In this document: positions 1 through 64,000 of the stretch, piece by piece
Layout: every line of letters begins with the position of its first letter
How positions within the stretch are numbered: the first letter of the stretch is position 1
Source of the DNA: Gemmatimonadales bacterium
GTDB lineage: Bacteria > Gemmatimonadota > Gemmatimonadetes > Gemmatimonadales > GWC2-71-9
Length of the DNA stretch: 64,000 nt
Assembly: GCA_036556025.1 (NCBI GenBank)
Contig: DATBKD010000093.1
Span: 1,828-65,827, forward strand
Reading direction: 5' to 3'
Made by a program: the position numbers and the translations under genes
Notes under the pieces: generated by a model
Database searches by the model: none
What the model was told of the DNA's origin: nothing
What the model saw: only the letters and a program-made list of their open reading frames with translations

Positions 1-169
1 GACTCGCGTGGATCTTGTAATCACCAACCTCGAGCATCGGCACCCCTTTGGCGAAGTCCGCCATCACCTGATCGGCCGGGATGTAGGTGACGACACCATC
101 GTCGGTCCGTGGATGGAGCACGGCGCCCAGGAGCAAGACCAGCGCCAGGAGCAGAATTATCGGTCGCAT
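1..169 (-). CDS. Secreted protein, N-terminal part only (gene runs off the window start); function unassigned
   Basis: ATG at 169-167 lies 5 nt after a GGGAGG RBS (complement of 175-180). The frame stays open to nt 1. The product starts MRPIILLLALVLLLGAVLHP (signal peptide). It is not in the ORF track because no stop lies inside the window. Confidence 0.5.
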   Translation of the reverse strand, partial: MRPIILLLALVLLLGAVLHPRTDDGVVTYIPADQVMADFAKGVPMLEVGDYKIHAS

Positions 170-180
170 GGGGGCCTCCC

Positions 181-675
181 TCACTTCGCCGCGTTGGTCT
201 TGCCGTTGAGCGCGATCGAGCCGGCGAGCGCGATGGCGGCATCCCGCGCCGCGCTGGATGCGCCGCTGACCCCGATGGCACCGACCACCCGACCGTCGAC
301 GACGATCGGCTCGCCGCCGTTGAGCGGAGCGGACCACACGTTCAGCAAGGGTGTGCGGCCCCCGATGATGGCGTCCTCCAGGATCTTGGTGGGCTTTTGA
401 AACAGCGCGGCGGTCCGCGCCTTTTCCGTGGAAATCGTGGCGCCCATGGGAAAAGTCGGCTGGATGCGCTCGAGGTACATGAGGTTGCCGCCGTCGTCGA
501 CGATCGCGATGGAGCCGCCTTCATTCCCCTTCTTTGCTTCAGCGGCGGCTGCTGCGGCGATCACCTTGGCGCCTTCCAGCGTCAGAGTCCGCTTGGCCTC
601 GGTTGCCTGCGCATGGGCCCGGCCGGTACCCGCAACCAGGGCCAGGGCAATGAGGAAGGTACGAGTGGTCTTCAT
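181..675 (-). CDS. GlcG/HbpS-like heme-binding protein (DUF336), secreted
   Basis: 164-aa ORF with signal peptide MKTTRTFLIALALVAGTGRAHA. GGSIAIVDDGGNLMY and IVVDGRVVGAIGVSGA segments are typical of the GlcG/DUF336 family. Confidence 0.8.
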   Translation of the reverse strand: MKTTRTFLIALALVAGTGRAHAQATEAKRTLTLEGAKVIAAAAAAEAKKGNEGGSIAIVDDGGNLMYLERIQPTFPMGATISTEKARTAALFQKPTKILEDAIIGGRTPLLNVWSAPLNGGEPIVVDGRVVGAIGVSGASSAARDAAIALAGSIALNGKTNAAK

Positions 676-782
676 GATGTGCTGCTCCTCGCTAGGTGGA
701 TGGCTGCCATGATGCAGCCTCTAATGCGAGGAGCGGGGAGTTGGTTCCAGCTGGCGGAGATATCCCGCCGGCTGGCGGCGGC

Positions 783-1607
783 TCACTCCACCCCGGCGAG
801 ATTGTACAGCGCGCGCCAGGCCCGGAACACTTCCCGGTAGTCCTGGTGGACATATTCCACCGTTCGTCCGCCGGTCCGGACCGAACCGGGAACCAGTTCC
901 GCCATGTCCGCCATCTGGGCAAGGGCGAAGTCCACCTCCAGCCGGATGGGGGAGGGCAGAGTAAATGGCCGGTGGGGGCGCTTCAGTGCCGCGGCAGCGC
1001 CCTCCCGGATGCGACGGCAGGCTTCCACGGGTGCCACGCTGCGCGCAGCAAACCGTCCCACCGCGTGTTTCACGATGACCGTCTCCACCGATTCTCCCAG
1101 GACCTCCCGGGTCTCCTGAGCCAGCGTCTGGTCGCCGCTCACCAACGCGATCCCCACCCCGTACGTGCCGGCGAGCGCGGCGTTGATGGCCAGTTCCCCT
1201 ACCGGCCGTCCATTGAGTCGCGCCTCATAGACTCGACTGCTGTAGGTGTGGTCGATGATGGCGGCTCGGACGCCGGCTCGCGCGTGATAGCCAATCAGCA
1301 TCGCAGCGTCGAAACCCTGTTCGACCCCCTCCATCATGGACCGGAGCTTGGGCCCCCCGCTCAACAGCTCGGCGGCCGGGTGGAGCTCCTCGACCAGCAG
1401 GTTGCGCATGAACCAATGGCTGTCGTTGACCAGCACGGCCGTCGCCCCGGCCGCCAGGGCTCCTTCGATGGCAGCATTGGCTTCCCCCGTCATCAAATGC
1501 CGAAACCTGTTATACTCCCCCGCGTGCAGCGGATCAGTGGGGTCAGTCTGATCCTCATGAACGACGCCGGCAACGCCTTCCATGTCGACGGAGATGTAGA
1601 CCTTCAT
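783..1607 (-). CDS. D-aminopeptidase, peptidase family M55 (DppA-type)
   Basis: Start trimmed to ATG 1607 (GGGAGA RBS 4 nt upstream). MKVYISVDMEGVAGVV, LVNDSH and IGYHA are M55 hallmarks. The 72 extra upstream codons of track ORF 783..1823 do not look coding. Confidence 0.85.
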   Translation of the reverse strand: MKVYISVDMEGVAGVVHEDQTDPTDPLHAGEYNRFRHLMTGEANAAIEGALAAGATAVLVNDSHWFMRNLLVEELHPAAELLSGGPKLRSMMEGVEQGFDAAMLIGYHARAGVRAAIIDHTYSSRVYEARLNGRPVGELAINAALAGTYGVGIALVSGDQTLAQETREVLGESVETVIVKHAVGRFAARSVAPVEACRRIREGAAAALKRPHRPFTLPSPIRLEVDFALAQMADMAELVPGSVRTGGRTVEYVHQDYREVFRAWRALYNLAGVE

Positions 1608-1652
1608 GACGTCTCCCGTGGTAGGGACCCGGTGACAGGGCGAGGACAAATC

Positions 1653-2057
1653 ATGCGCGTACGTGTGTGGGGACTTGCTACGGCGATCGCCGTGGCTGCT
1701 TGCTCTCCCCATGGTGACCAGCAGAACGCCAATCTGCTGGAGCAGGGACGTCTCTACACCGCCTGGCTCTACGGCAATCAATACCAGAAGCTCTGGGACC
1801 GATTTTCGCCCGACATGCGGCAAACGTTCGGCAGCGTCGCCGATCTGGCCAGCTTTGCCGGGCGCGCGGTCACCCGTTTGGGCGTCGAGAAGCGAGTGGT
1901 CGACGAACGGGTGGACGTGACGCAGCAGTTTCCGGTGTACAGCCGGGCGGCCTCGTTCGACAAGTCACGCCATCGGATGCTGATCGAGTGGAGCCTGGCC
2001 AAGAACGGAGACGTGACCGGACTGGTGGTGCGCCCGGAGCTGTCCGACTCGCAATAG
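1653..2057 (+). CDS. Small lipoprotein, DUF3887-like
   Basis: Only the last 134 codons of track ORF 696..2057 look real. ATG 1653 gives MRVRVWGLATAIAVAACS (lipobox-like AAC). The rest resembles DUF3887 proteins. The upstream part of the ORF is the antisense shadow of the M55 gene. Confidence 0.6.
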   Translation: MRVRVWGLATAIAVAACSPHGDQQNANLLEQGRLYTAWLYGNQYQKLWDRFSPDMRQTFGSVADLASFAGRAVTRLGVEKRVVDERVDVTQQFPVYSRAASFDKSRHRMLIEWSLAKNGDVTGLVVRPELSDSQ

Positions 2058-2071
2058 GTCCGCGGCACGGG

Positions 2072-2401
2072 CTAGTAGACCCGGCCTCCCAGCGGCACCT
2101 CGCGCTCCACGCCGAGGAGAACGACGTCGCCCCGCTCGCTCGGCACACCCAGTACCAGGACTTCCGACGTGAAGCCGGCGATGTTGCGAGTCCCCAGGTT
2201 GACTGCCGCCACCACCAGGCGCCCCACCAACTCCTCCGCCCGGTAGAGATCACGGAGCTGGGCGCTCGAGGTCTTCTCTCCCAACGGCCCAAAATCGACC
2301 CAGAGCTTGTAGGACGGCTTGCGAGCCGGCTCGTTGACCTCGGCTCGGGTGATTCGTCCGACGCGGAGATCGAGCACCTGGAACGCAGTGAGCGGGTCCA
2401 T
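2072..2401 (-). CDS. csaA: tRNA-binding (EMAP/OB-fold) chaperone CsaA
   Basis: 109 aa. FQVLDLRVGRITRAEVNEPARKPSYKLWVDFG is the CsaA/Trbp111 tRNA-binding domain signature. Its start shares 1 nt with the upstream stop (TGATG). Confidence 0.8.
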   Translation of the reverse strand: MDPLTAFQVLDLRVGRITRAEVNEPARKPSYKLWVDFGPLGEKTSSAQLRDLYRAEELVGRLVVAAVNLGTRNIAGFTSEVLVLGVPSERGDVVLLGVEREVPLGGRVY

Positions 2402-3198
2402 CAGTACAGCAACTCGCCCTTGAGCACCGTTACCGCCTCTCCCCCCAACTTGACCCGCTCGCCGGCAAGCCGTACCTGAACTGTTCCGCCGCGCGACGAT
2501 GCCTGGTATCCCACCAGGTCATTGCGGCCCACCTTGGGACACCAGTATGGGGCCAGAGCGCAGTGCGCCGAACCGGTGACCGGGTCCTCCGGCACCCCCG
2601 CCGCAGGGCCGAAGAAGCGAGAGACGAAGTCGTACTCCGGGCCGGTGGCTCTGGCGGTGACGATGATCCCTCGCGCCGGCAACCGGGTCAGGATTACGAG
2701 ATCCGGATTGAGGGTGCGGACGGCAAGCTCGGAATCGAGCTCGACCAGGTAGTCGAACGGAGTACGTCCCACGAATCGGCCACGAGTCCCCAGCCCCTGG
2801 ACCAGCTCCTCGGGTGGCCCGACCGGGGTCGCCGGGGTGGAAGGAAAGTCGAGCCAGATCAACCGATCGCGCCGCTCAGCCGTCAGGACGCCGCTGCGGG
2901 TGTGAAAACGGGCGACTTGGTCGGCCGGCAGATGCTCCTGCTCCCACAACACGTGGGCGCTCGCCAGCGTGGCATGCCCGCAAAGGTCCACTTCGCAGGC
3001 CGGAGTAAACCACCGCAGATCGAATCCGTCGAGCCGCCGAACCAGAAACGCGGTCTCGGCCAGGTTCATTTCCTGGGCTACCTGCTGCATCCATTCCGTG
3101 GCCCGGACCGTGGGCAATAGACATACTGCCGCCGGATTGCCGCAGAACGGCTGATCGGTGAACGCGTCCACCTGGGTGAATCGCTGCCGGATTTTCAT
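2401..3198 (-). CDS. PhzF-family isomerase
   Basis: 265 aa. FTQVDAFTDQPFCGNPAAVC at the N-terminus and DPVTGSAHCAL near the C-terminus are PhzF-family catalytic motifs. Confidence 0.85.
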   Translation of the reverse strand: MKIRQRFTQVDAFTDQPFCGNPAAVCLLPTVRATEWMQQVAQEMNLAETAFLVRRLDGFDLRWFTPACEVDLCGHATLASAHVLWEQEHLPADQVARFHTRSGVLTAERRDRLIWLDFPSTPATPVGPPEELVQGLGTRGRFVGRTPFDYLVELDSELAVRTLNPDLVILTRLPARGIIVTARATGPEYDFVSRFFGPAAGVPEDPVTGSAHCALAPYWCPKVGRNDLVGYQASSRGGTVQVRLAGERVKLGGEAVTVLKGELLY

Positions 3199-3435
3199 GA
3201 ATACTGGTCGGGAGATAGGGAACGAGGGCGATTTGCGTGTTTAGAGAAGTATGAGCTTGCTGAACGGGAAGTGAAGGGGGGCTGCGGGAGCTTTATGAGG
3301 CTGCGCGAAGATTTCCCGAGTTTTGATGACAGGACTGGAGCCGGGCCAGCAGGTCACTGAAGCTGAACGGCTTGGTGAGCATTGCGCCTCCGAGGGAGGG
3401 GTCGCAAACCGGACATCTTTCCGCCACCTGGCGTA

Positions 3436-3462
3436 TTATCGGCCCTTCCGGGCAAGAGTTGA
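3436..3462 (-). promoter_or_regulatory. Sigma-28 (FliA)-type promoter candidate
   Basis: The minus strand reads TCAA-N15-GCCGATAA (-10 = complement of 3436-3443, -35 = complement of 3459-3462), against the enterobacterial consensus TAAA-N15-GCCGATAA. It is intergenic and points toward 3382/3198. Confidence 0.45.
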
Positions 3463-3549
3463 GTGGCGTAAGCAGGTGCAGGCTTGCCCCAGGCAGCGGC
3501 GTGCCAGGGGCCTGAGCACCGGGTCGGCCTGGGTGGACCGGAGCGCCCC

Positions 3550-3825
3550 TCAGGCCGAGTCGCCGAGGTCCTTCAGCACGCGGCGAGCGATCTGCTCGAC
3601 GGCCTCAGGGGAATCGTAGAAGCCTTCGTTCAGCCGCCGCAGGATCAGCTGTACTTGCTCCGGTGTGAGCTCAGGCGTCGCGTCTGGCGGAATGGGGGCC
3701 TCGGGCTCGCCAGGTGGCTGGTTGGGGACGGAAGGCTCGAAGTCCATGAGGGCTCGGTTCGGCATACTCCCAGTATCGGCCGCTCGCCGGGGAGCTTGAC
3801 AGGCGGCTTGGGCCCGTAGGTTCAC
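3550..3825 (-). CDS. Possible FlgM-like anti-sigma-28 factor
   Basis: 91 aa (GTG start; an ATG at 3765 is an alternative). The N-terminal half is Pro-rich and looks disordered. The C-terminus LRRLNEGFYDSPEAVEQIARRVLKDL resembles the FlgM C-terminal helix (I..G.Y.VD...IA..LL). A fliA gene lies 4 kb away. Confidence 0.45.
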   Translation of the reverse strand: MNLRAQAACQAPRRAADTGSMPNRALMDFEPSVPNQPPGEPEAPIPPDATPELTPEQVQLILRRLNEGFYDSPEAVEQIARRVLKDLGDSA

Positions 3826-3906
3826 GGGATGCTATCGGGGGGGCTCGGCCCTATGTTCTATCTAGCCCTCACTTATGTCAACTGCTTCTCCTGACCGCCG
3901 ACATCG

Positions 3907-5319
3907 ATGGCGATGATCCTCTGCGTGGATGACGAGCCTGCAGTCGGCGTCATTCTCGAGCACGCCTTGACCCAGATGGGCCATCGGTGCCTCATCGTGC
4001 CCAGCGTGGAAGAGGCCATGGCGGCGGTCGGGCGGTCGCCTTTCGACCTGATCCTGGCCGACTACCGCATGCCCAGACGGACAGGGCTCGACCTGCTCAG
4101 CCTGCTGGAAGCAGAGGGGCATCGTATCCCGGTCATCATCATGACGGGCTACTCCAGCATCGAGCATGCGGTCATCTCCATCAAGAGCGGTGCAATCGAC
4201 TACTTGACCAAACCGGTCACTCCCGAGGCACTCGAGATTGCGGTGGGTCAGGCGCTCGAGGTCGTGCGATTGCGCCGCGAGAACGAGAGCTTCCGGCGCG
4301 AGCTCCAGAAGGTGCGCTCGTCCAGAATGCTGGTCGGGGAGAGCGAGCCCTTCCGGCGGGTCATGGACGTGATCGACGCGGTCGCGCCGACCAGGGCCAC
4401 CGTGCTGCTCGAGGGAGAGTCCGGTACCGGCAAGGAGTTGTTCGCTCGTGCCATTCACGACCGGAGTCCGCGGCACGCCGCCCCGTTCATAACGGTGAAC
4501 TGCGCCGCCCTTCCGGAGGGTCTGGTCGAGAGCGTGCTGTTCGGACACGAGAAGGGGGCCTTCACCGGCGCGACCGTCCGAACAGCGGGTGCCTTCGAGC
4601 GGGCGCACAGCGGCACGCTGCTGTTGGATGAAGTCTCGGAGATGCGCCTCGATCTGCAGGCGAAGCTGCTTCGAGTCATTCAGGAGCAGGAGTTCGAGCG
4701 GGTCGGCGGGGCGCAGCCGGTCAAGGTAGACGTTCGGCTGATCGCGACCACCAATCGTGATTTGAAGGTGGAGGCGGATGCGGGAAGGTTTCGGAGCGAC
4801 TTGTACTACCGGCTCAAGGTGGTCCCAATCCGGACCCCGAGCCTGCGCGAGCGATCGGAGGATATTCCCAGACTGGTGCACTTCTTTGTCCAGCGGTCCT
4901 CAGAGCACTTGGGCATGCCGGCTCCACCCCTGGCCCCGGAGACCATGGAGCTGCTGCAATCCTACCGCTGGCCTGGGAATGTTCGAGAGCTGGCAAACGC
5001 GGTTGAGCGTGCGGTCATTCTCTCCCGCGGGCAGGTGCTGCGGCCAGCGGCGTTCCTGGGGCATTTCGATGATGCCCAGCCGGAAGCGACCTACAGGGGA
5101 GAACGCGTCAAGCAGGACTTGGGCCCCCAACCCACTTCCGAGCCGGCGATCCTGGCCCCGGAATCCTCGTTCGACCTGGAGGAGCTCGAAGGCCGGGCTA
5201 TACAGCGGGCGCTGGCGGCGACCGGCGGCAACCGGGTGCGGGCCGCCAAGCTCCTGGGGATCAGTGAACGGACTCTGCGTAACAAACTGAAAGCGGCGAA
5301 ATCTACAGAGCCTTCCTAG
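3907..5319 (+). CDS. Sigma-54-dependent response regulator (NtrC/FleR/FlbD class)
   Basis: Canonical receiver (CVDDEP, ILADYRMP, DYLTKP), AAA+ sigma-54 interaction domain (GESGTGKELFARAIH, GAFTGA loop) and C-terminal Fis-type HTH (AAKLLGISERTLRNKL). Confidence 0.9.
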   Translation: MAMILCVDDEPAVGVILEHALTQMGHRCLIVPSVEEAMAAVGRSPFDLILADYRMPRRTGLDLLSLLEAEGHRIPVIIMTGYSSIEHAVISIKSGAIDYLTKPVTPEALEIAVGQALEVVRLRRENESFRRELQKVRSSRMLVGESEPFRRVMDVIDAVAPTRATVLLEGESGTGKELFARAIHDRSPRHAAPFITVNCAALPEGLVESVLFGHEKGAFTGATVRTAGAFERAHSGTLLLDEVSEMRLDLQAKLLRVIQEQEFERVGGAQPVKVDVRLIATTNRDLKVEADAGRFRSDLYYRLKVVPIRTPSLRERSEDIPRLVHFFVQRSSEHLGMPAPPLAPETMELLQSYRWPGNVRELANAVERAVILSRGQVLRPAAFLGHFDDAQPEATYRGERVKQDLGPQPTSEPAILAPESSFDLEELEGRAIQRALAATGGNRVRAAKLLGISERTLRNKLKAAKSTEPS

Positions 5320-5366
5320 ACGTCCCTCCTGGCTGATTTTGCGCGTCCTTCACAGTCATCCGCAAT

Positions 5367-5382
5367 CGGCACGGACCTTGCC
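5367..5382 (+). promoter_or_regulatory. Sigma-54 (-24/-12) promoter candidate upstream of the HD-GYP regulator gene
   Basis: CGGCACGGACCTTGCC matches GGCAC-N5-TTGC with exact GG/GC spacing. It lies 95 nt upstream of ATG 5477, just downstream of the sigma-54 activator gene. Confidence 0.6.
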
Positions 5383-5476
5383 CCTCACCCTCCTGCCCGG
5401 AAAGCCTTGCCTCCTTCCCTCGCACCTCCGGGCTGTGCCAACCAGTGGCTGCTCCGACCGAAGGAGAACGTCGCTC

Positions 5477-6640
5477 ATGGCTGATGGCTCGGTGGTCTCA
5501 GTGCTGATGGTGGGAGACAGGTTGGCAACGCGGTCGGAGCTGCAGGAATATCTCGGACAGCGCGGCATAGACGTGCTCACGGCGAAAGGCTCCGCCGAGG
5601 CCCTTCACCTGCTCGCCCGGTTCAAGATCGGCTGTATGCTGATGGACGCCGGATTGGAGCCAGGGAGCGCTCCCGATTTTGTGGCTCGGGTGCTGGAGCG
5701 TGAGCCGGCCCTTGCGGTAGTTATCGTGGCACGGGACCAGGACCTGCGGACCGGCCTGCAGCTGATGCGGCGGGGGGCTCTGGATTGCCTCGATGAGGCT
5801 GAAGCCGCTCCAGAAATCGAGGCCGCTGTCAGACAAGCTCTTGAGCGGCGCCGGATCTCGATGCGCGAGGACGCCATGTCCCGCTCCTTGCGGGAGGAGG
5901 TCGGAAAGTTGTCCGGCGAGCTGCGTCAAGCGAGAGCCCGAGTCGAGGACCTCGCCCTTGCCACGCTGGAGTCATTGGTCTGCGTGGTCGAGGCCAAGGA
6001 TCCCTGGTTGGCGGGCCATTCGGTACGAGTGGCGCAGCTCGCCGCCTCCCTCGCGGCGGAGATGAGCCGCAACGACGCAGAGATCGAGTCGGTGCGCATT
6101 GCCGGCAGACTCCATGACATCGGAATGATCTGCCTGGCCGACGGGATCCTCTCGAAGAAGGGGCCCCTGACCCCGGATGAGTTCGTGCAGATCAAGCGCC
6201 ACGTGATAGTCGGGTCCGACATTGTCTCGCCTCTGCCTGAATTCGGGGCGGTGAGCCGATTCGTGCGACACCATCACGAGCGATGGGACGGCCACGGTTA
6301 CCCCGACCGCCTCGGAGAGGACGAGATTCCCTGGGGCGCGCGCTTGATCGGAGCGGCCGAAATCTACGACGCATTCACCACCAAACGACCGTACCGAAAG
6401 CCCATCTCCCCGGAGAGCGCGGTGGCGGAAATGAAGAAGCTGATCGGGACGACCATCGCGCCTCAGGTGCACGAAGCGCTGGCGGCGGTCGTGGGCCGTC
6501 GGCGGGCGCTCATTTTTCTGGATGACCAGGCTGCGGAGATTCCGGGACCGTCGACTGCGGCTCGGGCCGCTACGCTGGCCGACAGCCACCATGATGCCTT
6601 GCCGTCCTCTCTGCAGAGCCCCACAACTCGACCTTCCTGA
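5477..6640 (+). CDS. Response regulator with HD-GYP (c-di-GMP phosphodiesterase-type) output domain
   Basis: Start set at ATG 5477 (AAGGAGA RBS at 5461-5467). Receiver-like N-terminus. HDIGMICL and HHERWDGHGYP are the HD-GYP signatures. Confidence 0.85.
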   Translation: MADGSVVSVLMVGDRLATRSELQEYLGQRGIDVLTAKGSAEALHLLARFKIGCMLMDAGLEPGSAPDFVARVLEREPALAVVIVARDQDLRTGLQLMRRGALDCLDEAEAAPEIEAAVRQALERRRISMREDAMSRSLREEVGKLSGELRQARARVEDLALATLESLVCVVEAKDPWLAGHSVRVAQLAASLAAEMSRNDAEIESVRIAGRLHDIGMICLADGILSKKGPLTPDEFVQIKRHVIVGSDIVSPLPEFGAVSRFVRHHHERWDGHGYPDRLGEDEIPWGARLIGAAEIYDAFTTKRPYRKPISPESAVAEMKKLIGTTIAPQVHEALAAVVGRRRALIFLDDQAAEIPGPSTAARAATLADSHHDALPSSLQSPTTRPS

Positions 6641-6849
6641 GACAGGGAGCTGTCCGAGGACCCGGCAAATTCGACCGGCCTCCCGGTAAGCTCTGCCGAT
6701 CCCTCGGCCCGGTCTTCCCGTTGCCGTTCGGCCATGCGCTGAACGGCGGCGTCGCTGGTTCGCGTTCTCGGTTTCCAACCGCCTATCCCGACAAGACATC
6801 CGCATAGACGCTGCAGAGGCGCGCGGCATGGTGCAGCGGGCCTGCCGAT

Positions 6850-6865
6850 TGGCATATCGGTTGCC
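6850..6865 (+). promoter_or_regulatory. Sigma-54 (-24/-12) promoter candidate upstream of flhG-fliA
   Basis: TGGCATATCGGTTGCC matches TGGCAC-N5-TTGC at 9 of 10 consensus positions with correct spacing. It lies 51 nt upstream of ATG 6917 in a 276-nt intergenic region. Confidence 0.65.
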
Positions 6866-6916
6866 CTAGGGGACCTGTCCACCAGGAACGCTCGCGCACT
6901 TGGCTGAGCTGGTCGC

Positions 6917-7792
6917 ATGCCGCTCGGATTGGAGAAAGGTCGGATCTCGATGAGCGCTACCGAGGCCCCGTTGAATGTCGAGCCATCATCGGCATCGGTC
7001 CGCGTGCCGTTGCCCGATTCCATCGAGGGCTCTAGGCCAGTGACGCTGGTCGTGGGGAGCGGCAAAGGGGGAGTGGGGAAATCACTGGTAAGCATCCTGT
7101 TGGCCGAGTGCATGGCGGCCGATGGCCGTCGCGTTCTCCTCTGCGATGCCGACCAGAATTTGCCGAACCTGCACCTGCTCCTGGGGATGAAGCCCGTAGT
7201 GCAAACCGAGGCCCTTCTCTACGGAGGTATCTCGCCTGAGTCTCTCCTGCGGCTGGCGGGGACCAATCTGTGGCTGCTGCCCGGCGACCCGGATACCGAG
7301 TCGGTGTACTCCCTGCAAGCGACCGAGCGGGCCCGGCTGCAGCGCCGTCTCAGCGAGCTCTACCTGGGCTTCGATGCGGTCATCGTGGACGCGGGTGCTG
7401 GGATCGAAGGCGTGGTCCGGGTCTCGACCCTCGGCGCCTCCCGCTTGCTGGTGGTGACGACCCCGGAGCCAACCGCGCTGATGGATGCGTACGCGCTGCT
7501 CAAGGTCGTCACGGCACAGAGCGCGGGCCTGCCGATCGACATCTTGGTCAACCGAACCCAGGACGACAGCGAAGGAACGGTGGCGTTCCGACGGCTCGCA
7601 AGCGCTTGCAGCCAGTTTCTCCAGCATTCCATTGGCTGGCTGGGCGCTCTCCCGGAGGATGCAGCTCTGCAGGCGTCGGTGCGAAGCGCGGAACAACTGC
7701 GCGGGGCAATCTCGCACACCGAGGCAGGCCGTCGGCTGCGAGGTCTGCTGGTCGCCTACCCCTATGTCTCCCAGGCCAGGAGCGTCTCGTGA
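6917..7792 (+). CDS. flhG: MinD/ParA-family ATPase, FlhG/FleN-like
   Basis: Deviant Walker A GSGKGGVGKS. Its stop overlaps the fliA start (GTGA). The FlhG call rests on its position directly upstream of fliA. An alternative ATG at 6950 has a GGAGAAAGG RBS. Confidence 0.7.
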   Translation: MPLGLEKGRISMSATEAPLNVEPSSASVRVPLPDSIEGSRPVTLVVGSGKGGVGKSLVSILLAECMAADGRRVLLCDADQNLPNLHLLLGMKPVVQTEALLYGGISPESLLRLAGTNLWLLPGDPDTESVYSLQATERARLQRRLSELYLGFDAVIVDAGAGIEGVVRVSTLGASRLLVVTTPEPTALMDAYALLKVVTAQSAGLPIDILVNRTQDDSEGTVAFRRLASACSQFLQHSIGWLGALPEDAALQASVRSAEQLRGAISHTEAGRRLRGLLVAYPYVSQARSVS

Positions 7793-8568
7793 CTTCAGGC
7801 GTCGACAAGCTGTCTCGCGCGTCTTCCGCCGGTCTTTGGGCCCGCTATCAGGCCGGCGGTGATCCGGAGGCGAGGGAGCTACTCCTGGCGCAGTACCTGG
7901 GCCTGGTTCACCATGTCGCTCGAGAGATGAACCGCCGGACGCCAACCCTCGAGTTGGGAGACTTGGTCAGCGCGGGCACGATGGGGTTGCTTCGCGCTCT
8001 CGAAAACTTCGATACTTCCCGCGGGCTCGCCTTCAGCACGTACGCGGTCCAGCGGATTCGAGGGGCCATTCTGGACGACCTTCGACGCAATGACTGGAGG
8101 CCCAGGTCCTTGCGGGTGAAGCGGCGCCGGTTGCTTGCCGCCCGGGCGGAGCTTGAAGCGAACCTGGGGCGGACGGCGACCCCCGCGGAAATAGCCCAGG
8201 CCCTTGGCATCGACCTCGGGGTGTACTGGGAGTGGTTGGATGCCATTGGCCAAAGCGAAAACATCGAAATCTCCGACGGCTCTTCCGCCTCCTACGAGCA
8301 GACCAACCTGCACATGAGTCAGGCGAAAGCAGCGACCCTGGCGCCGGACCAACTGCTTGTGGAGCGGGAGCAAGTGGACCGGCTCCGAGACGCGATCGCT
8401 CGGCTACCGGAGCGGGAGAGAAGGGTCGTGGCGCTCTGTTACTACGAGGAGCTCACCCTGAGGGAGATCGGAGTGGTACTCTCGGTCACGGAATCCCGGG
8501 TATGTCAGATCCGGAGCCGCGCGATGAAGCGACTGAAGGCGGTCCTTGCGGGAGCACCGGATGACTGA
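7789..8568 (+). CDS. fliA: RNA polymerase sigma factor, FliA/WhiG (sigma-28) family
   Basis: GTG 7789 is in frame with track ORF 7270..8568 and overlaps the flhG stop. Sigma-70 regions 2-4 are present, including YYEELTLREIGVVLSVTESRVCQIRSRAMKRL (region 4.2 HTH). At 259 aa it has typical FliA size. Confidence 0.85.
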   Translation: MTSGVDKLSRASSAGLWARYQAGGDPEARELLLAQYLGLVHHVAREMNRRTPTLELGDLVSAGTMGLLRALENFDTSRGLAFSTYAVQRIRGAILDDLRRNDWRPRSLRVKRRRLLAARAELEANLGRTATPAEIAQALGIDLGVYWEWLDAIGQSENIEISDGSSASYEQTNLHMSQAKAATLAPDQLLVEREQVDRLRDAIARLPERERRVVALCYYEELTLREIGVVLSVTESRVCQIRSRAMKRLKAVLAGAPDD

Positions 8569-9136
8569 GCCGAAGGCAACAACGCCGGCGGCAGCAGGAG
8601 CTGCCGTCGAGGCCAGCTCGCGGCGACCTGATCCTTCCTCTCGAGACGTCATTCGACGGGCCCGGTCGATCAATCGAGCGGCGCTGGAGGCCGTGCACGC
8701 CTTGCTTCAGGCCTCGATCCCATCCCTGGAGTGCCCGGGGGTGCCCGCGTGGCCCGCCAGGCTTGGGGTCGCTCTGGCAGAGGAGTGTCTCTCGCTTGAG
8801 CTGATTTATCGGTGCTTGGATCAACAGGGCGCCGCACTCGAGCACCCGGCGTTCCCCGGGCTCGCCGAGAGCGTCCAGGCCCTCGAGCGCACCGTGCTCA
8901 CCCTTCGGGAGGTCGGGCGAAAGAAGCTGATGTTGGCGAGTTTGGCCGTATCGGCAGCCGGCGGGTCGGAAATTTCACTTGGCGCCGAGGAAGACCTGAG
9001 GCCCCTGAGGGCGCTGAGCGACGCCGTTCGACGGGAGGCCCTTGGGTTGGCCCGAAAGCTGGGGCAGCAGCAAGACCTGTTGGATCGGGCTATCGAGACT
9101 CGCGCGGCATTAGTGCAGCAAGTGTTCCTGGGGTGA
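8561..9136 (+). CDS. Hypothetical Ala/Leu-rich helical protein translationally coupled to fliA
   Basis: ATG 8561 overlaps the fliA stop by 8 nt (ATGACTGA). I recognise no motif. The 3' end overlaps the convergent kinase gene by 27 nt. Confidence 0.5.
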   Translation: MTEPKATTPAAAGAAVEASSRRPDPSSRDVIRRARSINRAALEAVHALLQASIPSLECPGVPAWPARLGVALAEECLSLELIYRCLDQQGAALEHPAFPGLAESVQALERTVLTLREVGRKKLMLASLAVSAAGGSEISLGAEEDLRPLRALSDAVRREALGLARKLGQQQDLLDRAIETRAALVQQVFLG

Positions 9137-9841
9137 TCCCGAACGCCAGATCGGCATCCGCAGCACGAAGCGAGCGCCCCGCGGCTCAGCTTCCTCGCAG
9201 CTTATCTCGCCCCCAACCCGGGAGACCAGCGCGCGCGCGACGTAGAGTCCCAAGCCTCTTCGACTGGGCTTAGTCGTTGTGAAGGGCTGGAACAGACGTT
9301 CTCGAATCGGTGCCGCAACGCCCGGCCCGTTGTCCTCCAGCCGCAGTACGACGGTGCCTCGGGCGAGCTCGCCCCGAAAGCAGATGTGGCCATCGTCGCC
9401 GTCGTCGGCCTCGGCCGCGTTCAGGACCAGGTTGATCAGCGCGTGCTCGAGGTCTTCAGGAATGGCGCTCACCGGAGGAAGCGCCGCGTCGAGCGCAGCG
9501 GTGATATCGGTCCGGAATTGTGAGCGCCTGGTGGCAAACAACTCGTTGACCAGCCTGAGGGTCGCGCCGAGGTCTACGGGCTGGGCCGTGCGACGATCCT
9601 TGGCCCTGAGGAGAACCCGGTCGAGTAAGCGCAGGTCACTGCTCAGATGGGTGCATGCCTCTCGCACGGCATCATGCCAGTCCGAGGCCTGATCGGGCCC
9701 GCTCAGGAGCTGAGGCAGTAGTGTCAGCACCTGAGTCGGCGTGCGTACGTCGTGGAGCAGCCAGCCAAGAACGGTCTCGAGGGTGTCCGCCCGGTTGGCA
9801 GCGATCAGAAGCTCAGCCTCGGACGTGGCCGGCGTTGTCAT
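9110..9841 (-). CDS. Soluble (sensor-less) histidine kinase
   Basis: 243 aa with H-box LLHDVRTP. HATPase_c motifs are NLVLNAAEA (N box), EDNGPGV (G1) and GLGLYVA (G2). No TM or sensor domain is visible. Confidence 0.8.
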   Translation of the reverse strand: MTTPATSEAELLIAANRADTLETVLGWLLHDVRTPTQVLTLLPQLLSGPDQASDWHDAVREACTHLSSDLRLLDRVLLRAKDRRTAQPVDLGATLRLVNELFATRRSQFRTDITAALDAALPPVSAIPEDLEHALINLVLNAAEADDGDDGHICFRGELARGTVVLRLEDNGPGVAAPIRERLFQPFTTTKPSRRGLGLYVARALVSRVGGEISCEEAEPRGARFVLRMPIWRSGSPQEHLLH

Positions 9842-9917
9842 TAGGTCGGCAGCAGTCGCAACGGATAGGGATGCCGAGCAACCTAAGCTCGGCGCTGGCA
9901 GAATGGGAGACGAAAGG

Positions 9918-9954
9918 CCCGAGGCCTTCGTCGAGCTTCGACGAAGGCCTCGGG
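9918..9954 (-). terminator. Strong hairpin downstream of csbD (probable terminator)
   Basis: 17-bp perfect arms CCCGAGGCCTTCGTCGA / TCGACGAAGGCCTCGGG. On the minus strand it is followed by CCTTTCGTCTCC. Confidence 0.6.
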
Positions 9955-9965
9955 TAAACGGCTGG

Positions 9966-10193
9966 TTAGGACTCGTCTTCTTCCTCTACCGGCTCGTTCC
10001 GATCGGGTTCCTTGGCCTCTCCAACCTTCTTCTGCACCTTGCCCTTGATCTCCTGCACCTTCCCCTTCACCTGCTCGCTCATATCTCCTGTCACGGCACC
10101 GGCCGCATTCCGAAGCCGGCCGCCGACCTGGTTGCCGACACCTTTCACCTGATCCTTGGTGGCTTCCTTGGCTCGCTCTTTCTGGTCACCCAT
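9966..10193 (-). CDS. CsbD-family stress protein
   Basis: Start trimmed to ATG 10193. MGDQKERAKEATKDQVKGVGNQVGGRLRNAAGAVTGD is the CsbD repeat pattern. A strong hairpin follows the stop. Confidence 0.8.
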   Translation of the reverse strand: MGDQKERAKEATKDQVKGVGNQVGGRLRNAAGAVTGDMSEQVKGKVQEIKGKVQKKVGEAKEPDRNEPVEEEDES

Positions 10194-10424
10194 GTGATCT
10201 CTCCGGCAAAAGTGAAACAGAGTCGTGTCAACTTCGAGCGATGGGCCGCCGGCCACCGTGACGGTGCTCACGAAGGAGGTGCGGCTTCCGGCCCAGTCCT
10301 CTGAGGGAGTGGCTCACCTCGCTCTGCCGGGACGTATCCTATTTTGTTATTTGGAATTACGAGCTTCCGAGGATTCCGAGGTAGGATCGGCCGCGGGGAA
10401 GGCATACACGACCGGAGGGAACGA

Positions 10425-10625
10425 ATGGGTGAATCTCAACCATCGCTTGAGTCAGTGCATCGGATTCGGCATCACCTTGCTCACGCGCTCATCGGCCTGG
10501 TATCACAGGAAACCGAGGCCCGGGGGGCGATGGGCAACCGTCGATTTGATGAGTTGAACGGATGCCTGCGGCTTTCGAGGGACGCTCTCGACGACTGGCT
10601 CAACCGTAGACCTCATAACCAATGA
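10425..10625 (+). CDS. Small hypothetical protein (66 aa)
   Basis: ATG 10425 with a GGAGGG RBS 5 nt upstream. It is followed 8 nt after the stop by a canonical intrinsic terminator, which argues that the ORF is expressed. No recognisable family. Confidence 0.45.
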   Translation: MGESQPSLESVHRIRHHLAHALIGLVSQETEARGAMGNRRFDELNGCLRLSRDALDDWLNRRPHNQ

Positions 10626-10632
10626 ACCAGTG

Positions 10633-10661
10633 AACGCCGCCCGCGGGCGGCGTTGTTTTTT
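10633..10661 (+). terminator. Intrinsic terminator
   Basis: AACGCCGCCC-GC-GGGCGGCGTT hairpin followed by GTTTTTT, 8 nt after the stop of 10425..10625. It abuts the stop of the convergent ABC ATPase gene. Confidence 0.8.
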
Positions 10662-11686
10662 CACGCGCTGGCCAGCGTCTCGGGGGCGGGAGTGCTCTCC
10701 GCGTAATGGCAGGCCGCCGTGGTTGCCTCCACCGGACGAAGCACCGGGCGTTCCGTACGACAGCGGTCGTTCCGCATGGGGTGGAAGCAGCGAGTGTGGA
10801 AGGGGCAGCCGGCCGGAGGATGCGACGGGCTCGGGAGATCCCCGCTCAGCACGATGCGAGATCGCTGCCGGCTGGGATCGGGCTCGGGGACGGCGGAGAG
10901 GAGCGCGACCGTATAAGGATGACGGGGCCTGGCGAGCAGGGCTTCGGTTGCACCCTCCTCCACAATGCGGCCCAGGTACATCACCGCCACCCGATGCGCG
11001 ATCTGCCGGACGACGGCCAGGTCGTGCGCGATGAACAGATAGGAAAGACCTCGCTCGCGCTGGAGATCGGCGAGCAGGTTGAGCACCTGGGCCTGGACCG
11101 ACACGTCGAGGGCGGATACCGGCTCATCGCACACGATGAACGAGGGCTCCACCGCCAGCGCCCGGGCGATCCCGATCCGCTGCCGCTGGCCTCCGGAGAA
11201 CTCATGGGGATACCGCCGGGCATAGCCGGGGTCGAGACCCACTTCCTCCAACAGGGAGGCAACCCGGCTGCGCACCTCGGCGCCGCGCGCGAGCTTGTGG
11301 ATCTCGATCCCTTCTGCCACCGCCGACCCGATGGACATGCGCGGGTTGAGCGAGCTGTAGGGATCCTGAAAGACGATCTGCATTCGCCGGCGAAGTTTTC
11401 GGAGGGCAAGGCGATCGAGAGAGAAGACATCAATGCCCTCGAAGGTTGCGCTGCCGCTGGTCGGCTCCTGGAGCCGGAGAATCGTCCGTCCGACCGAGGA
11501 CTTGCCGCATCCTGATTCGCCCACCAGCGCGAGCGTCTCACTGCGGCGCACGTCGAAGGACACCCCTTCCACCGCCCGCACCGGTGGCGCGGAGGCGCTG
11601 AAGAGGCCCGCGGCATGGTAGTGCTTGACGAGATCGCGCACCTCCAGCATCCGATTCGGGGGAGCACTCGCACCGGAGCCGCTCAT
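10661..11686 (-). CDS. Peptide (Opp/Dpp-type) ABC transporter ATP-binding protein, F-type
   Basis: Walker [10 protein letters not shown], signature FSGGQRQR, Walker [12 protein letters not shown] and a C-terminal oligopeptide-type extension. ATG 11686 overlaps the upstream stop (ATGA). Confidence 0.85.
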
Positions 11687-12660
11687 CCGGGCGCATCCTC
11701 CGCCAGCCAGCAGCGCATGCGATGATCCGCCCCGACCGGCAGCAGGGGCGGCGGGAGCTCGCTCTTCTCGAAGGCCTTGGGGCAGCGCGGGCGGAATCGA
11801 CATCCCTCGGGCCATGCCGTCGGTGGCGGCACGCTGCCTCCTATCGGTATGAGGCGGCTGACCGGGCCACTGATTCGCGGTACCGACGCGAACAGCCCCT
11901 GCGTATAGGGATGAGAAGGCCTGGCAAAGAGCTGTGCGGTCGGCGCCTCCTCCACGATCTGGCCGGCGTACATCACGGCTACCCGATCGGCTCGGCCTGC
12001 GACGATGCCGAGATCATGGGTGATCAGCAGGACGGCCATGCCACGGGTAGCTCGAAGGTGATCCAGCACCTCGAGAATCTGGGCCTGGACCGTGACATCC
12101 AGAGCCGTGGTGGGTTCGTCGGCCACCAGGATCTCAGGTTCAGCACTCAGCGCGATGGCGATCATGACCCGCTGACGCATCCCCCCGCTCAGCTGATGCG
12201 GGTAGGTCTTGAGCCGGCTGCCCGGATCTGGCATGCCCACCTCTTGGAGCAGCCGCAAGGCCCGCTCGCGGGCCTCCGAGCGGGAGACGTCGAAGTGAGC
12301 CCGGACTCCCTCGGAGATCTGATCGCCCACCGTGAACACGGGATTGAGACTGGTCATCGGATCCTGGAAGATCATTCCGATGCGGCGGCCCCGGATATGA
12401 CGGAGGGCTTCTCCTTCCAGGGAGAGCACGTCGGTATCCTGCAGGCGAATGCTGCTCCCCGCCTCGATGCGGCCTGGGGCCGGCACCAGCCGCAGCAGAG
12501 CGAGGCTGGTCAGACTTTTCCCGCAGCCTGACTCCCCGACGAGAGCCAGGGTTCGGCCCCGCTCGAGCGTGAAGCTCACTCCGTCAACCGGGTAAAATCG
12601 GTGGCGCTCCTGATCGGGAAACGAGATCCGGAGATTCTCGACTTCGAGGACTGCGCTCAT
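11683..12660 (-). CDS. Peptide (Opp/Dpp-type) ABC transporter ATP-binding protein, D-type
   Basis: [32 protein letters not shown] 12660 overlaps the permease stop (ATGA). The track ORF start GTG 12669 is an alternative. Confidence 0.85.
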
Positions 12661-13499
12661 GCGCGCCACATGTCGATGGAATCGCGAAGGGCGTCGCCCA
12701 ACAGATCCGCGGAGAGGACGGTGATCACGATAGCGAGGCCAGGGAAGACGCCGACCCAGGGCGCAGTCACCAGCACCTCTTTAGCCTCCAGAATCATTCC
12801 CCCCCACGACGGCGTTGGTGGATGAATGCCGAGACCGAGGAAGGAAAGCCCGGCCTCGAGCAGGATGACCTCGCCGACCCCGAGTGTGGCTGCGACGAGC
12901 AGCAGGCCCAGCGTGTTCGGCAACAGGTGACGAAAAATAATCCGCCGCCGGGGTGCCCCGAGCGCCTCGGCGGCGCGAATGTAAGACTCCTCCCGCAGCC
13001 GAAGGACCTCGCCGCGGACCAGTCGGCTCGTGGCAAACCATCCGGTGGTGCCGATGAGCACGATGAGAACGCCGATCGGCACCCTTTCCCATGCAGCCAG
13101 CACAAGCAGGAGCAGAAAGAGTCGGGGTACCGCCAACGCTCCGTCCACCAGCCTCATCAGCACGATGTCGGTCGTCCCGCCCCAGTATCCCGCGATCAAC
13201 CCGATCGCGGCGCCCAGGGTGATGGACAACGCCATCGCGAGAACTGATACGGCCAGCGACACTCGAGCCCCGGACACTACCCTTGCAAACACGTCCCGAC
13301 TCAGTTGATCGGTGCCAAAGGGATGGCCCAGGCCGGGTGGCAAGTTGACCCCATGCAACAGATCGGGTTGTGCGACCGGATCGGGGAGCAGGGGAGGACC
13401 CAGGAGCGCTGCCAGCGCCACGCCGGCCAACACCAGCGCGCCGGCCCGCCCCCGAGGATTCTGCCAGGCCCGGCGCAGCGTGTCGACAACCGCTGTCAC
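12657..13499 (-). CDS. Peptide ABC transporter permease (OppC/DppC-type)
   Basis: GTG 13499 overlaps the stop of the upstream permease (GTGA). The 280-aa product has the N-terminal OppC-type segment and an EAA-like loop (YIRAAEALGAPRRRIIFRHLLPN). The longer track ORF (to 14123) is a shadow of the neighbouring gene. Confidence 0.85.
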   Translation of the reverse strand: MTAVVDTLRRAWQNPRGRAGALVLAGVALAALLGPPLLPDPVAQPDLLHGVNLPPGLGHPFGTDQLSRDVFARVVSGARVSLAVSVLAMALSITLGAAIGLIAGYWGGTTDIVLMRLVDGALAVPRLFLLLLVLAAWERVPIGVLIVLIGTTGWFATSRLVRGEVLRLREESYIRAAEALGAPRRRIIFRHLLPNTLGLLLVAATLGVGEVILLEAGLSFLGLGIHPPTPSWGGMILEAKEVLVTAPWVGVFPGLAIVITVLSADLLGDALRDSIDMWRA

Positions 13500-14467
13500 G
13501 ACAACCGTACTCTGGGGTCGAGGAAGCCGTAGGCCAGATCGGTGAGCAAGCTGCCCAGGACCACCAGACTGGAGGCTAACAGGGACGCGCCCATCAGGAG
13601 TGGATAGTCCCGGTTGCCCACTGCAGCGGCCGCGAGGGAGCCGAGGCCTGGCCAGGCGAAGACCGACTCGACGAATACCGAGCCGGCCACGAGAACGGGA
13701 AGCCACAACCCAAACAGAGTGATCACCGGGAACACCGCGTTGCGCCAGGCATGCCTCCAGATCACTCGGCTGTCGGAGAGTCCCTTTGCCCGCGCCGTCA
13801 CTATATAAGGAAGGCGCAGAGCATCGAGCATTGCCCCCCGTTGATAGCGCATGGTTGCCGCGATACTCACCAGAGACAGCGTCAATGCGGGCAAGATCAG
13901 GTGCCGCACTACGTCCATCCCATTGGCCAGGAAGCCGGAGCCCGGGTCCAGCAGCGGGCTGTGCATTCCCGCCGGCGGGAGCAGCCGCCAATGCACACCC
14001 ACCAGCCAGGCCAGCACCAGACCAAGCCAAAACGAGGGGGTGGCGAAGCCGATCAGCGATACCACCGTGAGCCATCGATCCGCCGCGCTGCCTCGTCGAA
14101 GCGCTTGCCGGCTCCCGAGCCACAGGCCAACCGAGAAGTTGACCAGCAGCACCGTTCCTCCCAGCAGCAGGCTGGCAGGCAGACGCTCGGCCAGGAGCTG
14201 GGTGACGGGACGGCCGTACTCGATCGAGGCGCCGAGATCTCCTCGCAGCAGTCCCTGCAGAAAGGCGCCCAACTGCTGCAGCAGCGGCTGATCCAAACCG
14301 TAGCGGGCGCGGAGTACGGCGATTTCCGCGGGAGACAAGGCGCGGTCGCCGCTCAGGCGGGTGAGGGGATCTCCCGGAGCCGCGCGCATGAGAACGAACA
14401 TCAACAGGACGGCGACAGCGAGTGTGATAACGGCCTGGCCGGTTCGCCGAATCAGCCAGCGGCGCAC
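13496..14467 (-). CDS. Peptide ABC transporter permease (OppB/DppB-type)
   Basis: 323 aa. MRRWLIRRTGQAVITLAVAVLLMFVLMRAAPGDP is the typical OppB N-terminus. The EAA loop is YIVTARAKGLSDSRVIWRHAWRNA. Confidence 0.9.
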   Translation of the reverse strand: MRRWLIRRTGQAVITLAVAVLLMFVLMRAAPGDPLTRLSGDRALSPAEIAVLRARYGLDQPLLQQLGAFLQGLLRGDLGASIEYGRPVTQLLAERLPASLLLGGTVLLVNFSVGLWLGSRQALRRGSAADRWLTVVSLIGFATPSFWLGLVLAWLVGVHWRLLPPAGMHSPLLDPGSGFLANGMDVVRHLILPALTLSLVSIAATMRYQRGAMLDALRLPYIVTARAKGLSDSRVIWRHAWRNAVFPVITLFGLWLPVLVAGSVFVESVFAWPGLGSLAAAAVGNRDYPLLMGASLLASSLVVLGSLLTDLAYGFLDPRVRLS

Positions 14468-14468
14468 C

Positions 14469-16145
14469 TCAGTAGCCTGTCTCGCGCGAACCCGTCGGGA
14501 TAGCTACCGACCAGCGCCAGAGGTCCAGCCAGGACGATTCCGGTCGAATGACGACGTCGCGGAACCGACGATTGACGGCGTAGACATACGTCGGAGCGTA
14601 CAGAAAGACTGCGGGGGCATCGTCCTCGATCCGGCGGAGCACCGCATGCCACGCCTCCCGCGGGTCCGCCCGGTCGAGGATCGCGCGGTTGATCAGCGAA
14701 TCCACCATCGGATCGCAGTAGTGAGCCACGTTGCTGCCACCGGCGCAGGACCAGCTCTGAGTGAGGCCAGAAGGCGACGGGTCGAGGCTCGCGGCGGAGA
14801 AGTCGACGTCGAAGTTTCCTGTCTTCCGCCGTTCGACCCACACCGGCGCCTCGAGCTCCTGCAGCTCGAGGCGGACCCCGACGGAGCGGAGCTGCTCCTG
14901 GATCAGCAGGCTCATCTGCCGTCGAATCGCGCTGGTATTGGGAAAGTTGAGCCTCAGGCTGAGGGGCTGACCTGCCCGGTCAAGTACGCCGTCACCGTCG
15001 TGATCGCTCCAGCCGTGCGCCGCAAGCAGGTGCCGCGCCTGCGTCTGGTTCTGGGTCAACGGCGGTGGCGCCCCGTGTCGAATCCAGAGCAGCGGTGAGG
15101 TTGGGCCAAAGGGGACCTCGGCATAGTTCCCGAGGACAACGCGAATCAACAGTCCACGATCCAGCGCAAGGGTGATCGCCCGCCGGAGATCACGGTCGGC
15201 GAGCAGAGGATGCGGCCGGTTGCTGTCGCCCGGCAGACGCTGGTTGAACAGGAGATAGCCGAGCGCCGGCGATGGCACCGGCACCAGGCGCAACTCCGGA
15301 CGAGCGGCGATCCGCTGAATATTGGAGAGCGGAGGCGGGACATTGTCCATCGCGTCGGCCTCGCCGCCCAAGAGCAGGTTCATCCGTGCCTCGGGATCGC
15401 TCGCGACCCGGACAATCACTCTGTGGATCTTGGGCCGTCCGAGGAAGAACTCGTCGTTCGCCGTGAGCTCGATGAACTGTCCCGGAACGCTCCGAACCCA
15501 GCGATAGGGGCCGTCGCCGATCGGATGGCGCACGAACTCCGAACGGGCAAGCTCCGTGGCCGGCACCGAGGCGAGCAGGTGGGCCGGCAGGATCGCCACG
15601 TGGTAGGTCGCGTCGTAGAATTGCTCCGAGTACGGATGCGAAAAGCGGAAGACGACCTGGCGATCACCTTCCGCGCTGATAGCGACAACGTGACGCAGCA
15701 GATTTGCCGTTCGCGGTGCGATCTGCGCGTCCCGCGCTCGCGCGAAGGTGAAGAGCACGTCTGTGGTCGTCACTGGTGCCCCGTCGTGCCAGCGCGCACG
15801 AGGGTCGAGCTGGAAGACCAGGGTGACTGAGTCCCGTCGAGTCCAGGCGCGCGCGAGCAATGGGACAAATCCCCGGTCCCCTGCCGTGGTCAGGTCCGCT
15901 CCCAGCCCGGCGAGACGCAGGAACAACTGATCGGCGATCTCGAAGTTGGCGACGTTTGCCTGTGCCCCCTCCATCAAGGTGGGTATGGGCATCGGCGCTT
16001 CCTGACCGGTGACTATCACGATGCTGCTCTGTGAGCTCGCCGACTGTGCGGTCGCGGAAGACCGGTGACCGGCCGTGAGCAGCGCCGCGGCCAGACCGGC
16101 GCCGAGCAGAGGCGAAGGGACCGTCCGTGGCGTCCAGTGCGTCAC
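14469..16145 (-). CDS. ABC transporter substrate-binding protein, family 5 (peptide/nickel)
   Basis: Family-5 SBP body. Start proposed at GTG 16145 (GGAG 5 nt upstream), giving signal peptide (M)THWTPRTVPSPLLGAGLAAALLTAG. The Arg-rich 130-codon extension of the track ORF overlaps the upstream gene and looks non-coding. Confidence 0.8.
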   Translation of the reverse strand: MTHWTPRTVPSPLLGAGLAAALLTAGHRSSATAQSASSQSSIVIVTGQEAPMPIPTLMEGAQANVANFEIADQLFLRLAGLGADLTTAGDRGFVPLLARAWTRRDSVTLVFQLDPRARWHDGAPVTTTDVLFTFARARDAQIAPRTANLLRHVVAISAEGDRQVVFRFSHPYSEQFYDATYHVAILPAHLLASVPATELARSEFVRHPIGDGPYRWVRSVPGQFIELTANDEFFLGRPKIHRVIVRVASDPEARMNLLLGGEADAMDNVPPPLSNIQRIAARPELRLVPVPSPALGYLLFNQRLPGDSNRPHPLLADRDLRRAITLALDRGLLIRVVLGNYAEVPFGPTSPLLWIRHGAPPPLTQNQTQARHLLAAHGWSDHDGDGVLDRAGQPLSLRLNFPNTSAIRRQMSLLIQEQLRSVGVRLELQELEAPVWVERRKTGNFDVDFSAASLDPSPSGLTQSWSCAGGSNVAHYCDPMVDSLINRAILDRADPREAWHAVLRRIEDDAPAVFLYAPTYVYAVNRRFRDVVIRPESSWLDLWRWSVAIPTGSRETGY

Positions 16146-16221
16146 ACAGACTCCGGAATGGATTCGGCAGAGATGCACAAAATGTAGTAGGGAAGGGCGG
16201 GGACGTGGAACAGGAGCGGAG

Positions 16222-17076
16222 CTACATCCTCCAGGTCCAGGCATCGGATCGAAACCGAGGCACGTGAGCGGCGGCCAGCTCGAGCACCGAGTCCACCGGC
16301 GGCTCACGGTTCCAGATCCCGCCCCATCGTGCGGCCGCAGCCTGGGCGACCGCCTCGGCGATCTCCTCCGCTTTCGTTTCCGGCGCGATCCAGGCGGTCG
16401 GGATCGGCGCCGGCCGGGTGGCGGCGTCGCGGCTGACCGAATGGACGACTGTTTGCTCATCATGCAGCAGGATGGAACCGTGCTGCAGCAGTGCTTCGCC
16501 CTCCCGAAGCTGCGCACTCCCGACGACCTTCCGTCCGCCAACCAGGATTTCTCCTCCTACCGGCTGGGCAAAGCAAGCCCCCGCATCCAGTCTGGGGGGC
16601 GGGTGCGATGCCGCTATCTCGGCCGGCGCGCCGAGGGCGCGCAAGGCCCGGAGCAGCATGCGATGGATCTCGAGGTAGGCGTGTCGCAGGGCGCCGAGGG
16701 CGCGTGTTGGGGCGGCTATCGAATAAGTGACCTCGGGACCATGCCATACGGCCCGGCCACCCGTGGGTCGCCGAACCACGTCCAGGCCGCGCGCCGCGAT
16801 CTGAATGGGATCGTACCGCCGGATGGCGGGTTCATGCCGGCCGAAGGAGAGACAGTGAGGTTGCCAGCGGTACAGGCGCAACCAGCGCTCACATTGCCGG
16901 CCGGCGCGTTCCAGCAGCGCCTGATCGATGGCCATATTGAGGTAGCCGGGGCGGGCAGTATCGAGCCAGAGATACCAGGACGGGAAAGGCGGGAAGGACG
17001 GTAAGGGCGGTAAGGTAGAGGATGACGGTGCGACCAGTGGGTCATCCTGAGCTTCTGGCTTTGCCAGCCTTACCAT
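16222..17076 (-). CDS. Lipoate-protein ligase / octanoyltransferase family protein (BPL_LplA_LipB domain)
   Basis: NMAIDQALLE, LRLYRWQPHCLSFGRHE and the catalytic-lysine motif GGRKVVGSAQ. It lies directly downstream of gcvH-gcvP (the lipoylated H protein). The Pro-rich N-terminal 35 aa are unusual. Confidence 0.75.
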   Translation of the reverse strand: MVRLAKPEAQDDPLVAPSSSTLPPLPSFPPFPSWYLWLDTARPGYLNMAIDQALLERAGRQCERWLRLYRWQPHCLSFGRHEPAIRRYDPIQIAARGLDVVRRPTGGRAVWHGPEVTYSIAAPTRALGALRHAYLEIHRMLLRALRALGAPAEIAASHPPPRLDAGACFAQPVGGEILVGGRKVVGSAQLREGEALLQHGSILLHDEQTVVHSVSRDAATRPAPIPTAWIAPETKAEEIAEAVAQAAAARWGGIWNREPPVDSVLELAAAHVPRFRSDAWTWRM

Positions 17077-17120
17077 TGCTGAACCTTACCGTCCTTCCCG
17101 CCTGTACCGCCCTTACCGCC
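16988..17120 (-). repeat. Inverted-repeat structure spanning the start of the lipoate-ligase-like gene
   Basis: 19-nt perfect inverted repeat (16988-17006 GGCGGGAAGGACGGTAAGG; 17084-17102 CCTTACCGTCCTTCCCGCC). Extra GGTAAGG/CCTTACC copies are present. An inner 8-bp pair AGGATGAC (17019-17026) / GTCATCCT (17041-17048) is nested inside. Confidence 0.6.
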
Positions 17121-17121
17121 C

Positions 17122-20025
<2,904 letters not shown>

Positions 20026-20038
20026 TGGGACGAGCGGA

Positions 20039-20428
20039 TCATTCTCCGATGTGCGAGCGGTAGGCCGTGGGCGAAAGCAGCCCCTCGAGCTCCGCGGGAT
20101 TGGACAGCTTGAGCTTGACCATCCAGCCATCGCCATAGGGGTCTCGGTTGACGACAGCGGGATCTCCGTCGAGCGCACCGTTCACTTCGGTGACCTCTCC
20201 GGCGACCGGACTGTACAGGTCGGAGACCGCCTTGACCGCTTCGATGGTGCCGAACGATTGATGGGAGGCGAGCTTGTCGCCCGGCTTGGGAAGGTTGACG
20301 AACACCACATCGCCCAACTCTCCCTGGGCGTAGTCGGTGATCCCGATGCGCACGACCCCGGCTTGGCCGGTGCGCGCGACATACTCGTGCTCGGCAGTGT
20401 AGACCAGGTCGTCCGGCACCTTGGACAC
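20039..20428 (-). CDS. gcvH: Glycine cleavage system H protein
   Basis: 129 aa. Lipoyl-lysine motif [14 protein letters not shown] and YTAEHEYV at the N-terminus. Confidence 0.95.
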
Positions 20429-20483
20429 GCGCTACTCTCCCTCTCGGTGGCGGGTGGGAGGATAGGCGGGGGGGAGAGCGAGG

Positions 20484-21086
20484 TCAAGCGCGGGCGAGCA
20501 GCGCCCGCCAAACCTCCGCCGTCGCCCGCTCGAGGGCGGCGTGGTCCCCGTCGTTGTCGATCACGTAATCGCTCCGGGCACGCTTGGGGCCGGAGGGATT
20601 TTGGGAAGCGAGCATGCGATCTGCCTCCTCCGCTGAGAGGCCCCGATCGGCCAGCAGACGCGCGCGCCGCACCGGCTCGGGTGCGTCGACCAGCACCACC
20701 GCGTCGAACTCAGCCGGATCTGCCGTCTCGAACAGGAGCGGGATATCACTGATCACGATCCGATCGCCCCGGGCGCGGGCGGCCTGTAACAGTTCCTCCC
20801 GCCGGCGCTGCACCACGGGATGGACAATGTGGTTGAGCTGATCCAACGCCGCGCGATGGCCCATGACCCGGCGTCGGAGCCGGGGTCGGTCCAGCGCTCC
20901 ATCGGGCAGGATCATCTCCGAGCCGAACCGGGCGGCGATGTCGCGCAGGAGCGGACTTCCCGGCGCCTGAGCTTCCCGGACCAGCTCATCCGCTACGATC
21001 ACCGTCGCGCCCCATCGCCGGAACAGCTCGGCCACGGTGGATTTGCCGGAGGCGATGTTGCCGGTCAGTCCGACAGAGAGAGTCAC
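20484..21086 (-). CDS. coaE: Dephospho-CoA kinase
   Basis: GTG start. (M)TLSVGLTGNIASGKSTVAELF P-loop and overall CoaE length (200 aa). Confidence 0.9.
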   Translation of the reverse strand: MTLSVGLTGNIASGKSTVAELFRRWGATVIVADELVREAQAPGSPLLRDIAARFGSEMILPDGALDRPRLRRRVMGHRAALDQLNHIVHPVVQRRREELLQAARARGDRIVISDIPLLFETADPAEFDAVVLVDAPEPVRRARLLADRGLSAEEADRMLASQNPSGPKRARSDYVIDNDGDHAALERATAEVWRALLARA

Positions 21087-21259
21087 GCGTCGCGGGGTCG
21101 CGGGTCGCGGGGGTTCCGCTTGGCCAATGCCCGCATCAGAGAAAGCAGCATTCCTCGGACTGAGTGTAGTTGGGCGCTCAAGTCAGCAAAGACAGAACTG
21201 TCGAGCAGGCTTCCTCAGGATTGCTGAGTCTTCTAAGCTCCATGATCTCATTGAGCTCC

Positions 21260-21865
21260 TCAAAGCAGCGCCGTTTGATCTTCATCCTTCCTCGGCACTT
21301 TGTGACAATGCCGGCAGCGGGCTTCGTAGCTCTCCCGCCCTCCCACCATGATGGTGGGCGAGTCGTATCGGGCCGGCTTTCCGTTGAGCAGCCGCTGGTT
21401 GCGGCAGGCGGGATCACCGCAGACGACGCAGATCGCCTGCAACTTGTCCACCATTTCGGCGATCGCCATGAGCTCCCCCATCGAGCCGAAGGGCTCGCCC
21501 CGGAAATCGGTGTCCGTCCCCGCGAGGATGACCCGCGCCCCCCGATTCGCGAGCAAGGTCGAGACGGTCACCACGTCCGGGTCCAGGAATTGGGCCTCGT
21601 CGATCGCTACGATCTGCGTATCCGGACGCACCAGCCGGTAGATCTCGGCGGCCGAATCCACCGGGGACGCGTCCAGCTCGGTACCATCGTGACTGGTCAC
21701 GCTGTAGAGTCCCGCGTATCGGCTGTCGAGATGAGACTTGAAAACTTGCACCTTTCGGCGGGCGATAATCCCGCGGCGCACTCTACGGATGAGCTCCTCG
21801 CTCTTGCCGCTGAACATGACGCCGCAGATCACCTCGATCCAGCCGGGGTGCATGCCATAGTTCAT
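21260..21865 (-). CDS. tdk: Thymidine kinase
   Basis: [18 protein letters not shown]-loop. C-terminal zinc ribbon CVVCG...CRHC. Confidence 0.9.
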
Positions 21866-21995
21866 GGCCGGGTCTCCGCGTCATTGGGTAAGGGACGCAA
21901 ATCTAGAGTTTCGGGCGCGAAACTCCAGCCATCTTGCGGCGCTCTCGCTCGCTCGGCGATATTCGTGCCCCTGCGCACCGACTGAGGCCGTCTCC

Positions 21996-22286
21996 GTGAA
22001 CAAACAGGGATTGATCGATGCCGTCGCCCAGCGCCTGGGAATCACGAAGGGCAAGGCGGCCGAGATCACCGATGCGTTCTTCGCACCTGCGGGTATCATC
22101 GCCTCGGAGCTGCGGCGGGGAGGTCGGGTCACGATCACCGGATTCGGCAGCTTCGAGACCCGCCGCCGCGCCGCGCGGGAAGGCAGGAATCCTCGAACCG
22201 GCAAGGCCATCAACCTGAAGGCCTCCACCGCGCCGGCGTTCAAGGCGGGGAAGGCATTGAAGGAGCTGGTCAACAAGAAGCGCTAG
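21996..22286 (+). CDS. hup: Nucleoid-associated DNA-binding protein HU
   Basis: GTG 21996 is in frame with track ORF 21864..22286. (M)NKQGLIDAVA...GFGSFETRRRAAREGRNPRTG is the HU/IHF signature. Confidence 0.9.
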   Translation: MNKQGLIDAVAQRLGITKGKAAEITDAFFAPAGIIASELRRGGRVTITGFGSFETRRRAAREGRNPRTGKAINLKASTAPAFKAGKALKELVNKKR

Positions 22287-22318
22287 TCGCCAGTCTCAGG
22301 GTGGCAAGTCGCAAGTTT

Positions 22319-23875
22319 TCAAGTGCTCGGTCCGCGCGGCCTGTGAGCGGAGCCACGAGGCTTGTGACTGGAGACCTGAGACTGGTGACCAGGTCTCCCC
22401 TGATCCACCCGCGCGATCACCCGCTTTCGTCGAATGGTTCTTCCGTTGAGTCCGCTGGCCACGGCCTCGGCCTCCTGCGCCGGAACCTCGATCAGCGCGT
22501 ACCCATCCTGCAACTCCACTCGGCCGATCTTCTGCCGCTGGACTCGAACCTCCTTGGTGAGTACCGCGACAAGGTCGTTGACCGTCGCTCCATCCCGCTT
22601 GCCTATGCCGACGAAAACCTTGGCGACCGGAGCGACCTCGACTTTGGCCGCTGACGCCTCGCGGGGCGAGGCTGTCCACAAGTCGTACAGCGCGGCCGCC
22701 ACCGCCGACGGATCGTAGCGCTCGAACAAAGGGGCTAAGGTGAGGAGGGCGCGCTCCGGCGATGCGTTCTCCAGGGCCCGCACAATGGCCGAACGCCTGG
22801 CACTGGCTTCGGCGGTGACCTGGTCCACCAGACCCGACAACCGCAGGGGCCGGGCGGGTGACGCGATCGCTGCCACGTAGCTCTCAGCCCCAGGGGGCAC
22901 CAGCAGCACCACGTCGCCGGCGTCGAGCAGCTGGCGAAGACGTCGGACGCTGGGCAGATCGTAAGCCAGGATGAGCGCCGCCTTCGCCGCGTCGCCGATT
23001 ACAATCTGGATGTCCGACTCCGCCCCACCGAGAATGTGCCGGATGGTGGCGTGGGCGCTGCGATCGGCTGTCCAGATAACCAGCGAGCTCGGATCCAGCA
23101 GCTCCAGCAGCTCGGTGATGGCTCTTGGGCGATCCGCCCACGGCACGCTGACGGTCCGTACCGGTCCCACCGGTCCGCCTTCACCTTCCGGGGCCCCCAC
23201 GGTTAGCGCCCGCCGGGCATACCGTTCAATTAGATCGGCTGCCCTGGACGGTAAGGCGGTGAGGATCACGCGCTGAGTGTCTTTGGGGAGATCCTGCATG
23301 AGCGGGGTGAGGCTGGAGTCCTCGGCCCACTGCTCCGGCCAGGCGAGCAGGACGCCGCTCACGCGATCCTGGCGCAAGGCGGAGCGGCCCTGCAGCTCAG
23401 GAATCGAATCCGGTGGAGCGATGAGCAGATCCACCCCGTCACGCAGGCGGCGGAGCGCCCGGGCGATGCCCCGGGTCACGTGGACCCGGAGACCCGCCTC
23501 TCCCCCCAAGTCGTTCGCCAGTGCGCCCCACTCGCCGAGTTGCGCCGCCGGGCAGAGAACCAAAGCCATCCGATCGGGTTCGACTCGGGTGAGAAGCCCC
23601 GCCAGTGGCGGCGCCCCGTACGGGGGGCCCGGCGGTGCCACCACCACGAGGTTATGCCCTCTGACGGCGGTTGGCAGCGCGTCCTTTACCAGCGGGTCCT
23701 GCATCGTCCATCCCCCGCGCTCGAGCGCTGCACCAATGGAAGGCGACACGTGGAGCGACTCGAACATGGGCACGGGGGCACTCCGGATCGCGGCCCCGCC
23801 AAGGTAAGCGGTGGAGCCTCTCGAACCAAGGCTTGCGGTGTCGCGCGCGGACGGTGTGGGGCTGGTGGTTGACAT
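22319..23875 (-). CDS. DEAD-box-helicase-like protein with degenerate catalytic motifs and a C-terminal DbpA-type RNA-binding domain
   Basis: The architecture aligns by eye to DEAD-box proteins, but motif I is APPGPPYGA, motif II is LLAWPEQW and motif III is TAL. The C-terminus KVFVGIGKRDGATVNDLVAVL...ALIEVP matches the DbpA RBD. The start could also be ATG 23767 (MFESLHVSP). Confidence 0.7.
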   Translation of the reverse strand: MSTTSPTPSARDTASLGSRGSTAYLGGAAIRSAPVPMFESLHVSPSIGAALERGGWTMQDPLVKDALPTAVRGHNLVVVAPPGPPYGAPPLAGLLTRVEPDRMALVLCPAAQLGEWGALANDLGGEAGLRVHVTRGIARALRRLRDGVDLLIAPPDSIPELQGRSALRQDRVSGVLLAWPEQWAEDSSLTPLMQDLPKDTQRVILTALPSRAADLIERYARRALTVGAPEGEGGPVGPVRTVSVPWADRPRAITELLELLDPSSLVIWTADRSAHATIRHILGGAESDIQIVIGDAAKAALILAYDLPSVRRLRQLLDAGDVVLLVPPGAESYVAAIASPARPLRLSGLVDQVTAEASARRSAIVRALENASPERALLTLAPLFERYDPSAVAAALYDLWTASPREASAAKVEVAPVAKVFVGIGKRDGATVNDLVAVLTKEVRVQRQKIGRVELQDGYALIEVPAQEAEAVASGLNGRTIRRKRVIARVDQGRPGHQSQVSSHKPRGSAHRPRGPST

Positions 23876-23937
23876 CGCCGATCCGACGGCGAACTTTCCT
23901 CCATTCTCGGTCCATCTTCACTGTACCGGATCCATCG

Positions 23938-25149
23938 ATGCCAGACCCCCTCTCGCTCAACGTGCAGCACCTGAAGGCCTCAGAGACCGTCGCCATCAGC
24001 AATGAGGCGAAACGGCGCAAGGCCGCCGGTGAAGACGTTCTGGACCTCGGCGTCGGGGAGCCCGACTTCGATACTCCCGTCCCGGCAGCTCAGGCAGGGG
24101 TTCAGGCAGTACAACGAGGGATGACCCGCTATCCGCCCAACGTCGGCATCGCGGAACTCCGGCGGGCGATCGCGCAGCAGCTGAGCCAGCTCTCCGGCGG
24201 AAGGCCCGTCGACCCGGATCGGCTGGTGGTCAGCTCCGGCTCCAAGCAATCCATCTTTAACGCCTGCTTCACCCTCTTTGGGCCCACGGATCGAGTGCTG
24301 ATCCCTGCCCCCGCCTGGGTCTCCTATCCCCAGATCGTCCACCTCTGTCGCGCAGAGCCGGTCTTGGTCCCGGGTGATGTCGAGTGGGGACTCAAGGTGA
24401 GCGTAAAGGATCTCGACCGCCAGAGTAACCGGATGACCCGAGGGCTCATTCTCTGTTCGCCCTGCAACCCCACCGGCGCGGTTTACACCTTGCCCGAGCT
24501 CAAGGCCATCGCCGAGTGGGCCAAGAAGAATGAGATCTGGATCATCTCCGACGAGATCTATCGGCGGATCCACTTCGGACCGGGGCCGGCTGCGTCGCTG
24601 CTCGACCTTCCCGACGACCTGCTCGAGCGCACCGTGATCATCTACGGGGCCAGCAAGGCCTACGCGATGACTGGCTGGCGAATCGGGGCGGCGTGGGCGC
24701 CGCCACACCTCACCAAAGCGATGGCCGCACTGCAGTCCCACACCACGACCGGCGCCAACCATCCGGCGCAGTGGGCTGCGGCGACGGCGTTCACTGACGA
24801 ACGGGTCGAAGCGGAAGTGGTGAGGATGGTCGCCGCCTTCCGCCATCGCCGAGATTACCTGGTCGGCCGCTTCCGGGCTGAGCTGCCCGGGATCGAGTTC
24901 GTGGAGCCCCACGGCGCGTTTTACTTCTTCTTCCGGGTCGATGGTATCCGGGAGAAGGATCCGGTGACCGGACAGGCCTTCTGCGAGCAGCTGATGAAGC
25001 AGGAGGGGGTCGCCCTCGTTCCCGGCGGCGCCTTTGCCGACGATCGGTGGGTTCGTCTGAGCTATGCCGTCTCCGACTCGGAGCTGGAGCAGGCGCTGGA
25101 TCGAATCGTTCGGTTCGTTCAGCGGCTGGCGTCGGCACGTGCCGCCTAG
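23938..25149 (+). CDS. Class I/II pyridoxal-phosphate aminotransferase (aspartate aminotransferase-like)
   Basis: ATG 23938 is in frame with track ORF 23671..25149. LDLGVGEPDFDTP, SDEIYRRI and the PLP lysine in YGASKAYAMTGWRIG. Confidence 0.9.
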   Translation: MPDPLSLNVQHLKASETVAISNEAKRRKAAGEDVLDLGVGEPDFDTPVPAAQAGVQAVQRGMTRYPPNVGIAELRRAIAQQLSQLSGGRPVDPDRLVVSSGSKQSIFNACFTLFGPTDRVLIPAPAWVSYPQIVHLCRAEPVLVPGDVEWGLKVSVKDLDRQSNRMTRGLILCSPCNPTGAVYTLPELKAIAEWAKKNEIWIISDEIYRRIHFGPGPAASLLDLPDDLLERTVIIYGASKAYAMTGWRIGAAWAPPHLTKAMAALQSHTTTGANHPAQWAAATAFTDERVEAEVVRMVAAFRHRRDYLVGRFRAELPGIEFVEPHGAFYFFFRVDGIREKDPVTGQAFCEQLMKQEGVALVPGGAFADDRWVRLSYAVSDSELEQALDRIVRFVQRLASARAA

Positions 25150-25675
25150 AGCCGGGACCTCGCGGGTCGAGGCGCAGGTCGAGCCGCTTACCGGCCATTT
25201 GCCCAACATCGCCTGGCGCTGGGATCCGGAGACCGACATCCTTTCCGGCTCCTTCAAGGGAAACCGAAAGAGCGGGGGACTCACCGGCACGGTCGAGCTT
25301 ACCGACGCCGAGGGCTCGGTGGCGGTGCTGGACGTGAACAACGGGGTCATCTGTGGGCTCGACGTGGTGGTCTGGCCCGAGGTAACGACCGCGGCGGAGC
25401 TCCGAGTCCCAGCTCAGCTCGCCGACGGCCGGGTGGTTCTTCCCTCTCGGACCCCGCCAGCGGGAGGCGTCTCCTCGGTCGAGGTCGACACCAGCCTCTC
25501 GGTTCAGACCAACTCGGCGGAGAGCATCTTCCATCTGCGCATTGGCCCGAAGCGCAAGGTCGACCTGATCCGGGTGGCCGATAACTTTTATGTGGAGGTC
25601 GATCAGGAGGGAGGACTGGCGGGATTCTGGATGACCAACGTGCCGCCGTTTACCGCATTTGAGGAGGAAATGTAG
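25064..25675 (+). CDS. Hypothetical protein (start uncertain)
   Basis: The open frame runs 25064..25675. ATG 25064 would overlap the aminotransferase by 86 nt. In-frame TTG 25199 (MPNIAWRWDPETD...) is an alternative. No family recognised. Confidence 0.45.
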   Translation: MPSPTRSWSRRWIESFGSFSGWRRHVPPRAGTSRVEAQVEPLTGHLPNIAWRWDPETDILSGSFKGNRKSGGLTGTVELTDAEGSVAVLDVNNGVICGLDVVVWPEVTTAAELRVPAQLADGRVVLPSRTPPAGGVSSVEVDTSLSVQTNSAESIFHLRIGPKRKVDLIRVADNFYVEVDQEGGLAGFWMTNVPPFTAFEEEM

Positions 25676-25733
25676 TTTCCCGGCTGTAACCCACCGTCAA
25701 TTCCCGTCCGGTTGATCATTCATCGGCAAAGTG

Positions 25734-26195
25734 CTACCAGCCGCGGACCCGGGCACCAGCCTGGGCTCGCGAATGAACCCCGAGCTTAGCGAGCACGTGC
25801 TGCGTGTGATGCCGGGCAGTATGGGGACTGACCCTGAGCACGGAAGCAATATCCTCGTTGGATCGGCCTTCAGCGAGGAGCATTGCTACCTGCGTCTCAC
25901 GGGGGGTGAGCCCGTATTGCAGCTGGAAGTAGACCGCGCGGGACTGCTCCGGAGCACCGTTCCCGTTCGCCGTCGGGGGAGGTGCCACAGTACCCAGCCG
26001 CGCCCTGAGCGCCCGCAACTTCGTCAGCGAGGTGCGGATCTGCTCAAGAATTGCCTCGCTGTCGCGGCGAAGCGTGGTGAGAGCGGAGACTGCGGCCACC
26101 CAACGATGCTGAAAAACCGGAAAGGTAGAATCCCCTTCGGCGCCCGATTCGCAGGTCGTACCGCGTATCGTCATTTCGACCGGGCCATCGACCAT
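25734..26195 (-). CDS. LuxR/GerE-family transcriptional regulator
   Basis: C-terminal HTH LTPRETQVAMLLAEGRSNEDIASVLRVSPHTARHHTQHVLAKLGV. The N-terminal half is unassigned. Confidence 0.8.
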   Translation of the reverse strand: MVDGPVEMTIRGTTCESGAEGDSTFPVFQHRWVAAVSALTTLRRDSEAILEQIRTSLTKLRALRARLGTVAPPPTANGNGAPEQSRAVYFQLQYGLTPRETQVAMLLAEGRSNEDIASVLRVSPHTARHHTQHVLAKLGVHSRAQAGARVRGW

Positions 26196-26285
26196 GTCGA
26201 CACCACCTCATTCATCGGATGGGTACAGTAACGGCACTGCGCTGGCGGTTCACAAGGTGCCCATACCGTCCTACCTTCAACCCCT

Positions 26286-27224
26286 ATGCCGCCTCCTAAT
26301 TTGTCACATCTTCGGCGACTTCTGGCCGTGAGAGGCGTCACGCCGGCGTCCGCCATCCCCGAAGCCAGTGCGGATCGGAGCTGGGAACCGACCATACGCC
26401 CCGCCCGCCTTCTGGAAGACGCATCCCTGGCCTGGCACCCGGTAGGTAAGGCGGAGCCCTGGCTCGAGCCTGTCGCCTTCCTGGACGGGGTCCAGCATGC
26501 CGAACTGGTAGGCTATGCCGGCTCCTGCCCGATCATCATCGGCGAGATCGCCGCGGCGGTGCGAGAGCGTCGAGAGCGCCGACTTCAGACGATCGCGGAG
26601 GACCGGCGCCAGCTCGCCATCGCCCGTCCCTCGGCTCTGGCCGCCGCCGGCGATGCCCTGGACCAGTGGCAGACGATCGCCCTGCCCGAGGACGAGATCG
26701 CCCACCCGGCGAGAGACCTGACCCAGGCCGCCAGAGCCCTCGACCGGGCGCGCGGCGCTCTGGAGTTGGAGCTGGCGGGACGCTACCGGGCCGTGTCCCA
26801 GGAATGGCTGGCCGTGGATGGGACATTGACCGAAAGCCCGGCATGGTCCGTAGACCCCCGGATGCTGGGCATCTCCAGAACCCATTCCACACTGCCGTTC
26901 GAGGGGTCGGACCTCCATCGCTATCTTCGTCTTCCCGTTGGACATCGCTCTTCGATCTTCTCGCCAGAGTCCCGCAACATGGCTCCGGTCCATGCCTGGG
27001 CGCTCCGGCTCTGGCCCTGGGAAGGACGGGATCTCTTCTACGGCCTGATCAAGATCGAAGTTGCCCCCGTCAACGGCACTCCAGAGATGGCGGACCTGCT
27101 GTCCCGAAAGGTACTGGCCGAACGTGCGCCGGTGAGCGCGCCACATGCCCGTTGGGACCGGCTGCTCTACGGCGTCTACTCCGTCGGGCAATATCTCGGG
27201 TCGCGAGCGCGGAACACGAACTGA
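26286..27224 (+). CDS. nurA: NurA-domain 5'-3' nuclease-like protein
   Basis: 312 aa. VAFLDGVQH and WLAVDGTLTES correspond to the two DG(S/T) acidic motifs of NurA, and GISRTHS matches the G.SK.. motif. It sits in a three-gene run with a HerA-like ATPase. Confidence 0.6.
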   Translation: MPPPNLSHLRRLLAVRGVTPASAIPEASADRSWEPTIRPARLLEDASLAWHPVGKAEPWLEPVAFLDGVQHAELVGYAGSCPIIIGEIAAAVRERRERRLQTIAEDRRQLAIARPSALAAAGDALDQWQTIALPEDEIAHPARDLTQAARALDRARGALELELAGRYRAVSQEWLAVDGTLTESPAWSVDPRMLGISRTHSTLPFEGSDLHRYLRLPVGHRSSIFSPESRNMAPVHAWALRLWPWEGRDLFYGLIKIEVAPVNGTPEMADLLSRKVLAERAPVSAPHARWDRLLYGVYSVGQYLGSRARNTN

Positions 27225-27225
27225 T

Positions 27226-28899
27226 ATGCGAAGAGATTTATCGGCCCTTTCCACCGGCGAGTTCGACCTGCTCGTGGTGGGTGGTGGCATCTGTGGAGCG
27301 GCCGCGGCTTGGGATGCCACTCAGCGAGGCCTCTCGGTCGCGCTGGTGGAGCGGAACGACTTTTCCGGAGCGACCTCCGCTGAATCTCTCAAGGTTGTGC
27401 ATGGCGGAATTCGCTACCTCCAGCATCTCGATCTCGTCCGGGTCAGAGAGTCCAGCCGCGAACGATCCGCCCTGCTGCGCATCGCGCCTCACCTGATCCA
27501 TCCCTTTCCCTTCGTGGTTCCGGCGTATGGCCATGGGATGCGCGGGCCGGAGGCACTGGCCGCTGCCTTCCTCGCGTGGGCGGTCCTCACGGCCGATCGG
27601 AATCGAGGGATCCCTGACCCGGGCCGCCACGTCCCCAGGGGACGCATCGCTTCGCGTCGGGAGGTCCTCGCCTGGTTTCCGCAAATCGAGCAGAAGGACC
27701 TCAGCGGCGCCGGCGTGTTTTGGGACGGACAGATGTACAATCCGCCCCGCCTGGTCTGGTCGTTCGTGCGCTCCGCATTGCGGGCGGGAGCAGCGGCGGC
27801 CAACCATTGCGAGGTGACCGGCCTGATTCGCCGGGCCGGGCGGGTAGTCGGTGCCACCGTGCGGGATCACCTCGGCGGCGCGGAGTTCGAGATCCGGAGT
27901 CGCGTGGTGCTGAATGCAACCGGGCCCTACGCGGAGTCCCTGCTGATGCAGGCGGGCATCCGCTCCGCCCGTGACGTTCCCTTTTCGCGGGACATGGCCG
28001 TCGTGATCCGGAGAGCTCCCGGCACGGAGCGGGCGCTGGCCCTGCAGACACGCTATCGCGATCCCGATGCAGTCCTGAGCCGAGGGTTTCGCCACATTTT
28101 TATGGTCCCCTGGCACGGTGTCACCTTGATCGGGGTCAACAGCGCCATCTTCCGAGGAGACCCCAATCGGCTTCGTGTCACGGAGGGTGAGGTTCAGGGC
28201 TTCCTGGACGAGATCAATGCGGCGGCTCCCCAGTTGAAGTTGTCGCTTGCCGACGTAGGCCTGGTGATGGCAGGGCTGCTGCCGATTGCCAAGGGCGAGC
28301 TGGTGGGTGAGGACGTGAGCTTCGGCAAACGCCCCTTGGTGGTCGACAACGCCCGGTTCGAGGGGGTGGAGGGCCTGGTCACTGCGATCGCGAACCGTTA
28401 CACCACCGCTCGAGGCGTGGCCGAGCGAGCGGTGGATCTTGCCGTGAAGAAGCTGGGTCGCGCGGCAACCCCCTGCCGGACCACGGAGACCCCGCTCTAC
28501 GGTGGCGACTTTTCCAAGTTCGATGCTCTGGTTCGCGAAGTCGCCTCCGAGGCGCCGGCGGGTCTGCCATCCGGCGCGGCGGAGCGCCTGGCCCATAACT
28601 ACGGCACCACCTATGTCGAGGTGCTCCGAATCGTCCGGCAACTGCCCGGCTGGGGTGAGCCCATCGGCGACACAGGCATCCTTCGCGCCGAGATCATTCA
28701 CGCGGTCCGGCACGAGATGGCGTTTCACCTGGCCGATTGCGTGTTCCGCCGTACCGACCTGGGCACCGCCGGCAACCCCGGCGATGAGGCCTTAGAGGTC
28801 GCGGCCGATCTCGCCGCGGGTGAGCTCGGCTGGACCCCCGCTCAAACCAAGGCGGAGCTGCGCGAGGTCCGCGCCCGATTCCCGTTCCCGAACCCCTGA
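27226..28899 (+). CDS. FAD-dependent glycerol-3-phosphate dehydrogenase/oxidase-like oxidoreductase
   Basis: ATG 27226 is separated from the nurA-like stop by a single nt. It has the dinucleotide fold DLLVVGGGICGAAAAWDATQRGLSVALVERNDF, then SLKVVHGGIRYL and a GlpD-type C-terminal domain. Confidence 0.8.
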   Translation: MRRDLSALSTGEFDLLVVGGGICGAAAAWDATQRGLSVALVERNDFSGATSAESLKVVHGGIRYLQHLDLVRVRESSRERSALLRIAPHLIHPFPFVVPAYGHGMRGPEALAAAFLAWAVLTADRNRGIPDPGRHVPRGRIASRREVLAWFPQIEQKDLSGAGVFWDGQMYNPPRLVWSFVRSALRAGAAAANHCEVTGLIRRAGRVVGATVRDHLGGAEFEIRSRVVLNATGPYAESLLMQAGIRSARDVPFSRDMAVVIRRAPGTERALALQTRYRDPDAVLSRGFRHIFMVPWHGVTLIGVNSAIFRGDPNRLRVTEGEVQGFLDEINAAAPQLKLSLADVGLVMAGLLPIAKGELVGEDVSFGKRPLVVDNARFEGVEGLVTAIANRYTTARGVAERAVDLAVKKLGRAATPCRTTETPLYGGDFSKFDALVREVASEAPAGLPSGAAERLAHNYGTTYVEVLRIVRQLPGWGEPIGDTGILRAEIIHAVRHEMAFHLADCVFRRTDLGTAGNPGDEALEVAADLAAGELGWTPAQTKAELREVRARFPFPNP

Positions 28900-28914
28900 G
28901 ACACATTTAGCATC

Positions 28915-30858
28915 ATGCAGCAACCCCTTCCTCCCATCGGCCGGGTCGTCGCGACCGAGCTCAAGCCCTCCACACCCCACCAATTCCATTTCTGGACTGC
29001 CCGGGAATCGCCGATTGGGATCGGAGCCATCGTGCGCGTGGAGGACGCAGGGCGGGTCGTGTATGGCGTGGTGACCGACGGATTCGCGTACTCCGATCTG
29101 ATGACCCCCATGCACGCGGTGCTTGGCGCCGACGGTGATCCCGTCGCCGCGGGCCTCGAGCCCAGTGAGCGCGCCGAAATTCGGCTCTACTCCGCCGCCG
29201 TCCTGCGACAGATACCGGAGGAGCCGCTGCAGCCGGTTCCGCTGGGTCCGGTGTGGCTCGCCTCCGACGCCGACGTGATCCTTGCGCTCCGGATGGACAG
29301 CTATACGGGGCACGATCGCGCCACCGGCATACCCGTCGGACTGTACGCCGCCGGCGGAGTGGAGTCCCCGGTTTATCTGGACTGCGACTTTCTCCTGGGC
29401 CCGGAGGCCGCCCATCTGAACATCACCGGCGTGTCGGGACTCGCCACCAAGACCAGCGCAGTCGAGTTTCTGCTCACCAGCATCTTTCAGACGTTTCCTG
29501 CCCACAAAGGCTCGGTCGCGGCGCTCTGCTTCAATGTGAAGGGGCCCGACCTCTGCTTTCTGGATCAGCCCGCCGAGCTGAGCGAGGAGGATCGTCGGAT
29601 CTACGCCCGGCTGGGTCTGCGTCCCGAACCGTTTTCCAAGGTCCGGTATTACGCGCCCTTCAAGCCCGATGGGGTCAATCTCAATACCCTTCGTACCAAC
29701 GAGGCGCTGGTCGCGAATACCGAGCCTCTCATCTGGGGGCTGCGTGAGGTGCTGGACTACGCCGAGGTCGTGCTCAACCGGGACGACATCGACGCCAAGG
29801 CTGACGCCTTCATCGACTTTCTCGCCGAGCGAGTGGTGGGGAGGGAGTATCAGGATGAGATGCTGCGGGGCAAGCCGTTCTGCGTGCAGAGCTTTGCCGA
29901 CCTGGAAGAGTTCTTCCGCTGCATCTTCGACTTCATGGAGCTGCTGGGTAAAGGCGGCGAAGTGTGGAAGACCCACCATCTCGCCACTATTCGGAAGGTG
30001 CGCAACCGCCTGAGCAACATCTCCACCCGTTCAAAGGGCCTGGTCACCGACGATGGAATCGCCCACGATCTTCCCTGGGGCCGGTTCGAAGACCGGGGCG
30101 TCCATGTGGTGGATGTTGCCGGACTGGATCCCCTGGCGCAGGACCTCGTCTTCGCCCGGATCGTGTCCAAGCTGCGGGAGCACCTGGAGCGCCGGGATCT
30201 CGGGGTGGACCACGTCGTCGTGTTTGTGGATGAGCTGAACAAGTACGCGCCGGCCGAAGCTCCCGACACCTACGTCCGCAAGATGCTCCTCGACCTGTCG
30301 GAGCGAGGTCGCTACCTCGGTCTGGTCCTGTTCTCCGCCCAGCAGTTTCGTTCGCAGGTGCAGCGGAGGGTGGTGGGCAACGCGGGGACCGGCATCTACG
30401 GACGGATGGATATGGATGAGTTGGCCACGCCAGGGTATGCGACCCTCTCGCCCGCGACCAAGATCAAGCTGGCGACCCTGCCGAAGGGTCAGCTCATGGT
30501 CCGCCACCCTCATTTTACCCAGCCGATTTTTGTGAAATTCCCGCGCCCCGCCGTGCTGGCCAGTCGGGACGGCATCGAGCGCTACCCGCCGAGCGCCGAG
30601 TTGCCCTTCGGGGAGGCGGTGGCGCGACAGATCCGCATGCTCGATCGGGCAGTGTCGGTAGACGCGGTCCGCGCCCTGATCGACGGCCGGGGGGAGGACG
30701 ACGTGAGACGGGCGTTGGCGGCAACTCGGCGGGAGCGGGCGGCCGATCCACTCGCTTTCTTCAAGGCATGTCTCGGCCGCCGAGTCAACGGTGAGGTCCT
30801 GGCTCCCCGCCGGGGCATTCCCGCGGTGCACCGCGCCGACGATTCCTATGGGAGGTGA
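28915..30858 (+). CDS. herA: HerA-like (FtsK/HerA superfamily) ATPase
   Basis: 647 aa. N-terminal HAS-barrel-like segment (IGRVVATE...GAIVRVE...VYGVVTD), Walker-A-like GVSGLATKTS and Walker B HVVVFVDELNKYAP. Domain order and size fit bacterial HerA. Confidence 0.7.
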   Translation: MQQPLPPIGRVVATELKPSTPHQFHFWTARESPIGIGAIVRVEDAGRVVYGVVTDGFAYSDLMTPMHAVLGADGDPVAAGLEPSERAEIRLYSAAVLRQIPEEPLQPVPLGPVWLASDADVILALRMDSYTGHDRATGIPVGLYAAGGVESPVYLDCDFLLGPEAAHLNITGVSGLATKTSAVEFLLTSIFQTFPAHKGSVAALCFNVKGPDLCFLDQPAELSEEDRRIYARLGLRPEPFSKVRYYAPFKPDGVNLNTLRTNEALVANTEPLIWGLREVLDYAEVVLNRDDIDAKADAFIDFLAERVVGREYQDEMLRGKPFCVQSFADLEEFFRCIFDFMELLGKGGEVWKTHHLATIRKVRNRLSNISTRSKGLVTDDGIAHDLPWGRFEDRGVHVVDVAGLDPLAQDLVFARIVSKLREHLERRDLGVDHVVVFVDELNKYAPAEAPDTYVRKMLLDLSERGRYLGLVLFSAQQFRSQVQRRVVGNAGTGIYGRMDMDELATPGYATLSPATKIKLATLPKGQLMVRHPHFTQPIFVKFPRPAVLASRDGIERYPPSAELPFGEAVARQIRMLDRAVSVDAVRALIDGRGEDDVRRALAATRRERAADPLAFFKACLGRRVNGEVLAPRRGIPAVHRADDSYGR

Positions 30859-30864
30859 CTTCAA

Positions 30865-32745
30865 TCAGGAGACCAGCCGCTCCGAATCGTCTTCCTGAGA
30901 GATGACTCGTCGTACCTTCATCCGGAGCAGCCGCGCCCGGCCGGAAAGCCACCCCGCCTCGCGCACCTGCTCCTCTTCCGCGATTTCTCGCCAGGCCGAC
31001 GCGATCCCTTTCCGCCCCAGATAGCCCACCAACCTATCCGGGTGGTGGCGATCCACCACGGGTAGCCGCCCGATGTCGTGGCGCACCATCTTGTCCACCG
31101 CTTCTTCCAGCAGCTCGTCCGGATAGGTAACCACCAGCGAGCGGCTCCCTGCCTCCAGCACGCTCCGATCGCCACCCACTCCGGACGAAGCGGCTCGCAC
31201 CAGATCTCCCCGGGTCACTATTCCCACCAGGATTCCTTTGGAGTCGAGGATTGGCCAGGCGTATTGCTCCGCCAGCGTTGGATCGTGCCTTGCCAGCAGG
31301 CTCGACAGCGCGTCCACCGTCATGTCGGCCCGTAGCGTCGGAGCGTTCGCCTGCATGACGTCTTCCACCCGGGAGCGTGACAGGGGGTTCACGATGTACT
31401 CCCGCATCACGTGATAGCCCCGCCGGGCAACCTTTTCGGTCAGGATGGACCGGCGCATCAGCAGTACCGTCACCGTCTGCGCCGCCACGCATCCGATCAG
31501 AAGGGCCGGAAGCACCAGGATATCGTTGGTGAGCTCGAGCATGAACGCCACCGCGGTGAGCGGAGAGCGCATCGTCCCACCCATGATCGCGGCCATGCTG
31601 ATCATGGCCCAGAGCCCGGTGTCGCCCAAATGAATCCAATGCGCCTCGACGGCACCGAGCGCGCCGCCCATGATCAGGAGCGGTGCCAGCACCCCACCCG
31701 AAGTGCCGGAGCCTAGAGCGATGGCCCAGATGAGCGCCTTGGTGATCGCGAGGCCGATCAGGAAGCTGCCCACCAGGCGGCCGTTCAACAGGTCGCCGAT
31801 GGTGTCATAGCCGACCCCCAGGGCGCGGGGAAAGAACAGACCTCCCAGACCGACGAACAGGCCTCCGATGACCGGCCACCACATGAAGTGGATCGGCAGC
31901 TTGGCGAACAGATCTTCAAAGGAGTAGACCAGCCAGGTCAGCAGCCCCGATCCAAACCCGGCGGCCAGGCCCACTGCCAACGCCATGAGAAGCTCGTCCC
32001 AGGAGAGCGCCGCGTGGGGCGTGACTGGGAAGATCGGACCTTGTCCCAGCAACGGCACTCGCAGTGCGGCCGCGACGGCGGCGGAGGCGGCCACCGGAAT
32101 GAAGCTTCTCGGCTTCCACTCGAACAGCAGCAACTCGACGGCGAGCAGGACCGCGGCCAACGGCGTGGCAAAGATCGCCGCCATGCCTCCCGCCGCGCCG
32201 GCAACCAAAAGGGTCTTCCGCTCGGCCGCTGAGAGGTGGAAGGCCTGGGCGAACAGCGATCCGAACGCGCCGCCAGTCATGATGATGGGTCCCTCGGCAC
32301 CGAATGGTCCGCCGGTGCCGATGGAGATGGCGGAGGAGAGCGGCTTGAGCAGGGCGACCTTGGCGCTCATCCGGCTCCGGCCGATCAGAATGGCTTCCAT
32401 CGCCTCCGGAATCCCGTGTCCCCGAATTTTCTCTGAACCGTAGCGCGCCATAAGCCCGATGATGAGTCCGCCCACCATCGGGACCAGGACGGCGCCGAGC
32501 CCCAGGGTGTTTTCCGCCGGGGAGACCAGGTGCGAGCTCCACCTGTGGTAGTACACCAGATTGGTGATGCTGCCGATCAGCCAGACCAGGGCCACGGCCA
32601 CCAGCGCGCTGAGCACCCCGACCACGGCGGCCATCGGGGTAATGATCAAAAGCCGCGTGTCGACCGTGAAATCGCCGAGTCGCTTCTGAGAGTTGGATTC
32701 GCCTGGAGGTATCGCGGTGTCGAGAGAGGATTCAGGAAGGGTCAT
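30865..32745 (-). CDS. ClC-family chloride channel/antiporter with C-terminal CBS pair
   Basis: 626 aa. GSGIPE-like GHGIPEA, GTGGPFGAEGP and GVLAPLL selectivity motifs. Tandem CBS domains at the C-terminus. Confidence 0.9.
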   Translation of the reverse strand: MTLPESSLDTAIPPGESNSQKRLGDFTVDTRLLIITPMAAVVGVLSALVAVALVWLIGSITNLVYYHRWSSHLVSPAENTLGLGAVLVPMVGGLIIGLMARYGSEKIRGHGIPEAMEAILIGRSRMSAKVALLKPLSSAISIGTGGPFGAEGPIIMTGGAFGSLFAQAFHLSAAERKTLLVAGAAGGMAAIFATPLAAVLLAVELLLFEWKPRSFIPVAASAAVAAALRVPLLGQGPIFPVTPHAALSWDELLMALAVGLAAGFGSGLLTWLVYSFEDLFAKLPIHFMWWPVIGGLFVGLGGLFFPRALGVGYDTIGDLLNGRLVGSFLIGLAITKALIWAIALGSGTSGGVLAPLLIMGGALGAVEAHWIHLGDTGLWAMISMAAIMGGTMRSPLTAVAFMLELTNDILVLPALLIGCVAAQTVTVLLMRRSILTEKVARRGYHVMREYIVNPLSRSRVEDVMQANAPTLRADMTVDALSSLLARHDPTLAEQYAWPILDSKGILVGIVTRGDLVRAASSGVGGDRSVLEAGSRSLVVTYPDELLEEAVDKMVRHDIGRLPVVDRHHPDRLVGYLGRKGIASAWREIAEEEQVREAGWLSGRARLLRMKVRRVISQEDDSERLVS

Positions 32746-32792
32746 AGACCGAAGCTACACTGTTCCTGACCTCTCCGACAAGCGAAGCAGAG

Positions 32793-32810
32793 CCCTTGAT
32801 TAATCAAGGG
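32793..32810. promoter_or_regulatory. Perfect 18-bp palindrome, candidate operator between the ClC gene and sbcD
   Basis: CCCTTGATTAATCAAGGG equals its own reverse complement. It is centred 28 nt upstream of the sbcD GTG in an 84-nt divergent intergenic region. Confidence 0.5.
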
Positions 32811-32829
32811 GTTACGAGACATTAGTGGG

Positions 32830-34041
32830 GTGAAGCTCGCACACCTTGCCGACGCTCACCTCGGCATCCGGCAGTATCAGCGGTTGAACTCGGCCGGCGT
32901 CAACCAGCGGGAGGCGGACGTCGCGCAGGCCTTCCGCTACGCTATCGATGGCGTCATTGCCGCCCGTGCGGACGCCGTCGTCCTCGCCGGCGATCTCTTC
33001 CATTCGGTGCGTCCCCCCAATTCGGCGATCGTCTTCGCGTTCAGACAGCTTCAGCGGTTGCATGAGGCCCTGCCGGATGCTCCCATCATCCTCATTGCCG
33101 GCAACCACGATACGCCCCGCTCAGCCGACACCGGCAGCATTTTGCGTCTCTTCGAGGAGCTGGGGGTCGATGTCGCCACCGACGAGGCCCGACGCCTGGT
33201 ATACCCGGCGCTCGATCTGGCCGTGTTGGCGGTGCCACACCAGGCCGTCGTGGCCACGGAGCGCACCTCCCTCAGGCCCGCGGGAGGCGAGGGAAATCAG
33301 GTGCTGGTGCTGCACGGGGAAGTGGAAGGCATCTACCCCGGGGACCGAAGCGCCACCGATTACGGCGGTGCACTCATTGACGCGCAGGCGTTGAAGGCAG
33401 GCGGGTGGAGTTATGTGGCGCTGGGCGACTTCCATGTCCAGTATCAGGTGAAGCAGGAGAAGAGAGAGAAGAAAGCACCGCCGATCTGGTACGCCGGAGC
33501 CCTGGAGTACGTGAGCCCCAACTTCTGGGGCGACCTCCGGCTCGAGCGGGAGCTCGGGCTGGAAGGCAAAGGGTGGCTCCTAGTCGAGTTGGAATCCGGC
33601 AAGGTTACATCGGTCAAGCGCCAAGTAGTGCCCCGGGCCCGTGACATCGTGGATCTCGACCCTCTGTACGCCGACGGTCTCGATGCTCCGGCGGTCAGTG
33701 CCGAGATCGCGGCCAGGGTCGCCCGCATTCCGGGAGGTATCGCCGAGAAGATCGTACGCCTCGTGGTCCATAATGTGCCCCGCCACGTCGCCCGGGAGCT
33801 GGATCACGCCGCTATTCGAGCCCTCAAGACAGCCGCTCTCCATTTCCGTTTGGACCTCCGCCGACCCGAAATCCATCGTGCTGTCGGAGTCGGCTCGCCG
33901 GGCCACCGGCAAACCCTTCCCGAGATGGTCCGCTATTACCTCGAGCACCGGCCGCTGCCGGCCGATCTCGACCGGGAGCGCTTCGTCCGACTCGGGGGCG
34001 AGCTCATGGATGCAGTCGAGCGCGATCTGACGGGTGCCTGA
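32830..34041 (+). CDS. sbcD: SbcD/Mre11-family nuclease
   Basis: GTG start. Phosphoesterase motifs LADAHLG, VLAGDLFH, IAGNHD and LGDFHV. Confidence 0.85.
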   Translation: MKLAHLADAHLGIRQYQRLNSAGVNQREADVAQAFRYAIDGVIAARADAVVLAGDLFHSVRPPNSAIVFAFRQLQRLHEALPDAPIILIAGNHDTPRSADTGSILRLFEELGVDVATDEARRLVYPALDLAVLAVPHQAVVATERTSLRPAGGEGNQVLVLHGEVEGIYPGDRSATDYGGALIDAQALKAGGWSYVALGDFHVQYQVKQEKREKKAPPIWYAGALEYVSPNFWGDLRLERELGLEGKGWLLVELESGKVTSVKRQVVPRARDIVDLDPLYADGLDAPAVSAEIAARVARIPGGIAEKIVRLVVHNVPRHVARELDHAAIRALKTAALHFRLDLRRPEIHRAVGVGSPGHRQTLPEMVRYYLEHRPLPADLDRERFVRLGGELMDAVERDLTGA

Positions 34042-36461
34042 TGCAGATCAATCGCCTCCGGCTCTCCAATTTTCGCCAGCACGAGCACACCGACCTCGAG
34101 TTGGGTCCGGGCCTCACCGGCATCATCGGCCCCAACGGCGCTGGCAAGACGACTCTGCTGGAGGCCATCGCGTGGGCGATGTACGGCATGCCCGCAGCCC
34201 GGGGAAACCGGGAGACGATTCGTCGCCGCGGCGCGCCCCCTCGGGCCAAGGTCGAGGTCGAGCTGGAGTTCACCCTGGGCTCGCATCAGTATCGTGTCCT
34301 CAGGTCACTGAGTTCGGCCGAGCTGTATCAGGACGGCGATCCGGCTCCGATCGCCAACTCGATCGGCTCGGTCACCGACCGGATGACCCGACTGCTGGGC
34401 ATGACCCGGGACGAATTCTTCAACACCTATTTTACCGGCCAGAAGGAACTCGCGGTGATGGCCGCGATGAGTGCTCCGGAACGGGCCCAGTTTCTCTCCC
34501 GGGTGCTGGGATACGAGCGTATCCGGGCCGCTCAGGACCGGCTCAAGGAGCGCCGCTCCAGCCTGCGGGCGCGATTGGATGCGCTCCGAGCCAGTCTGCC
34601 GGATCTGGCCGAGCTCGAGGCCGCCGAGGCTCGGGCCCGCGAGCGAGCGGCGGCCGCGGCTCTGGCCGAAGCCTCCGCCCTCGACGGCTTCGCCGCGGCC
34701 GAACGACGGCTGGGAGAGGTTCGTCCCCGGTGGGAGCGGATCCAGCAACTTCGGGAGACCGCGCTCTCGCTGGAGGCCGATGCCAGGGTGGCCGATCACC
34801 GCGCCGCCACCGCCGCCGAGCAGGTGGAGCGGCTGGAGCGGCATATGAGCGAGGCCGAAACCGCTCGGCGGCGCCTCAAGGCGCTGCAGCGACAATTCGC
34901 ATCACTGGCCGGGCTGCGAGAGGAGGCCCAAGCCCTGAATCGCAGTGCGGAGTCTCATGCGATACGAGTCCGAGTGCGTGCTCAAATGGAGGAGGTGCGA
35001 GCCCACCTCGCCTCGGTCGAAGAGCGGATCGCGCGCTTGCCCTCCGAAGCGGCCCTTGCCGCCGCCCGCGCCCGAGCCAGCGGGACAAGAGCGACGCTGA
35101 CCGCCCTGGCCCTCGACATTGAGACGACTCGTACGGCCTGGGTGCGCGACGCGCAGGACGCCAAGACGAAGCGGCAGGCTCTGCTGGACCAATACCAGGA
35201 GCTCAAGGAGCAGCGGCAGCGCCTGGTCAAGGCCGGTCCTCTGGGTGACTGTCCGACCTGCACTCGGCCACTGGGGAGCGAGTACGAAAAGGTGCTTGGC
35301 CTGCTGGAGCGGCAAATCGAAGAGGTAGTCTCCAATGGAAATTTCTACAAGCAGCGCATAGAACAACTCCAGCAGGAGCCGGCGGGGCTGGACGAGATGG
35401 AACGCCGGCGTGTGGCACTGGAGAGCGAGCTGTCCGAGGGCACGGCCGAGCTGGGTCACTTCGAGGCACAGATGCAGGAAGCCGGCACGCTTCGAAGGGA
35501 TGAGAGCGGTCTGCGACAGCGGCTCGGCGACCTGGAAGCGTCCCTCGGGGAAGTCGCCGTGTCATACGACCAGGCCCGCCACGAAGCCGTCCTTCAGCAG
35601 ATCAAGGCGCTGGAACCGCTAGAGCTTCAGGCCGAGGGGCTTCGCGTCGCCGCCGGCCGAGGAGCGCAGCTGGCCCAGGAGCTCGAAGCCGCCCGGAAGG
35701 AGCGGGAGGAAGCGGCTCGCCGTGCGGACGAGCACCACGCACGGCTGGCGGCGACGGACTACAGCGAAGAAGGGTACCGTGAGACTCGCACAGCCGCGCT
35801 CGCCGCGGAGCAGGCGCGGCAGGAGGCCGAAGTACGCCTGGTGCGCGCCAAGGCGGAGACGGCGGCGGCGGCGGAGGCCATCGATGTGGTCGCGCGCCGG
35901 CGGACGGAACGGGCGGCACGAGAGCAAGAAGCGGCGGCGGCCGCAACGGAGCTGGCACTGCATCAGGAGCTCGACCGGGCACTCACCGATCTGCGAACCG
36001 AGCTGAATGCCAGTCTTCGTCCGGATCTCTCCGAGCTGGCCTCTGGCTTCCTGCGAGACCTGACCAACGGTCGCTATACCGATCTGGAGCTGGACGAGGA
36101 GTACGGCACCCTCCTTCTGGACGATGGCGATCCCAAGGCCGTGATCTCGGGCGGCGAGGAGGATGTGGCCAACCTGGCCCTCCGGCTGGCCATCAGTCAG
36201 ATGATTGCCGAGCGCGCCGGGCAGCCACTCTCGCTCCTTATCCTCGATGAGATCTTTGGCTCGCTGGACGAGGATCGGCGAGTTGCGGTGGTGGATCTGC
36301 TCCGGAGTCTGGCAGACCGATTCCCCCAGGTCATCCTGATCACCCATATCGATTCGGTGCGCGAGGGGTTCGATCGAGTCATCCGGGTCGGCTTCGATCT
36401 TGCGACCGGCGTCGCTAGCGCCTGGGATGAGCCGGTGGGAGGCCAGGATGTGGCGGCCTGA
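34041..36461 (+). CDS. sbcC: SbcC/Rad50-family ATPase
   Basis: ATG shares 1 nt with the sbcD stop (TGATG). Walker A GPNGAGKTT, long coiled coil with zinc hook CPTC, signature SGGEEDVANLALRLA and Walker B LLILDEIFGSLD. Confidence 0.9.
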   Translation: MQINRLRLSNFRQHEHTDLELGPGLTGIIGPNGAGKTTLLEAIAWAMYGMPAARGNRETIRRRGAPPRAKVEVELEFTLGSHQYRVLRSLSSAELYQDGDPAPIANSIGSVTDRMTRLLGMTRDEFFNTYFTGQKELAVMAAMSAPERAQFLSRVLGYERIRAAQDRLKERRSSLRARLDALRASLPDLAELEAAEARARERAAAAALAEASALDGFAAAERRLGEVRPRWERIQQLRETALSLEADARVADHRAATAAEQVERLERHMSEAETARRRLKALQRQFASLAGLREEAQALNRSAESHAIRVRVRAQMEEVRAHLASVEERIARLPSEAALAAARARASGTRATLTALALDIETTRTAWVRDAQDAKTKRQALLDQYQELKEQRQRLVKAGPLGDCPTCTRPLGSEYEKVLGLLERQIEEVVSNGNFYKQRIEQLQQEPAGLDEMERRRVALESELSEGTAELGHFEAQMQEAGTLRRDESGLRQRLGDLEASLGEVAVSYDQARHEAVLQQIKALEPLELQAEGLRVAAGRGAQLAQELEAARKEREEAARRADEHHARLAATDYSEEGYRETRTAALAAEQARQEAEVRLVRAKAETAAAAEAIDVVARRRTERAAREQEAAAAATELALHQELDRALTDLRTELNASLRPDLSELASGFLRDLTNGRYTDLELDEEYGTLLLDDGDPKAVISGGEEDVANLALRLAISQMIAERAGQPLSLLILDEIFGSLDEDRRVAVVDLLRSLADRFPQVILITHIDSVREGFDRVIRVGFDLATGVASAWDEPVGGQDVAA

Positions 36462-37410
36462 CCGGAGTGTGCGCGGGCCGGATCGACCCACGCTGCGCGA
36501 TGTAGATCAACTCAACCGGGTCTTCGCCGAAGCTTTTACCGATCGCTACAGTCGGGACGGGCTGGTGGGCGTGCGCGTGCCCCAGCTCAACCCACTGGTC
36601 TGGCGCTACGCCCTGGAAGATGCCGGTGACGGGTCAATGGTCTGGCGGGATGCGGACGGGCAGATCGTCGCATTCAACATGGTCCATCGGTCCGGAACCG
36701 AAGGGTGGATGGGCCCGTTGGCGGTTCGACCGGATCGCCAGGGAGAAGGGCTCGGCTCCATGATGGTGCGAATCGGCATCGAGTGGCTTCGGGGGCAGCA
36801 TGCCACCACCATCGGTCTGGAAACCATGCCCCGGACGGTAGACAACATCGGCTTTTACAGTCGCATCGGGCTAGTACCGGGACATCTCACCGTCACCCTG
36901 GTTCAGGATGTACCTCGAAGGGTTGCCGGACCTCGCTTGGAGCTCCTCTCCGCTGCGGGAACCCGGGGGCCGGAGCTGATCGTCGAATGCCGCCGGTTGA
37001 CCGACAGCCTCCTTCCTGGGGTGGACTTCACCCGTGAACTGACTCTCACTCGGGAGCTCGCGATCGGGGACACGACCCTCCTGCGAGAAGATGGCACGCT
37101 TATCGCCTTTGCCTTATGGCACTCCACTCCTCTCGCCGCCGGACGCCCAAAGGATGAACTGCGCGTCCTCAAGCTGGTGGCACGAGACGCCCCCGCCTTC
37201 GAACGCCTGCTGAGCACGCTGCCGGCCACCGCCGCGGCCGAGCGAGTGGGACGCATCGCGGTTCGCTGCCAGACAGAATTTGCCACCTCCTACCTCCGGC
37301 TGGTCGGGCTCGGCTACCGGGTTCATTGGACCGATCTTCGAATGTTGCTTGACGGCTTCCCCCAGCGGCCACCGCTCGAGGGCATCGTCATGTCCAATTG
37401 GGAAATCTGA
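36448..37410 (+). CDS. GNAT-family N-acetyltransferase (two-domain)
   Basis: ATG 36448 with a GGGAGG RBS 5 nt upstream; it overlaps the sbcC 3' end by 14 nt. Acetyl-CoA motif RPDRQGEGLGSMMV. Confidence 0.75.
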   Translation: MWRPDRSVRGPDRPTLRDVDQLNRVFAEAFTDRYSRDGLVGVRVPQLNPLVWRYALEDAGDGSMVWRDADGQIVAFNMVHRSGTEGWMGPLAVRPDRQGEGLGSMMVRIGIEWLRGQHATTIGLETMPRTVDNIGFYSRIGLVPGHLTVTLVQDVPRRVAGPRLELLSAAGTRGPELIVECRRLTDSLLPGVDFTRELTLTRELAIGDTTLLREDGTLIAFALWHSTPLAAGRPKDELRVLKLVARDAPAFERLLSTLPATAAAERVGRIAVRCQTEFATSYLRLVGLGYRVHWTDLRMLLDGFPQRPPLEGIVMSNWEI

Positions 37411-37440
37411 AAGCCGTGGCTGGGCGGTCCGGTTCGTCGC

Positions 37441-37863
37441 TCAGGGTGTGGTGATGGGATCAGGGCGCGCGGTTTCTTCCACCATTTCCAGCAACCGGGA
37501 GGGCAGGAAAGGCTTCTTGAGCAGCGGCAGGTCCGAGTCGAGCAGCGAGTGCTCTTCGAGATAGGCCCGCGGGTACCCCGAGATGAAGAGGATGGGCAGC
37601 TGCGGCCACCGTTCGGCGGTCACCTCGGCCAGCTCCCTGCCGGTCAGCCCCGGCATCACCAGATCGAAAATTGCCAGCCTGAGACGCGGCGCGTGGGCGG
37701 CGAGAAAGGCGAGGGCCTCGAAGCCATCGGCGGCCTCGAGCACCTCATAGTTCGCCTGGGTAAGCGCCCGCGCGACCAGATGACGAACGACCTCTTCGTC
37801 ATCCACGATAAGGATCGGGCCGCGAGAGTCGCGGGCGGGGGGCTCGGATTCGGCTTCGGTCAT
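37441..37863 (-). CDS. Single-domain (CheY-like) response regulator
   Basis: 140 aa. ILIVDDEE, AIFDLVMPGLTG, LFISGY and LLKKPF are canonical receiver motifs. Confidence 0.85.
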   Translation of the reverse strand: MTEAESEPPARDSRGPILIVDDEEVVRHLVARALTQANYEVLEAADGFEALAFLAAHAPRLRLAIFDLVMPGLTGRELAEVTAERWPQLPILFISGYPRAYLEEHSLLDSDLPLLKKPFLPSRLLEMVEETARPDPITTP

Positions 37864-38145
37864 AAAATGGGTGCGACGAGTTGTGGCCGGCGGTCACAAA
37901 GAACGCAGTCCCGACGCGAGAGTCGGTGAGGCGGCTCACGCTCGAGCGGTCGGCCTGAGTCGGTCTCCCGTCGAATGACGAGTTCGTGAGATGATGCCGA
38001 GTGTGATTCTCGGCAGTCACTGAACTGATATGATACGGTATTTCGTTACAAATCAAAGCTATCTGTACATCTAATCACTAGCAGAACTGAAACTTCGACT
38101 GTACCGCAGAGACAGCGACTAATGGGATTGTATCAAGATTTGATA

Positions 38146-38175
38146 TTGAGCAACCGGCGCACCGAGCCGTACTGT
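38146..38175 (+). promoter_or_regulatory. Sigma-70-like promoter candidate for Big_2 paralog A
   Basis: TTGAGC-N18-TACTGT at the edge of an AT-rich island. It is positioned just before the conserved leader that starts TTCAGCCCAAG (38178). Confidence 0.4.
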
Positions 38176-38177
38176 GA

Positions 38178-38252
38178 TTCAGCCCAAGGGCGGTGGGGTC
38201 TCCGGGAACGGTTGGGTCTCATTGCAAGGAGAGTCATGAAAGGCTAAGGCGG
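38178..38252 (+). promoter_or_regulatory. Conserved 5' leader, copy A
   Basis: 75 nt. It shares boxes TTCAGCCCAAG and GGGAACGGTTGGGT at the same spacing with 41296-41371. GCCCAA and UUGGGU can pair. Confidence 0.5.
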
Positions 38253-39788
38253 ATGACCTACACATTCAAGTTATCACGGAGACTGGCACTCTCGCGAGTT
38301 CATGGGGGACTCGTCGCCGCGATCGGACTTGCGGCATGCGTCGGCGATTCCACCGCGCCGGAATCCTTGGTTTCCTCCACCAACAGTTGGTCGACAGCTC
38401 TTTCCCCCCAACCCGCCAGTTCAGGCCACCCGGTCGCCTTCGCTCGACACATCAGGGTCGCCCAGCTCATCCTCAGCCCCGACTCTGCCACTCTCGCGCC
38501 TGGGGTAACCCAGCAGTTTGTCGCCTACGGCCGAACCCGTACGGGCGACAGCGTCAGCCTCCGAGTGACGTACTCGGCCTCGGGCGGAACGATTACCCAG
38601 TCCGGACAATACACCGCTGGTTCCAGTGGCGGGACCTACCGCATCATCGCGAGCAGCGGTCCGCGGGCGGATACGTCGGTGGTGACGCTCGCCGCCGCGC
38701 CGTCGCCGACGCCGCTGCCCCCAGCGTCGCCAACCCTCGTCCGCCTGCTGCTGCGTCCTGAATCGGTGACGCTCCTTCCGGGGGCGACTCAACAGTTCTT
38801 GGTCTACGGACGAATGAGCAACGGCGACAGCGTCGCTGTGAGCGCGGCGTTCGCCGCCACCGGCGGCAGCCTTACGAGCGCGGGGCTCTACACCGCCGCG
38901 GCGACCAGTGGCAGCTATCGCATCGTCGCGACGAGCAGCGGTCTGGCGGACACGTCGTCGGTTTCGGTGGGACCTGCCCCCGCGCCAAGCCCCGCTCCGG
39001 CACCCGCGCCGGCAGGCGGTGGGATCCCCTTCGGCCAGTTCCATGTGCCTGATGCCTTGTTTGGGAAGCCCTACACGGGCGCCCTCCGTACGGTCAGTCC
39101 GACCTCCGTACTCTCTGTGCTCAAGAATGCACGTGCAGCCAGGGCGCGGATTGTCCTGGATCTGGCCGGCTCCCGCCGCATGTATACCAATGCCGACGGC
39201 ACCTGGAATCTGGAGTTGTGGAAGCAGCGGATCGATCGGTACCGTGGGATGGATTTCGCTCCCTACGTGGCTGACGGAACGGTGATCGTCAACTATCTGT
39301 TGGATGAGCCAAACTGCCCCGAGTGCTGGGGGGGAAAGACCATCCCCTTCGCGGATATCGAGGCCGCGGCGAAGTACAGCAAGAGCATCTGGCCCTATAT
39401 GCCGACCGGTGTTCGCGTGATCCCCAGTTGGCTCCAGGGCGCCGGCTTCCGTTGGGTCGCAGTGGACATGGCCTGGGCCCAGTACAAGACCAGCAAAGGT
39501 GACCTGAGAACGTTCTTGAATCGCGAGGTCACTGCGGCCAAGGCACTCAGCCTCGGACTGGTAGCAGGGATGAACATCACCCACGGCGGCTCGCCCGACC
39601 GAACCGAGATGACCCCGGCCATGCTGCGCTCGTATGGGGAGTTGCTGGCGAGAGAGCCGTACAGCTGTGGTTTCATCAACTGGCAGTACGAGACCGCCTA
39701 CGAGTCGCGAGCCGACATCCAAGACGCGATGGACTACCTCGTCGGGATCACTCGCAGCCGACCGAGCGCGCCCTGCGTTCGCCACTGA
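38253..39788 (+). CDS. Secreted lipoprotein with two Big_2 (bacterial Ig-like) domains and an unassigned ~290-aa C-terminal domain (paralog A)
   Basis: ATG 38253 gives MTYTFKLSRRLALSRVHGGLVAAIGLAAC (lipobox). Repeats LSPDSATLAPGVTQQFVAYGRT...YRIIASS and LRPESVTLLPGATQQFLVYGRM...YRIVATS are Big_2-like. The C-terminal domain is shared with 41372..43315. Confidence 0.75.
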   Translation: MTYTFKLSRRLALSRVHGGLVAAIGLAACVGDSTAPESLVSSTNSWSTALSPQPASSGHPVAFARHIRVAQLILSPDSATLAPGVTQQFVAYGRTRTGDSVSLRVTYSASGGTITQSGQYTAGSSGGTYRIIASSGPRADTSVVTLAAAPSPTPLPPASPTLVRLLLRPESVTLLPGATQQFLVYGRMSNGDSVAVSAAFAATGGSLTSAGLYTAAATSGSYRIVATSSGLADTSSVSVGPAPAPSPAPAPAPAGGGIPFGQFHVPDALFGKPYTGALRTVSPTSVLSVLKNARAARARIVLDLAGSRRMYTNADGTWNLELWKQRIDRYRGMDFAPYVADGTVIVNYLLDEPNCPECWGGKTIPFADIEAAAKYSKSIWPYMPTGVRVIPSWLQGAGFRWVAVDMAWAQYKTSKGDLRTFLNREVTAAKALSLGLVAGMNITHGGSPDRTEMTPAMLRSYGELLAREPYSCGFINWQYETAYESRADIQDAMDYLVGITRSRPSAPCVRH

Positions 39789-39817
39789 CCTGACGGGCTC
39801 TGCCGTCGTGGTTCACA

Positions 39818-39846
39818 GCGGCCGCCCTCAAAGCGAGGGCGGCCGC
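39818..39846. terminator. GC-rich hairpin between convergent genes (no U-tract)
   Basis: GCGGCCGCCCTC-AAAGC-GAGGGCGGCCGC, a 12-bp perfect stem. It encloses the stop codon of the GT4 gene (39828-39830) and lies 30 nt after the stop of paralog A. Confidence 0.4.
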
Positions 39847-40985
39847 TGCGCGACGGGGCCTGGGCGACCGTCGCGCCTGGATGACCATTCCGCCAAGATC
39901 TGGTGGTAGACGGCCAGCGTCTTGGCCACCGTGTGTCCCAGGGTGAACTGCTGTTCATAGCGCGTCCGGCCGGCAGCGCCCAATCGGCGCCGCAGCTCCG
40001 GATCCAACAGGAGCTGCTCGAGCCGGGAGCGCAGCACCGCCACGTCGCCCCGGCCGATCAGGTAGCCGGTGACGCCGTCCTCTACTGATTCCTCGATGCC
40101 TCCCACTTGCGAGGCGATGACGGGCAACCCGGCTCGCATGGCTTCGAGGATGCTTCGAGGGAAACCCTCCCAATTGGTGATCAGGAGGCAGATCTGGGCC
40201 TCGGCCAGACGAGCATCCACATCCAGTCGTTGGCCCCAGAATCGCACCTGGTCGGCGATCCGGAGCTCTCCACAAAGTCTTTCCATGTCGGGGAGCAGGG
40301 GACCGTCGCCGATCAGGTCCAGCTCCCACTGATGCTGCCGGAGCCCGCCAAGCGCGATCAACAGGGTACGATGATCCTTCTGCGGCTCGAACCGCGCCAC
40401 CATCACCAGGCGGACGGGAACGCGACCGGGATCCGCCCGAAGTCCCCCGGCCACGTCGGGCATGCCGTTGTGCACCGTCACCACCTGGCTCTGGCTTCCG
40501 ATGCCACAGTCCAAGGCGAGATGGCGATCGAACTCGGAGACCGCGATGATCCGGCTTGCAAGCGGCGCGGCCATTCGTTCGATCCGGCGGTAGAGTGCTG
40601 CTTGGAGCGGGGGAATCCCCGGAGTAAAGGCCCAACCGTGCGCGGTGAACACCACCGGAACACCGAGTGAGCGAGCCACGAGGCGGCCAAGGATTCCGGC
40701 CTTGGAGGAGTGGGCCGATAGCAGGTCGGGTCGCAGCTCCTTGAGCGCGCCGCGGATTTCGGCCAGGGCACGAGCGTCCTGCAGGGGAGCGATCGGGGCG
40801 ACCAGGTGACGCAAGATGATCGTCGGAATGCCCTGAGCCTCGAGTCCTGTCGTGAAGGGACCGCTGCCGCCGACGATCACCGCCGCTTCGTGGCCCTGCT
40901 CCCGCATAGCTCGGGTGAGATCCCGAACATGGATTTGCGCCCCGCCAATGGGCTCCGATCGGGTGACGATGTAAGCGATCCTCAC
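39828..40985 (-). CDS. Glycosyltransferase family 4 (GT-B)
   Basis: GTG 40985 gives (M)RIAYIVTRSEPIGGAQIHVRDL, the usual GT4 N-terminus. C-terminal EGFPRSILEAMRAGLPVIAS is the GT4 E-x7-E region. The upstream 57 codons of the track ORF were dropped. Confidence 0.85.
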   Translation of the reverse strand: MRIAYIVTRSEPIGGAQIHVRDLTRAMREQGHEAAVIVGGSGPFTTGLEAQGIPTIILRHLVAPIAPLQDARALAEIRGALKELRPDLLSAHSSKAGILGRLVARSLGVPVVFTAHGWAFTPGIPPLQAALYRRIERMAAPLASRIIAVSEFDRHLALDCGIGSQSQVVTVHNGMPDVAGGLRADPGRVPVRLVMVARFEPQKDHRTLLIALGGLRQHQWELDLIGDGPLLPDMERLCGELRIADQVRFWGQRLDVDARLAEAQICLLITNWEGFPRSILEAMRAGLPVIASQVGGIEESVEDGVTGYLIGRGDVAVLRSRLEQLLLDPELRRRLGAAGRTRYEQQFTLGHTVAKTLAVYHQILAEWSSRRDGRPGPVAQRPPSL

Positions 40986-41263
40986 CTCATCGACCTCGCA
41001 TGCGTGGCATTGATGCGGTTGGACGTACTGGCGTTGCTGTCTCCACGAGTGGGCGGGAAGTATATCGCGCCACCCCCCTCCAGCGCGCCACCACCGAAAG
41101 GGGCTGGCTCGATACCGGTGCAGAATTCTTCCACATGCTGTATATGAAATATACAAAAATCTGTTACAATTTCACCGGGAATATTGACTCAAGTACTTTT
41201 GCTGGAATGAACTCCAACTGACGCAAATAGTGACGTTTTGATGTTTCGTCTAAATTCTAGACA

Positions 41264-41292
41264 TTGAATTCTCGCGCCTGCTGCCGTAAATA
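41264..41292 (+). promoter_or_regulatory. Sigma-70-like promoter candidate for Big_2 paralog B
   Basis: TTGAAT-N17-TAAATA at the edge of an AT-rich island. It has the same position relative to the conserved leader TTCAGCCCAAG (41296). Confidence 0.5.
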
Positions 41293-41295
41293 AAG

Positions 41296-41371
41296 TTCAG
41301 CCCAAGTGTGGGGGACGCGGCGAGGGAACGGTTGGGTGCCACGGTTGGGGTGGTACACGAGGTAAAAATCG
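41296..41371 (+). promoter_or_regulatory. Conserved 5' leader, copy B
   Basis: 76 nt. Same two boxes as 38178-38252, otherwise diverged. Confidence 0.5.
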
Positions 41372-43315
41372 ATGACGTACACGTTCAAGCTTGCGCGCAG
41401 ACTCGCGGTCTCGCGAGATTTCGTCATGCTCTCCCTGCTCGTGTTGCTCGCAGCTTGTTCGGGGGACACCACTTCACCAGATACCCGATCCTCCACTCCG
41501 GCCCAAGCCGTTCCGTTCGAAGTCGTTCCTCGATCGATCACCATCGAAGCCAACCAGCGGATTCAATTCCGGGGGCAGCTCCAGGACTCCAGCGGCGGGA
41601 TGATTCCCGCGCAGGTCACCTGGCACGCCACCGGGGGGACCATCGATTCGACCGGAACTTTCTGGTCATCCAACCCGGGGACTTACACGATCATCGCCCG
41701 GCGCTACTGGGGTCCCGCTGTCGAGGTCAACCAGAGTAAGGGCGGCAAGAAGGCATCCGATTCTCGTCGCGCTTGGCGAGATCATCCGGTAGCTGTGGAC
41801 AGCTCCGTCGTCGAAGTTGTTCCGACGATCAAGCGCATTGCGATCAGTCCAAAGCCGGTGCGCATGAGCACGGGCGCCGCGCGAACTTTCACCGCCACTG
41901 GCTTTCTCAGCGACGATTCGGCCATAACCCTTGCCGTGGCCTGGTCTGCGACGGGTGGGGCCATCGATGCTTCGGGCACCTATACCGCCGGAAACACCGC
42001 CGGACTCTTTCACGTGATCGCCGCGAACGCCGCCGGTACCCTGGCCGATACGGCTGCGGTTGTACTGCGGGGACCCACGCCCGGACCGAGCGCCCCTAGG
42101 CACCAGCTCGCGAGCGCGGTGCTGAAGCCAGGCCCCCGGACGGTCACCATCGGATCGAAGTTACAGTACCGCGCCTACGGACTCACCAAGTCGGGGGATT
42201 CGGTGAGCATCGCAGTGGCCTTTAGCGCCACTGGTGGCACGATCAGCCCGACGGGCTTGTTCACTGCGGGATCGAAGGCGGGGACGTTCAAGGTGATCGC
42301 ACGGGACACCGTGAGTCGCCTGGCGGACACAACCAAGGTCACGGTAGCCCTCGCGTCCTCGTCCGCCTCACCCAACCCGGTGCCTTCGACCACGCCAGTG
42401 CACCCTCCCGTGGGGACAGCACCCGATTTCCCGATCGGGCACGGCGTACCGTTCGGAGCCTTTGCGGGCAAGTCCGGAAACGTCGAGTCTGCCACCACCA
42501 TCCCCTTCACGCTGACCATGGAGCCGTTTGACGCCAGCAGTATTGTGGCGCGGATCAATCGGGCGCGGGCGAGTGGGCTGCGGATGATGATTGCGATGAC
42601 CAGCGGAAAGCATGAGCAATACAAGACCGGCGGCGTCTTTGATATGAGCAAGTGGCTGGCGAAGATGAACACCTATGACAAGCCTGCCATCAAAGCCGCC
42701 ATCGCCGCCGGCGTCGCCGACGGGACAATCATCGGCAACTCGGTGATGGACGAACCGCACAACACCTACACCCCGAACGGCAACAGTTGGGGCCCGGCTG
42801 GCACCATGACCAAGGCACGAGTCGACCAGATGTGCGCCTACGTCAAGGAGATGTTCCCGACCCTGCCGGCCGGCGTGGTGCACGATCACAACGCGTTCGA
42901 GCCGACCAAGTCCTACCGCGTCTGCGATTTCATCGTGGCCCAGTACGCCTGGCGAAAAACCAAGGGTGACATCGCCAAGTTCCGGGATGATGCGCTCGCG
43001 CTGGGGCGCCGCGATGGGATTGCGATTGCCTTCAGCATGAACCTTCTGGATGGTGGCATCCCTGCCGGGAAGGGTGACTGTTCCTCGTCGCAGACCGGCG
43101 GACGGGGCCTGCTCTATGAGGGCACGGGGGCCTGTATGGTGACCGCAGCGCAGATCCGCGAATGGGGTGAAACCCTGGGCCCCGCCGCATGCGCCATGCT
43201 CATGTGGCGCTACGACCCGGACTTCTTCTCTCGACCGGAAAACGTGCGGGCATTCAAGGACCTGGCCGCAATGTTGGCCAAAGCCCCGGCGCGGTCCTGC
43301 CGGAGGACGTCATAG
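41372..43315 (+). CDS. Secreted lipoprotein with three Big_2 domains and the same unassigned C-terminal domain (paralog B)
   Basis: MTYTFKLARRLAVSRDFVMLSLLVLLAAC (lipobox). Three Big_2-like repeats. The C-terminal domain aligns with paralog A (GVPFGAF / GIPFGQF, MDEPHN / LDEPNC, AQYAWRKTKGDI / AQYKTSKGDL). Confidence 0.75.
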   Translation: MTYTFKLARRLAVSRDFVMLSLLVLLAACSGDTTSPDTRSSTPAQAVPFEVVPRSITIEANQRIQFRGQLQDSSGGMIPAQVTWHATGGTIDSTGTFWSSNPGTYTIIARRYWGPAVEVNQSKGGKKASDSRRAWRDHPVAVDSSVVEVVPTIKRIAISPKPVRMSTGAARTFTATGFLSDDSAITLAVAWSATGGAIDASGTYTAGNTAGLFHVIAANAAGTLADTAAVVLRGPTPGPSAPRHQLASAVLKPGPRTVTIGSKLQYRAYGLTKSGDSVSIAVAFSATGGTISPTGLFTAGSKAGTFKVIARDTVSRLADTTKVTVALASSSASPNPVPSTTPVHPPVGTAPDFPIGHGVPFGAFAGKSGNVESATTIPFTLTMEPFDASSIVARINRARASGLRMMIAMTSGKHEQYKTGGVFDMSKWLAKMNTYDKPAIKAAIAAGVADGTIIGNSVMDEPHNTYTPNGNSWGPAGTMTKARVDQMCAYVKEMFPTLPAGVVHDHNAFEPTKSYRVCDFIVAQYAWRKTKGDIAKFRDDALALGRRDGIAIAFSMNLLDGGIPAGKGDCSSSQTGGRGLLYEGTGACMVTAAQIREWGETLGPAACAMLMWRYDPDFFSRPENVRAFKDLAAMLAKAPARSCRRTS

Positions 43316-43358
43316 CAGGCTGACCCAACCGAAACAGCCCCAGCCTGTAGAGCGTGAG

Positions 43359-43398
43359 ACCGACCCGGGGGACCATCCCTCGGGTCGGTTGCTTGTTC
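43359..43398 (+). terminator. Hairpin after Big_2 paralog B (possible terminator)
   Basis: ACCGACCCG-N13-CGGGTCGGT followed by TGCTTGTTCC, 44 nt after the stop. Confidence 0.45.
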
Positions 43399-43716
43399 CT
43401 GGCCGCACCGGCCTTGGCACCCATGTGGATCCGCCACCACACCCATGCGCCGTGCGGCTCTCTCACATCCACCGGGCCAGCGGCAGGCCGACCTGCTGCC
43501 GTTTCGGAAGCGGCGGGGATACATTGTTTTACAAGCTCAGGGAGATCCCGCGGGTTCCTCGTACTCTCGGGACAGGTGGGCACGGATTGTGCGCTCGCGA
43601 ATGCAAATTCTTACGGTGCGCTGGCGCGGGTCCGACGTGACCTGTCCCACAGAGGAGCAGGCCCTAGCGTGCGCTGTCACACATACCGCGAAGCCAACGC
43701 CACGTAGGTTCGATTG

Positions 43717-44388
43717 ATGAGGACTATGCGAAATTCGATTCTGGGGTACATCGCGCTGCCGTTGCTCGTCGGAGTGACCGGGGTTTCGGCCCAGAGCCCG
43801 AGCACGACCACCCGACCGCCGGAGCAGACGGTGCTCTCGCCCGGAGACACCCTCCGGATTACCGTCTGGCGCAAGCCCGAATTCAGTGGCGAGTTCGTGA
43901 TCGGCGCGGATGGGACCTTGATCCACCCCCTGTTTCGGGCGGTTCGGGTCGCGGGAGTGCCCCTGGCCACTGCCGAAGCGAATATCCGCAATTTCCTGTT
44001 GCAGTACGATCAGAACCCGCAGTTCGTGATCGAGCCTCTCCTTCGAATCGCCGTGTCCGGAGAAGTGCCTAAACCGTCGGTCTTCGCGGTGCAACCCCGA
44101 ACCACCATAGCCGAAGCCATTGCCCGGGCCGGTGGCACTACCCAGAACGGCAATCGAAAAAAGGTGCGGGTTATCCGCTCGGAATCGGGGAGCGAGCAGC
44201 GGGTGTTCCTCGCCAACCTGCAGGACCCGGCGGACCCCATCGCATCGTCGATCGTTCGGTCCGGCGACCAGGTCGTCGTTGATCGCCGGAGGTCGTTTTT
44301 CAGGGATATTCTGATCCCCACGTTTACCGTCATCGGGTCGATCGCCTCGATCGGACTCCTCATTGATCGTATCCAGCGCAACAACTGA
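43717..44388 (+). CDS. Polysaccharide export protein (Wza-like; Poly_export + SLBB)
   Basis: Signal peptide, then LSPGDTLRITVWRKPEFSGEFVIGADGTLIHPLF (Poly_export motif) and SLBB-like GEVPKPSVFAV. Possible starts are TTG 43714, ATG 43717 and ATG 43726. Confidence 0.85.
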   Translation: MRTMRNSILGYIALPLLVGVTGVSAQSPSTTTRPPEQTVLSPGDTLRITVWRKPEFSGEFVIGADGTLIHPLFRAVRVAGVPLATAEANIRNFLLQYDQNPQFVIEPLLRIAVSGEVPKPSVFAVQPRTTIAEAIARAGGTTQNGNRKKVRVIRSESGSEQRVFLANLQDPADPIASSIVRSGDQVVVDRRRSFFRDILIPTFTVIGSIASIGLLIDRIQRNN

Positions 44389-44398
44389 GCAGCCTGTC

Positions 44399-46840
44399 AT
44401 GAGCCACTATCCTCCAGACCAACGCTTGCTCCCTGGCTCGGTGACTCCACCTCCGAGTCCTGAGCGAGTCCAGGTAGACACCATCTCTCTGAGCCATTTG
44501 TTCGGCACCCTCCGGCGGAGATGGCGAGCGGTCCTGGGGATGACGGTCGTCGGTGCGGCCTTGGGTGCCTTTCTGGCCTCCAAGGATCCCCCGAGCTACC
44601 AGGCCAAGGCGGTCATTCGCTTCGCCGGGGAGCGGCGCCAGCTGACGAGCGACATGGAGCACCCGCAGCCCGAAGTGAGCCGCACCACGGACCCGATTCT
44701 CTCGCTGGTGCAGCTGGTCACCAGCCGGAGCGTCATGGGGGCAGTGGTCGATTCGCTCGGGCTCCAACTGGTGTCATCCACCCCCGAGTTTCCAACCGGC
44801 ATGCTCAGCAACATCCATGTGGACCCGCGCCTCGGCAGCGACTCGGTCAGACTGGACTTTTCGCCTGAGCAAGTGAAGGCCCAATTCGGCGGCCGGCAGG
44901 CCAGCGCCCGCTATGGGGAAGTGCTCTCGCTCGGAACGGTGCAGTTCGCGGTCACCTCCTATCCCGACATCGCCGAGGCCATGCTGAGCGTGATCCCGCG
45001 GGAGATGGCGATCGATGCCCTGCGCGCCAATGTGATCGTTGGGGCGCGGAGCGGCACCGACGTCATCGACGTCCTGTACACTTCCAACTCTCCCCGGCTG
45101 GCCCAGCAGGTCGTGAACAACACGGTGAAGTCGTTCCAGGAGCTCAATATCCAATCGGCTCGAGAGAAGTCGCAGCGCCGGCGGGAGTTTCTGGAGCAGC
45201 AGTTTACCCGAACCGACAGCATGTTGAGTCAGGCCCAGGCCGAGCTGGCGGCCTTCCGGAGCCGGCAGCAGATCGCCAGCACCAGCAGCAAGCTGGACGC
45301 GCAGCAGGCCGCGCTTTTGGCCCTCGACTCTCGTCGCGCGGAAATCGAGGCCGACCGAAACACCTTCGGCACCTTGCTGCGTCAGCTGAAAAACGGCAGC
45401 GATACCGGCAAGGAAGAGGCGCTGCGTGCGCTGGCCACTTCGCCCGCGCTGGGTGATAACGCCGCTGTGGGCTCGCTGTTTCAGAAGCTGACTGCCTATC
45501 AATTCCGGCTGGATTCGATGACAACGGGGCAGTGGGCCGCTGCGCCGACCAATCCCGACGTGCTGCAGCTTCGCTCGCTGATCAAGCAGACCCAGGACCA
45601 ACTGTCCTCCGCGGTGAGCAGCCACGTCGCGACGCTGGATGCCCGCATCGCTGCCCTGGGAACACTGAGCGCCAAGACCGGCCAGTCGATGCAGGTCCTG
45701 CCGGCCATGGCCGAGGAGGAGGCCCGCCTCAATCAGCGAGTGCAGGCGCTGAGCAACGTTGGCGACCAGCTGCGCCAGGACTACCAGAAGGCGCGGATGG
45801 CCGAAGCGGTCGAGGCCGGGGACGTCGACGTGGTGGACTATGCCGACCTTCCCTACACACCGATTCTGGCGGCCGCATCCATCAAGTTCGGGATCGGCGT
45901 GATTCTCGGCTTGCTGCTCGGCGGCGGACTCGCCTTCCTGTTGGAAGCGCTCAATACCTCCATTCGCCGCCCCGAAGATCTGGAGAGTGCGTTGCACCTG
46001 CCCGGTCTCGCTGTCATCCCCAGGCTCACGGCTGGCTCGCCGGCGCCGAGGCGGCGTCTGCCCGGACTGAAGGGCGGCAAGCATGTCGAGCTACCTCGTT
46101 CGGAGGCGATCGGCACCGTGGCCCAGCCCTTCTCCATCGGGACCGAGGCCTTCCGGATGCTTCGTACCAGTCTGATCTGGTCCGATGGCGCGGAGCAGCT
46201 CAAGACGCTGGTGGTCACCAGCGCGGCTCCTGGCGAGGGCAAGACGCTCACCGCGGCCAATCTGGCGGCGAGCTTTGCCCACGATGGGCTGCACACGCTC
46301 CTCGTGGATTGTGACGTCAGGCGGCCCAAGCTCCATGGGCTCTTCCGGGTTCCGCGTACGCCCGGGCTGCTCGATCTTCTGGCTCCTCCCAGTCCATCGG
46401 CTGACGGCCGGGTGCACTCATTGAGCTTCACGGGGGAGGACGGAGGGGACACGCTGGAGCATGTGATTCGGGACACGCCGATTCGGGGGCTCTCGCTGCT
46501 CACCTGCGGAGCCCTGCCAACCAATGCGTCCAACCTGCTGAGTGGCGTCCGGATGCGTTCGCTGCTCCAGGAGCTCACCAAGCGCTTCGATCTGGTCATC
46601 CTGGACACCCCGCCGGTCCTGGCCACCGCGGACGCGGGGATCCTGGGCAGTCTGGCCGACGGCGTGCTCCTGGTGGTCCGGGCCGGTCAGACGGATCGCT
46701 CTGCGGCGCAGCGCGCCTATCAGCAGCTGGCCAACGTCGGCTCGCGGGTGATGGGCGCTGTGCTCAACGATCCCAAGGGTGAGGTATCCCAGTACGGCGA
46801 CTACTACTATCCCTACGAATACGTCGCCGAGAAGGAATGA
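44399..46840 (+). CDS. Polysaccharide co-polymerase / tyrosine autokinase (Wzc/GumC/EpsB-type)
   Basis: ATG 44399. Wzz-type N-terminal TM plus a long periplasmic coiled region. Cytoplasmic CpsD-like P-loop VVTSAAPGEGKT. C-terminal Tyr cluster YGDYYYPYEYV. Confidence 0.9.
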   Translation: MSHYPPDQRLLPGSVTPPPSPERVQVDTISLSHLFGTLRRRWRAVLGMTVVGAALGAFLASKDPPSYQAKAVIRFAGERRQLTSDMEHPQPEVSRTTDPILSLVQLVTSRSVMGAVVDSLGLQLVSSTPEFPTGMLSNIHVDPRLGSDSVRLDFSPEQVKAQFGGRQASARYGEVLSLGTVQFAVTSYPDIAEAMLSVIPREMAIDALRANVIVGARSGTDVIDVLYTSNSPRLAQQVVNNTVKSFQELNIQSAREKSQRRREFLEQQFTRTDSMLSQAQAELAAFRSRQQIASTSSKLDAQQAALLALDSRRAEIEADRNTFGTLLRQLKNGSDTGKEEALRALATSPALGDNAAVGSLFQKLTAYQFRLDSMTTGQWAAAPTNPDVLQLRSLIKQTQDQLSSAVSSHVATLDARIAALGTLSAKTGQSMQVLPAMAEEEARLNQRVQALSNVGDQLRQDYQKARMAEAVEAGDVDVVDYADLPYTPILAAASIKFGIGVILGLLLGGGLAFLLEALNTSIRRPEDLESALHLPGLAVIPRLTAGSPAPRRRLPGLKGGKHVELPRSEAIGTVAQPFSIGTEAFRMLRTSLIWSDGAEQLKTLVVTSAAPGEGKTLTAANLAASFAHDGLHTLLVDCDVRRPKLHGLFRVPRTPGLLDLLAPPSPSADGRVHSLSFTGEDGGDTLEHVIRDTPIRGLSLLTCGALPTNASNLLSGVRMRSLLQELTKRFDLVILDTPPVLATADAGILGSLADGVLLVVRAGQTDRSAAQRAYQQLANVGSRVMGAVLNDPKGEVSQYGDYYYPYEYVAEKE

Positions 46841-47032
46841 ACGTCCTGCCAGGCAGGCGGTCGCGAGGCCACTCGTAGCCCGCCTGCCAGCCCAGCCGGT
46901 TGGTACACTCCACTTCGCAGCCTGGATCGCACCCAATCTTCGGCCGGTTGCTGCCCGGCTTGGTCAAGGCTACACTGCGGCACGATTGCCGCCGGACGCT
47001 GCTGAGCGCTCACGGAGGATTGTCACACCTGC

Positions 47033-48868
47033 ATGTCGGCTTCTACCGTAACTTTCGATCCGCTGGTCGCTGCGCCCGCCGGGCCGCAGCGAATGAACAT
47101 CGTGATCGTCGGCCACGTCGACCACGGCAAGAGCACCGTGATCGGCCGCCTGCTGGCCGATACCCACTCTCTTCCCGAGGGGAAGCTGGAGCAGGTTCGG
47201 GCGCAGTGCGAGCTCAACTCCAAGCCATTTGAGTACGCGTTCCTGCTCGACGCCCTCAAGGACGAGCAGGCGCAAGGCATCACCATCGATGCTGCCCGGG
47301 TGTTCTTCAAGAGTCGGCTGCGGCCCTACCTGATCCTGGATGCTCCGGGCCACATCGAGTTTCTGAAGAACATGATCACCGGCGCGGCGCGGGCCGAGGC
47401 CGCTCTGCTGGTGATCGATGCCGCTGAGGGGGTCCAGGAAAACTCCCGGCGCCACGGCTATATGGTCTCGCTCCTCGGGGTGAAGCAGCTCGCCGTGGTG
47501 GTCAACAAGATGGATCTGGTCGGCTGGGATCGCGCCGTCTACGACCGCATCGTCCGGGAATACGGCGCCTTCCTCGATCAGGTCGGGATCCGGCCAGCCA
47601 GCTTCATTCCGGTATCCGGACGGAGTGGTGACAACATCGCCGAGCGCTCGGCCAATCTTCCCTGGTATCAGGGCCCCACCGTCCTCGATGCGCTCGATGC
47701 CTTTCGCAGCGAGCCCGCCCCGGTCAAGCGGCCATTCAGGATGCCGGTCCAGGATGTCTACAAGTTCACCAAGCAGGGGGATGACCGGCGGATCGTGGCC
47801 GGCACCATCGACTCCGGTGCGGTGAGCGTAGGCGATACCGTGATCTTCTATCCCTCGGGCAAGAAGAGCCGGGTGAAAAGCATCGAGGCGTTCAATCGGC
47901 CGATCCAGGCCCGCGCCGAGGCCGGCTCCGCCGTGGGGTTCACGCTCCAGGAGCAGATCTACATCACTCGCGGCGAGATGGCGACCGTGGAGCACGAGCC
48001 CCGCCCCCAGGTAACCACCCGGCTCCGGGTGAGCCTCTTCTGGCTGGGGAAGGAGCCGCTGGTGAAGCGGAAGGAGTATCTCCTCAAGCTGGGAACCGCC
48101 CGGGTCACGGTTCGGGTGGAGGACGTGCTCCGCGTCATGGATGCTTCCACCCTCGGCGCGACCGAGCAGGGGAGCGCGGTGCAGCGCCATGATGTGGCCG
48201 AATGCGTGCTCAAGCTGGATCGCGCCATCGCCTGTGACCTGGCCGAAGACGTGCCGGCCACCAGCAGGTTCGTGCTGGTGGACGATTTCGAGATCCGAGG
48301 CGGCGGCATCGTCCGGGAAGCCTTGCCCGACCGACAGGCTGCGATGCGGGACCGGGTGCTGCTGCGGAACTACAAGTGGGAGCCCAGCATCATTCAGCCC
48401 GAGCACCGGGCGGAGAAATACAATCAGAAGGCCGCGCTGATTCTGGTCACCGGGGAGCACGAGGCCGATCGGAAAGGCGTTGCCAAGGCGCTCGAGCGCA
48501 AGCTGTTCGAAGACGGCAAAGTGGTCTACTTCCTGGGCATCGGCAGCGTGCTCTACGGGGTGGATGCCGATATCGAGCGGAAGCCGGAAAATCGGCTGGA
48601 GCACATGCGCCGCCTGGCCGAGATCGCCAACCTGATGCTCGACGCCGGCATCATTCTCGTGGTTGCGGCGGCTGAGCTTACCCAGGAAGACCTCGAGGTC
48701 ATCAAGACCGCGGTTCAGCCGGATTGGATCGAGACCATCTGGGCCGGCGATACCATCACCACCGATCTCCCCATCGACCTTCAGCTCCCCGGTGGCGCCG
48801 TGCCGGAGGCGGTGGATCGCCTCAAGGCGCATCTCCAGGACAAGGGGATCATCTTCCGCCCATGGTAG
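47033..48868 (+). CDS. cysN: Sulfate adenylyltransferase subunit 1 (CysN-type GTPase) fused to a P-loop-less APS-kinase-like domain
   Basis: GTPase motifs [14 protein letters not shown] and NKMD. The C-terminal 170 aa align to APS kinase, but the P-loop reads [12 protein letters not shown] instead of TGLSGSGKS, and LDGD reads LGIG. Confidence 0.85.
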
Positions 48869-49620
48869 GCGCCGAGCTCCGGTCGGCGGTTATTGGTTTG
48901 GCGCGCGAGGCGGGGCGTGCCACCATGGCCTACTATGGCGAATCTGCTCCCCAGATCCGGGAAAAGAGCGACCAGAGTCCGCTCACCCTGGCCGACGAGG
49001 CAGCTCACGGGATTCTGGTGCAGGGCCTCCGGCGGCTGGATCCCGCCACTCCGGTGGTTTCGGAGGAGGGCGACATTGCGCCGTTCGAGACCAGGCGCGA
49101 GTGGCGCCGGTTCTGGCTGGTGGATCCTCTCGACGGAACCAAAGAGTTCATCAAGCGCCGGGCGGAGTTCACCGTCAACGTGGCGTTGATCGAGAATGGC
49201 GAGCCGGTCTTCGGGGTGGTGCTGGCACCGGCCCTCGATCTGCTGTATTGGGCCGTGAAGGGGGGAGGCGCCTGGCGCGAAGAGAAGGCCGGTCCCGCTG
49301 AGCGGATCTACTCCAGCACCCCGGCCCCGGGGACACCGCTCACGGTGGTGGAGAGCCTATCTCATCCCTCGCCCGAGCTGGAGGAGTACCTCCGTACCAT
49401 TCCGGTGGCCCTGCGGGTCAAGGCCGGCAGCTCCCTCAAGTTCTGCTGGGTCGCGGAAGGCCGCGCGGACATCTATCCCCGCCTGGGCCCCACCATGGAA
49501 TGGGACGTCGCCGCGGGCGACTGCGTCTACCGTCAATCGGGGCGGAATGGTGAGCGTCCGTCTCCTCTCACGTACAACAAGCCGGATCTGCGCAACGCCA
49601 ACTTCGTGATCGGCCTGTGA
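48862..49620 (+). CDS. cysQ: 3'(2'),5'-bisphosphate nucleotidase (PAP phosphatase)
   Basis: ATG 48862 overlaps the cysN stop (ATGGTAG). Inositol-monophosphatase-fold motifs [17 protein letters not shown] and WDVAAG. Confidence 0.85.
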
Positions 49621-50168
49621 GTGCCGGTCCCGTGCAGGACGCGAGAACCGGGCGGCCCGCGCCGGTGTTATGGTTCACTGGGCTGTCCGGCTCGGGGAAG
49701 AGCACCATCGCCGTCCGGGTGCAGGACGAGCTGGCGCGCCGGGGAGTCGAGGTCGAGTACATCGATGGAGATGCGCTGCGGGAGGTATTTCCTAATACCG
49801 GCTTCACCCGCGCAGAACGGGAGGAGCACCTGCGCCGCACCGGCTACATGGCGAGTCGGCTCGCGGCCCATGGAGTGACCGTCGTGGCCTCGTTGGTCTC
49901 GCCCTACCGGGAGTCGCGGGAGTTCGTCCGAACGCTCTGTCCCAGCTTCATGGAGATCTACGTGGCGACTCCGCTGGAAGAATGCGAGCGGCGAGATGTG
50001 AAGGGCCTCTACGCCCGAGCTCGCCGGGGTGAAATTCGACACTTCACCGGCATCGACGACCCCTACGAGCCACCCGAGCACCCGGAGCTGGCCTTCGATA
50101 CCCGTGATCTGAGCGTGGACGAGTGCGTGGCGAAAGTGCTCGCGCGGGTTGCTGGCACTCACCTTTGA
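49617..50168 (+). CDS. cysC: Adenylyl-sulfate (APS) kinase
   Basis: GTG 49617 overlaps the cysQ stop (GTGA). Intact P-loop [15 protein letters not shown], plus IDGDALR and RDVKGLY. Confidence 0.9.
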
Positions 50169-51061
50169 TGGCAGGCGAGATGGATCACCTCGATCAACTG
50201 GAGCACCGGAGCGTTCATATTCTCCGGGAAGCGTACGCCAATTTCAAGAACCTGGGGATGCTCTGGTCCATCGGGAAGGACAGCACCGTTCTCCTGTGGC
50301 TGGCCCGGAAAGCCTTCTTTGGCCATGTGCCCATCCCTCTCATTCATATCGATACCTCGTTCAAGATTCCCGAGATGATCGCCTACCGGGACCGTTTGGC
50401 ACTGGAATGGAACCTGACCATGATCTACGGTCAGAACCGGCACGCGCTGGAGGGGAAGCGCACGTATCCCGACGGGGCAATCGATCGCATCGCCTGCTGC
50501 AAGGCGCTCAAGACCGACGCCCTGAAGTACACCTTGAGCGGGGAATGGCCCCGCTATCGGCTGAACCACGCCAAGAAGGTCTACGAAGTCGACCGCAACA
50601 CCGAGCCGTTCACCGGAATCATCGTTGGGGTCCGGGCCGACGAAGAGGGCAGCCGCTCGAAGGAGCGCTACTTCTCCCCCCGGACGACCCAGTCTCATTG
50701 GGACGTGGGCGACCAGCCACCCGAGTTCTGGAACCAGTTCAAGACCGAGTTCGCCCCGGGAACCCATCTACGGATTCATCCGCTGCTCGATTGGACCGAG
50801 CTCAATATCTGGGAATACATCCGTCGGGAGCAGATCCCTACGGTCTCGCTCTACTACAATCAGGGCGACGGGAAGCGGTACCGCTCCCTGGGTTGCTATC
50901 CCTGCACCCAGCCGGTCGAGTCCGACGCCCGCAACGTCGACGAGATCATCGCGGAGCTGCAATCGGGGAAGTTCGCCAACGTCGCCGAGCGGTCAGGTCG
51001 GGCGCAGGACAAGGCGGGTGGGGGCGGACTGGAGGTCCTTCGGCGGGACGGCTACATGTGA
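50168..51061 (+). CDS. cysD: Sulfate adenylyltransferase subunit 2
   Basis: ATG 50168 shares 1 nt with the cysC stop (TGATG). [32 protein letters not shown] (PP-loop) and RSLGCYPCT. Confidence 0.95.
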
Positions 51062-51082
51062 GACCGTGAAGCGTTTCGCGCT

Positions 51083-52006
51083 TCACTTCCAGTGGCTGAG
51101 ATCGCGGTTCATGATCCGGGCGAGCAAGCCCACCTCCTCGCGGAAGGCCTCCGCCAACTCGGCCCGGAATTCGGGAGACAAGGGAGACCGGTGCTCCTTG
51201 ACGGTGTTGAGTTCCACGATCTTGCGTTTGACCGCGACGATCCCCTCGGCACCGGTGATCTGCTTGAGACCGCGGAAGGCACGGTGCAGCAGCGGCGGCG
51301 GCTTGCGGTAGAAGTCTCGCAACCAGGCCATCCTCGCGCGCTTGTTCTCGTTGATGCGGGGAAAGGCCGTCCGATTGTCATGAGGGACCTCGAGAAACTC
51401 CATGACCTCGTCGTAGACCTTCCGGGGTGAGGCCGCGAAGTCGTCGAACAAAATCAGCTTGACCTGTTCCTTCGGAAAATGAGTCAACACCCGTTGAGCC
51501 TGCGTCCCGAATCGTCCAATCTCCGCATACTGGATCAGGAGCGGTGATGGGATTCGGAGAGGCAGGTCCAAGCCCCGGGCGCGCCGTTCCTGCAGCCGCC
51601 AGGCGCTCTCGAAATCGCTTTCCGTCTCCAGGGACCAGTACAAGAGCTGAGAGTGCAGCGAATACGCCATGTCAATCGGATTGCGAAACATGGCGATGAT
51701 TCTGGCCCTGGGATTGAATGCCTGAATGTTGGGGATGGCCGTGGTCGACCGCAGATAATAGACCGAAGCCTCGCCCACCCGGAGATGACGTTCGGCACTG
51801 TCTCTGAACAGGTCGCTGTAGGCCTCCATTGTCTGGACCTCACGGTAGGGTCCCAGGTCGGTGGCAAAGAAGTGGGGCTCTTTGACCTCCGGCATGAAGA
51901 TGTTGGGGTGCGGACGAAGGTATTCGTACAACGCCGTCGTGCCGCACTTCGGGGCACCCACGATAAAGAAGTTCGGTTTAGCGGCCAAGCTCAGACCCCG
52001 CGTCAT
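51083..52006 (-). CDS. PAPS-dependent sulfotransferase (Sulfotransfer_1 / heparan-sulfate-type fold)
   Basis: ATG 52006. 5'-phosphosulfate-binding loop FFIVGAPKCGTTALYEYL and 3'-phosphate-binding motif IIAMFRNPIDMAYS. The upstream 111 codons of the track ORF were dropped. Confidence 0.8.
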   Translation of the reverse strand: MTRGLSLAAKPNFFIVGAPKCGTTALYEYLRPHPNIFMPEVKEPHFFATDLGPYREVQTMEAYSDLFRDSAERHLRVGEASVYYLRSTTAIPNIQAFNPRARIIAMFRNPIDMAYSLHSQLLYWSLETESDFESAWRLQERRARGLDLPLRIPSPLLIQYAEIGRFGTQAQRVLTHFPKEQVKLILFDDFAASPRKVYDEVMEFLEVPHDNRTAFPRINENKRARMAWLRDFYRKPPPLLHRAFRGLKQITGAEGIVAVKRKIVELNTVKEHRSPLSPEFRAELAEAFREEVGLLARIMNRDLSHWK

Positions 52007-52145
52007 GGTTTGGTCGGCGCAGAAGCAATCCGCCGGTCTCTGTCTCCCTGAAGCATATTGCGTGCACGTCCGGCCCGCCCCGCCATCGGACTGTCCGGGA
52101 AGCCAATATTGGTTCTGTAAGGGAATAGCGGACAAGCCCTTGCGG

Positions 52146-53210
52146 CTATGCCCGGCCGGAGGCGGAGGCCCCCAGAAACTGTTCGTGGAACTCCTGCAGC
52201 GTGGCTCCGCTAAAGTATATCGCGACGGTACTGAAAAGCTGCTCCAGATGATGGTAGAGTCGCTCGATCGAATCGGCGGTTCGGAAGGTGGGACTGCCGC
52301 CCGGCATGAACTCGGACGAGTGCAGCATGAGCTCCGCATAATTGCGTTGCTCGCTCCGGACCCGCTGCAGGACTTGCAACATCAGCCCCAGATTCCGCCC
52401 GTTCGGCCGCAGCCACAGCACTGGCGGAAACAGCCGATTCCATGCTCGGCGGAGGAAGGACCCTTCCGGAAGATGGCTCCCGATGGCACGGGCAACCTGA
52501 GCTCGGGACTGCAGGATCGTCATCGGCAGCTCCCAGAGCGCAGAGCCTCCCGGCCGGCTGATATCCTCGAGGTCCATCCGGTAGGCCCCTTCGGGGAAAT
52601 GGGAAAAGTCGGTTCCCCCCTGCTGCGACGGATCACCCTTCATCCGCTCCCAGGAGACATGTGGGGTCACCGAGCAGTCGATGGCGTAGCCGTGGTCGAC
52701 CAGCAGGCGGGCATACGCAGCGTTGAAGCTCCAACGGCCCGCCCGATGGCTCACCATCTTCACCGCGAAGGTGTCCTCGAGCAGGCTGGTCAGAAACTGG
52801 ATCTTCGCCCGCATGGCTTCCTGGGGGTACTCGATCAAGTACGGCTGATATCTGAAATCATCCACGGTGAGGGGGGTAATCGGCGGAGAGTTCCAGGCGT
52901 GTATATGGACGCCAACTTCGGCGGTTCCCCGACGTAGAGCGTCCCGAGCGAACTCCTGGTACGCCGGCGCCATGGCCATTTCGTAATTGGTGAGATAGGT
53001 GGGCTTGAGCCCGTAGCGCTCGCACAGCGCCTGAAACCTCGGCAAGAAGGAGGCGTTCCGGGTGGTAATCTCCTTGGGGGCCGACCACAGATCGTCCCCC
53101 TCGGTGTCAATGGTGATGAGGAACGCCGGCCGGCCAGTGAGGCTGGATTTATCACTCGAACGCGGAGACGCAGCAGTCACGCGAGCCTCAGGTGCTGGAA
53201 TGGGCAGCAA
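52146..53210 (-). CDS. Polysaccharide-deacetylase-like / glycoside-hydrolase-deacetylase barrel protein (family call tentative)
   Basis: 354 aa. FLITIDTEGDDLW near the N-terminus and HIHAW...HRAGRW resemble metal-dependent carbohydrate deacetylase-type barrels. Start is TTG 53210 or GTG 53180. Same strand as, and upstream of, the sulfotransferase. Confidence 0.5.
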   Translation of the reverse strand: MLPIPAPEARVTAASPRSSDKSSLTGRPAFLITIDTEGDDLWSAPKEITTRNASFLPRFQALCERYGLKPTYLTNYEMAMAPAYQEFARDALRRGTAEVGVHIHAWNSPPITPLTVDDFRYQPYLIEYPQEAMRAKIQFLTSLLEDTFAVKMVSHRAGRWSFNAAYARLLVDHGYAIDCSVTPHVSWERMKGDPSQQGGTDFSHFPEGAYRMDLEDISRPGGSALWELPMTILQSRAQVARAIGSHLPEGSFLRRAWNRLFPPVLWLRPNGRNLGLMLQVLQRVRSEQRNYAELMLHSSEFMPGGSPTFRTADSIERLYHHLEQLFSTVAIYFSGATLQEFHEQFLGASASGRA

Positions 53211-53254
53211 TGTATCACCACGCTATCATTCTGGCACATTCACCCGTGAAGCTC

Positions 53255-53701
53255 ATGCTCTCCAAGAAAGCGAAATACGCACTGAAGGCGCTCCTCGCGC
53301 TGGCAGACAACCCCGATGACGAGCCGGTGCGTATTTCGGATCTCGCTCGGGAACAACGGATCCCGCCGAAGTTTCTGGAGCTGATTCTGTTGGGCCTCAA
53401 GAACCAGGGCATTCTGCAGAGTCGGAAAGGGAAGGGGGGTGGCTACCGCCTGGCCCGAAACCCGGCGGATATCTATGTGGGTCAGATCGTGCGAATGTTC
53501 GATGGTCCTCTCGCCCCCGTCCCCTGCGCCAGCCAAACGGCATATGTCCCGTGCGCCGACTGCCGCGATGAGGCTGTCTGTGCCGTTCGCCTCGCGATGA
53601 AGGAGGTCCGGGACGCCACAGCAAAGATCCTGGACAACACCAGTATTGCCGCGCTGCAACAGAGGGTCGCTACCACCCAGTCTCCCGTCGCCATAGAGTA
53701 G
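53255..53701 (+). CDS. Rrf2-family transcriptional regulator (CymR/IscR-like)
   Basis: ATG 53255 gives MLSKKAKYALKALLALA...ISDLAREQRIPPKFLELILLGLKNQGILQSRKGKGGGYRLA (Rrf2 wHTH). Cys cluster PCASQTAYVPCADCRDEAVC. Confidence 0.85.
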   Translation: MLSKKAKYALKALLALADNPDDEPVRISDLAREQRIPPKFLELILLGLKNQGILQSRKGKGGGYRLARNPADIYVGQIVRMFDGPLAPVPCASQTAYVPCADCRDEAVCAVRLAMKEVRDATAKILDNTSIAALQQRVATTQSPVAIE

Positions 53702-53731
53702 GCTCCAGGCCGCCCTCTGAGCAGGAAAGTT

Positions 53732-53747
53732 TGGCATCGGAATTGCC
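53732..53747 (+). promoter_or_regulatory. Sigma-54 (-24/-12) promoter candidate upstream of the porin / sulfate-uptake genes
   Basis: TGGCATCGGAATTGCC matches TGGCAC-N5-TTGC at 9 of 10 positions with correct spacing. A sigma-70-like TTTACT-N17-TATATA (53750-53778) overlaps it, so the promoter class is unresolved. Confidence 0.5.
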
Positions 53748-53771
53748 TATTTACTCTATCTAGTAAGTAGG
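53746..53771. promoter_or_regulatory. AT-rich inverted repeat, candidate operator (Rrf2 regulator encoded immediately upstream)
   Basis: CCTATTTACT-N6-AGTAAGTAGG. The arms are complementary at 9 of 10 positions. It overlaps the -12 element / -35 hexamer of the candidate promoters. Confidence 0.45.
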
Positions 53772-53982
53772 GTATATAGGACTTGGCTCAGGCGCCTCGT
53801 TCAACCCACAGCTACCGGAGGTCGCCATCTCAAGCTCGGGGAGATCCCGCATAAGTGCGGTCCGCTATTGGATTTCGGCCGTTTTTCTGGGAGCCGCTAC
53901 GCTTCCAACTGCCCCACAGCTGGTCGCACAGCAGCCCTCCGACAGCGCGCTCGAGGCCCGGGTCAATGAGCTCGACCAGCAG

Positions 53983-55230
53983 GTGCGCATCCTCCTGCGC
54001 CTCCGTGAGCTTGCGGCGGACAGCGCAGCCGCGGCGGCCAAGGACAAGGTGACGCCGACCGCCAGTGTCAAGGATGGCTTCAGCATCAAGTCAGCCGATG
54101 GCAAGTTCGCCGTCCGGCTAAAGGGCCTGATCCAGACCGACGGCCGATTCTTTCTTTCGGATAATGCGGTCCCGGTTACCAACACCTTCTTTCTCCGTCG
54201 AGCCCGACCCATCCTGGAGGCCACTGTCGGGAAGTACCTGGAGTTCCGTCTGCAGCCGGACTTCGGGCAGGGTACGACAGTGCTGTTCGATGCATACTCC
54301 GACGTGAGAGTCTTGCCGGCATTCTCCCTGCGAGTTGGCAAATTCAAGCCTCCGGTAGACCTCGAACGACTGCAATCGGCCGGCGACATCGTGTTTGCCG
54401 AACGCGCGCTCACGACTAATCTGGCCCCGAATCGGGACGTCGGCCTCCAGCTCTCGGGCGATCTGGACAGTGGTTTCGTGGTGTGGCAGGCGGGCGTTTT
54501 CAACGGCGTGCCGGACCTCGGCAACGGTGACGGGGACGTAAGCGACGCCAAGGACTTCGCGACGCGGGTCTTCGTTCAGCCCTTCAAGACCGGCTCGTTC
54601 AGGGGCCTAGGTCTTGGCATGGCCGGGAGCACTGGCACCGAGCGGGGCAGCACCGCGGCGCCGCAGCTCGCCAGCTACCGCACCCCCGGCCAGCAATCCT
54701 GGTTCCGCTACATCTCCAGCACGACCACGCCGGCCAGCAACGTCTTTGCGGATGGCGTTCGCCAGCGGGTCGCCCCGCAGGCGTACTTCTACCGCGGGCC
54801 GCTCGGCCTCCATGGCGAGTACATCCAGTCGCGGCAGCGGGTGAGTCGGGCCGGCTTCGCCCCAGTGAAGCTCAAGCACACCGCGTGGCAGGCCACGGGG
54901 TCCTACTTCCTCACTGGGGAAAAGAACACGTTCCGCAGCGCGCCGCCCAACAGGCCATTCGATCCCAAGGCAGGCGCGTTCGGCGCGGTCGAGCTGGCGG
55001 CGCGATACTCTGAGCTCACCATCGACGGGGCAGCCTTCCCGAACTACGCCAGTCCTACCACGACGCCCCAAAAGGCCAAGGCCTGGGCCCTCGGACTCAA
55101 CTGGTATCTCGCTCGAGCCATCAAGGTCGTCGTTGACTATGAGCACACCACGTTTGTCGGCGGTGCCGCGGGCGGTGCCGACCGCGAGCCGGAGAACTTT
55201 GTGGTGAGCCGCGTCCAATACTCCTTCTGA
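53983..55230 (+). CDS. Phosphate-selective-porin O/P family anion porin (5' end probably extends upstream to about 53827)
   Basis: [27 protein letters not shown] and the C-terminal VSRVQYSF beta-barrel terminus fit the OprO/OprP family. GTG 53983 is the first canonical start, but the in-frame upstream sequence encodes the signal peptide (see findings). Confidence 0.75.
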
Positions 55231-55261
55231 TCTCTACTCCGTGAGAGGCACGTCGACTCCC

Positions 55262-56290
55262 ATGCGAATTCGACTCTTCAGCGGCGGCTGGATCCTCTTG
55301 TTTGCCCTCGTGGCCGGCGCAGATCGTGTCGCGGCTCAGGCTGCGCCGAAGTCGGTAACCCTGCTCAACGTCTCCTACGATCCGACTCGTGAGCTGTACG
55401 AGGACTTCAACAAGCAGTTCGCCACCTATTGGAAGACCAAGACCGGCCAGGACGTGACCATCCGCCAATCCCATGGGGGCTCGGGCAAACAAGCTCGATC
55501 CGTCATCGATGGGCTGCAGGCCGATGTGGTCACACTGGCTCTGGCATACGACATCGATCAGATCGCCGAGAAAGGCGGCCTGCTGCCGGCCGATTGGCAG
55601 AAGCGGCTGCCCCACAACAGCTCGCCCTACACCTCGACCATCGTGCTCCTGGTCCGCAAAGGAAACCCCAAGGCGGTGCATGACTGGGGTGACCTCACGA
55701 AGCCTGGCGTCTCGGTGGTGACCCCTAACCCCAAGACATCCGGCGGGGCGCGATGGAACTATCTGGCGGCCTGGGGGTGGGCCCTGCGGCAGCCGGGCGG
55801 CGACGAGGCCCAGGCCAAGAATTTCATCACCCGGCTCTACCGCAACGTCCCGGTGCTCGATGCGGGTGCTCGAGGGTCGACCACGACGTTCGTCGAGCGC
55901 GGCATTGGCGACGTGCTGGTTGCCTGGGAGAATGAGGCGTTACTGGCGATCAAGGAGCTGGGCCCGGACAAATTCGAGATTGTGGCCCCTTCGGTAAGCA
56001 TTCTCGCCGAGCCTCCGGTGGCCGTAGTTGAGAAGATCGCCGGCAAGCACGGCACCCAGCAGGTGGCCCAAGCCTATCTCGAGTACCTGTACTCGCCGGA
56101 AGGGCAGCAGATCGCGGCTCGAAACTTCTATCGACCCCGGCTCGCGTCGGTCGCGGAGAAATACCAGGCCCAGTTTTCCAAAGTGACCTTGTTCACGGTC
56201 GACGAGGTGTTCGGTGGGTGGAAGAAGGCCAATGCAACCCACTTCGCCGACGGGGCGCTGTTCGACCAGATCTATCAGCCGGGGCGTTAG
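55262..56290 (+). CDS. sbp: Sulfate/thiosulfate ABC transporter substrate-binding protein
   Basis: [27 protein letters not shown] signal peptide. [28 protein letters not shown] and [16 protein letters not shown] are Sbp/CysP signatures. GTG 55241 is an alternative start. Confidence 0.9.
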
Positions 56291-56318
56291 CTCCGGCTGC
56301 CGGTCCCCCCACGAAGGG

Positions 56319-57152
56319 ATGGCGATGCGGCCCACGTCACGAAGCGTGCTCCCCGGTTTCGGACTCTCGCTTGGGGTCACCTGCACCTATCTGAGCCTCA
56401 TGGTGCTGCTCCCCCTCGCGACCCTGTTCGCGCGGACCGCCGAGCTGCCCTGGCCCACCTTCTGGGCCACGGTCACCAGCCCCCGGGTGGTTGCTTCGTA
56501 TCGGGTGACCTTTGGCGCTTCCCTGGTCGCGGCGCTGGTCAATACGGTGTTTGGCCTGCTGGTGGCCTGGGTCTTGGTGCGCTACCGATTTCCCGGCCGC
56601 CGGTTGGTGGATGCGATGGTGGATCTCCCCTTCGCGCTGCCGACGGCAGTCGCCGGCATTGCCCTCACGACCCTGTACGCCTCGAACGGCTGGATCGGGA
56701 GCCGCCTCGGCCCGCTCGGCATCACGGTGTCCTACACCTGGCTGGGCATCACGGTCGCGTTGACCTTCATTGGGCTGCCGTTCGTGGTGCGAACGGTGCA
56801 GCCGGTGCTGGATGATCTCGAGGCCGAGGTGGAAGAAGCGGCGGCGAGCCTGGGTGCCGGGCGGTGGCAGATTGTTGCCCGGGTCGTGTTTCCCACGATA
56901 GGACCGGCGCTGCTCACCGGATTTGCGCTGGCCTTTGCCAGAGCGGTGGGGGAGTACGGCTCGGTGGTGTTCATCTCGGGCAACTTGCCGATGAAGACCG
57001 AGATCGTGCCCCTGCTCATCATCACCAAGCTGGAGCAATACGACTACGCGGGCGCTACCGCGGTGGCGCTGGTGATGCTGATTGTATCGTTCGGACTCCT
57101 GCTGGCCGTCAATCTGCTTCAGTGGGCGGCCCGTCGCCGCCCGGCGGTCTGA
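56319..57152 (+). CDS. cysT: Sulfate ABC transporter permease CysT
   Basis: ATG 56319 (GAAGGG RBS). [14 protein letters not shown]-terminus and [16 protein letters not shown] loop, typical of CysT. Confidence 0.9.
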
Positions 57153-57155
57153 GCG

Positions 57156-58070
57156 ATGGCGACGCTGGCCCTCTCCCGATCGGCTAGGGTTGCGCCGAGA
57201 ACCATTACCAGGGCGACCGGCGAATCGCGGGCAGTACGCTGGACGCTGATTGTCATCGCGTTGGCCTTCCTGACGCTGACCTTGTTCCTGCCGCTTGCGT
57301 TGGTGTTCACCCAGGCGCTCGCGAAGGGGATGCCCGCCTATCTGAGCGCCATCCGGGACGCCGATGCGCTGAGCGCTGCCAAGCTCACGTTGCTCATCGC
57401 GTCGATCGCGATTCCGGTCAACCTGATCTTCGGGCTGGCCGCGGCCTGGTGTATCTCGAAGTTCACCTTCCCGGGCAAGAACCTGCTCATCACCCTGATC
57501 GATCTGCCCTTCGCGGTCTCCCCGGTGATCTCGGGGATGATCTTCGTGCTCCTCCTGGGGGCCCACAGCTGGTTCGGCTCGTGGCTGCAGGACCACGACA
57601 TCAAGATCATCTTCGCGGTGCCTGGCATGGTGCTCGCCACCCTCTTCGTGACCGCTCCGTTCATCGCCCGGGAGCTGATTCCGCTCATGCAGGAGCAGGG
57701 GACCGAGGAGGAAGAAGCGGCCATCGTGCTGGCCGCTGGCGGTTGGCAGACCTTCTGGCGGGTCACGCTCCCCAACATCAGGTGGGGACTGCTCTACGGG
57801 CTCATTCTCTGCAACGCTCGGGCGATGGGTGAGTTCGGAGCCGTCTCCGTGGTCTCCGGACACATCCGCGGGGTCACCAACACCCTGCCGCTCCACGTGG
57901 AGATTCTCTACAACGAATACGCCTTCGCCGCCAGCTTTGCCGTGGCCTCGGTGCTCACGCTGCTCGCGCTGGTCACCCTGGGACTCAAGGCACTGGTGGA
58001 ATGGCAGCAGCGGCGGGTCACGGCGGATCTCGCCGAAGTGGACCGCGGGCCCGAAAGGACGGCGGCATGA
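57156..58070 (+). CDS. cysW: Sulfate ABC transporter permease CysW
   Basis: 304 aa. [34 protein letters not shown] loop. Follows cysT by 3 nt. Confidence 0.9.
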
Positions 58071-59131
58071 GCATCGAGGTCCGCAACCTGCGCAAGACCT
58101 TCGGCGACTTTGTCGCCCTCGACAACGTCAGTCTGCAGGTAGCTGGAGGAGAGCTGGTGGCCCTGCTCGGCCCATCCGGTTCGGGCAAGACCACGCTGCT
58201 GCGGATTATCGCGGGGCTGGAGCCAGCAGATCAGGGCACCATCCATTTCCACGGGGAGGACGCTACCGGCCGGCCCGTCCGCGAGCGGCAGGTCGGCTTC
58301 GTGTTCCAGCATTACGCCTTGTTCCGGCACATGACCGTCTTCGAGAACATAGCCTTTGGCCTGCGGGTCCGGCCGCGAGCAGTGCGTCCATCAGCGGCCG
58401 AAATCCGGGAAACCGTGATGGGGCTTCTGCGCCTGGTGCAACTGGACGTTCTCGCCACGCGGCGGCCTTCGGAGCTGTCCGGGGGACAGCGCCAGCGGGT
58501 GGCGCTCGCGCGGGCACTCGCGGTGAAACCCAAGGTCCTCCTGCTGGATGAGCCCTTCGGCGCGCTGGATGCCAAGGTGCGGAAGGAGCTCCGGCGTTGG
58601 CTCCGACGGCTCCACGAAGAGGTTCACGTCACCAGTGTCTTCGTGACCCACGATCAGGAAGAGGCTCTGGAGGTCTCCGACCGGGTTGTGGTGATGAACC
58701 AGGGGCGGATCGAGCAAAGTGGCACACCAGAGGAGGTCTATGAACACCCGGCCACGCCGTTCGTCTACGGCTTTCTGGGAGACGTCAACCTCTTCCAGGG
58801 GCGCATCCACCAGGGTCGCGTGAGTATCGGAGAGGGTGAGCTGGACGCACCCGAGTGGGCCGGCACAACGGATCAAGCCGGCCTGGCATATGTCAGGACA
58901 TACGACGTCGAGCTCGCCGCATCGCCCTCGGGCTCCGCTTCCATGGAAGCGGTGGTCCGACACGTTCGGGCGTTTGGGCCGTTAGTCCGGCTGGAGCTGG
59001 ATCTCATCCAGAGTGGACGCACCATCGACGCTCACATTCCCCGGGCTCGGTTCGACGCTCTGGCCACTGGGAAAGGTCAACGGGTCTATGTGTCGCCGAC
59101 AAACATGCGCGTGTTTGTGGAGCCTGGGTAA
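58067..59131 (+). CDS. cysA: Sulfate ABC transporter ATP-binding protein CysA
   Basis: ATG 58067 overlaps the cysW stop (ATGA). [38 protein letters not shown] and a C-terminal TOBE-like domain. Confidence 0.95.
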
Positions 59132-59144
59132 CGCTATCGAGCCG

Positions 59145-59990
59145 ATGATTGCGTCCCGCGTGGCGCAGTGGCTATCATCGGAGGTCACCGGCGCAGGAGA
59201 CCCGCCATTGGTCGTCAAGCGGCAGGCTACGGAGCAGCTCTCGCTCGAGGATGCGCTGGCAAAGCTGCCGCGGTCGGAGGAATACGCCAGGAAGATTCTC
59301 GCCCGCCTGCAATCGATCCGACCGCTCCCGCCAGATTCCACCACCGTCGTCGACATCGGAGCGGCTCAGGGAAGGTTTGTGATCGGGTGTGCCAGATTGG
59401 GCTACCGGGCGATCGGAATCGAGCCTTGGGCAGCGGCCCGTGAAGCGGCGGACGAGTTGATTGCCTTGTCAGGGATCGACGCCAAGGTTCTGCCGGGTAC
59501 GGCGGAGTCGACCGGTCTGGCGAGCGAACAATTCGACGTGGTGACTTGCGGTGCGGTGATCGAGCACGTGAAAGACGCCCAGGCGGCTTTCGACGAGGCG
59601 TTCCGTATTCTCAAGCCGGGCGGGATCTTCTGGTTCTGCGCGGCAAGCAGCCGCTCCCCGCGCCAGCATGAGATCGACGGCTTCCCCCTGTTCGGCTGGT
59701 ACCCGGATGGGTTAAAGCGCCGGATCATGGAGTGGACCCGGGTGAACAAACCCCACCTCGTCGGGTACACGGACGCTCCCGCCATCAACTGGTTTACGCC
59801 TGGCAAGGCGCGCCGCATGCTGCGCCGAGCCGGCTTCCGCAATCACGTCTACGATCGATGGGATCTGCGGCAGCCGTCGGAAGGCGGCTCCCGCTATCGT
59901 GCCGCTTTGCGCGTCATCAAGCTGGGAGCGCCTTTCAAGCTGTTGGCTGACGTGGCCCTTCCGGGCTGTGCCTACGCCACTCTGAAGTGA
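59145..59990 (+). CDS. Class I SAM-dependent methyltransferase
   Basis: ATG 59145. Motif I VVDIGAAQGRF and post-I/II FDVVTCGAVIEHV...LKPGGIFWF. Confidence 0.8.
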   Translation: MIASRVAQWLSSEVTGAGDPPLVVKRQATEQLSLEDALAKLPRSEEYARKILARLQSIRPLPPDSTTVVDIGAAQGRFVIGCARLGYRAIGIEPWAAAREAADELIALSGIDAKVLPGTAESTGLASEQFDVVTCGAVIEHVKDAQAAFDEAFRILKPGGIFWFCAASSRSPRQHEIDGFPLFGWYPDGLKRRIMEWTRVNKPHLVGYTDAPAINWFTPGKARRMLRRAGFRNHVYDRWDLRQPSEGGSRYRAALRVIKLGAPFKLLADVALPGCAYATLK

Positions 59991-60224
59991 GGCTCGCGGG
60001 CCGAGCCGGTGCGGCCCCACCGCTGGATTGCCTTCCTGCCACACATCCCTGCAGATCTCGACGCTCGGAGCTGCCGGCATCCTGACTGTGCCCGCGAAAC
60101 GCATTGCAGTACATTCCCTTAGCAATCTTGCCCCGGCCGGAGGTCTCTCCCAAACCGGGGCATGGTTTCTGCGCCTGGCGGTCGGTTCGCGCCGACCCAG
60201 CAATGCCTCATCGACCACCTGGCG

Positions 60225-61403
60225 ATGCGTCAGAGGCCTAACCGAAGGGACGATCCACTGGATACGAACGGCCCAACCGCTTCTGCCAAGACCCAGATCA
60301 GCCGGGGGCCCGTCGCCTTCTTTCTGCCGACGCTGACCGGAGGGGGAGCCCAGCGGATCGCACTCAATCTCGCCCAAGGATTCGTGGACTCGGGTGTAGC
60401 TACCGACCTGGTGGCGGTGAACGGAGTTGGTGAGCTGGCGGAACGGGTCCCCATGGGCGTGAGGATGGTGGACCTCAAACGGTCCCGCGTGATCCTGGGG
60501 TTGCCGCCCCTGGTTGCCTATCTCCGGCGGGAGCGGCCCACCACCCTGATCTCCTTCCTGGACCATGCGGGCGTTATCGCGCTGTGGGCCCGGCGGTTGA
60601 GCGGCACATCGACCAGGGTGGTTTGCACGGTGCATAACGCTCTGACCCGGGCTGCGCCGACGTCATCCAATCTGCGCAGCCGAATCATGCCGCTGTTCCT
60701 TCGCGCCTTCTATCCCTCGGCGGACGAGGTAGTAGCGGTATCTCACGGCGTCGCTCAGGAGCTGAGTAAGGCCACCGGATTTCCGCTGGCCCGTATCCGG
60801 GTGATTTACAACCCGGTGATCACGGGCGACCTGCTGGCGGCGCGGGATCGGGCCCCGGCGCACCCGTGGCTCACCGATAGCGGCCCCCCTGTGATACTGG
60901 GCGCGGGACGTCTGACCCGGCAGAAGGACTTCCAAGGTCTCATCCGCGCTTTCGCCCTGGTACGCCAGCGCCGCCCGGCACGGTTGCTGATCATGGGCGA
61001 GGGACCGGAGCGTCCCGCCCTGGAAGCCCTGGTTCGCGAATTGGGCCTCCAGGCGGAGGTGTCGCTGCCGGGATTTGTGGTCGGCGCCCACGAGTGCATG
61101 GCCAAGGCTGCGGTTTTTGTACTCTCATCGGTGTGGGAAGGCTTGCCCACGGTGTTGATCGAGGCGCTCGCCGTCGGAACCCGGGTGGTCTCGACCGACT
61201 GTCCCAGCGGGCCGCGCGAGATTCTCCGAGGCGGGCAGCTCGGTCGCCTGGTGCCCGTCGGCGACGTCGGGGCATTGGCGGAGGGTATCCTGGCCGCGCT
61301 CGGCGATGCGGGTCGGTATGTGCCTCTCGACCAGCTCAAGGAATTCACCCAAGAGGTCGCGGTTCAGTCCTACCTCGACCTGACACGGAACGGAAGCGGC
61401 TGA
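60225..61403 (+). CDS. Glycosyltransferase family 4
   Basis: ATG 60225. VAFFLPTLTGGGAQRIALNLA N-terminus and C-terminal EGLPTVLIEALAVGTRVVSTD. Confidence 0.85.
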   Translation: MRQRPNRRDDPLDTNGPTASAKTQISRGPVAFFLPTLTGGGAQRIALNLAQGFVDSGVATDLVAVNGVGELAERVPMGVRMVDLKRSRVILGLPPLVAYLRRERPTTLISFLDHAGVIALWARRLSGTSTRVVCTVHNALTRAAPTSSNLRSRIMPLFLRAFYPSADEVVAVSHGVAQELSKATGFPLARIRVIYNPVITGDLLAARDRAPAHPWLTDSGPPVILGAGRLTRQKDFQGLIRAFALVRQRRPARLLIMGEGPERPALEALVRELGLQAEVSLPGFVVGAHECMAKAAVFVLSSVWEGLPTVLIEALAVGTRVVSTDCPSGPREILRGGQLGRLVPVGDVGALAEGILAALGDAGRYVPLDQLKEFTQEVAVQSYLDLTRNGSG

Positions 61404-61404
61404 C

Positions 61405-62655
61405 GTGGTCGCGTACATCTTCTTTTGGGTCTTCGTCTTCGTCATCCCGTGGGAGAACGTCGTCGTCTTCTCGGGCCTGGGGACCATCAGCAAGCTGGTT
61501 GGCATCGCCGCGTTCGGGGTGACTGCAGCGCGGGTGCTGCTGACCACCAAGGTGCGGCGGCTGGACTCGTTTCATTGGATCGGGTTCGCCTATTTGTGCT
61601 GGGTGCTGCTCTCGGCGTCATGGGCCGTCAATACCTCCTGCAGTCCGGTGTTCGGTTGCCCCGTTCGCAATGTCATCGACCAGTATCTTCAGTTCTTCGT
61701 CATGTTGTGGGTTCTCTGGGAGGTCACTCCCACTCGCTCCCGGCTGATCAATCTCCTGCAAGCCTACGTGCTCGGCGGCTATGTGGCCGCGAGCATCACG
61801 GTCTACAACTACGCCATTGGAGCATCCCTCAAGCATGCCTATGGCCGCTATGCCGCGGAGGGCTTCGACCCGAACGATCTGGGTATGGTCCTCGGCCTCG
61901 GCTTGCCCATGGCGTGGTATCTCGGCTCCATCGCAACCAACGGGGTCCAGCGGTGGCTCAACCGAGGGTACTTTCTCGTCGGCACGGTGGCCATCCTTCT
62001 GACCGGTTCTCGGGGTGCGCTCCTGGCCTCGATCGTCGCGCTGTCGGTGATTCCCTGGACCTTGACCCAAGTGCGTCGTGGGGTGCGAGTCGCGGCTGTC
62101 GTGATCATGTTCGGCGCTGCGGTGCTGGCGGCGAAGTTCGTACCGGAAGAACTGTTCAAACGACTGTCCACCACGACCTCGGAGATCTCCGAGGGCACGA
62201 TGAATGACCGGCTCCAGATCTGGAAGGCAGGCATCGAAGCAGTGCCGGCTCGCCCACTCCAGGGCTATGGACCTGGAGGATGGCAGATGGCCTTGACCCA
62301 CGAGCTAGGGTTCAAAGGCCCCCACAATACCTATCTCGCGATTCTGGTCGACGAGGGAATGATTGGCCTGCTCCTGTTTCTGATGCTGTTCGTAATCATC
62401 TATAACCGCATGCGACTGATTCCCAACATCTTCGAGCGACGAGTGGGGCTGACGATCTTATGGACCTTCATTGTCGCCATCACACCATTGGCGTGGGACA
62501 CCAGAAAGGCGGGATGGCTTATCCTGGGTCTTCTGATCTCCTACGCGGAGGTGCTCCGGCCACTCCGGCAGACCGCGCCCGCTCCGGCCCCGGTGGGGCT
62601 CCGCCCTGTGGTTCGCCCCCGACGCCCGGTCCCCTTTATCCGCCGGCCCCTCTAG
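61405..62655 (+). CDS. O-antigen ligase/polymerase family membrane protein (Wzy_C-type EPS polymerase candidate)
   Basis: GTG start. About 10 predicted TM helices, LLTGSRGALLA motif and a large loop with HNTYL, as in Wzy/WaaL/ExoQ-type proteins. Confidence 0.75.
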   Translation: MVAYIFFWVFVFVIPWENVVVFSGLGTISKLVGIAAFGVTAARVLLTTKVRRLDSFHWIGFAYLCWVLLSASWAVNTSCSPVFGCPVRNVIDQYLQFFVMLWVLWEVTPTRSRLINLLQAYVLGGYVAASITVYNYAIGASLKHAYGRYAAEGFDPNDLGMVLGLGLPMAWYLGSIATNGVQRWLNRGYFLVGTVAILLTGSRGALLASIVALSVIPWTLTQVRRGVRVAAVVIMFGAAVLAAKFVPEELFKRLSTTTSEISEGTMNDRLQIWKAGIEAVPARPLQGYGPGGWQMALTHELGFKGPHNTYLAILVDEGMIGLLLFLMLFVIIYNRMRLIPNIFERRVGLTILWTFIVAITPLAWDTRKAGWLILGLLISYAEVLRPLRQTAPAPAPVGLRPVVRPRRPVPFIRRPL

Positions 62656-63504
62656 GTGAGCGCGGCGCGAGCCGGATCCGGAAGCAGTCCCCGGGTCAGC
62701 GTCATCACCACGGTGTACAACGGTGAGCCATACGCCGACCGGGCCATCCCGGATATTCTGGCGCAGAGCTTCGAAGATTTCGAATTCATCCTCATCGACG
62801 ACGGCTCGCAGGACCGCACCCTCGAGATCCTGAACGAGGTCGCGAGGCGCGATTCCCGTGTGCGGGTGCTGACTCCAGGACGGGTGGGTTTTGCCGCAGC
62901 CCTCAACTACGGCATCGCGCGGGCCCGGGGCGAGTACATCGCGCGCCAGGACTTCGACGACCGCAGCTATCCGGATCGGTTGCGACGCCAGGTGGCGTTG
63001 CTGGACCAGCAGCCCGGGGTCGGCGTGGTAGGGACCTATTACCTGTTGGTCGATGAGCACCGGGGCGAGCGGTACGTGCGGATGCCGCCGACCGACCATC
63101 GCGAGATTCTTCTGGCGATGGCGAGATACATCCCCATCGCCCACACCATGGTGACCTTTCGTCGCCAGAGTTGGGTCGATGCCGGCGGGTATCCTGAGGT
63201 CAACAACCTCGTGGACCTGAGGTTCTGGTTGCAGGTAGCCAAGAAGGGATGGCGCTTTGCCAATGTCCCGGAGGTGTTGGGAGAGCATTTCGTCCACCAG
63301 ACCAGCTTCTTCCATCAGGCGTTCCGCTACGCCCAACGCCAGCGGGATCTGGCCAACGCCCAGGCCCAGATCATTCGAGAGCTGAATCTGCCGAGGTGGA
63401 TGTATGCCTACACGGCCGGGCGATACCTCTACGCCTACTGTCCCACTCCGGTGAAGCGAGTGCTGCGCCGCACCCTCGGCGGATCGCGGGAGCGCGATCT
63501 ATGA
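62656..63504 (+). CDS. Glycosyltransferase family 2
   Basis: VSVITTVYNGEPYADRAIPDILAQSFEDFEFILIDDGSQDRT and QDFDDRS (DxD) are GT2 hallmarks. The GTG start abuts the previous stop. Confidence 0.9.
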   Translation: MSAARAGSGSSPRVSVITTVYNGEPYADRAIPDILAQSFEDFEFILIDDGSQDRTLEILNEVARRDSRVRVLTPGRVGFAAALNYGIARARGEYIARQDFDDRSYPDRLRRQVALLDQQPGVGVVGTYYLLVDEHRGERYVRMPPTDHREILLAMARYIPIAHTMVTFRRQSWVDAGGYPEVNNLVDLRFWLQVAKKGWRFANVPEVLGEHFVHQTSFFHQAFRYAQRQRDLANAQAQIIRELNLPRWMYAYTAGRYLYAYCPTPVKRVLRRTLGGSRERDL

Positions 63505-64000
63505 AGGTCCTGTTCCTTTCCACCAGCATGGGAATGGGCGGGGCCGACAAGCAGCTCCTCACTGCCGCGGAGGAGATGCGCAACCGGGGCTACCAGGTCC
63601 TGATCGTCTCGCTCACTCCATTGGGTCCGATGGGACTGGAAGCGCGCGGCCTCGGCATCCCGACCGAGTCGCTGGAAATGCGGCGGGGCGTGGCGGATCC
63701 ACGAGGGCTCGTGCGACTGATCCGGCTGGTCCGGCGGTGGAGGCCGGACATTCTCCACAGTCACATGGTGCACGCAAACCTCATGGCGAGGGCACTCCGT
63801 CTCTTCGCGAGGGTGCCGGTCATGGTATCCACCATCCACAGCATCTCCGACGGCGGCCGCCTGCGAATGACGGCCTATCGGTTGACCAATGGTCTGGTGG
63901 ACCATATGACCATCGTCAGCGAGGCTGCCGCGGACCGCTTCATCAACGAGGGCATCGTCCCTCGGGAGCTTCTGACAGTCATTCCCAATGGCATCGATAT
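63501..64000 (+). CDS. Glycosyltransferase family 4, 5' part (runs off the window end)
   Basis: ATG 63501 overlaps the GT2 stop (ATGA). MKVLFLSTSMGMGGADKQLL...DILHSHMVHANL is a GT4 N-terminal domain. Open to nt 64000. Confidence 0.8.
   Translation, partial: MKVLFLSTSMGMGGADKQLLTAAEEMRNRGYQVLIVSLTPLGPMGLEARGLGIPTESLEMRRGVADPRGLVRLIRLVRRWRPDILHSHMVHANLMARALRLFARVPVMVSTIHSISDGGRLRMTAYRLTNGLVDHMTIVSEAAADRFINEGIVPRELLTVIPNGID

Follow-up and report, generated by a model that had tools for sequence, protein, structure and literature searches.

We found that a 64,000 nt stretch of Gemmatimonadales DNA (the window) carries genes of the NurA, HerA, Mre11 and Rad50 families with intact catalytic and ATPase motifs and a conserved linkage, and these genes probably encode a chromosomal, vertically inherited four-component machinery that processes the ends of DNA double-strand breaks. 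All seven open reading frames of positions 26286-37410, the region singled out in an earlier note on this DNA, were present at their stated coordinates, and both the reading frames and the protein families agreed with its description of plus-strand nurA, herA, mre11 and rad50 genes interrupted by a GlpD-like gene and by a ClC gene on the opposite strand.

The first of the four genes (26286-27224, plus strand, 312 aa) had been described as coding for a NurA-domain protein. The NurA family of Pfam (PF09376) failed to recognise this product, as did every other model of Pfam and NCBIfam, and a phmmer search of the PDB with the single protein gave no match. By the earlier note's own standard, such a failure in the profile search would speak against the NurA reading. 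Nevertheless, the top four PDB fold matches of its AlphaFold model (pLDDT 73, pTM 0.75) were all NurA structures (1zup, 7f6d_G, 2ygk and 8wfd_G; E 2e-9 to 1e-6), with an identity to the solved NurAs of only 11-14% in the fold search. A profile built from 85 diverse members of the family, 13 of which gave weak Pfam NurA matches themselves, matched the NurA of Deinococcus radiodurans (DrNurA, 4e-8) and TM1739 (1e-7). Residues D67, E160 and D178, which are predicted to be catalytic, align to Asp49, Glu140 and Asp157 of TmNurA. The fold, the family profile and this triad together identify the protein as a putative divergent NurA nuclease of the bacterial type, with an RNase H-like/PIWI fold.

The 647 aa product of the second gene (28915-30858, plus strand) matched HerA of D. 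radiodurans (7f6d_B) by phmmer with an E value of 1.4e-45 across both the barrel and the ATPase regions, DrHerA being its closest solved homologue. Its Walker A motif (GVSGLATKT, residue 172) aligns to K175/T176 and its Walker B motif (VVFVDEL, residue 435) to D487/E488 of DrHerA. The two Pfam models that had been proposed for checking this gene were of little help, as HAS-barrel stayed below threshold (16.4 vs 25.2 bits) and DUF87 did not match, and the HerA identity was established by the phmmer alignment to 7f6d_B. Archaeal HerA was not detected by phmmer with the window protein at E <= 1. The protein was 78-94% identical across 80 Gemmatimonadales genomes and shared about 50% identity with homologues of the Armatimonadota type. 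Judged by sequence, it is a HerA-type hexameric DNA translocase ATPase of the bacterial (Deinococcus) type.

The Mre11/SbcD-family nuclease (32830-34041, plus strand, 403 aa) matched Pfam Metallophos and contained the phosphoesterase motifs HLADAHLG, GDLFH, GNHD and GDFH, and the alignments of all 69 homologues began at its residue 1. The best NCBIfam model for this protein was the archaeal Mre11_Sulfo (90.7 bits), with sbcd at 72.1 bits (cut-off 77.65), and its best PDB relatives were Mre11 of P. furiosus and M. jannaschii (~56 bits), that of T. maritima reaching 29 bits. The Rad50/SbcC-family ABC ATPase (34041-36461, plus strand, 806 aa, with a short coiled coil), whose start overlaps the mre11 stop, matched Pfam SMC_N, AAA_23 and SbcC_Walker_B and had a Walker A (GPNGAGKTT), a signature (SGGEEDV), a Walker B (LLILDE), an H-loop and a CPTC zinc hook at residues 404-407. 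It scored 193 bits on the archaeal model PRK03918 vs 108 bits on sbcc, and 110, 90 and 31 bits against M. jannaschii Rad50, T. maritima Rad50 and E. coli SbcC of the PDB, respectively. Homology and motifs thus bore out the HerA-like, SbcD/Mre11 and SbcC/Rad50 assignments of the earlier note, including the zinc hook.

For both Mre11 and Rad50 the archaeal models gave higher scores than the SbcCD models, yet all these scores were below the curated cut-offs and the archaeal ones were far under the equivalog cut-offs. The earlier proposal of a four-component machinery of archaeal type therefore stood in part: all four components are present and their linkage is kept, but judging from the sequences "archaeal-type" would fit Mre11 and Rad50 only, NurA and HerA being of the Deinococcus/Thermotoga type of bacteria. 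The same scores on archaeal models and PDB entries, together with the archaeal-like length of Rad50 (~805 aa), would agree with the block acquisition that the earlier note gave as its second option, taken as a recent transfer of the four genes from a (thermophilic) archaeon, but we consider such an origin very improbable. HerA and NurA are closest to bacterial-type proteins, and the window order nurA-herA-mre11-rad50 differs from the herA-mre11-rad50-nurA order of the archaeal operon. Recent transfer is not indicated either by the GC content of the cluster, which is uniform with and indistinguishable from that of its flanks, or by the housekeeping neighbourhood (gcvP-coaE-tdk-dbpA), which is syntenic across the phylum. 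Besides, the cluster occurs in deep Gemmatimonadota and in Armatimonadota-like genomes, with identities that fit long vertical divergence.

HerA relatives were found in 520 stretches of a collection of species-representative genomes, from which 80 Gemmatimonadales genomes were kept. The mre11-rad50 pair lay downstream of herA in 70 of the 80, directly adjacent in 49, and nine of the ten misses corresponded to contig ends, leaving a single genome (L064) truly without the pair. When up to 10 kb of DNA was fetched, nurA was present upstream of herA in 69/80 and was not found near it in six. Compact relatives had gaps of ~30 nt between nurA and herA and ~64 nt between herA and mre11, with overlaps of mre11 with rad50 and of rad50 with the next gene. 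The linkage was also observed in deep lineages of Gemmatimonadota (L085, L093 and L096). Some relatives uncouple the parts, a NurA-like gene being alone in L083, L094 and L095 and nurA-herA lacking the MR (Mre11-Rad50) pair in L087, so the linkage is frequent and not obligatory. It is far beyond chance, being kept in close and distant relatives, and the chance adjacency that the earlier note had contemplated was excluded.

The two genes that interrupt the cluster in the window are lineage-specific passengers that were inserted later, because most Gemmatimonadales have the four genes with nothing between them. One of them (27226-28899, plus strand), with the Pfam domains DAO (1e-41) and DAO_C (8e-23), is a predicted GlpD-like FAD-dependent glycerol-3-phosphate dehydrogenase/oxidase; its longest reading frame begins at 27145, and start-codon analysis pointed to the ATG at 27226, 1 nt past the nurA stop, as the likely start. 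It occupies the nurA/herA junction in only ~20 of the 80 related genomes. The other (30865-32745, minus strand, 626 aa) encodes a ClC chloride channel/antiporter with a CBS pair (Pfam Voltage_CLC, 2e-77, and CBS); a ClC gene is present at the herA/mre11 junction in 18 of 70 informative relatives and absent from it in the closest relative (L001). This junction takes unrelated insertions repeatedly, namely ClC and genes for exported proteins 273-300 aa long. The 3'-most gene of the cluster (36448-37410, plus strand, 320 aa; longest reading frame from 36400), which has a 14-nt overlap with the end of rad50, encodes a GNAT protein (Pfam Acetyltransf_1) with homologues of 318-320 aa at least 79% identical, and its structural model (pLDDT 78) matched the tandem GNATs MAB_4324, MshD and Eis. 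In Gemmatimonadota the cluster has this tandem-GNAT acetyltransferase gene as a conserved fifth member. The gene comes after rad50 in almost every Gemmatimonadota locus and not in Armatimonadota-type loci (L086 and L088).

The four-gene module recurs in other phyla. It was found with unrelated flanks in the Armatimonadota-like contigs L086 and L088, and also on plasmids of Ca. Chlorohelix (Chloroflexota), Sphaerospermopsis (cyanobacterial) and Streptomyces and on the chromosome of Nonomuraea. These last four modules resemble the window cluster in having a HerA homologue (28-32% identity), a NurA-like protein that the family profile picked out with E values from 2e-27 to 3e-12 and an MR-family pair in one tight co-oriented cluster; unlike it, they contain a canonical SbcD (TIGR00619 above cut-off) and a long SbcC (1006-1117 aa), and they are often plasmid-borne beside ImmA/IrrE and defence-like genes. 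Their gene order is partly different, being herA-sbcD-sbcC-nurA in the actinomycete modules, with nurA last as in archaea, and nurA-herA-sbcD-sbcC otherwise. The presence of canonical SbcCD in four modules means that the association of NurA-HerA with an MR complex was kept or re-made across MR types.

This recurrence argues for a functional four-component machinery, and it bears on the possibility that NurA-HerA, engaged in another DNA transaction, and an SbcCD-like MR complex cleaving hairpins or ends are independent systems that became neighbours through inherited synteny only. Other roles have been proposed for NurA-HerA, namely plasmid partitioning and conjugation-like DNA transfer (TdtA). 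The region from dbpA to the GNAT gene is syntenic in Gemmatimonadota, so conservation in the phylum could be inertia; moreover, the herA/mre11 junction tolerates insertions, and the two pairs are unlinked in Deinococcus and Thermus. However, synteny inertia does not explain why the four genes also occur together in L086 and L088, whose flanks are entirely different, and in four other lineages in which both the MR type and the gene order differ. The overlaps and very short gaps of the compact loci suggest co-transcription, and archaeal HerA is reported to bind Mre11. Therefore we regard independent systems as unlikely.

The plasmid-borne modules are also a reason to consider that the module, or its HerA-NurA half, might be an anti-plasmid, anti-phage or mobile-element system destroying foreign linear DNA, a role that seems quite unlikely for the window cluster. 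Their neighbours include ImmA/IrrE, TIR-domain, transposase and DUF2397/TIGR02678/TIGR02680 genes, the last three together being what we take to be a type II Wadjet system, and TdpAB (8wfd), a HerA/NurA-like complex that presumably acts in defence, was among the fold matches of the NurA-like protein. PADLOC gave weak matches of HerA to mad8 (1.5e-8) and of Rad50 to LmuB and mad3, but these reflect generic ABC/ASCE ATPase similarity and no system-specific component was present. Protection against foreign DNA has been suggested for HerA-NurA, as a speculation, by Blackwood et al. Against this, the window cluster has a native composition, no defence genes were found in its flanks, and its neighbourhood is a housekeeping one. 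Finally, a cluster nearly universal in its lineage counts against a defence role, as such systems usually evolve fast and have a patchy distribution.

For the processing of double-strand-break ends, we propose, by analogy with the systems of archaea and Deinococcus, that Mre11-Rad50 would recognise and tether a DNA end and trim or nick blocked termini, Rad50 acting as a zinc-hook ABC ATPase and Mre11 as a Mn-dependent nuclease. The HerA hexamer would then use ATP to thread the duplex through its pore and feed it into a NurA dimer docked on the HAS-barrel face, whose RNase H-like sites (D67/E160/D178) would degrade the 5' strand and leave a 3' tail for RecA. Physical cooperation of NurA-HerA with MR, this polarity of resection and regulation by DNA damage are what such a machinery may be expected to have. 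The ancestral arrangement in Gemmatimonadota was a single co-oriented cluster, nurA-herA-mre11-rad50-GNAT. In the window genome it has received two unrelated passengers, glpD in the same orientation between nurA and herA, and ClC in the reverse orientation at the herA/mre11 junction. As the opposite-strand ClC gene splits the module, the four genes cannot all be co-transcribed in this genome, and the transcription units are likely nurA-glpD-herA and mre11-rad50-GNAT.

The cluster shares with the archaeal operon (Sulfolobus, Pyrococcus) the four protein families, the RNase H-like fold and acidic catalytic triad of NurA, the HAS-barrel/RecA-like ATPase of HerA, a Rad50 of short format (~800-880 aa) with a CxxC zinc hook and, in compact relatives, tightly packed and co-oriented genes. 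It differs in its bacterial hosts, recovered from environmental metagenomes, presumably of soil, and probably not thermophiles, in the bacterial-type branch of its NurA and HerA, SsoNurA matching the window NurA at the fold level only, in its interruption by glpD and ClC, and in the tandem-GNAT gene coupled to rad50. A discussion of that operon can be found in PMC3326311.

NurA-HerA of D. radiodurans (DR_0836/DR_0837; PDB 7f6d), which resects DNA ends (PMC9960219), has the same nurA-then-herA order, and its HerA shares the Walker A (GxSGxATKT) and Walker B (DELNKYAP) motifs; DrNurA was reached by both the family profile and the fold search. In Deinococcus sbcCD is not reported to be linked to nurA-herA, and the connection between them "remained to be uncovered", whereas MR is linked in the window. 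Clustering of NurA-HerA with sbcCD in bacteria, which the earlier note did not recall as described, had been described once, as a nurA-hepA(herA)-sbcD-sbcC cluster in Oceanithermus profundus that its authors read as an archaeal-like architecture for double-strand-break repair (Blesa et al. 2017, PMC5448004). There too a bacterial nurA-herA pair is directly followed by SbcD/SbcC homologues, although, as compared by description only, it is a remark on a single genome of a thermophile from another phylum (Deinococcota). The Gemmatimonadales cluster does not represent a novel type of system; it extends this arrangement, noted once before in a bacterium, to one that is conserved across an order and a phylum and has a short, archaeal-leaning MR pair.

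All seven open reading frames (ORFs) that an earlier note had placed in this neighbourhood were found in the window at exactly the same coordinates, and the G+C content was 65% across the whole window, which its protein matches assign to Gemmatimonadales (Gemmatimonadota). The NurA-like ORF (26286-27224, plus strand, 312 aa) ends at 27224 and is followed by a GlpD-like gene (longest ORF 27145-28899, plus strand; Pfam DAO and DAO_C) whose probable start is the ATG at 27226. After the glpD stop at 28899, the gene for the HerA-like ATPase (28915-30858, plus strand, 647 aa) starts at 28915, and a ClC channel gene (30865-32745, minus strand; Pfam Voltage_CLC and CBS) lies convergent with it, 6 nt past its stop. 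The ClC start is separated by 84 nt from the start of mre11/sbcD (32830-34041, plus strand; Pfam Metallophos), the stop of which is overlapped by the start of rad50/sbcC (34041-36461, plus strand; Pfam SMC_N, AAA_23 and SbcC_Walker_B). A tandem-GNAT acetyltransferase gene (longest ORF 36400-37410, plus strand; GNAT by Pfam) closes the run; its likely extent is 36448-37410 (320 aa), as the ATG at 36448 has GGGAGG ahead of it and gives a 14-nt overlap with the rad50 stop. The ORF map agreed with the earlier note in that glpD and the opposite-strand ClC gene interrupt the run of four genes, which in the window do not form a single uninterrupted co-transcribed operon. The layout of the junctions suggested nurA-glpD-herA and mre11-rad50-GNAT as two probable transcription units. 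A promoter and terminator scan of the 25.5-38.5 kb region gave counts at the level expected from shuffled sequence and therefore said nothing on these units. A search for shared motifs ahead of nurA in 64 loci, SOS-box-like palindromes among them, came up empty, the regions being unalignable.

The NurA-like protein had no match in Pfam (even at E <= 1), NCBIfam or PADLOC, nor in a phmmer search against PDB sequences. The NurA assignment made in the earlier note thus formally failed the search with the Pfam NurA model (PF09376), which the note itself had set as a refuting test, but it was supported by the fold, by a family profile and by the catalytic residues. When an AlphaFold model of the protein (26 homologues in the alignment, pLDDT 73, pTM 0.75) was compared with the PDB by Foldseek, the first four matches were all NurA structures (TM 0.45-0.55), namely 1zup, which is TM1739, the NurA of Thermotoga maritima (TmNurA; 2e-9), 7f6d_G, the Deinococcus radiodurans NurA (DrNurA; 6e-8), 2ygk, SsoNurA (7.5e-8), and 8wfd_G, the NurA-like subunit of TdpAB (1e-6); EndoV and Argonaute ranked next, as expected for an RNase H-like/PIWI fold. 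A profile built from 85 diverse representatives of the family, 22-52% identical to the window protein, retrieved DrNurA (7f6d_H, E 4.2e-8) and TM1739 (E 9.8e-8) from 177,635 PDB sequences, with the next match at 0.047. D67, E160 and D178, which are invariant or at least 90% conserved among the 85 members, paired in the profile alignment with Asp49, Glu140 and Asp157 of TmNurA; the fourth active-site residue (Pf His411 / Tm Glu280) lay outside the span of this alignment. We assumed that the TM1739 PDB chain carries the usual 12-residue structural-genomics expression tag, and this offset reproduced the published TmNurA numbering at all three residues. The active-site residues of NurA include Asp49, Glu140 and Asp157 in TmNurA and Asp51 and Glu105 in PfNurA (PMC3300031).

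Because of the fold, the profile and the active site, the family of the 312-aa protein was taken to be NurA, and we conclude that, as judged from sequence and model, this protein is a bacterial-type NurA missed by current profile libraries and is predicted to be an active nuclease. The family comprised at least 1262 matches at E <= 1e-3 in a 90%-clustered collection, among 8000 candidates scored, and at least 667 clusters at 50% identity, and the Pfam NurA model matched 13 of the 85 diverse members weakly (best 1.5e-5). NurA-like genes with no HerA-like gene within up to 9-10 kb were also observed, at L083:4348-5322 (an Armatimonadota genome), L094:9001-10026, L095:9001-10035 and L081:249-1292, the last being weak evidence for a standalone gene because the upstream sequence there is only 249 nt. 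Such genes may have HerA-independent roles or trans-encoded partners.

The HerA-like ATPase was confirmed by phmmer against PDB sequences, which retrieved the D. radiodurans HerA (DrHerA, 7f6d_B) at E 1.4e-45, in two aligned stretches (residues 7-278 and 344-561) that together take in the barrel and the ATPase core; besides DrHerA, one unrelated dehydrogenase chain (E 0.35) was matched at E <= 1. Two motifs, GVSGLATKT (residue 172) and VVFVDEL (residue 435), align with K175/T176 and D487/E488 of DrHerA, whose requirement was shown by mutation. The Pfam HAS-barrel model (PF09378) scored 16.4 bits (E 0.0095) against a cut-off of 25.2, the N-terminal region aligning with the DrHerA barrel, and the Pfam search gave no match of DUF87 (PF01935) on this protein.

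The assignments of the Mre11-Rad50 (MR) pair also held. The Mre11/SbcD protein matched Metallophos (1e-9), carries the phosphoesterase motifs DAHLG, GDLFH, GNHD and GDFH, and had Mre11 proteins as its top PDB matches. Rad50/SbcC has the ABC head motifs (Walker A, signature motif, Walker B and H-loop) and, mid-protein at residues 404-407, the CPTC zinc hook that the earlier note had pointed out, the position of which is identical in Rad50 homologues of other lineages. Both proteins miss the NCBIfam cut-offs (for Mre11, Mre11_Sulfo 90.7 against 500 and sbcd TIGR00619 72.1 against 77.65; for Rad50, PRK03918 193 against 700 and sbcc 108 against 478.5), and the Mre11 scores point to a distinct clade. 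Rad50 of the Gemmatimonadota and Armatimonadota type is short (~805-816 aa) and is scored best by archaeal Rad50 models. What the comparison appears to reveal in Gemmatimonadota and Armatimonadota-like contigs is an MR clade that is short and leans to archaeal models.

The earlier note had called the set archaeal-type and had considered its acquisition as a block. The first description stood in part, since the MR pair leans to archaeal models, but NurA and HerA are bacterial-type. A recent block transfer from archaea would be in keeping with the lean of the MR pair, which is modest, with scores under all curated cut-offs, and it is argued against by the bacterial type of NurA and HerA, by the uniform GC and by a distribution that is deep and vertical.

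In order to follow the linkage in close relatives, the herA loci of 80 species-level genomes of Gemmatimonadales, with HerA identities of 78-94%, were taken and all window genes were mapped on them. The mre11-rad50 pair was found downstream of herA in 70 of the 80 loci, with the mre11 start no more than 400 nt from the herA stop in 49; nine of the ten loci without it run out at a contig end at most 1.7 kb from herA, and L064 is the only one truly lacking the pair. Within the stretches of up to 10 kb that were retrieved, nurA was upstream of herA in 69/80 loci overall, immediately so in 43 and with glpD in between in about 20, and it was missing near herA in six of the 80 despite enough flank. 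A fully compact nurA-herA-mre11-rad50-GNAT cluster was present in 28 loci; in L004 about 30 nt separate nurA from herA and about 64 nt herA from mre11, and the genes overlap at mre11/rad50 and rad50/GNAT. All four genes (herA, mre11, rad50 and nurA) are in one neighbourhood, as had been claimed, and their arrangement is kept in relatives rather than being a chance adjacency.

The closest relative (L001, 94% HerA identity) has glpD and no ClC gene, its herA/mre11 junction being without insertion. A ClC gene occupies this junction in 18 Gemmatimonadales loci, in both orientations and with two kinds of sequence (76-81% and ~47% identity), and other insertions were found there in three loci. Because many loci of relatives keep the cluster contiguous, glpD and ClC are passengers inserted in an ancestrally contiguous cluster. 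The herA/mre11 junction (window 30859-32829) is a recurrent insertion point, as exemplified by L006, L018, L040, L009 and L071.

Other genes near the cluster were also considered. A 166-aa ORF upstream of nurA (25731-26231) was rejected as a cluster member, having no family match and no resemblance to its positional counterpart in the deep Gemmatimonadota-like locus L085. Nearly all Gemmatimonadota loci, deep lineages included, have the tandem GNAT gene after rad50, which is not so in Armatimonadota-type clusters; the protein resembles MAB_4324, MshD and Eis in fold, and at ~80% identity it is more conserved than Mre11 and Rad50 (~65-70%). A role as a lineage-specific fifth partner or as a regulator is possible. 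Upstream of the cluster a 456-aa protein with no Pfam or NCBIfam match (23980-25350, minus strand) is conserved in most Gemmatimonadales; next to its gene a helicase-like protein is encoded (22319-23875, minus strand), the sole Pfam match of which is the DbpA RNA-binding domain, and a gene for the glycine-cleavage P-protein (17122-20178, minus strand) precedes nurA by ~6 kb. Directly after nurA-hepA, Thermus has gcvT and further glycine-cleavage genes (PMC5448004). The presence of glycine-cleavage genes near NurA-HerA in two phyla is probably a coincidence. Downstream of the cluster there is an exopolysaccharide-type region (38193-48868), including a Big_2 protein, a GT4 glycosyltransferase (39828-41156, minus strand), a 647-aa ORF without family match (41372-43315), a Wzz/GNVR/ParA-like tyrosine-kinase-type chain-length regulator (44363-46840) and a GTPase/APS-kinase fusion protein (47033-48868; GTP_EFTU and APS_kinase domains), which we take to be CysN/CysC-like.

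Within one phylum, synteny could be inertia, and the gcvP-coaE-tdk-dbpA context upstream of the cluster is likewise conserved; for this reason distant members of the NurA-like family were examined. The cluster is retained in three deep lineages, L085, L093 and L096, where the herA/mre11 junction holds one or two genes for exported proteins. L085 belongs to Gemmatimonadota by the source name of a HerA cluster member, while L093 and L096 could be placed only via the common dbpA/tdk context and, for L093, also via the GNAT gene. The junction genes of these loci (L085:12884-14598, L093:10213-11115 and L096:12044-12865) encode proteins of 273-300 aa that are weakly related and whose N-termini resemble signal peptides or those of lipoproteins; no homologue of them turned up in the window or in the other loci compared, and they were rejected as members and regarded as passengers. 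Contiguous nurA-herA-mre11-rad50 clusters with wholly different flanks were found in L086, placed in Armatimonadota only by the names of its HerA relatives (56-66% identity), and in L088; these two loci and the 28 compact Gemmatimonadales loci have the uninterrupted four-gene operon. Across these lineages, identity is about 50% for HerA and about 30% for the other three proteins.

A tblastn search of plasmid records with the HerA query gave four more clusters: nurA-herA-sbcD-SMC on a Ca. Chlorohelix plasmid, nurA-herA-sbcD-sbcC on a Sphaerospermopsis plasmid, herA-sbcD-SMC-nurA on a Streptomyces plasmid (L092:6878-14447) and herA-sbcD-sbcC-nurA on the 11.85-Mb replicon of Nonomuraea gerenzanensis (L089:6794-13492). 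The family profile picked up the NurA-like gene in all four replicons (E 2e-27 to 3e-12), and their MR pair consists of a canonical SbcD (TIGR00619 above cut-off) and a long SbcC (1006-1117 aa). The genes need not be linked: L087 has only nurA-herA, and L083, L094 and L095 have the NurA-like gene alone. Pure synteny inertia is contradicted by these clusters beyond the order, since the linkage recurs across MR types, gene orders and flanks and is therefore hard to explain without functional coupling. Taken as sequence comparison, this is strong evidence that bacterial NurA-HerA would cooperate with MR/SbcCD.

The plasmid-borne versions also suggested that the module could serve defence or mobile elements. 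A gene for an ImmA/IrrE-family metallopeptidase adjoins the modules of Ca. Chlorohelix (L090:5092-5826) and Streptomyces (L092:5141-6313); the latter is further flanked by DUF2397/TIGR02678/TIGR02680 genes, presumably a type II Wadjet set, and in the vicinity of the former there are TIR-domain, Ser/Thr kinase and transposase genes. The ImmA/IrrE neighbours may reflect damage-responsive regulation or a defence-island context. PADLOC matches in the window pointed in this direction too, but they were weak and generic (mad8 at 1.5e-8, LmuB and mad3) and included no system-specific component, the NurA-like, Mre11 and GNAT proteins being without meaningful match. However, for the cluster of the window a defence or mobile-element role is disfavoured by its place in the core genome, its near-universal presence, its high conservation and its native composition.

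All the catalytic and ATPase motifs are intact, and the genes are strongly conserved and linked. Physical cooperation and regulation are inferred, and so are the resection steps, by analogy with archaea (PMC3326311) and with the complex of D. radiodurans (PMC9960219): Mre11-Rad50 would bind and tether the DNA end and clear or nick the terminus, hexameric HerA would then translocate the duplex into the NurA dimer, where the strands would be separated and the 5' strand degraded, and a 3' tail would remain for RecA. We propose, tentatively and with considerable doubt as to the whole, that bacterial-type NurA-HerA and MR/SbcCD could constitute an ancient, under-annotated four-component resection machine present in at least six phyla (Gemmatimonadota, Armatimonadota, Chloroflexota, Cyanobacteriota, Actinomycetota and Deinococcota) and built or kept with two MR types, the short archaeal-leaning one and canonical SbcCD. 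According to this proposal it would be a core system in Gemmatimonadota, maybe the main source of 3' tails onto which RecA can be loaded, replacing or paralleling RecBCD/AddAB in function, with the GNAT protein as its lineage-specific fifth partner.

The bacterial-type NurA is essentially missed by Pfam NurA and labelled 'hypothetical protein', and its HerA partner 'ATP-binding protein'; genome surveys of double-strand break repair capacity would therefore overlook the pathway. The linkage, re-found in several phyla, makes Gemmatimonadota and actinomycetes places to test the cooperation, and Gemmatimonadota has cultured members, for instance Gemmatimonas.

Bacterial NurA-HerA has been characterised in Deinococcus and Thermus. 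How it relates to SbcCD in Deinococcus was described as unknown, which explicitly left open whether the two cooperate as in archaea (PMC4663267). The clustering with sbcCD, for which the earlier note knew of no bacterial description, had already been published for Oceanithermus profundus, where sbcD and sbcC come after nurA-hepA, an architecture read as archaeal-like (Blesa et al. 2017, PMC5448004). A full-text literature search found no account for Gemmatimonadota, Armatimonadota, actinomycetes, cyanobacteria or Chloroflexota, earlier bacterial mentions being possible. The finding is real and well supported, and its value lies in the multi-phylum linkage evidence, the short MR clade and the large NurA family missed by profile libraries. 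The arrangement itself is of a kind already known and not a new kind of system, the four-gene operon of archaea being textbook knowledge. The herA-sbcD-sbcC-nurA order of Streptomyces and Nonomuraea is that of the archaeal operon, whereas the SbcCD encoded there is canonical, long and bacterial.

Follow-up and report, generated by a model that had tools for sequence, protein, structure and literature searches.

A conserved Gemmatimonadales gene locus that probably directs the synthesis of a sulfated extracellular polysaccharide

In rhizobia and Xanthomonas, dedicated CysD/CysN(C) paralogs (NodP/NodQ with NodH or LpsS, and RaxP/RaxQ with RaxST, respectively) supply PAPS to one particular sulfotransferase rather than to cysteine synthesis. 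Sulfate is transferred there to a lipo-chitooligosaccharide, LPS or a peptide instead of a Wzy-made exopolysaccharide (EPS), and to our knowledge importer, porin and cysQ genes do not lie in the same block. The xss cluster of Synechocystis sp. PCC 6803 is carried on a megaplasmid. This cyanobacterial cluster directs Wzx/Wzy-dependent synthesis of the sulfated EPS synechan, an experimentally verified product, with sulfotransferase genes lying among those for glycosyltransferases, polymerase and export; no sulfate supply genes are reported, and PAPS, cysN, sulfate adenylyltransferase and sulfate transport are absent from the main text (PMC8205485). Capsule clusters with embedded cys and sulfotransferase genes have been published for Cobetia marina KMM 1449 (PMC11766843) and Vibrio sp. 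KMM 8419 (PMC11641403). Their products are chemically proven to be sulfated, and the authors treat PAPS genes together with sulfotransferase genes in a polysaccharide cluster as a hallmark of sulfated polysaccharide synthesis.

Here we describe a comparable gene arrangement in a 64-kb stretch of Gemmatimonadales DNA (the window), in which about 55 ORFs from across the whole stretch were scanned for protein domains and the genes of the locus were assigned mainly with Pfam and NCBIfam profiles (Table 1). Every gene named in an earlier note on this DNA was recovered at or near its proposed position; the PAPS-type sulfotransferase gene was also confirmed, although its strand had to be corrected to minus, opposite cysD. 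The inventory supports one functional neighborhood of polysaccharide assembly, PAPS synthesis, PAP removal and a carbohydrate-type sulfotransferase, to which, in this lineage, the sulfate ABC importer and porin also belong. We consider it likely that the region is a Wzx/Wzy-dependent exopolysaccharide or capsule locus, typical of its order, with a built-in sulfation module, and that its product is a sulfated extracellular polysaccharide.

Table 1. Genes of the locus and its left flank, with window positions and the main evidence for each assignment.
Feature	Position	Strand	Evidence or remark
Stand-alone response-regulator receiver protein	37441-37863	-	Pfam Response_reg 9e-17; left edge, locus membership uncertain
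Lipoprotein paralog A, Big_2 repeats and C-terminal domain of ~250 aa	38193-39788	+	Pfam Big_2
GT4 glycosyltransferase	39828-40985	-	Pfam Glycos_transf_1, Glyco_transf_4
Lipoprotein paralog B, Big_2-like repeats and C-terminal domain	41372-43315	+	Homolog adjoins Wza in L006
Wza-type short outer-membrane polysaccharide export protein	43726-44388	+	Pfam Poly_export 2.3e-14 and SLBB
Wzc-type polysaccharide co-polymerase with tyrosine autokinase domain	44399-46840	+	Pfam Wzz, GNVR, P-loop; TIGR01007 159 bits vs cutoff 108
CysN, ATP sulfurylase GTPase subunit	47033-48868	+	TIGR02034 339.7 vs cutoff 336.1
CysQ, 3'(2'),5'-bisphosphate nucleotidase (PAP phosphatase)	48862-49620	+	TIGR01331 equivalog 269.6 vs 228.8
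CysC, APS kinase, intact [10 protein letters not shown]-loop	49617-50168	+	Pfam APS_kinase 1.5e-53; TIGR00455 190 vs 138.7
CysD, small subunit of ATP sulfurylase	50168-51061	+	NF003587 341 bits vs 195
PAPS-dependent carbohydrate-type sulfotransferase	51083-52006	-	Pfam Sulfotransfer_1 3.8e-18, Sulfotransfer_3
CE4/ArnD-like putative deacetylase	52146-53180	-	AlphaFold pLDDT 86; Foldseek E 7e-10 to 1e-8
Rrf2-family regulator, four-cysteine cluster	53255-53701	+	Pfam Rrf2 1.7e-37
OprO/P-family porin	53851/53983-55230	+	Pfam Porin_O_P 9.3e-32
Sbp/CysP sulfate-binding periplasmic protein	55262-56290	+	NF008022 542 bits vs 288; TIGR00971 497 vs 155.5
CysT, sulfate ABC transporter permease	56346-57152	+	TIGR02139 equivalog 422.7 vs 246.1
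CysW, sulfate ABC transporter permease	57156-58070	+	TIGR02140 equivalog 403.6 vs 329.1
CysA, sulfate ABC transporter ATPase	58067-59131	+	TIGR00968 388 vs 342.75; CysA_C_terminal, TOBE_3
SAM-dependent methyltransferase	59208-59990	+	Pfam Methyltransf_11, _23, _25
GT4 glycosyltransferase	60162-61403	+	Pfam; orthologs 53-82% identical in all relatives
Wzy_C-domain membrane protein	61405-62655	+	Pfam Wzy_C 2.3e-21
GT2 glycosyltransferase	62656-63504	+	Pfam Glycos_transf_2 2.5e-30
GT4 glycosyltransferase, N-terminal part, cut by window end	63501-64000	+	Pfam Glyco_transf_4

Comparison with relatives (contigs or genomes labeled L002, L004, L006, L008, L009, L010, L012 and L022 to L026) bore out the synteny that the earlier note had proposed to examine. 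The order Wza-Wzc-cysNQCD-sulfotransferase(s)-GT4-Wzy-GT2-GT4 is found in at least ten other Gemmatimonadales genomes; it is kept in full in L002, L006, L008, L009, L010, L012, L023 and L024, and in part in L004, L022 and L025. Because the same order recurs in independent genomes of different species, the clustering is not due to chance; the locus is real and conserved across this order of soil and water bacteria. Wzc and cysN are adjacent wherever the junction is visible (nine of nine loci), and in every relative cysD is followed directly by sulfotransferase genes, up to four in number; many relatives have four, and in several a Wzx gene is interleaved with them between cysD and the glycosyltransferases. 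In each of the five further contigs examined that encode the sulfate importer, the Rrf2-porin-sbp-cysTWA block is part of the locus. CysD (89-96% identity) and CysN (86-93%) are highly conserved across species, whereas Wzc is 55-69% identical in most relatives, reaching 93% only in the closest, L024, and Wzy is mostly 36-42% identical, with 67% in L024.

The overlaps of stop and start codons described earlier for cysN, cysQ, cysC and cysD are real (ATGGTAG, where the cysQ start overlaps the cysN stop, then GTGA, and TGATG at cysC/cysD), and judged from these junctions the four genes are translationally coupled. CysN ends in a degenerate APS-kinase-like domain (approximately residues 446-611; 44.7 against 138.7 for the apsK model). 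This domain has other residues in place of the P-loop and the DGD motif and has lost the lid, yet it is highly conserved in nine genomes. This dead domain is probably a scaffold or a regulatory domain that senses PAPS or APS. The ATP sulfurylase of the fungus Penicillium chrysogenum likewise has an inactive C-terminal APS-kinase-like domain, which is allosteric, and there too PAPS comes from a second, active APS kinase. In the fungus the fusion partner is a homo-oligomeric sulfurylase of the Sat type, whereas the domain described here sits on the CysN GTPase and also lacks the lid segment.

The sulfotransferase gene is convergent with cysD, with a hairpin between the two. Its product has the bacterial protein 3RNL as its best PDB sequence match, followed by heparan sulfate 3-O-sulfotransferases and NDST, and the residues conserved across 28 homologs are Lys20 (nearly invariant) and Thr23/Thr24 (invariant) in the PSB loop PKCGTT, the invariant catalytic Glu43 of KEPHFF, the invariant Arg108 of RNP in the 3'-PB motif, and Ser116 (nearly invariant). 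Animal NDST and 3-O-sulfotransferases have in common with it the PKxGTT loop, the catalytic Glu of EPHFF and the RxPxxRxxS motif, although the NDST sulfotransferase domain is only distantly similar in sequence (E 3e-6). Immediately upstream on the same strand lies the putative deacetylase gene, whose product had no match in Pfam or NCBIfam; its model matches ArnD and CE4 polysaccharide deacetylases, with ArnD, 3RXZ, HP0310 and WbmS as the top Foldseek matches. The modeled fold is of the CE4/ArnD type, and the metal and catalytic motifs are conserved; DTEGD, HxH and residue H287 are invariant. The gene pair also occurs in one close relative, and a deacetylase homolog adjoins a Wza/Wzy cluster in another genome. 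In NDST deacetylase and sulfotransferase are parts of one protein, whereas here they are separate and most relatives have the orthologous sulfotransferase without a deacetylase gene; to read the pair as an N-sulfation system is speculative.

The Rrf2 gene, for which the start was chosen by alignment to 148-aa orthologs, is divergent from the deacetylase/sulfotransferase pair and in relatives always precedes the porin and importer. Its best NCBIfam matches, both weak, are CymR and IscR, and the regulator probably ties the pair and the importer to sulfur or Fe-S status. The porin is 80% identical to 457-aa orthologs from position 53857 onward, signal peptide included; the conserved start at 53851 is ATA where relatives have ATG, and GGGGAG lies 8 nt upstream. 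ATA is a rare but permitted start codon in translation table 11.

On the assembly side, the Wza-like protein resembles the EpsE and PEP-CTERM export models of NCBIfam only weakly, and Wzc has a Walker A motif (GEGKT) and a C-terminal tyrosine cluster (YGDYYYPYEY). The methyltransferase is probably a sugar O-methyltransferase; its homologs keep their position relative to the first GT4 in L022 and L024, and in L004 and L025 a methyltransferase gene is found at another place of the locus, in the opposite orientation. The Wzy_C protein is most likely the repeat-unit polymerase, although it could be a ligase or oligosaccharyltransferase. Neither a Wzx flippase nor a priming glycosyltransferase is encoded inside the window. 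Contig L026, which is 100% identical over window positions 59118-64000, continues beyond the window end with a GT4 (391 aa) and, on the minus strand, a PMT-like GT-C (520 aa) and a Polysacc_synt protein that corresponds to Wzx (528 aa), approximately 3 kb past the end. To the left of Wza, the two lipoprotein paralogs share 28% identity over 514 aa, and a low-confidence model only hints at a GH-A-like TIM barrel for the C-terminal domain of paralog A. An ortholog of the GT4 between them adjoins Wza in L008, and housekeeping genes (SbcCD, GNAT) lie further left of the response regulator.

The annotations give the sulfate route directly. Sulfate is imported by Sbp-CysTWA behind the OprO/P-type porin, CysD and CysN form APS, and the separate CysC produces PAPS; the soluble heparan-sulfate-type sulfotransferase consumes PAPS, and CysQ hydrolyzes the by-product PAP. 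For the polymer, a route can be proposed. GT4 and GT2 enzymes would build the repeat unit. Neither signal peptides nor membrane spans are present in the sulfotransferase, deacetylase and methyltransferase, which are therefore placed in the cytoplasm, where they may act on the undecaprenyl-diphosphate-linked unit; this would then be flipped by Wzx and polymerized by Wzy, with Wzc and Wza controlling chain length and export. We infer a heteropolysaccharide product that bears sulfate and is probably methylated and partly de-N-acetylated; we found no literature report of a sulfate-bearing polymer from any Gemmatimonadota. The earlier proposal that every step from sulfate entry to polysaccharide sulfation is encoded here is too strong, given that no priming phosphoglycosyltransferase was found, Wzx lies outside the window and the porin start is ATA.

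Ordinary assimilation would explain the sulfur genes differently: cysNQCD, Rrf2, the porin and sbp-cysTWA would be the only general sulfate uptake and activation genes of the cell, feeding cysH/sir elsewhere, with the EPS neighborhood an inherited gene order and the sulfotransferase tapping a general PAPS pool. The identity of CysD and CysN, far above that of Wzc and Wzy, is in line with this, since with conservation like that of housekeeping enzymes their position may be a matter of general sulfur metabolism; the importer scores at equivalog level as an ordinary SulT system, and the regulator is a generic Rrf2. We regard this account as improbable. Against it stand the coupling of cysC and cysQ inside the cysN...cysD operon, although APS-reductase-type assimilation needs neither, the Wzc-cysN adjacency and the sulfotransferases behind cysD in the relatives. 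Assembly GCA_000695095.2, which we take to be that of the complete Gemmatimonas phototrophica genome, appears in a published survey table of 47 freshwater Gemmatimonadota genomes. It is among the seven of nine cysD-positive genomes without cysH or sir, which also speaks against assimilation, whereas the sole genome with cysPUW, which also has cysD, cysNC, cysH and sir, favors it. The ORFs scanned across the window gave no hit to a PAPS/APS reductase or sulfite reductase domain. The absence of sulfite-forming genes from the window does not establish the earlier suggestion of cys genes reserved for sulfation, since a 64-kb stretch tells little of what the genome encodes elsewhere and CysD/CysN are conserved like housekeeping enzymes; exclusive use in sulfation and dual use that includes cysteine synthesis appear about equally likely. 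The assimilation account leaves room for dual use, and a sulfated glycan could be made under it as well.

Less probable again is a sulfated glycoconjugate in place of secreted EPS. If the Wzy_C protein were a WaaL- or PglL-type ligase or O-oligosaccharyltransferase and the PMT-like GT-C a periplasmic glycosyltransferase, the acceptor could be LPS (lipid A-core, giving an O-antigen) or protein. The sole NCBIfam matches of the Wzy_C protein, all sub-threshold, are indeed to "O-glycosylation ligase, exosortase A-associated" and the TfpM oligosaccharyltransferase, the gene after the last GT4 in L002, L004, L022, L024 and L026 encodes a GT-C enzyme of the PMT/PMT_2 family, and sulfated LPS is known in rhizobia (LpsS). 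However, Wza (OPX) together with a Wzc that has the full tyrosine-kinase tail is the signature of a high-molecular-weight polysaccharide that is exported, a Wzy_C domain is present in ExoQ-type EPS polymerases too, and no WaaL- or OTase-specific NCBIfam model reaches its cutoff. We think it very unlikely that the sulfation module is decaying and partly defunct, with three of four sulfotransferases and a DUF2292 gene lost and the porin start mutated. The window does hold one sulfotransferase where many relatives have four (tblastn with the other three and the Wzx of L002 found no further copy in it), DUF2292 is absent from it, GC content drops to 0.61 between 50 and 54 kb, and the porin starts with ATA. 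Against decay, all ORFs are intact with coding-type GC3, the porin retains its Shine-Dalgarno sequence and a permissible start, and the one-sulfotransferase architecture recurs in L024, in L022 (82-94% protein identity) and in other metagenome samples; in L022 and L024 a second sulfotransferase follows the PMT gene. A sulfated extracellular polysaccharide stays our preferred reading.

The view that so integrated a locus would be unusual proved overstated. The C. marina capsule cluster likewise has its own cysN/cysC, cysD, cysQ, sulfate transporter and sulfotransferase beside glycosyltransferase and export genes, and follows the same logic of import, activation, transfer and PAP removal (PMC11766843). 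It differs in using an ABC-transporter (Kps, group III) capsule pathway where the locus has Wzx/Wzy with Wza/Wzc, a SulP-type permease in place of sbp-cysTWA and a porin, and a fused bifunctional CysN-CysC in place of a CysN with a dead kinase-like domain and a separate CysC; C. marina is a gammaproteobacterium whose product structure is chemically proven (PMC11766843). The Vibrio cluster shares cysC, cysN, cysD and sulfotransferases (several in Vibrio), but its cys genes are explicitly second copies beside a housekeeping set and its export is of the Kps type; the available text reports no cysQ or importer there (PMC11641403). With synechan biosynthesis the locus shares the Wzx/Wzy-dependent route. 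Since marine bacteria have already provided comparable gene arrangements, the locus is a further example and not a new principle, and within Gemmatimonadales the arrangement is the rule.

Pfam and NCBIfam scans recovered all of the genes named in an earlier note on this DNA, which had described 43717-64000 as an exopolysaccharide (EPS) locus with its own sulfate supply chain. The window has a G+C content of ~65%, and its proteins find their closest homologs in metagenome-assembled genomes of Gemmatimonadales. The Wza-type exporter is short (220 aa) and resembles EpsE/PEP-CTERM-type exporters, and Wzc features a GEGKT Walker A motif and a C-terminal tyrosine cluster (YGDYYYPYEY). The candidate Wzy polymerase was assigned by a Wzy_C domain, which is common to ligases and oligosaccharyltransferases, and its NCBIfam matches are all sub-threshold. 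No Wzx flippase was found inside the window, and an exact search of metagenome contigs with a 50-mer from the window end gave no match. Exact-protein look-up of the GT2 provided a downstream extension, L026, a Logan contig that is 100% identical to window 59118-64000 and reaches 4.1 kb beyond the window end. This contig encodes the remainder of the second GT4, a PMT-like GT-C enzyme and, ~3 kb past the window end, a Wzx flippase (Polysacc_synt, 528 aa), which would complete the Wzx/Wzy set. No Bac_transf or Glycos_transf_4 family match was obtained in the scanned window ORFs, L026 or the 20-kb loci of relatives; a priming phosphoglycosyltransferase of the WbaP or WecA type may be encoded elsewhere in the genome.

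Features of the locus in window coordinates, with the domain or model match on which each assignment is based
Feature	Position	Strand	Match or remark
Wza-type exporter (OPX)	43726-44388		Poly_export + SLBB
Wzc, PCP-2a co-polymerase and tyrosine autokinase	44399-46840		Wzz, GNVR, P-loop; TIGR01007 above cutoff
CysN	47033-48868		TIGR02034 above cutoff
CysQ, PAP phosphatase	48862-49620		TIGR01331 equivalog, 269.6 vs cutoff 228.8
CysC, APS kinase	49617-50168		P-loop and lid intact
CysD	50168-51061		NF003587 above cutoff
Sulfotransferase	51083-52006	-	Sulfotransfer_1
344-aa deacetylase-like protein	52146-53180	-	same strand as sulfotransferase, upstream
Rrf2 regulator	53255-53701		
Porin_O_P porin	to 55230		Porin_O_P barrel domain; candidate OprO/OprP-type anion-selective porin
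Sbp, CysT, CysW, CysA (SulT sulfate/thiosulfate ABC importer)	55262-59131		all four above NCBIfam subfamily or equivalog cutoffs
SAM methyltransferase	59208-59990		
GT4, Wzy_C, GT2, start of second GT4	60162-64000		

The locus probably starts upstream of Wza, near 37.4 kb. Genes for a receiver protein, two paralogous Big_2 lipoproteins and one GT4 lie between this point and Wza, and housekeeping genes (SbcCD, GcvP, peptide ABC transport and flagellar-regulator-like genes) lie to the left of it. The latter side also holds, at 3907-8568, a sigma-54 activator with a receiver domain, a receiver-HD-GYP-like protein, a ParA/MinD-type ATPase and a sigma-70 family factor (regions 2, 3 and 4), which together resemble an FlhG/FliA-type motility regulatory block with no relation to the sulfation locus. 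Both Big_2 lipoproteins (38193-39788 and 41372-43315) begin MTYTFKL.RRLA.SR, carry a lipobox-like AAC and Big_2 repeats, and share a C-terminal domain of ~250 aa with a conserved DEP motif, for which a Pfam search gave no match even at E 10. An AlphaFold model of this domain built from two sequences has a pLDDT of 50, and Foldseek with this low-confidence model returned weak hints of a GH5/GH-A TIM barrel (best E 7.5e-3, TM 0.33); on this modeling the lipoproteins could be EPS-processing glycanases. G+C falls to 0.61-0.62 at 50001-54000 (sulfotransferase/deacetylase/Rrf2) and 40001-42000 (upstream GT4/Big_2), compared to ~0.65 elsewhere, which fits these segments being variable, exchanged parts of the locus.

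The sulfate activation genes are tightly packed, and the overlaps described in the earlier note between the starts of cysQ, cysC and cysD and the stops of the preceding genes were found as ATGGTAG, GTGA and TGATG. A gap of 193 bp (46841-47032) separates wzc from cysN, and a GC-rich inverted repeat (CTGCCAGGCAGGCGG...CCGCCTGCC) sits directly 3' of the wzc stop, which indicates that cysNQCD probably has its own promoter. CysN (611 aa) features a C-terminal domain (window 48338-48868) whose match to the 184-position APS kinase model covers just positions 1-112 and scores 44.7 bits against a cutoff of 138.7. In an alignment with CysC, the P-loop GLSGSGKST is replaced by GEHEADRKG and the DGD motif by GIGS, and ~41 lid residues are absent. 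Because of the loss of the P-loop, DGD motif and lid, the reading of this domain as an active kinase that makes CysC redundant was rejected. The domain is nearly identical among nine Gemmatimonadales genomes, and CysN is therefore predicted to carry a conserved, catalytically dead APS-kinase-like domain, which would explain the presence of a separate cysC. Fungal ATP sulfurylase has an allosteric APS-kinase-like domain, and by analogy our best guess is that the CysN domain could have a regulatory or scaffolding role.

The sulfotransferase gene converges with cysD across a hairpin (GTGAAGCG-TTTC-GCGCTTCAC), and its product has neither a signal peptide nor a membrane span. Over 6,000 homologs were found; the best 120 are 301-aa proteins with 69-83% identity, and the named ones among these are all Gemmatimonadales. 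A 418-aa ORF from 52339 that overlaps the sulfotransferase upstream was rejected as the true gene, as the homologs have 301 aa and the domain begins at residue 122. Among solved structures, the best sequence match is PDB 3RNL (annotated just as "Sulfotransferase", E 3e-34), followed by heparan sulfate 3-O-sulfotransferases and the sulfotransferase domain of the heparan sulfate N-deacetylase/N-sulfotransferase (NDST). The PKCGTT 5'-phosphosulfate loop (PSB loop), the glutamate of KEPHFF and the RNPxD..S 3'-phosphate motif are fully or almost fully conserved in 28 homologs, some of them distant and from other phyla. Both the PAPS-binding motifs and the putative catalytic base are kept in the window protein (PSB loop, Glu43, and Arg108 with Ser116). 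The KEPHFF glutamate aligns to the EPHFF stretch of 3-OST-3, which carries the catalytic base of that enzyme. Distant homologs in other phyla also occur in glycan contexts: three sulfotransferase genes adjoin a cysC homolog in a Chloroflexia MAG (L015, 5374-13209), and a homolog in a Gammaproteobacteria MAG (L013) has a Wza-like gene nearby.

Contigs of sulfotransferase homologs were retrieved and the window proteins mapped onto them, which revealed that the order of the block recurs in other Gemmatimonadales. The order Wza-Wzc-CysN-CysQ-CysC-CysD-sulfotransferase(s)-GT4-Wzy-GT2-GT4 was found in eight loci (L002, L006, L008, L009, L010, L012, L023 and L024) and was partly seen in L004, L022 and L025. 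In many relatives the interval between cysD and GT4 contains four sulfotransferase genes and a gene for a Wzx flippase, whereas the window retains one sulfotransferase only, the one transcribed against cysD. The loci of L002, L006, L008, L009, L010 and L012 lack the Rrf2-(DUF2292)-porin-sbp-cysTWA block. All five long contigs with a close homolog of the sulfate-binding protein (L004, L022, L023, L024 and L025) have the importer inside this locus; the association of importer and EPS locus is lineage-level and no coincidence of a single genome. Some relatives also have a sulfite-oxidase-like gene (Oxidored_molyb + Mo-co_dimer) within the locus (L002, 11883-12992; L025, 13847-14929), placed between cysD or cysA and the sulfotransferases. 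Between cysD and Rrf2, L025 further encodes a Polysacc_deac_1 deacetylase, an acyl carrier protein, an SDR, an AMP-binding enzyme, LuxE, LuxC and a methyltransferase (420-7753), a cassette suggesting that the same polymer carries a fatty-acyl or aldehyde-derived group.

The Rrf2 gene lies between the deacetylase/sulfotransferase pair and the importer, and its product has four clustered cysteines, as in cluster-binding Rrf2 regulators. This location and the cysteine cluster suggest that it probably couples the pair and the importer to sulfur or Fe-S status, and a search of 53100-53900 for an inverted-repeat operator gave none at the settings used. Every importer-bearing relative has a small DUF2292 gene between Rrf2 and the porin (L004, 2142-2351; L023, 8268-8483; L024, 8303-8512) that is missing from the window (53702-53850). 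Porin orthologs are 457-463 aa in length, with the initial residues MSAV... and then a signal peptide. In the window the same N-terminus and signal peptide are encoded in frame, but with ATA where the orthologs have ATG (53838-53860); a Shine-Dalgarno-type GGGGAG is kept 8 nt upstream of this ATA. The first canonical start, at 53983, would give a product that lacks the signal peptide, and the same truncated 415-aa porin gene call was made on an independent metagenome contig from this population. Either a rare ATA start is used or the protein is poorly made in this strain.

A pathway is proposed from these annotations in which Sbp-CysTWA takes up sulfate, CysDN forms APS, CysC converts this into PAPS, a carbohydrate-type sulfotransferase transfers the sulfate, and CysQ hydrolyzes the PAP. 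The three tailoring enzymes would be cytoplasmic and would decorate an undecaprenyl-diphosphate-linked repeat unit ahead of flipping by Wzx, after which Wzy would polymerize the units and Wzc and Wza would export the polymer. We consider it likely that the locus makes a sulfated glycan.

To the earlier note the cys genes also looked dedicated to sulfation, on the basis that the window has no sulfite-forming genes. This absence was borne out, with no CysH, Sir or CysIJ domain in the about 55 ORFs that cover the window, and none in L026 or the flanks of 12 related loci; a tblastn search of low sensitivity, with E. coli CysH as the query, gave no match in the window or in 21 loci. Exclusive use in sulfation and a dual role in which the cys genes also serve housekeeping sulfate assimilation are about equally likely. 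CysD and CysN are 86-96% identical across species, with Wzc mostly at 55-69% and Wzy mostly at 36-42% (the closest relative, L024, alone reaches 93% for Wzc and 67% for Wzy), and the importer is a standard SulT system, both of which point to a housekeeping function. Conversely, the operon includes cysC and cysQ as translationally coupled genes, and the sulfotransferases directly follow cysD in every genome, as would be expected of a sulfation role. One genome that bears on this is GCA_000695095.2, which we take to be the complete genome of Gemmatimonas phototrophica. Table S6 of PMC10581226 lists it as positive for cysD/cysNC/cysQ and negative for cysH/sir. Among 47 freshwater Gemmatimonadota genomes from the same table, nine have cysD and five have cysH and sir, and only two have both, which again favors sulfation, although the sole one of these 47 with cysPUW has cysH and sir as well. 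A complete assimilatory pathway is patchy in Gemmatimonadota according to PMC10581226 (18.9% of soil genomes). A further, milder possibility is that the lineage has no reductive sulfate assimilation at all, in which case the porin, importer and cysNQCD would exist only for polymer sulfation.

The 344-aa protein has no match in Pfam or NCBIfam, and a PDB sequence search gave noise only, although there are more than 4,500 homologs. A confident AlphaFold model (pLDDT 86, from 31 homologs) was matched best by Foldseek to ArnD, a putative mycobacterial polysaccharide deacetylase, Helicobacter HP0310, the O-antigen enzyme WbmS and other CE4 deacetylases (E 7e-10 to 1e-6, TM 0.5-0.65). DTEGD, HxH and a late histidine (His287) are invariant in the family, which would fit the CE4 metal and catalytic set. 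The structural matches and these motifs together uphold the label "deacetylase-like" at the level of the predicted CE4/ArnD-like fold, and the protein appears to belong to an undescribed deacetylase family linked to EPS loci. A homolog adjoins a Wza/Wzy cluster in an unrelated 3-Mb genome. The deacetylase and sulfotransferase genes (53180 to 51083, minus strand) could in principle encode a split bacterial NDST, in which a lipid-linked amino sugar would be de-N-acetylated and the resulting amine N-sulfated; if this is true, the exopolysaccharide of soil and freshwater Gemmatimonadales would be heparan-like and N-sulfated. The pair also occurs in one close relative, most relatives have the orthologous sulfotransferase without a deacetylase gene, and the sulfotransferase sequence does not separate N- from O-sulfation. 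We regard a split NDST as improbable.

Animals, algae, cyanobacteria and a few marine bacteria are the organisms usually named as sources of sulfated polysaccharides. Gemmatimonadales are a cosmopolitan, abundant group that has seldom been cultured. Granular sludge and anammox granules have been found to contain sulfated glycosaminoglycan-like polymers, whose producers are treated as not known in the discussion of PMC7356697. A conserved, sulfation-equipped EPS locus makes Gemmatimonadales a specific candidate for such production in soil, freshwater and wastewater, and we consider them probable producers of sulfated polymers. The sulfotransferases, the deacetylase family that lacks a Pfam model and the CysN with a putatively dead kinase domain offer testable targets.

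Literature searches on sulfotransferases, sulfated polysaccharides or exopolysaccharides in Gemmatimonadota gave no relevant result, so this lineage-wide locus appears to be undescribed. The principle of a polysaccharide locus with its own sulfate supply is already published for Cobetia and Vibrio capsules and is not changed here. In Cobetia marina KMM 1449, cysN/cysC, cysD and cysQ lie in the capsule cluster together with genes for a sulfate permease and a sulfotransferase, and NMR established the structure of the sulfated product (PMC11766843). The capsule cluster of Vibrio sp. KMM 8419 includes three sulfotransferases as well as second cysC, cysN and cysD copies, a combination of genes described in PMC11641403 as a hallmark of sulfated polysaccharide synthesis. 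In Synechocystis, the xss cluster combines Wzx/Wzy assembly with sulfotransferases, with no supply genes reported in the main text of PMC8205485. The earlier proposal of a sulfated EPS stands as likely; its description of the locus as unusual was overstated. The Gemmatimonadales locus has these components of a sulfation module of the Cobetia/Vibrio type: CysD with CysN, a separate CysC, CysQ and a sulfotransferase. It adds a Wzx/Wzy-type case linked to an ABC importer to the few bacterial clusters that can be used for engineering sulfated polysaccharides. In contrast to the known clusters, it comes from a different phylum, is built around Wzx/Wzy-Wza/Wzc assembly, replaces a SulP permease with an ABC importer, an outer-membrane porin and an Rrf2 regulator, splits activation between a CysN with a predicted dead kinase domain and a separate CysC, and includes a CE4-like deacetylase.

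Follow-up and report, generated by a model that had tools for sequence, protein, structure and literature searches.

A predicted WabN-family deacetylase and a heparan-sulfate-type sulfotransferase encoded side by side in a putative sulfated-EPS island of a Gemmatimonadales bacterium

In a 64,000-nucleotide stretch of DNA from a Gemmatimonadales bacterium (hereafter the window) we find two neighboring minus-strand genes, one for a predicted sugar N-deacetylase of the WabN/WalW family and the other for a heparan-sulfate-type, PAPS-dependent carbohydrate sulfotransferase. On the evidence of gene identity, fold and homology, together with synteny and the statistics of co-occurrence, we consider it somewhat probable that the two are independent tailoring enzymes, responsible for de-N-acetylation and O-sulfation, respectively, of a sulfated EPS of the Wzx/Wzy type. 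The initial annotation of this DNA had proposed a split N-deacetylase/N-sulfotransferase (NDST). Both of its gene identities stand; the coupling of the two enzymes does not agree with their co-occurrence across related loci, and N-sulfation is weakened as the predicted chemistry. The other option which it had named, O-sulfation next to an unrelated deacetylation, fits the co-occurrence evidence better than a split NDST.

The gene pair and its genomic setting

The deacetylase gene runs on the minus strand from 53210 or 53180 to 52146 and the sulfotransferase gene (51083..52006) follows on the same strand after a spacer of 139 nt (52007-52145). The ORF list confirms this geometry as initially annotated, and all motifs quoted at that time, including HIHAW and HRAGRW, are found in the two ORFs. 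The upstream ORF (52146..53210, minus strand, 354 aa) contains RPAFLITIDTEGDDLW together with these two motifs, while the sulfotransferase is the part from the ATG at 52006 of a longer minus-strand ORF (51083..52339) and contains MTRGLSLAAKPNFFIVGAPKCGTTALYEYL ... IIAMFRNPIDMAYS. Both are real genes and not chance ORFs, given their GC3 of 0.75-0.77, a Pfam match, thousands of homologues and invariant alignment columns. In the spacer a terminator scan detected no terminator-like site and a search of Rfam no match; a 22-nt block within it (52047-52068) is conserved in a single relative, being seen only in the window and locus L089, and is therefore without comparative weight. We infer that the two genes are probably co-transcribed. 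The co-directional arrangement across only 139 nt, lacking a terminator-like site and kept in four contigs, is an observation that runs against the independence of the two enzymes.

The pair is predicted from its neighbors to lie inside a sulfated-EPS island that encodes its own PAPS supply, the flanking genes of which are on the plus strand. Profile matches identify a Wza-type polysaccharide export protein (43714-44388) and a Wzc tyrosine autokinase/co-polymerase (44363-46840). Next to these are genes for a CysN-type large subunit of sulfate adenylyltransferase that carries an APS-kinase-like domain at its C-terminus (47033..48868; NCBIfam TIGR02034, 2.5e-101; Pfam GTP_EFTU and a partial APS_kinase), a CysQ-type 3'(2'),5'-bisphosphate nucleotidase of PAP recycling (48724..49620; Pfam Inositol_P, 1.2e-46), a PAPS-making CysC adenylyl-sulfate kinase (49617..50168; Pfam APS_kinase, 1.5e-53) and a CysD sulfate adenylyltransferase small subunit (50123..51061; Pfam PAPS_reduct, 1.4e-36), the last of which is convergent with the sulfotransferase gene. 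The true start of the CysQ gene is probably near 48859 (homologues in related loci have 252-253 aa) and that of the CysD gene probably at 50168 (homologues of 297 aa). On the other side of the pair and divergent from the deacetylase gene is a gene for an Rrf2-family regulator (53192..53701; Pfam Rrf2, 1.7e-37), which probably starts at 53255; a promoter-like site is at 53201-53229. It is followed by Pfam-identified genes for an anion porin (Porin_O_P) and a sulfate ABC importer (together 53983..59131), the latter made up of Sbp (55241-56290), CysT (56214-57152), CysW (57156-58070) and CysA (58001-59131). Four EPS assembly genes (59013..63504) are annotated as a methyltransferase (59013-59990), a GT4 (60162-61403), a Wzy polymerase (61405-62655) and a GT2 (62656-63504); the GT4-Wzy-GT2 order is common to the related loci L083, L085 and L169, in which the methyltransferases are placed elsewhere.

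The upstream protein is a predicted WabN-family deacetylase

Of the two candidate starts of the deacetylase, the GTG at 53180 (344 aa) is more probable than the TTG at 53210 (354 aa), since a 99%-identical homologue has 344 aa; residues 1-23 at the N-terminus of the protein are disordered. Profile scans yielded no Pfam or NCBIfam match, Pfam Polysacc_deac_1 included, and sequence and profile searches against the PDB gave matches at chance level. The protein has more than 4500 homologues, and the WabN family counts thousands of members, yet there is no Pfam or NCBIfam model for it. BLASTP recovered a Klebsiella michiganensis protein (E=1e-132; 325 residues aligned, 54% identical), the gene of which occupies the WabN position, between waaQ and a wabK-like gene/waaL; 'WalW' and 'polysaccharide deacetylase family protein' are among its names at NCBI. 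Counterparts at 80 genome loci are 51-61% identical. WabN is a GlcNAc deacetylase of the LPS core (PMC8552709), and its position in the waa gene order has been described (PMC5485987). An alignment of 32 diverse members has 68 invariant columns, among them D35-T-E37-G-D39, H102-x-H104, H155-R156, D178 and H297-S-S-E300, and the family motifs IDTEGD, HxHAW, HRAG, DCS and LHSSE are all present in the window protein and kept in the Klebsiella sequence.

A structural model (AF2; pLDDT 87, pTM 0.87) matched in Foldseek ArnD (8t0j, E=3.5e-10) as the best hit, 3rxz (2e-9), HP0310 (1.5e-8) and WbmS, as well as PdaC and chitin deacetylases, all of these with probability 1.0. GH57 enzymes are also among the matches, at E from 2.4e-7 upward, but we regard a GH57-like glycoside hydrolase or transferase on the same barrel as a very remote prospect: the CE4-type deacetylases stand above them in the ranking and span a larger part of the target (TM-score normalised to target, 0.62-0.66 versus 0.28-0.35), the identity to the WabN-position protein is 54%, and the invariant Asp, His and Glu residues are all retained. 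The metal-site motifs (D-T-E, H-x-H) are variants of the canonical CE4 motifs (TFDD; H-S/T-xx-H). An hhalign comparison of the family profile with E. coli ArnD aligned HLHAW with GLHAW at a probability of 11%, which is too weak for mapping catalytic residues. Homology and the modelled fold thus suggest a WabN/WalW-family sugar N-deacetylase with a CE4-like barrel. The initial annotation had called a deacetylase with moderate confidence and proposed AlphaFold plus Foldseek as a check; the call is borne out by the WabN-position homologue and by a deacetylase fold in which ArnD/CE4 stands above GH57.

The window protein resembles WabN of Klebsiella, Serratia and Proteus in its full-length homology, retention of the family invariants, lack of a signal peptide (it is predicted to be cytoplasmic), size of ~320-345 aa and predicted CE4-like (beta/alpha) barrel. 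It differs in its setting: the gene is outside a waa LPS-core cluster and not beside a WabH-type GT4 (GlcNAc transferase), and is instead in a sulfated-EPS/PAPS island, directly upstream of a sulfotransferase gene; its substrate is therefore probably the EPS repeat unit and not the lipid A-core. Genomic context varies across the family, so that a location in a waa cluster characterises the enterobacterial subgroup and not the family at large. Of the 162 deacetylase loci that we compared, 44 are waa-type clusters. Action on the LPS core as in WabN, unrelated to EPS and with the adjacency to the sulfotransferase being a by-product of local rearrangement, might be argued from these 44 loci, from the LPS-core role of the sole characterised family members (PMC8552709) and from the insertion of the pair, in inverted orientation, between cysD and the Rrf2 gene relative to locus L085. 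We rate it as highly doubtful, as the close relatives L082 and L174 hold the deacetylase gene inside the Wzx/Wzy EPS cluster itself, and the surroundings of the deacetylase gene in the window are free of genes for heptosyltransferases and Kdo-transferases.

The downstream protein is a heparan-sulfate-type sulfotransferase

The sulfotransferase (307 aa; more than 6000 homologues with a typical length of 301 aa) matches Pfam Sulfotransfer_1 with E=1.6e-18 and 67.5 bits (cut-off 22) and Sulfotransfer_3 with 1.1e-12. It displays a 5'-PSB loop (PKCGTT), a 3'-PB motif (FRNPIDMAYS) and a catalytic-region motif (KEPHFF), and among 28 homologues PKCGTT and RNPIDMAYS vary little or not at all. Sequence matches in the PDB are 3rnl (3e-34), 3-OST-3A (4e-8) and the NST of NDST1 (3e-6), and Foldseek with the AF2 model (pLDDT 79) recovered 3rnl (4e-15), 3-OST-1 (1e-8) and 1nst (5e-8), with Curacin, TPST and cytosolic SULTs at 5e-6 or weaker. 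This fold ranking, with heparan-sulfate-type enzymes next after 3rnl, led us to reject an aryl or lipid sulfotransferase. Pfam, PDB and Foldseek matches alike agree with the initial call of a heparan-sulfate-type Sulfotransfer_1 protein, and the clustering with aryl or lipid enzymes which had been named as counting against a split NDST is not what we find, the protein grouping with the heparan-sulfate-type enzymes.

The proteins that match best in both sequence and structure are 3-OST-1/-3/-5 and 3rnl, a bacterial protein from structural genomics; they have E-P-H-F-F, the PSB loop and the 3'-PB motif in common with the window protein, which is, however, only ~20-25% identical to the animal 3-OSTs and is modelled with an extra helical C-terminal region (residues ~220-300, partly of low confidence). 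The E-P-H-F-F of the window protein and the 3-OSTs corresponds to E-I-Q-F-F in NDST1; this offers an indirect hint at O-sulfation, E-x-H being no proven discriminator of O- and N-sulfotransferases.

Co-occurrence of the two genes across related loci

We compared about 170 related loci, with 162 deacetylase loci, and among the latter only close relatives (at least 72% identity) had the sulfotransferase nearby. Flank matches to an HMM for Sulfotransfer_1/3-type proteins occurred in 6 of the 162, which make five independent loci since L097 and L098 are from one contig, and in just one, the close relative L089, did the match adjoin the deacetylase gene; an adjacent sulfotransferase was present in none of the 118 well-flanked deacetylase loci. 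The adjacent co-directional pair is kept in four contigs of one lineage (at least 80% identity), namely the window, the P0002 contig, L089 and L173. A sulfotransferase 82% identical to that of the window is found in the P0190 contig, and in L081 the two genes are loosely linked in a different order. Conversely, sulfotransferase orthologues of 70-75% identity occur with no deacetylase gene within 10 kb at five independent loci (L083, L085, L087, L169 and L170), three of which are from named Gemmatimonadales, the order that also includes the named nearest relatives of the host. All five share the Wza-Wzc-CysNQCD ... Wzx-GT4-Wzy-GT2 architecture and have 4-5 sulfotransferases each; the island of the window lineage has a single sulfotransferase and the WabN-family deacetylase. 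A 280-aa protein upstream of the orthologue in L087 was considered as a remote deacetylase homologue and rejected (hhalign probability 0.2%). In L174 an orthologue (66%) co-exists with a deacetylase that is within an ACP/AMP-ligase/GNAT cassette. The deacetylase-adjacent sulfotransferases form a clade with 71.8% identity to the other clade, within which identity is 75.7%, and only 3 clade-specific changes affect conserved sites, suggesting neither unusual nor functional divergence, though 70% identity between sulfotransferases is no guarantee of the same acceptor.

The family-wide partners of the deacetylase are GT4, GT9, FemAB-like, ATP-grasp and GNAT genes, and outside enterobacteria its neighborhoods usually appear to follow a GT4 - deacetylase - amide-forming-enzyme arrangement. 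FemAB-like genes were found by HMM search in 36 deacetylase loci and are the immediate downstream gene in 17 of 126 in a Pfam census, which had no sulfotransferase among the top families of upstream or downstream neighbors. The inference of a split NDST fails the co-occurrence check that the initial annotation had itself named: the pairing is seen in a single narrow lineage, and at five independent loci the orthologues have no deacetylase gene within 10 kb.

A split NDST analogue, in which the deacetylase unmasks the GlcNAc amine on the lipid-linked unit and the sulfotransferase N-sulfates it to yield GlcNS in the EPS, is in our judgement unlikely, but it has some points in its favor. The pair is probably co-transcribed and conserved in its lineage, with the looser linkage in L081, and the deacetylase family recurrently adjoins amine-modifying enzymes (FemAB-like, ATP-grasp, GNAT) that are absent from the window lineage, so that the sulfotransferase could, by analogy, fill that role here. 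Furthermore, the sulfotransferase is in the same clade as the NDST sulfotransferase domain, and an N-sulfated hexosamine has been reported in Pontiella EPS by a nitrous-acid assay (PMC7356697). One might even conjecture, with equally low expectation, that the lineage lost an N-acyl cassette, that the core sulfotransferase then settled directly downstream, and that the pair makes N-sulfoglucosamine as a soluble two-protein prokaryotic counterpart of NDST. Weighing against a split NDST are the five loci with no deacetylase gene within 10 kb, the orthologue in L174 alongside a deacetylase with its N-acyl cassette, the sulfotransferase without a sign of functional divergence, the 3-OST-like rather than NST-like catalytic motif, and the fact that the directly adjacent pair is in no independent lineage. 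Likewise, the 50 Foldseek matches that the deacetylase has at E<=1e-3 include no NDST1 or Agd3 chain, even though the library searched contains NDST1 structures. NDST does join a metal-type deacetylase, built as a (beta/alpha)7 barrel, to a PAPS sulfotransferase of the structural clade to which the window enzyme belongs (PMC10864358). However, 1) its activities are fused whereas the window has two separate genes, the pairing of which is not seen to co-occur across genomes; 2) the window deacetylase is nearer to ArnD/CE4 than it is to the NDST domain, which is Agd3/CE18-like, and its H-x-H contrasts with H389-xxx-H393 of NDST1 (PMC10864358); and 3) the sulfotransferases differ in the catalytic motif described above.

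The nearest outgroup deacetylases (64-68% identity; L081, L082, L174 and L175) each sit with a conserved ~340-aa protein and an ACP-like gene, accompanied in three of these four loci by AMP-ligase and GNAT genes. These associations raise the idea of an N-acyl exchange, with the freed amine being re-acylated by an enzyme encoded elsewhere, outside the window or for instance by the GNAT gene at 36400-37410, 15 kb from the pair, and the sulfotransferase acting independently on a hydroxyl. This appears improbable: tblastn with the cassette proteins gave no match in the 64-kb window, and its GNAT (336 aa) is non-adjacent and showed no detected homology to the GNAT of the cassette.

We accordingly return to independent tailoring, under which both enzymes would act in the cytoplasm on an undecaprenyl-linked repeat unit. 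The deacetylase would remove the N-acetyl group of a HexNAc, probably GlcNAc, to leave a free amine, and the sulfotransferase, the orthologue of the core EPS-locus sulfotransferase of the deacetylase-free relatives, would transfer sulfate from PAPS to a sugar hydroxyl, with both the acceptor atom and O- over N-sulfation being presumptive. CysD/CysN and CysC would make the PAPS and CysQ recycle the PAP, and the porin, Sbp and CysTWA may import the sulfate. The synechan xss cluster of Synechocystis and the sulfated-CPS clusters of Vibrio and Cobetia similarly have sulfotransferases embedded among Wzx/Wzy assembly genes (PMC8205485, PMC11641403, PMC11766843), but the window island adds PAPS synthesis genes, CysQ, Rrf2, a porin and a sulfate ABC importer, and its lineage has a single sulfotransferase plus the WabN-family deacetylase.

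Implications

If the enzymes were truly coupled, the pair would constitute the first route to GlcNS in bacteria with a defined genetic basis and would bear directly on the microbial manufacture of heparin, for which active NDST expression in bacteria has been described as a bottleneck (PMC13353177). Bacterial sulfated polysaccharides are still called rare or largely cyanobacterial in recent papers (PMC13390465). If the enzymes are independent, as we favor, the locus would be a clear case, from outside cyanobacteria, of a sulfated-EPS island that is self-sufficient in supplying PAPS, recycling PAP and importing sulfate, and free amines as well as sulfate esters would be present on the predicted polymer.

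Gene models and predicted activities

The ORF list and the spacer measurement confirm two minus-strand genes separated by 139 nt (52007-52145) and carrying the motifs first quoted for them. The upstream ORF (52146..53210) encodes 354 aa and contains RPAFLITIDTEGDDLW, HIHAW and HRAGRW; the downstream ORF (51083..52339) has a sulfotransferase part that begins with the ATG at 52006 and carries FFIVGAPKCGTTALYEYL and IIAMFRNPIDMAYS. Both display the GC3 bias typical of real genes (window, 65% GC). The upstream protein probably begins with the GTG at 53180, since a homologue sharing 99% identity has 344 aa. Terminator and Rfam scans found neither a terminator-like site nor an Rfam match in the spacer, and hence co-transcription of the two genes is plausible. 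The spacer also includes a 22-nt block, CGTGCACG(C/T)AATATGCTTCAGG (52047-52068, minus strand), shared with positions 1232-1253 of the 81%-identical relative L089 amid otherwise diverged sequence; this comparison of two sequences has no statistical weight, and the block could be an internal promoter or operator. The sole sigma-70-like promoter match in 3 kb (53201-53229, TGGGCA-17-TATCAT, plus strand) falls in the ~74 nt divergent region between the deacetylase and Rrf2 genes (53181-53254).

Pfam and NCBIfam gave no match for the upstream protein and a PDB sequence search returned nothing significant. It is nonetheless a member of a very large family with strong sequence conservation: of 8000 scored candidates, more than 4500 are homologues at E<=1e-3, and an alignment of 32 members (55-81% identity) has 68 invariant columns, including D35-T-E37-G-D39, H102-x-H104-A-W, H155-R-A-G, D178-C-S and H297-S-S-E300. 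By Foldseek its confident AlphaFold model (pLDDT 87, pTM 0.87) falls in the (beta/alpha) barrel superfamily of deacetylases and GH57 enzymes. Deacetylases lead the hits: ArnD (3.5e-10), M. smegmatis 3rxz (2e-9), H. pylori HP0310 and Bordetella WbmS, followed by numerous CE4 enzymes. The GH57 matches come further down with smaller target coverage, and an activity other than deacetylation is hardly credible. A scan of species-representative genomes recovered relatives at 51-61% identity across many phyla, including Klebsiella, Proteus, Serratia, Photorhabdus and Xenorhabdus. The K. michiganensis homologue is part of the waa LPS-core cluster; flanked by waaQ and a wabK-like gene/waaL and downstream of wabG- and wabH-like GT4 genes, it occupies the position of WabN in Klebsiella and Edwardsiella (PMC5485987). 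In NCBI such proteins are called 'polysaccharide deacetylase family protein', 'deacetylase' or 'WalW'. WabN is an LPS-GlcNAc deacetylase needed, with WabH, for GlcN in the outer core (PMC8552709). The window protein shares 54% identity with the Klebsiella WabN-position protein over 325 residues (E=1e-132). This homology, the naming and the Foldseek ranking bear out the deacetylase-type barrel proposed with moderate confidence in the initial annotation, and sharpen it to a predicted WabN/WalW-family GlcNAc N-deacetylase. The N-terminus is not hydrophobic, residues 1-23 are predicted to be disordered, and by analogy with WabN the enzyme should act in the cytoplasm.

The downstream protein matches Pfam Sulfotransfer_1 (E=1.6e-18) and Sulfotransfer_3. 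Among solved relatives, a PDB sequence search ranks 3rnl first (E=3e-34), a bacterial protein that is uncharacterised; the heparan sulfate 3-O-sulfotransferases (3-OSTs; 4e-8) come second, and third is the sulfotransferase domain of the animal fused N-deacetylase/N-sulfotransferase NDST1 (3e-6). Foldseek with the AlphaFold model (pLDDT 79) reproduced this order (3rnl 4e-15, 3-OST-1 1e-8, 1nst 5e-8), with polyketide, tyrosyl-protein and cytosolic sulfotransferases at least two orders of magnitude weaker. Pfam, PDB and Foldseek thus agree with the earlier assignment to PAPS-using Sulfotransfer_1 enzymes, and the rankings identify it as a carbohydrate sulfotransferase of heparan-sulfate type, a class within which they do not tell N- and O-sulfotransferases apart. 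Grouping with aryl or lipid sulfotransferases is ruled out by the fold ranking. A Glu-x-His pair is important in 3-OSTs. In the alignment the window enzyme shares with them K-E-P-H-F-F after the PSB loop, where NDST1 has F-E-E-I-Q-F-F (confirmed against 1nst); the second Glu of the latter, counted from K614, is E642, which we take to be the catalytic base. The motif is a weak indicator of 3-OST-like rather than NDST1-like chemistry, and so counts against the initial interpretation of the pair as a possible split NDST, in which the adjacent sulfotransferase would N-sulfate the freed amine. We also aligned 116 orthologues, of which seven, including the window enzyme, form a close clade (at least 79% identity to it). 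Mean identity is 71.8% between this clade and the rest against 75.7% within the rest (minimum 64.8%), and only three consistent clade changes affect positions conserved in the rest (P55R, E126L, R153P). Neither accelerated nor directed change in the clade is evident from this alignment, a result that likewise argues against a split NDST.

Distribution and genomic context

Starting from the deacetylase, we collected 162 loci (80 from genomes, 80 from metagenomes, and L081 and L082). The window sulfotransferase had no tblastn match in the first 80; a sulfotransferase HMM run on the fetched flanks of all 162 was positive in L089 (188 nt from a deacetylase 81% identical to that of the window), L081 (1.8 kb; 72% identical), L097/L098 (4.7 kb), L015 (6.9 kb) and L082 (9.3 kb). 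In the 118 loci whose flanks each reach at least 1.5 kb, no sulfotransferase lies within 400 nt of the deacetylase. The order Rrf2 / deacetylase - sulfotransferase / CysD is repeated in the related contig P0002, L089 and L173 (deacetylases 80-81% identical); as it recurs only with these closest deacetylases, the pairing is real but confined to one narrow lineage. Both gene identities stand, and the inferred split NDST is weakened by this narrow co-occurrence, although adjacency and the probable operon are kept in the window lineage and linkage persists, in a different order, in L081. The L097/L098 contig (Ga0268386_10000046) has a period of 20,351 bp, its first 200 nt recurring exactly and ~10% of positions differing between the copies when compared position by position; each copy has a WabN-family gene and, 4.7 kb away, a sulfotransferase-like ORF, and the repeat could reflect a concatemer of related circular elements, or else faulty assembly.

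The WabN/WalW family, as seen in loci L001-L168, has thousands of members and no Pfam or NCBIfam model, and its usual non-enterobacterial setting is GT4 - deacetylase - amide-forming enzyme (e.g. L137 7491-8252, L101 10987-12723). In a Pfam census the immediate upstream neighbour was GT4 in 44/122 and a GT9 heptosyltransferase in 32/122 loci; downstream we found GT9 (18/126), FemAB/Acetyltransf_6 (17/126), GT4 (14/126) and, in ~10/126, an ATP-grasp protein mostly fused to a LMW-phosphatase domain, with no sulfotransferase family among the top 25 downstream families of the 126 loci. The GT4 and FemAB/ATP-grasp counts suggest a general module whereby GlcNAc would be added and deacetylated and its amine then re-acylated. 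That the gene beside the deacetylase tends, family-wide, to be one that would modify the freed amine is the strongest point for a split NDST, and the window lineage has no other amine-modifying candidate nearby.

The nearest outgroup deacetylases L081, L082, L174 and L175 (64-68% identity) adjoin a conserved ~340-aa protein without a Pfam match, with an ACP-like gene (~75 aa) near. In three of them an AMP-ligase and a GNAT acetyltransferase come next, directly upstream of the deacetylase (cassette at L175 1772-6278, L082 6417-11008, L174 6432-11020); L081 (6113-8957) instead carries an FkbH-like gene on the downstream side. Such a layout suggests N-acyl exchange, one acetyl group being removed and another acyl group added. 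In L082 and L174 the cassette sits inside the Wzx/Wzy EPS cluster itself, and since a sulfotransferase orthologue (66%) lies ~6.6 kb away on the other strand in L174, sulfation and amine modification appear separate there. That the sulfotransferase coexists there with a deacetylase equipped with amine-modifying partners of its own argues against a split NDST. No cassette genes occur in the 64-kb window, and re-acylation of the freed amine by an unlinked enzyme is rather unlikely.

In the reverse direction, from the sulfotransferase, long contigs yielded orthologues with 70-75% identity (L083/84, L085/86, L087/88, L169, L170/171). Three of these five sets bear a Gemmatimonadales name, and all share the architecture Wza-Wzc-CysN-CysQ-CysC-CysD, four/five sulfotransferases, then Wzx, GT4, Wzy, GT2, GT4. 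The window enzyme is orthologous to one specific paralogue (~71% identity versus ~30% to the others). No deacetylase homologue lies within 10 kb in any set, and their gene lists hold no other Pfam deacetylase. The two families are thus distributed independently, and the sulfotransferase is a core gene of the island with or without the deacetylase; both facts speak against a split NDST. In L169 an S1-family sulfatase (10903-12414; Pfam Sulfatase and SGSH_C) overlaps the stop codon of the orthologue, so that sulfate-removing and sulfate-adding enzymes apparently share an operon; as SGSH_C is common in bacterial sulfatases, it is no evidence of sulfamidase activity.

From 43.7 kb to its end, the window encodes Wza, Wzc, CysN (with a degenerate APS-kinase tail, besides the separate CysC), CysQ, CysC, CysD, the inverted sulfotransferase and deacetylase, Rrf2, an anion porin, Sbp, CysT, CysW, CysA, a methyltransferase, GT4, Wzy and GT2; another GT4 is encoded at 39.8-41.2 kb, and the ORFs scanned include no Wzx flippase. 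These genes form an EPS locus that provides its own PAPS, recycles PAP and imports sulfate, and action of the deacetylase on the LPS core, as in WabN, is improbable. A Sulfotransfer_1/3-type HMM detects a single sulfotransferase in the 64 kb, and for both proteins the best-named relatives come from Gemmatimonadales MAGs. The island (43714-63504) recurs in L083, L085, L087, L169 and L170, whose named relatives are Gemmatimonadales, with the tailed CysN, separate CysC, CysD, CysQ as PAP phosphatase and as many as five sulfotransferases (only one in the window lineage). The Rrf2-porin-Sbp-CysTWA block, including the sulfate ABC importer, is found in the window and L085; in the latter Rrf2 directly follows cysD, so the window pair looks like an inverted insertion between them. 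Two 647-aa ORFs (41372-43315, 28915-30858) have strong GC3 bias and no convincing Pfam match; as L087, L088 and L170 have an unannotated gene of ~610-626 aa in the corresponding place next to Wza, the former may belong to the EPS machinery.

Implications

Independent tailoring of the polysaccharide, giving free GlcN and O-sulfate, is in our judgment modestly probable, and coupling as a split NDST doubtful. The pair resembles NDST in outline only and does not show its defining coupling, either as a fusion or as consistent co-occurrence. The NDST1 deacetylase domain is a (beta/alpha)7 fold that is homologous to Agd3 and has the triad D320/H389/H393 (PMC10864358); neither NDST1 nor Agd3 chains are among the 50 Foldseek matches of the window deacetylase with E<=1e-3. 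Sulfated EPS/CPS clusters are already known from cyanobacteria and some marine bacteria (PMC8205485, PMC11641403, PMC11766843), and for Pontiella EPS an N-sulfated hexosamine was claimed from a nitrous-acid assay, its enzymes not being identified (PMC7356697). The observation is real and both gene calls are correct; the deacetylase is a WabN/WalW family member in a new context.
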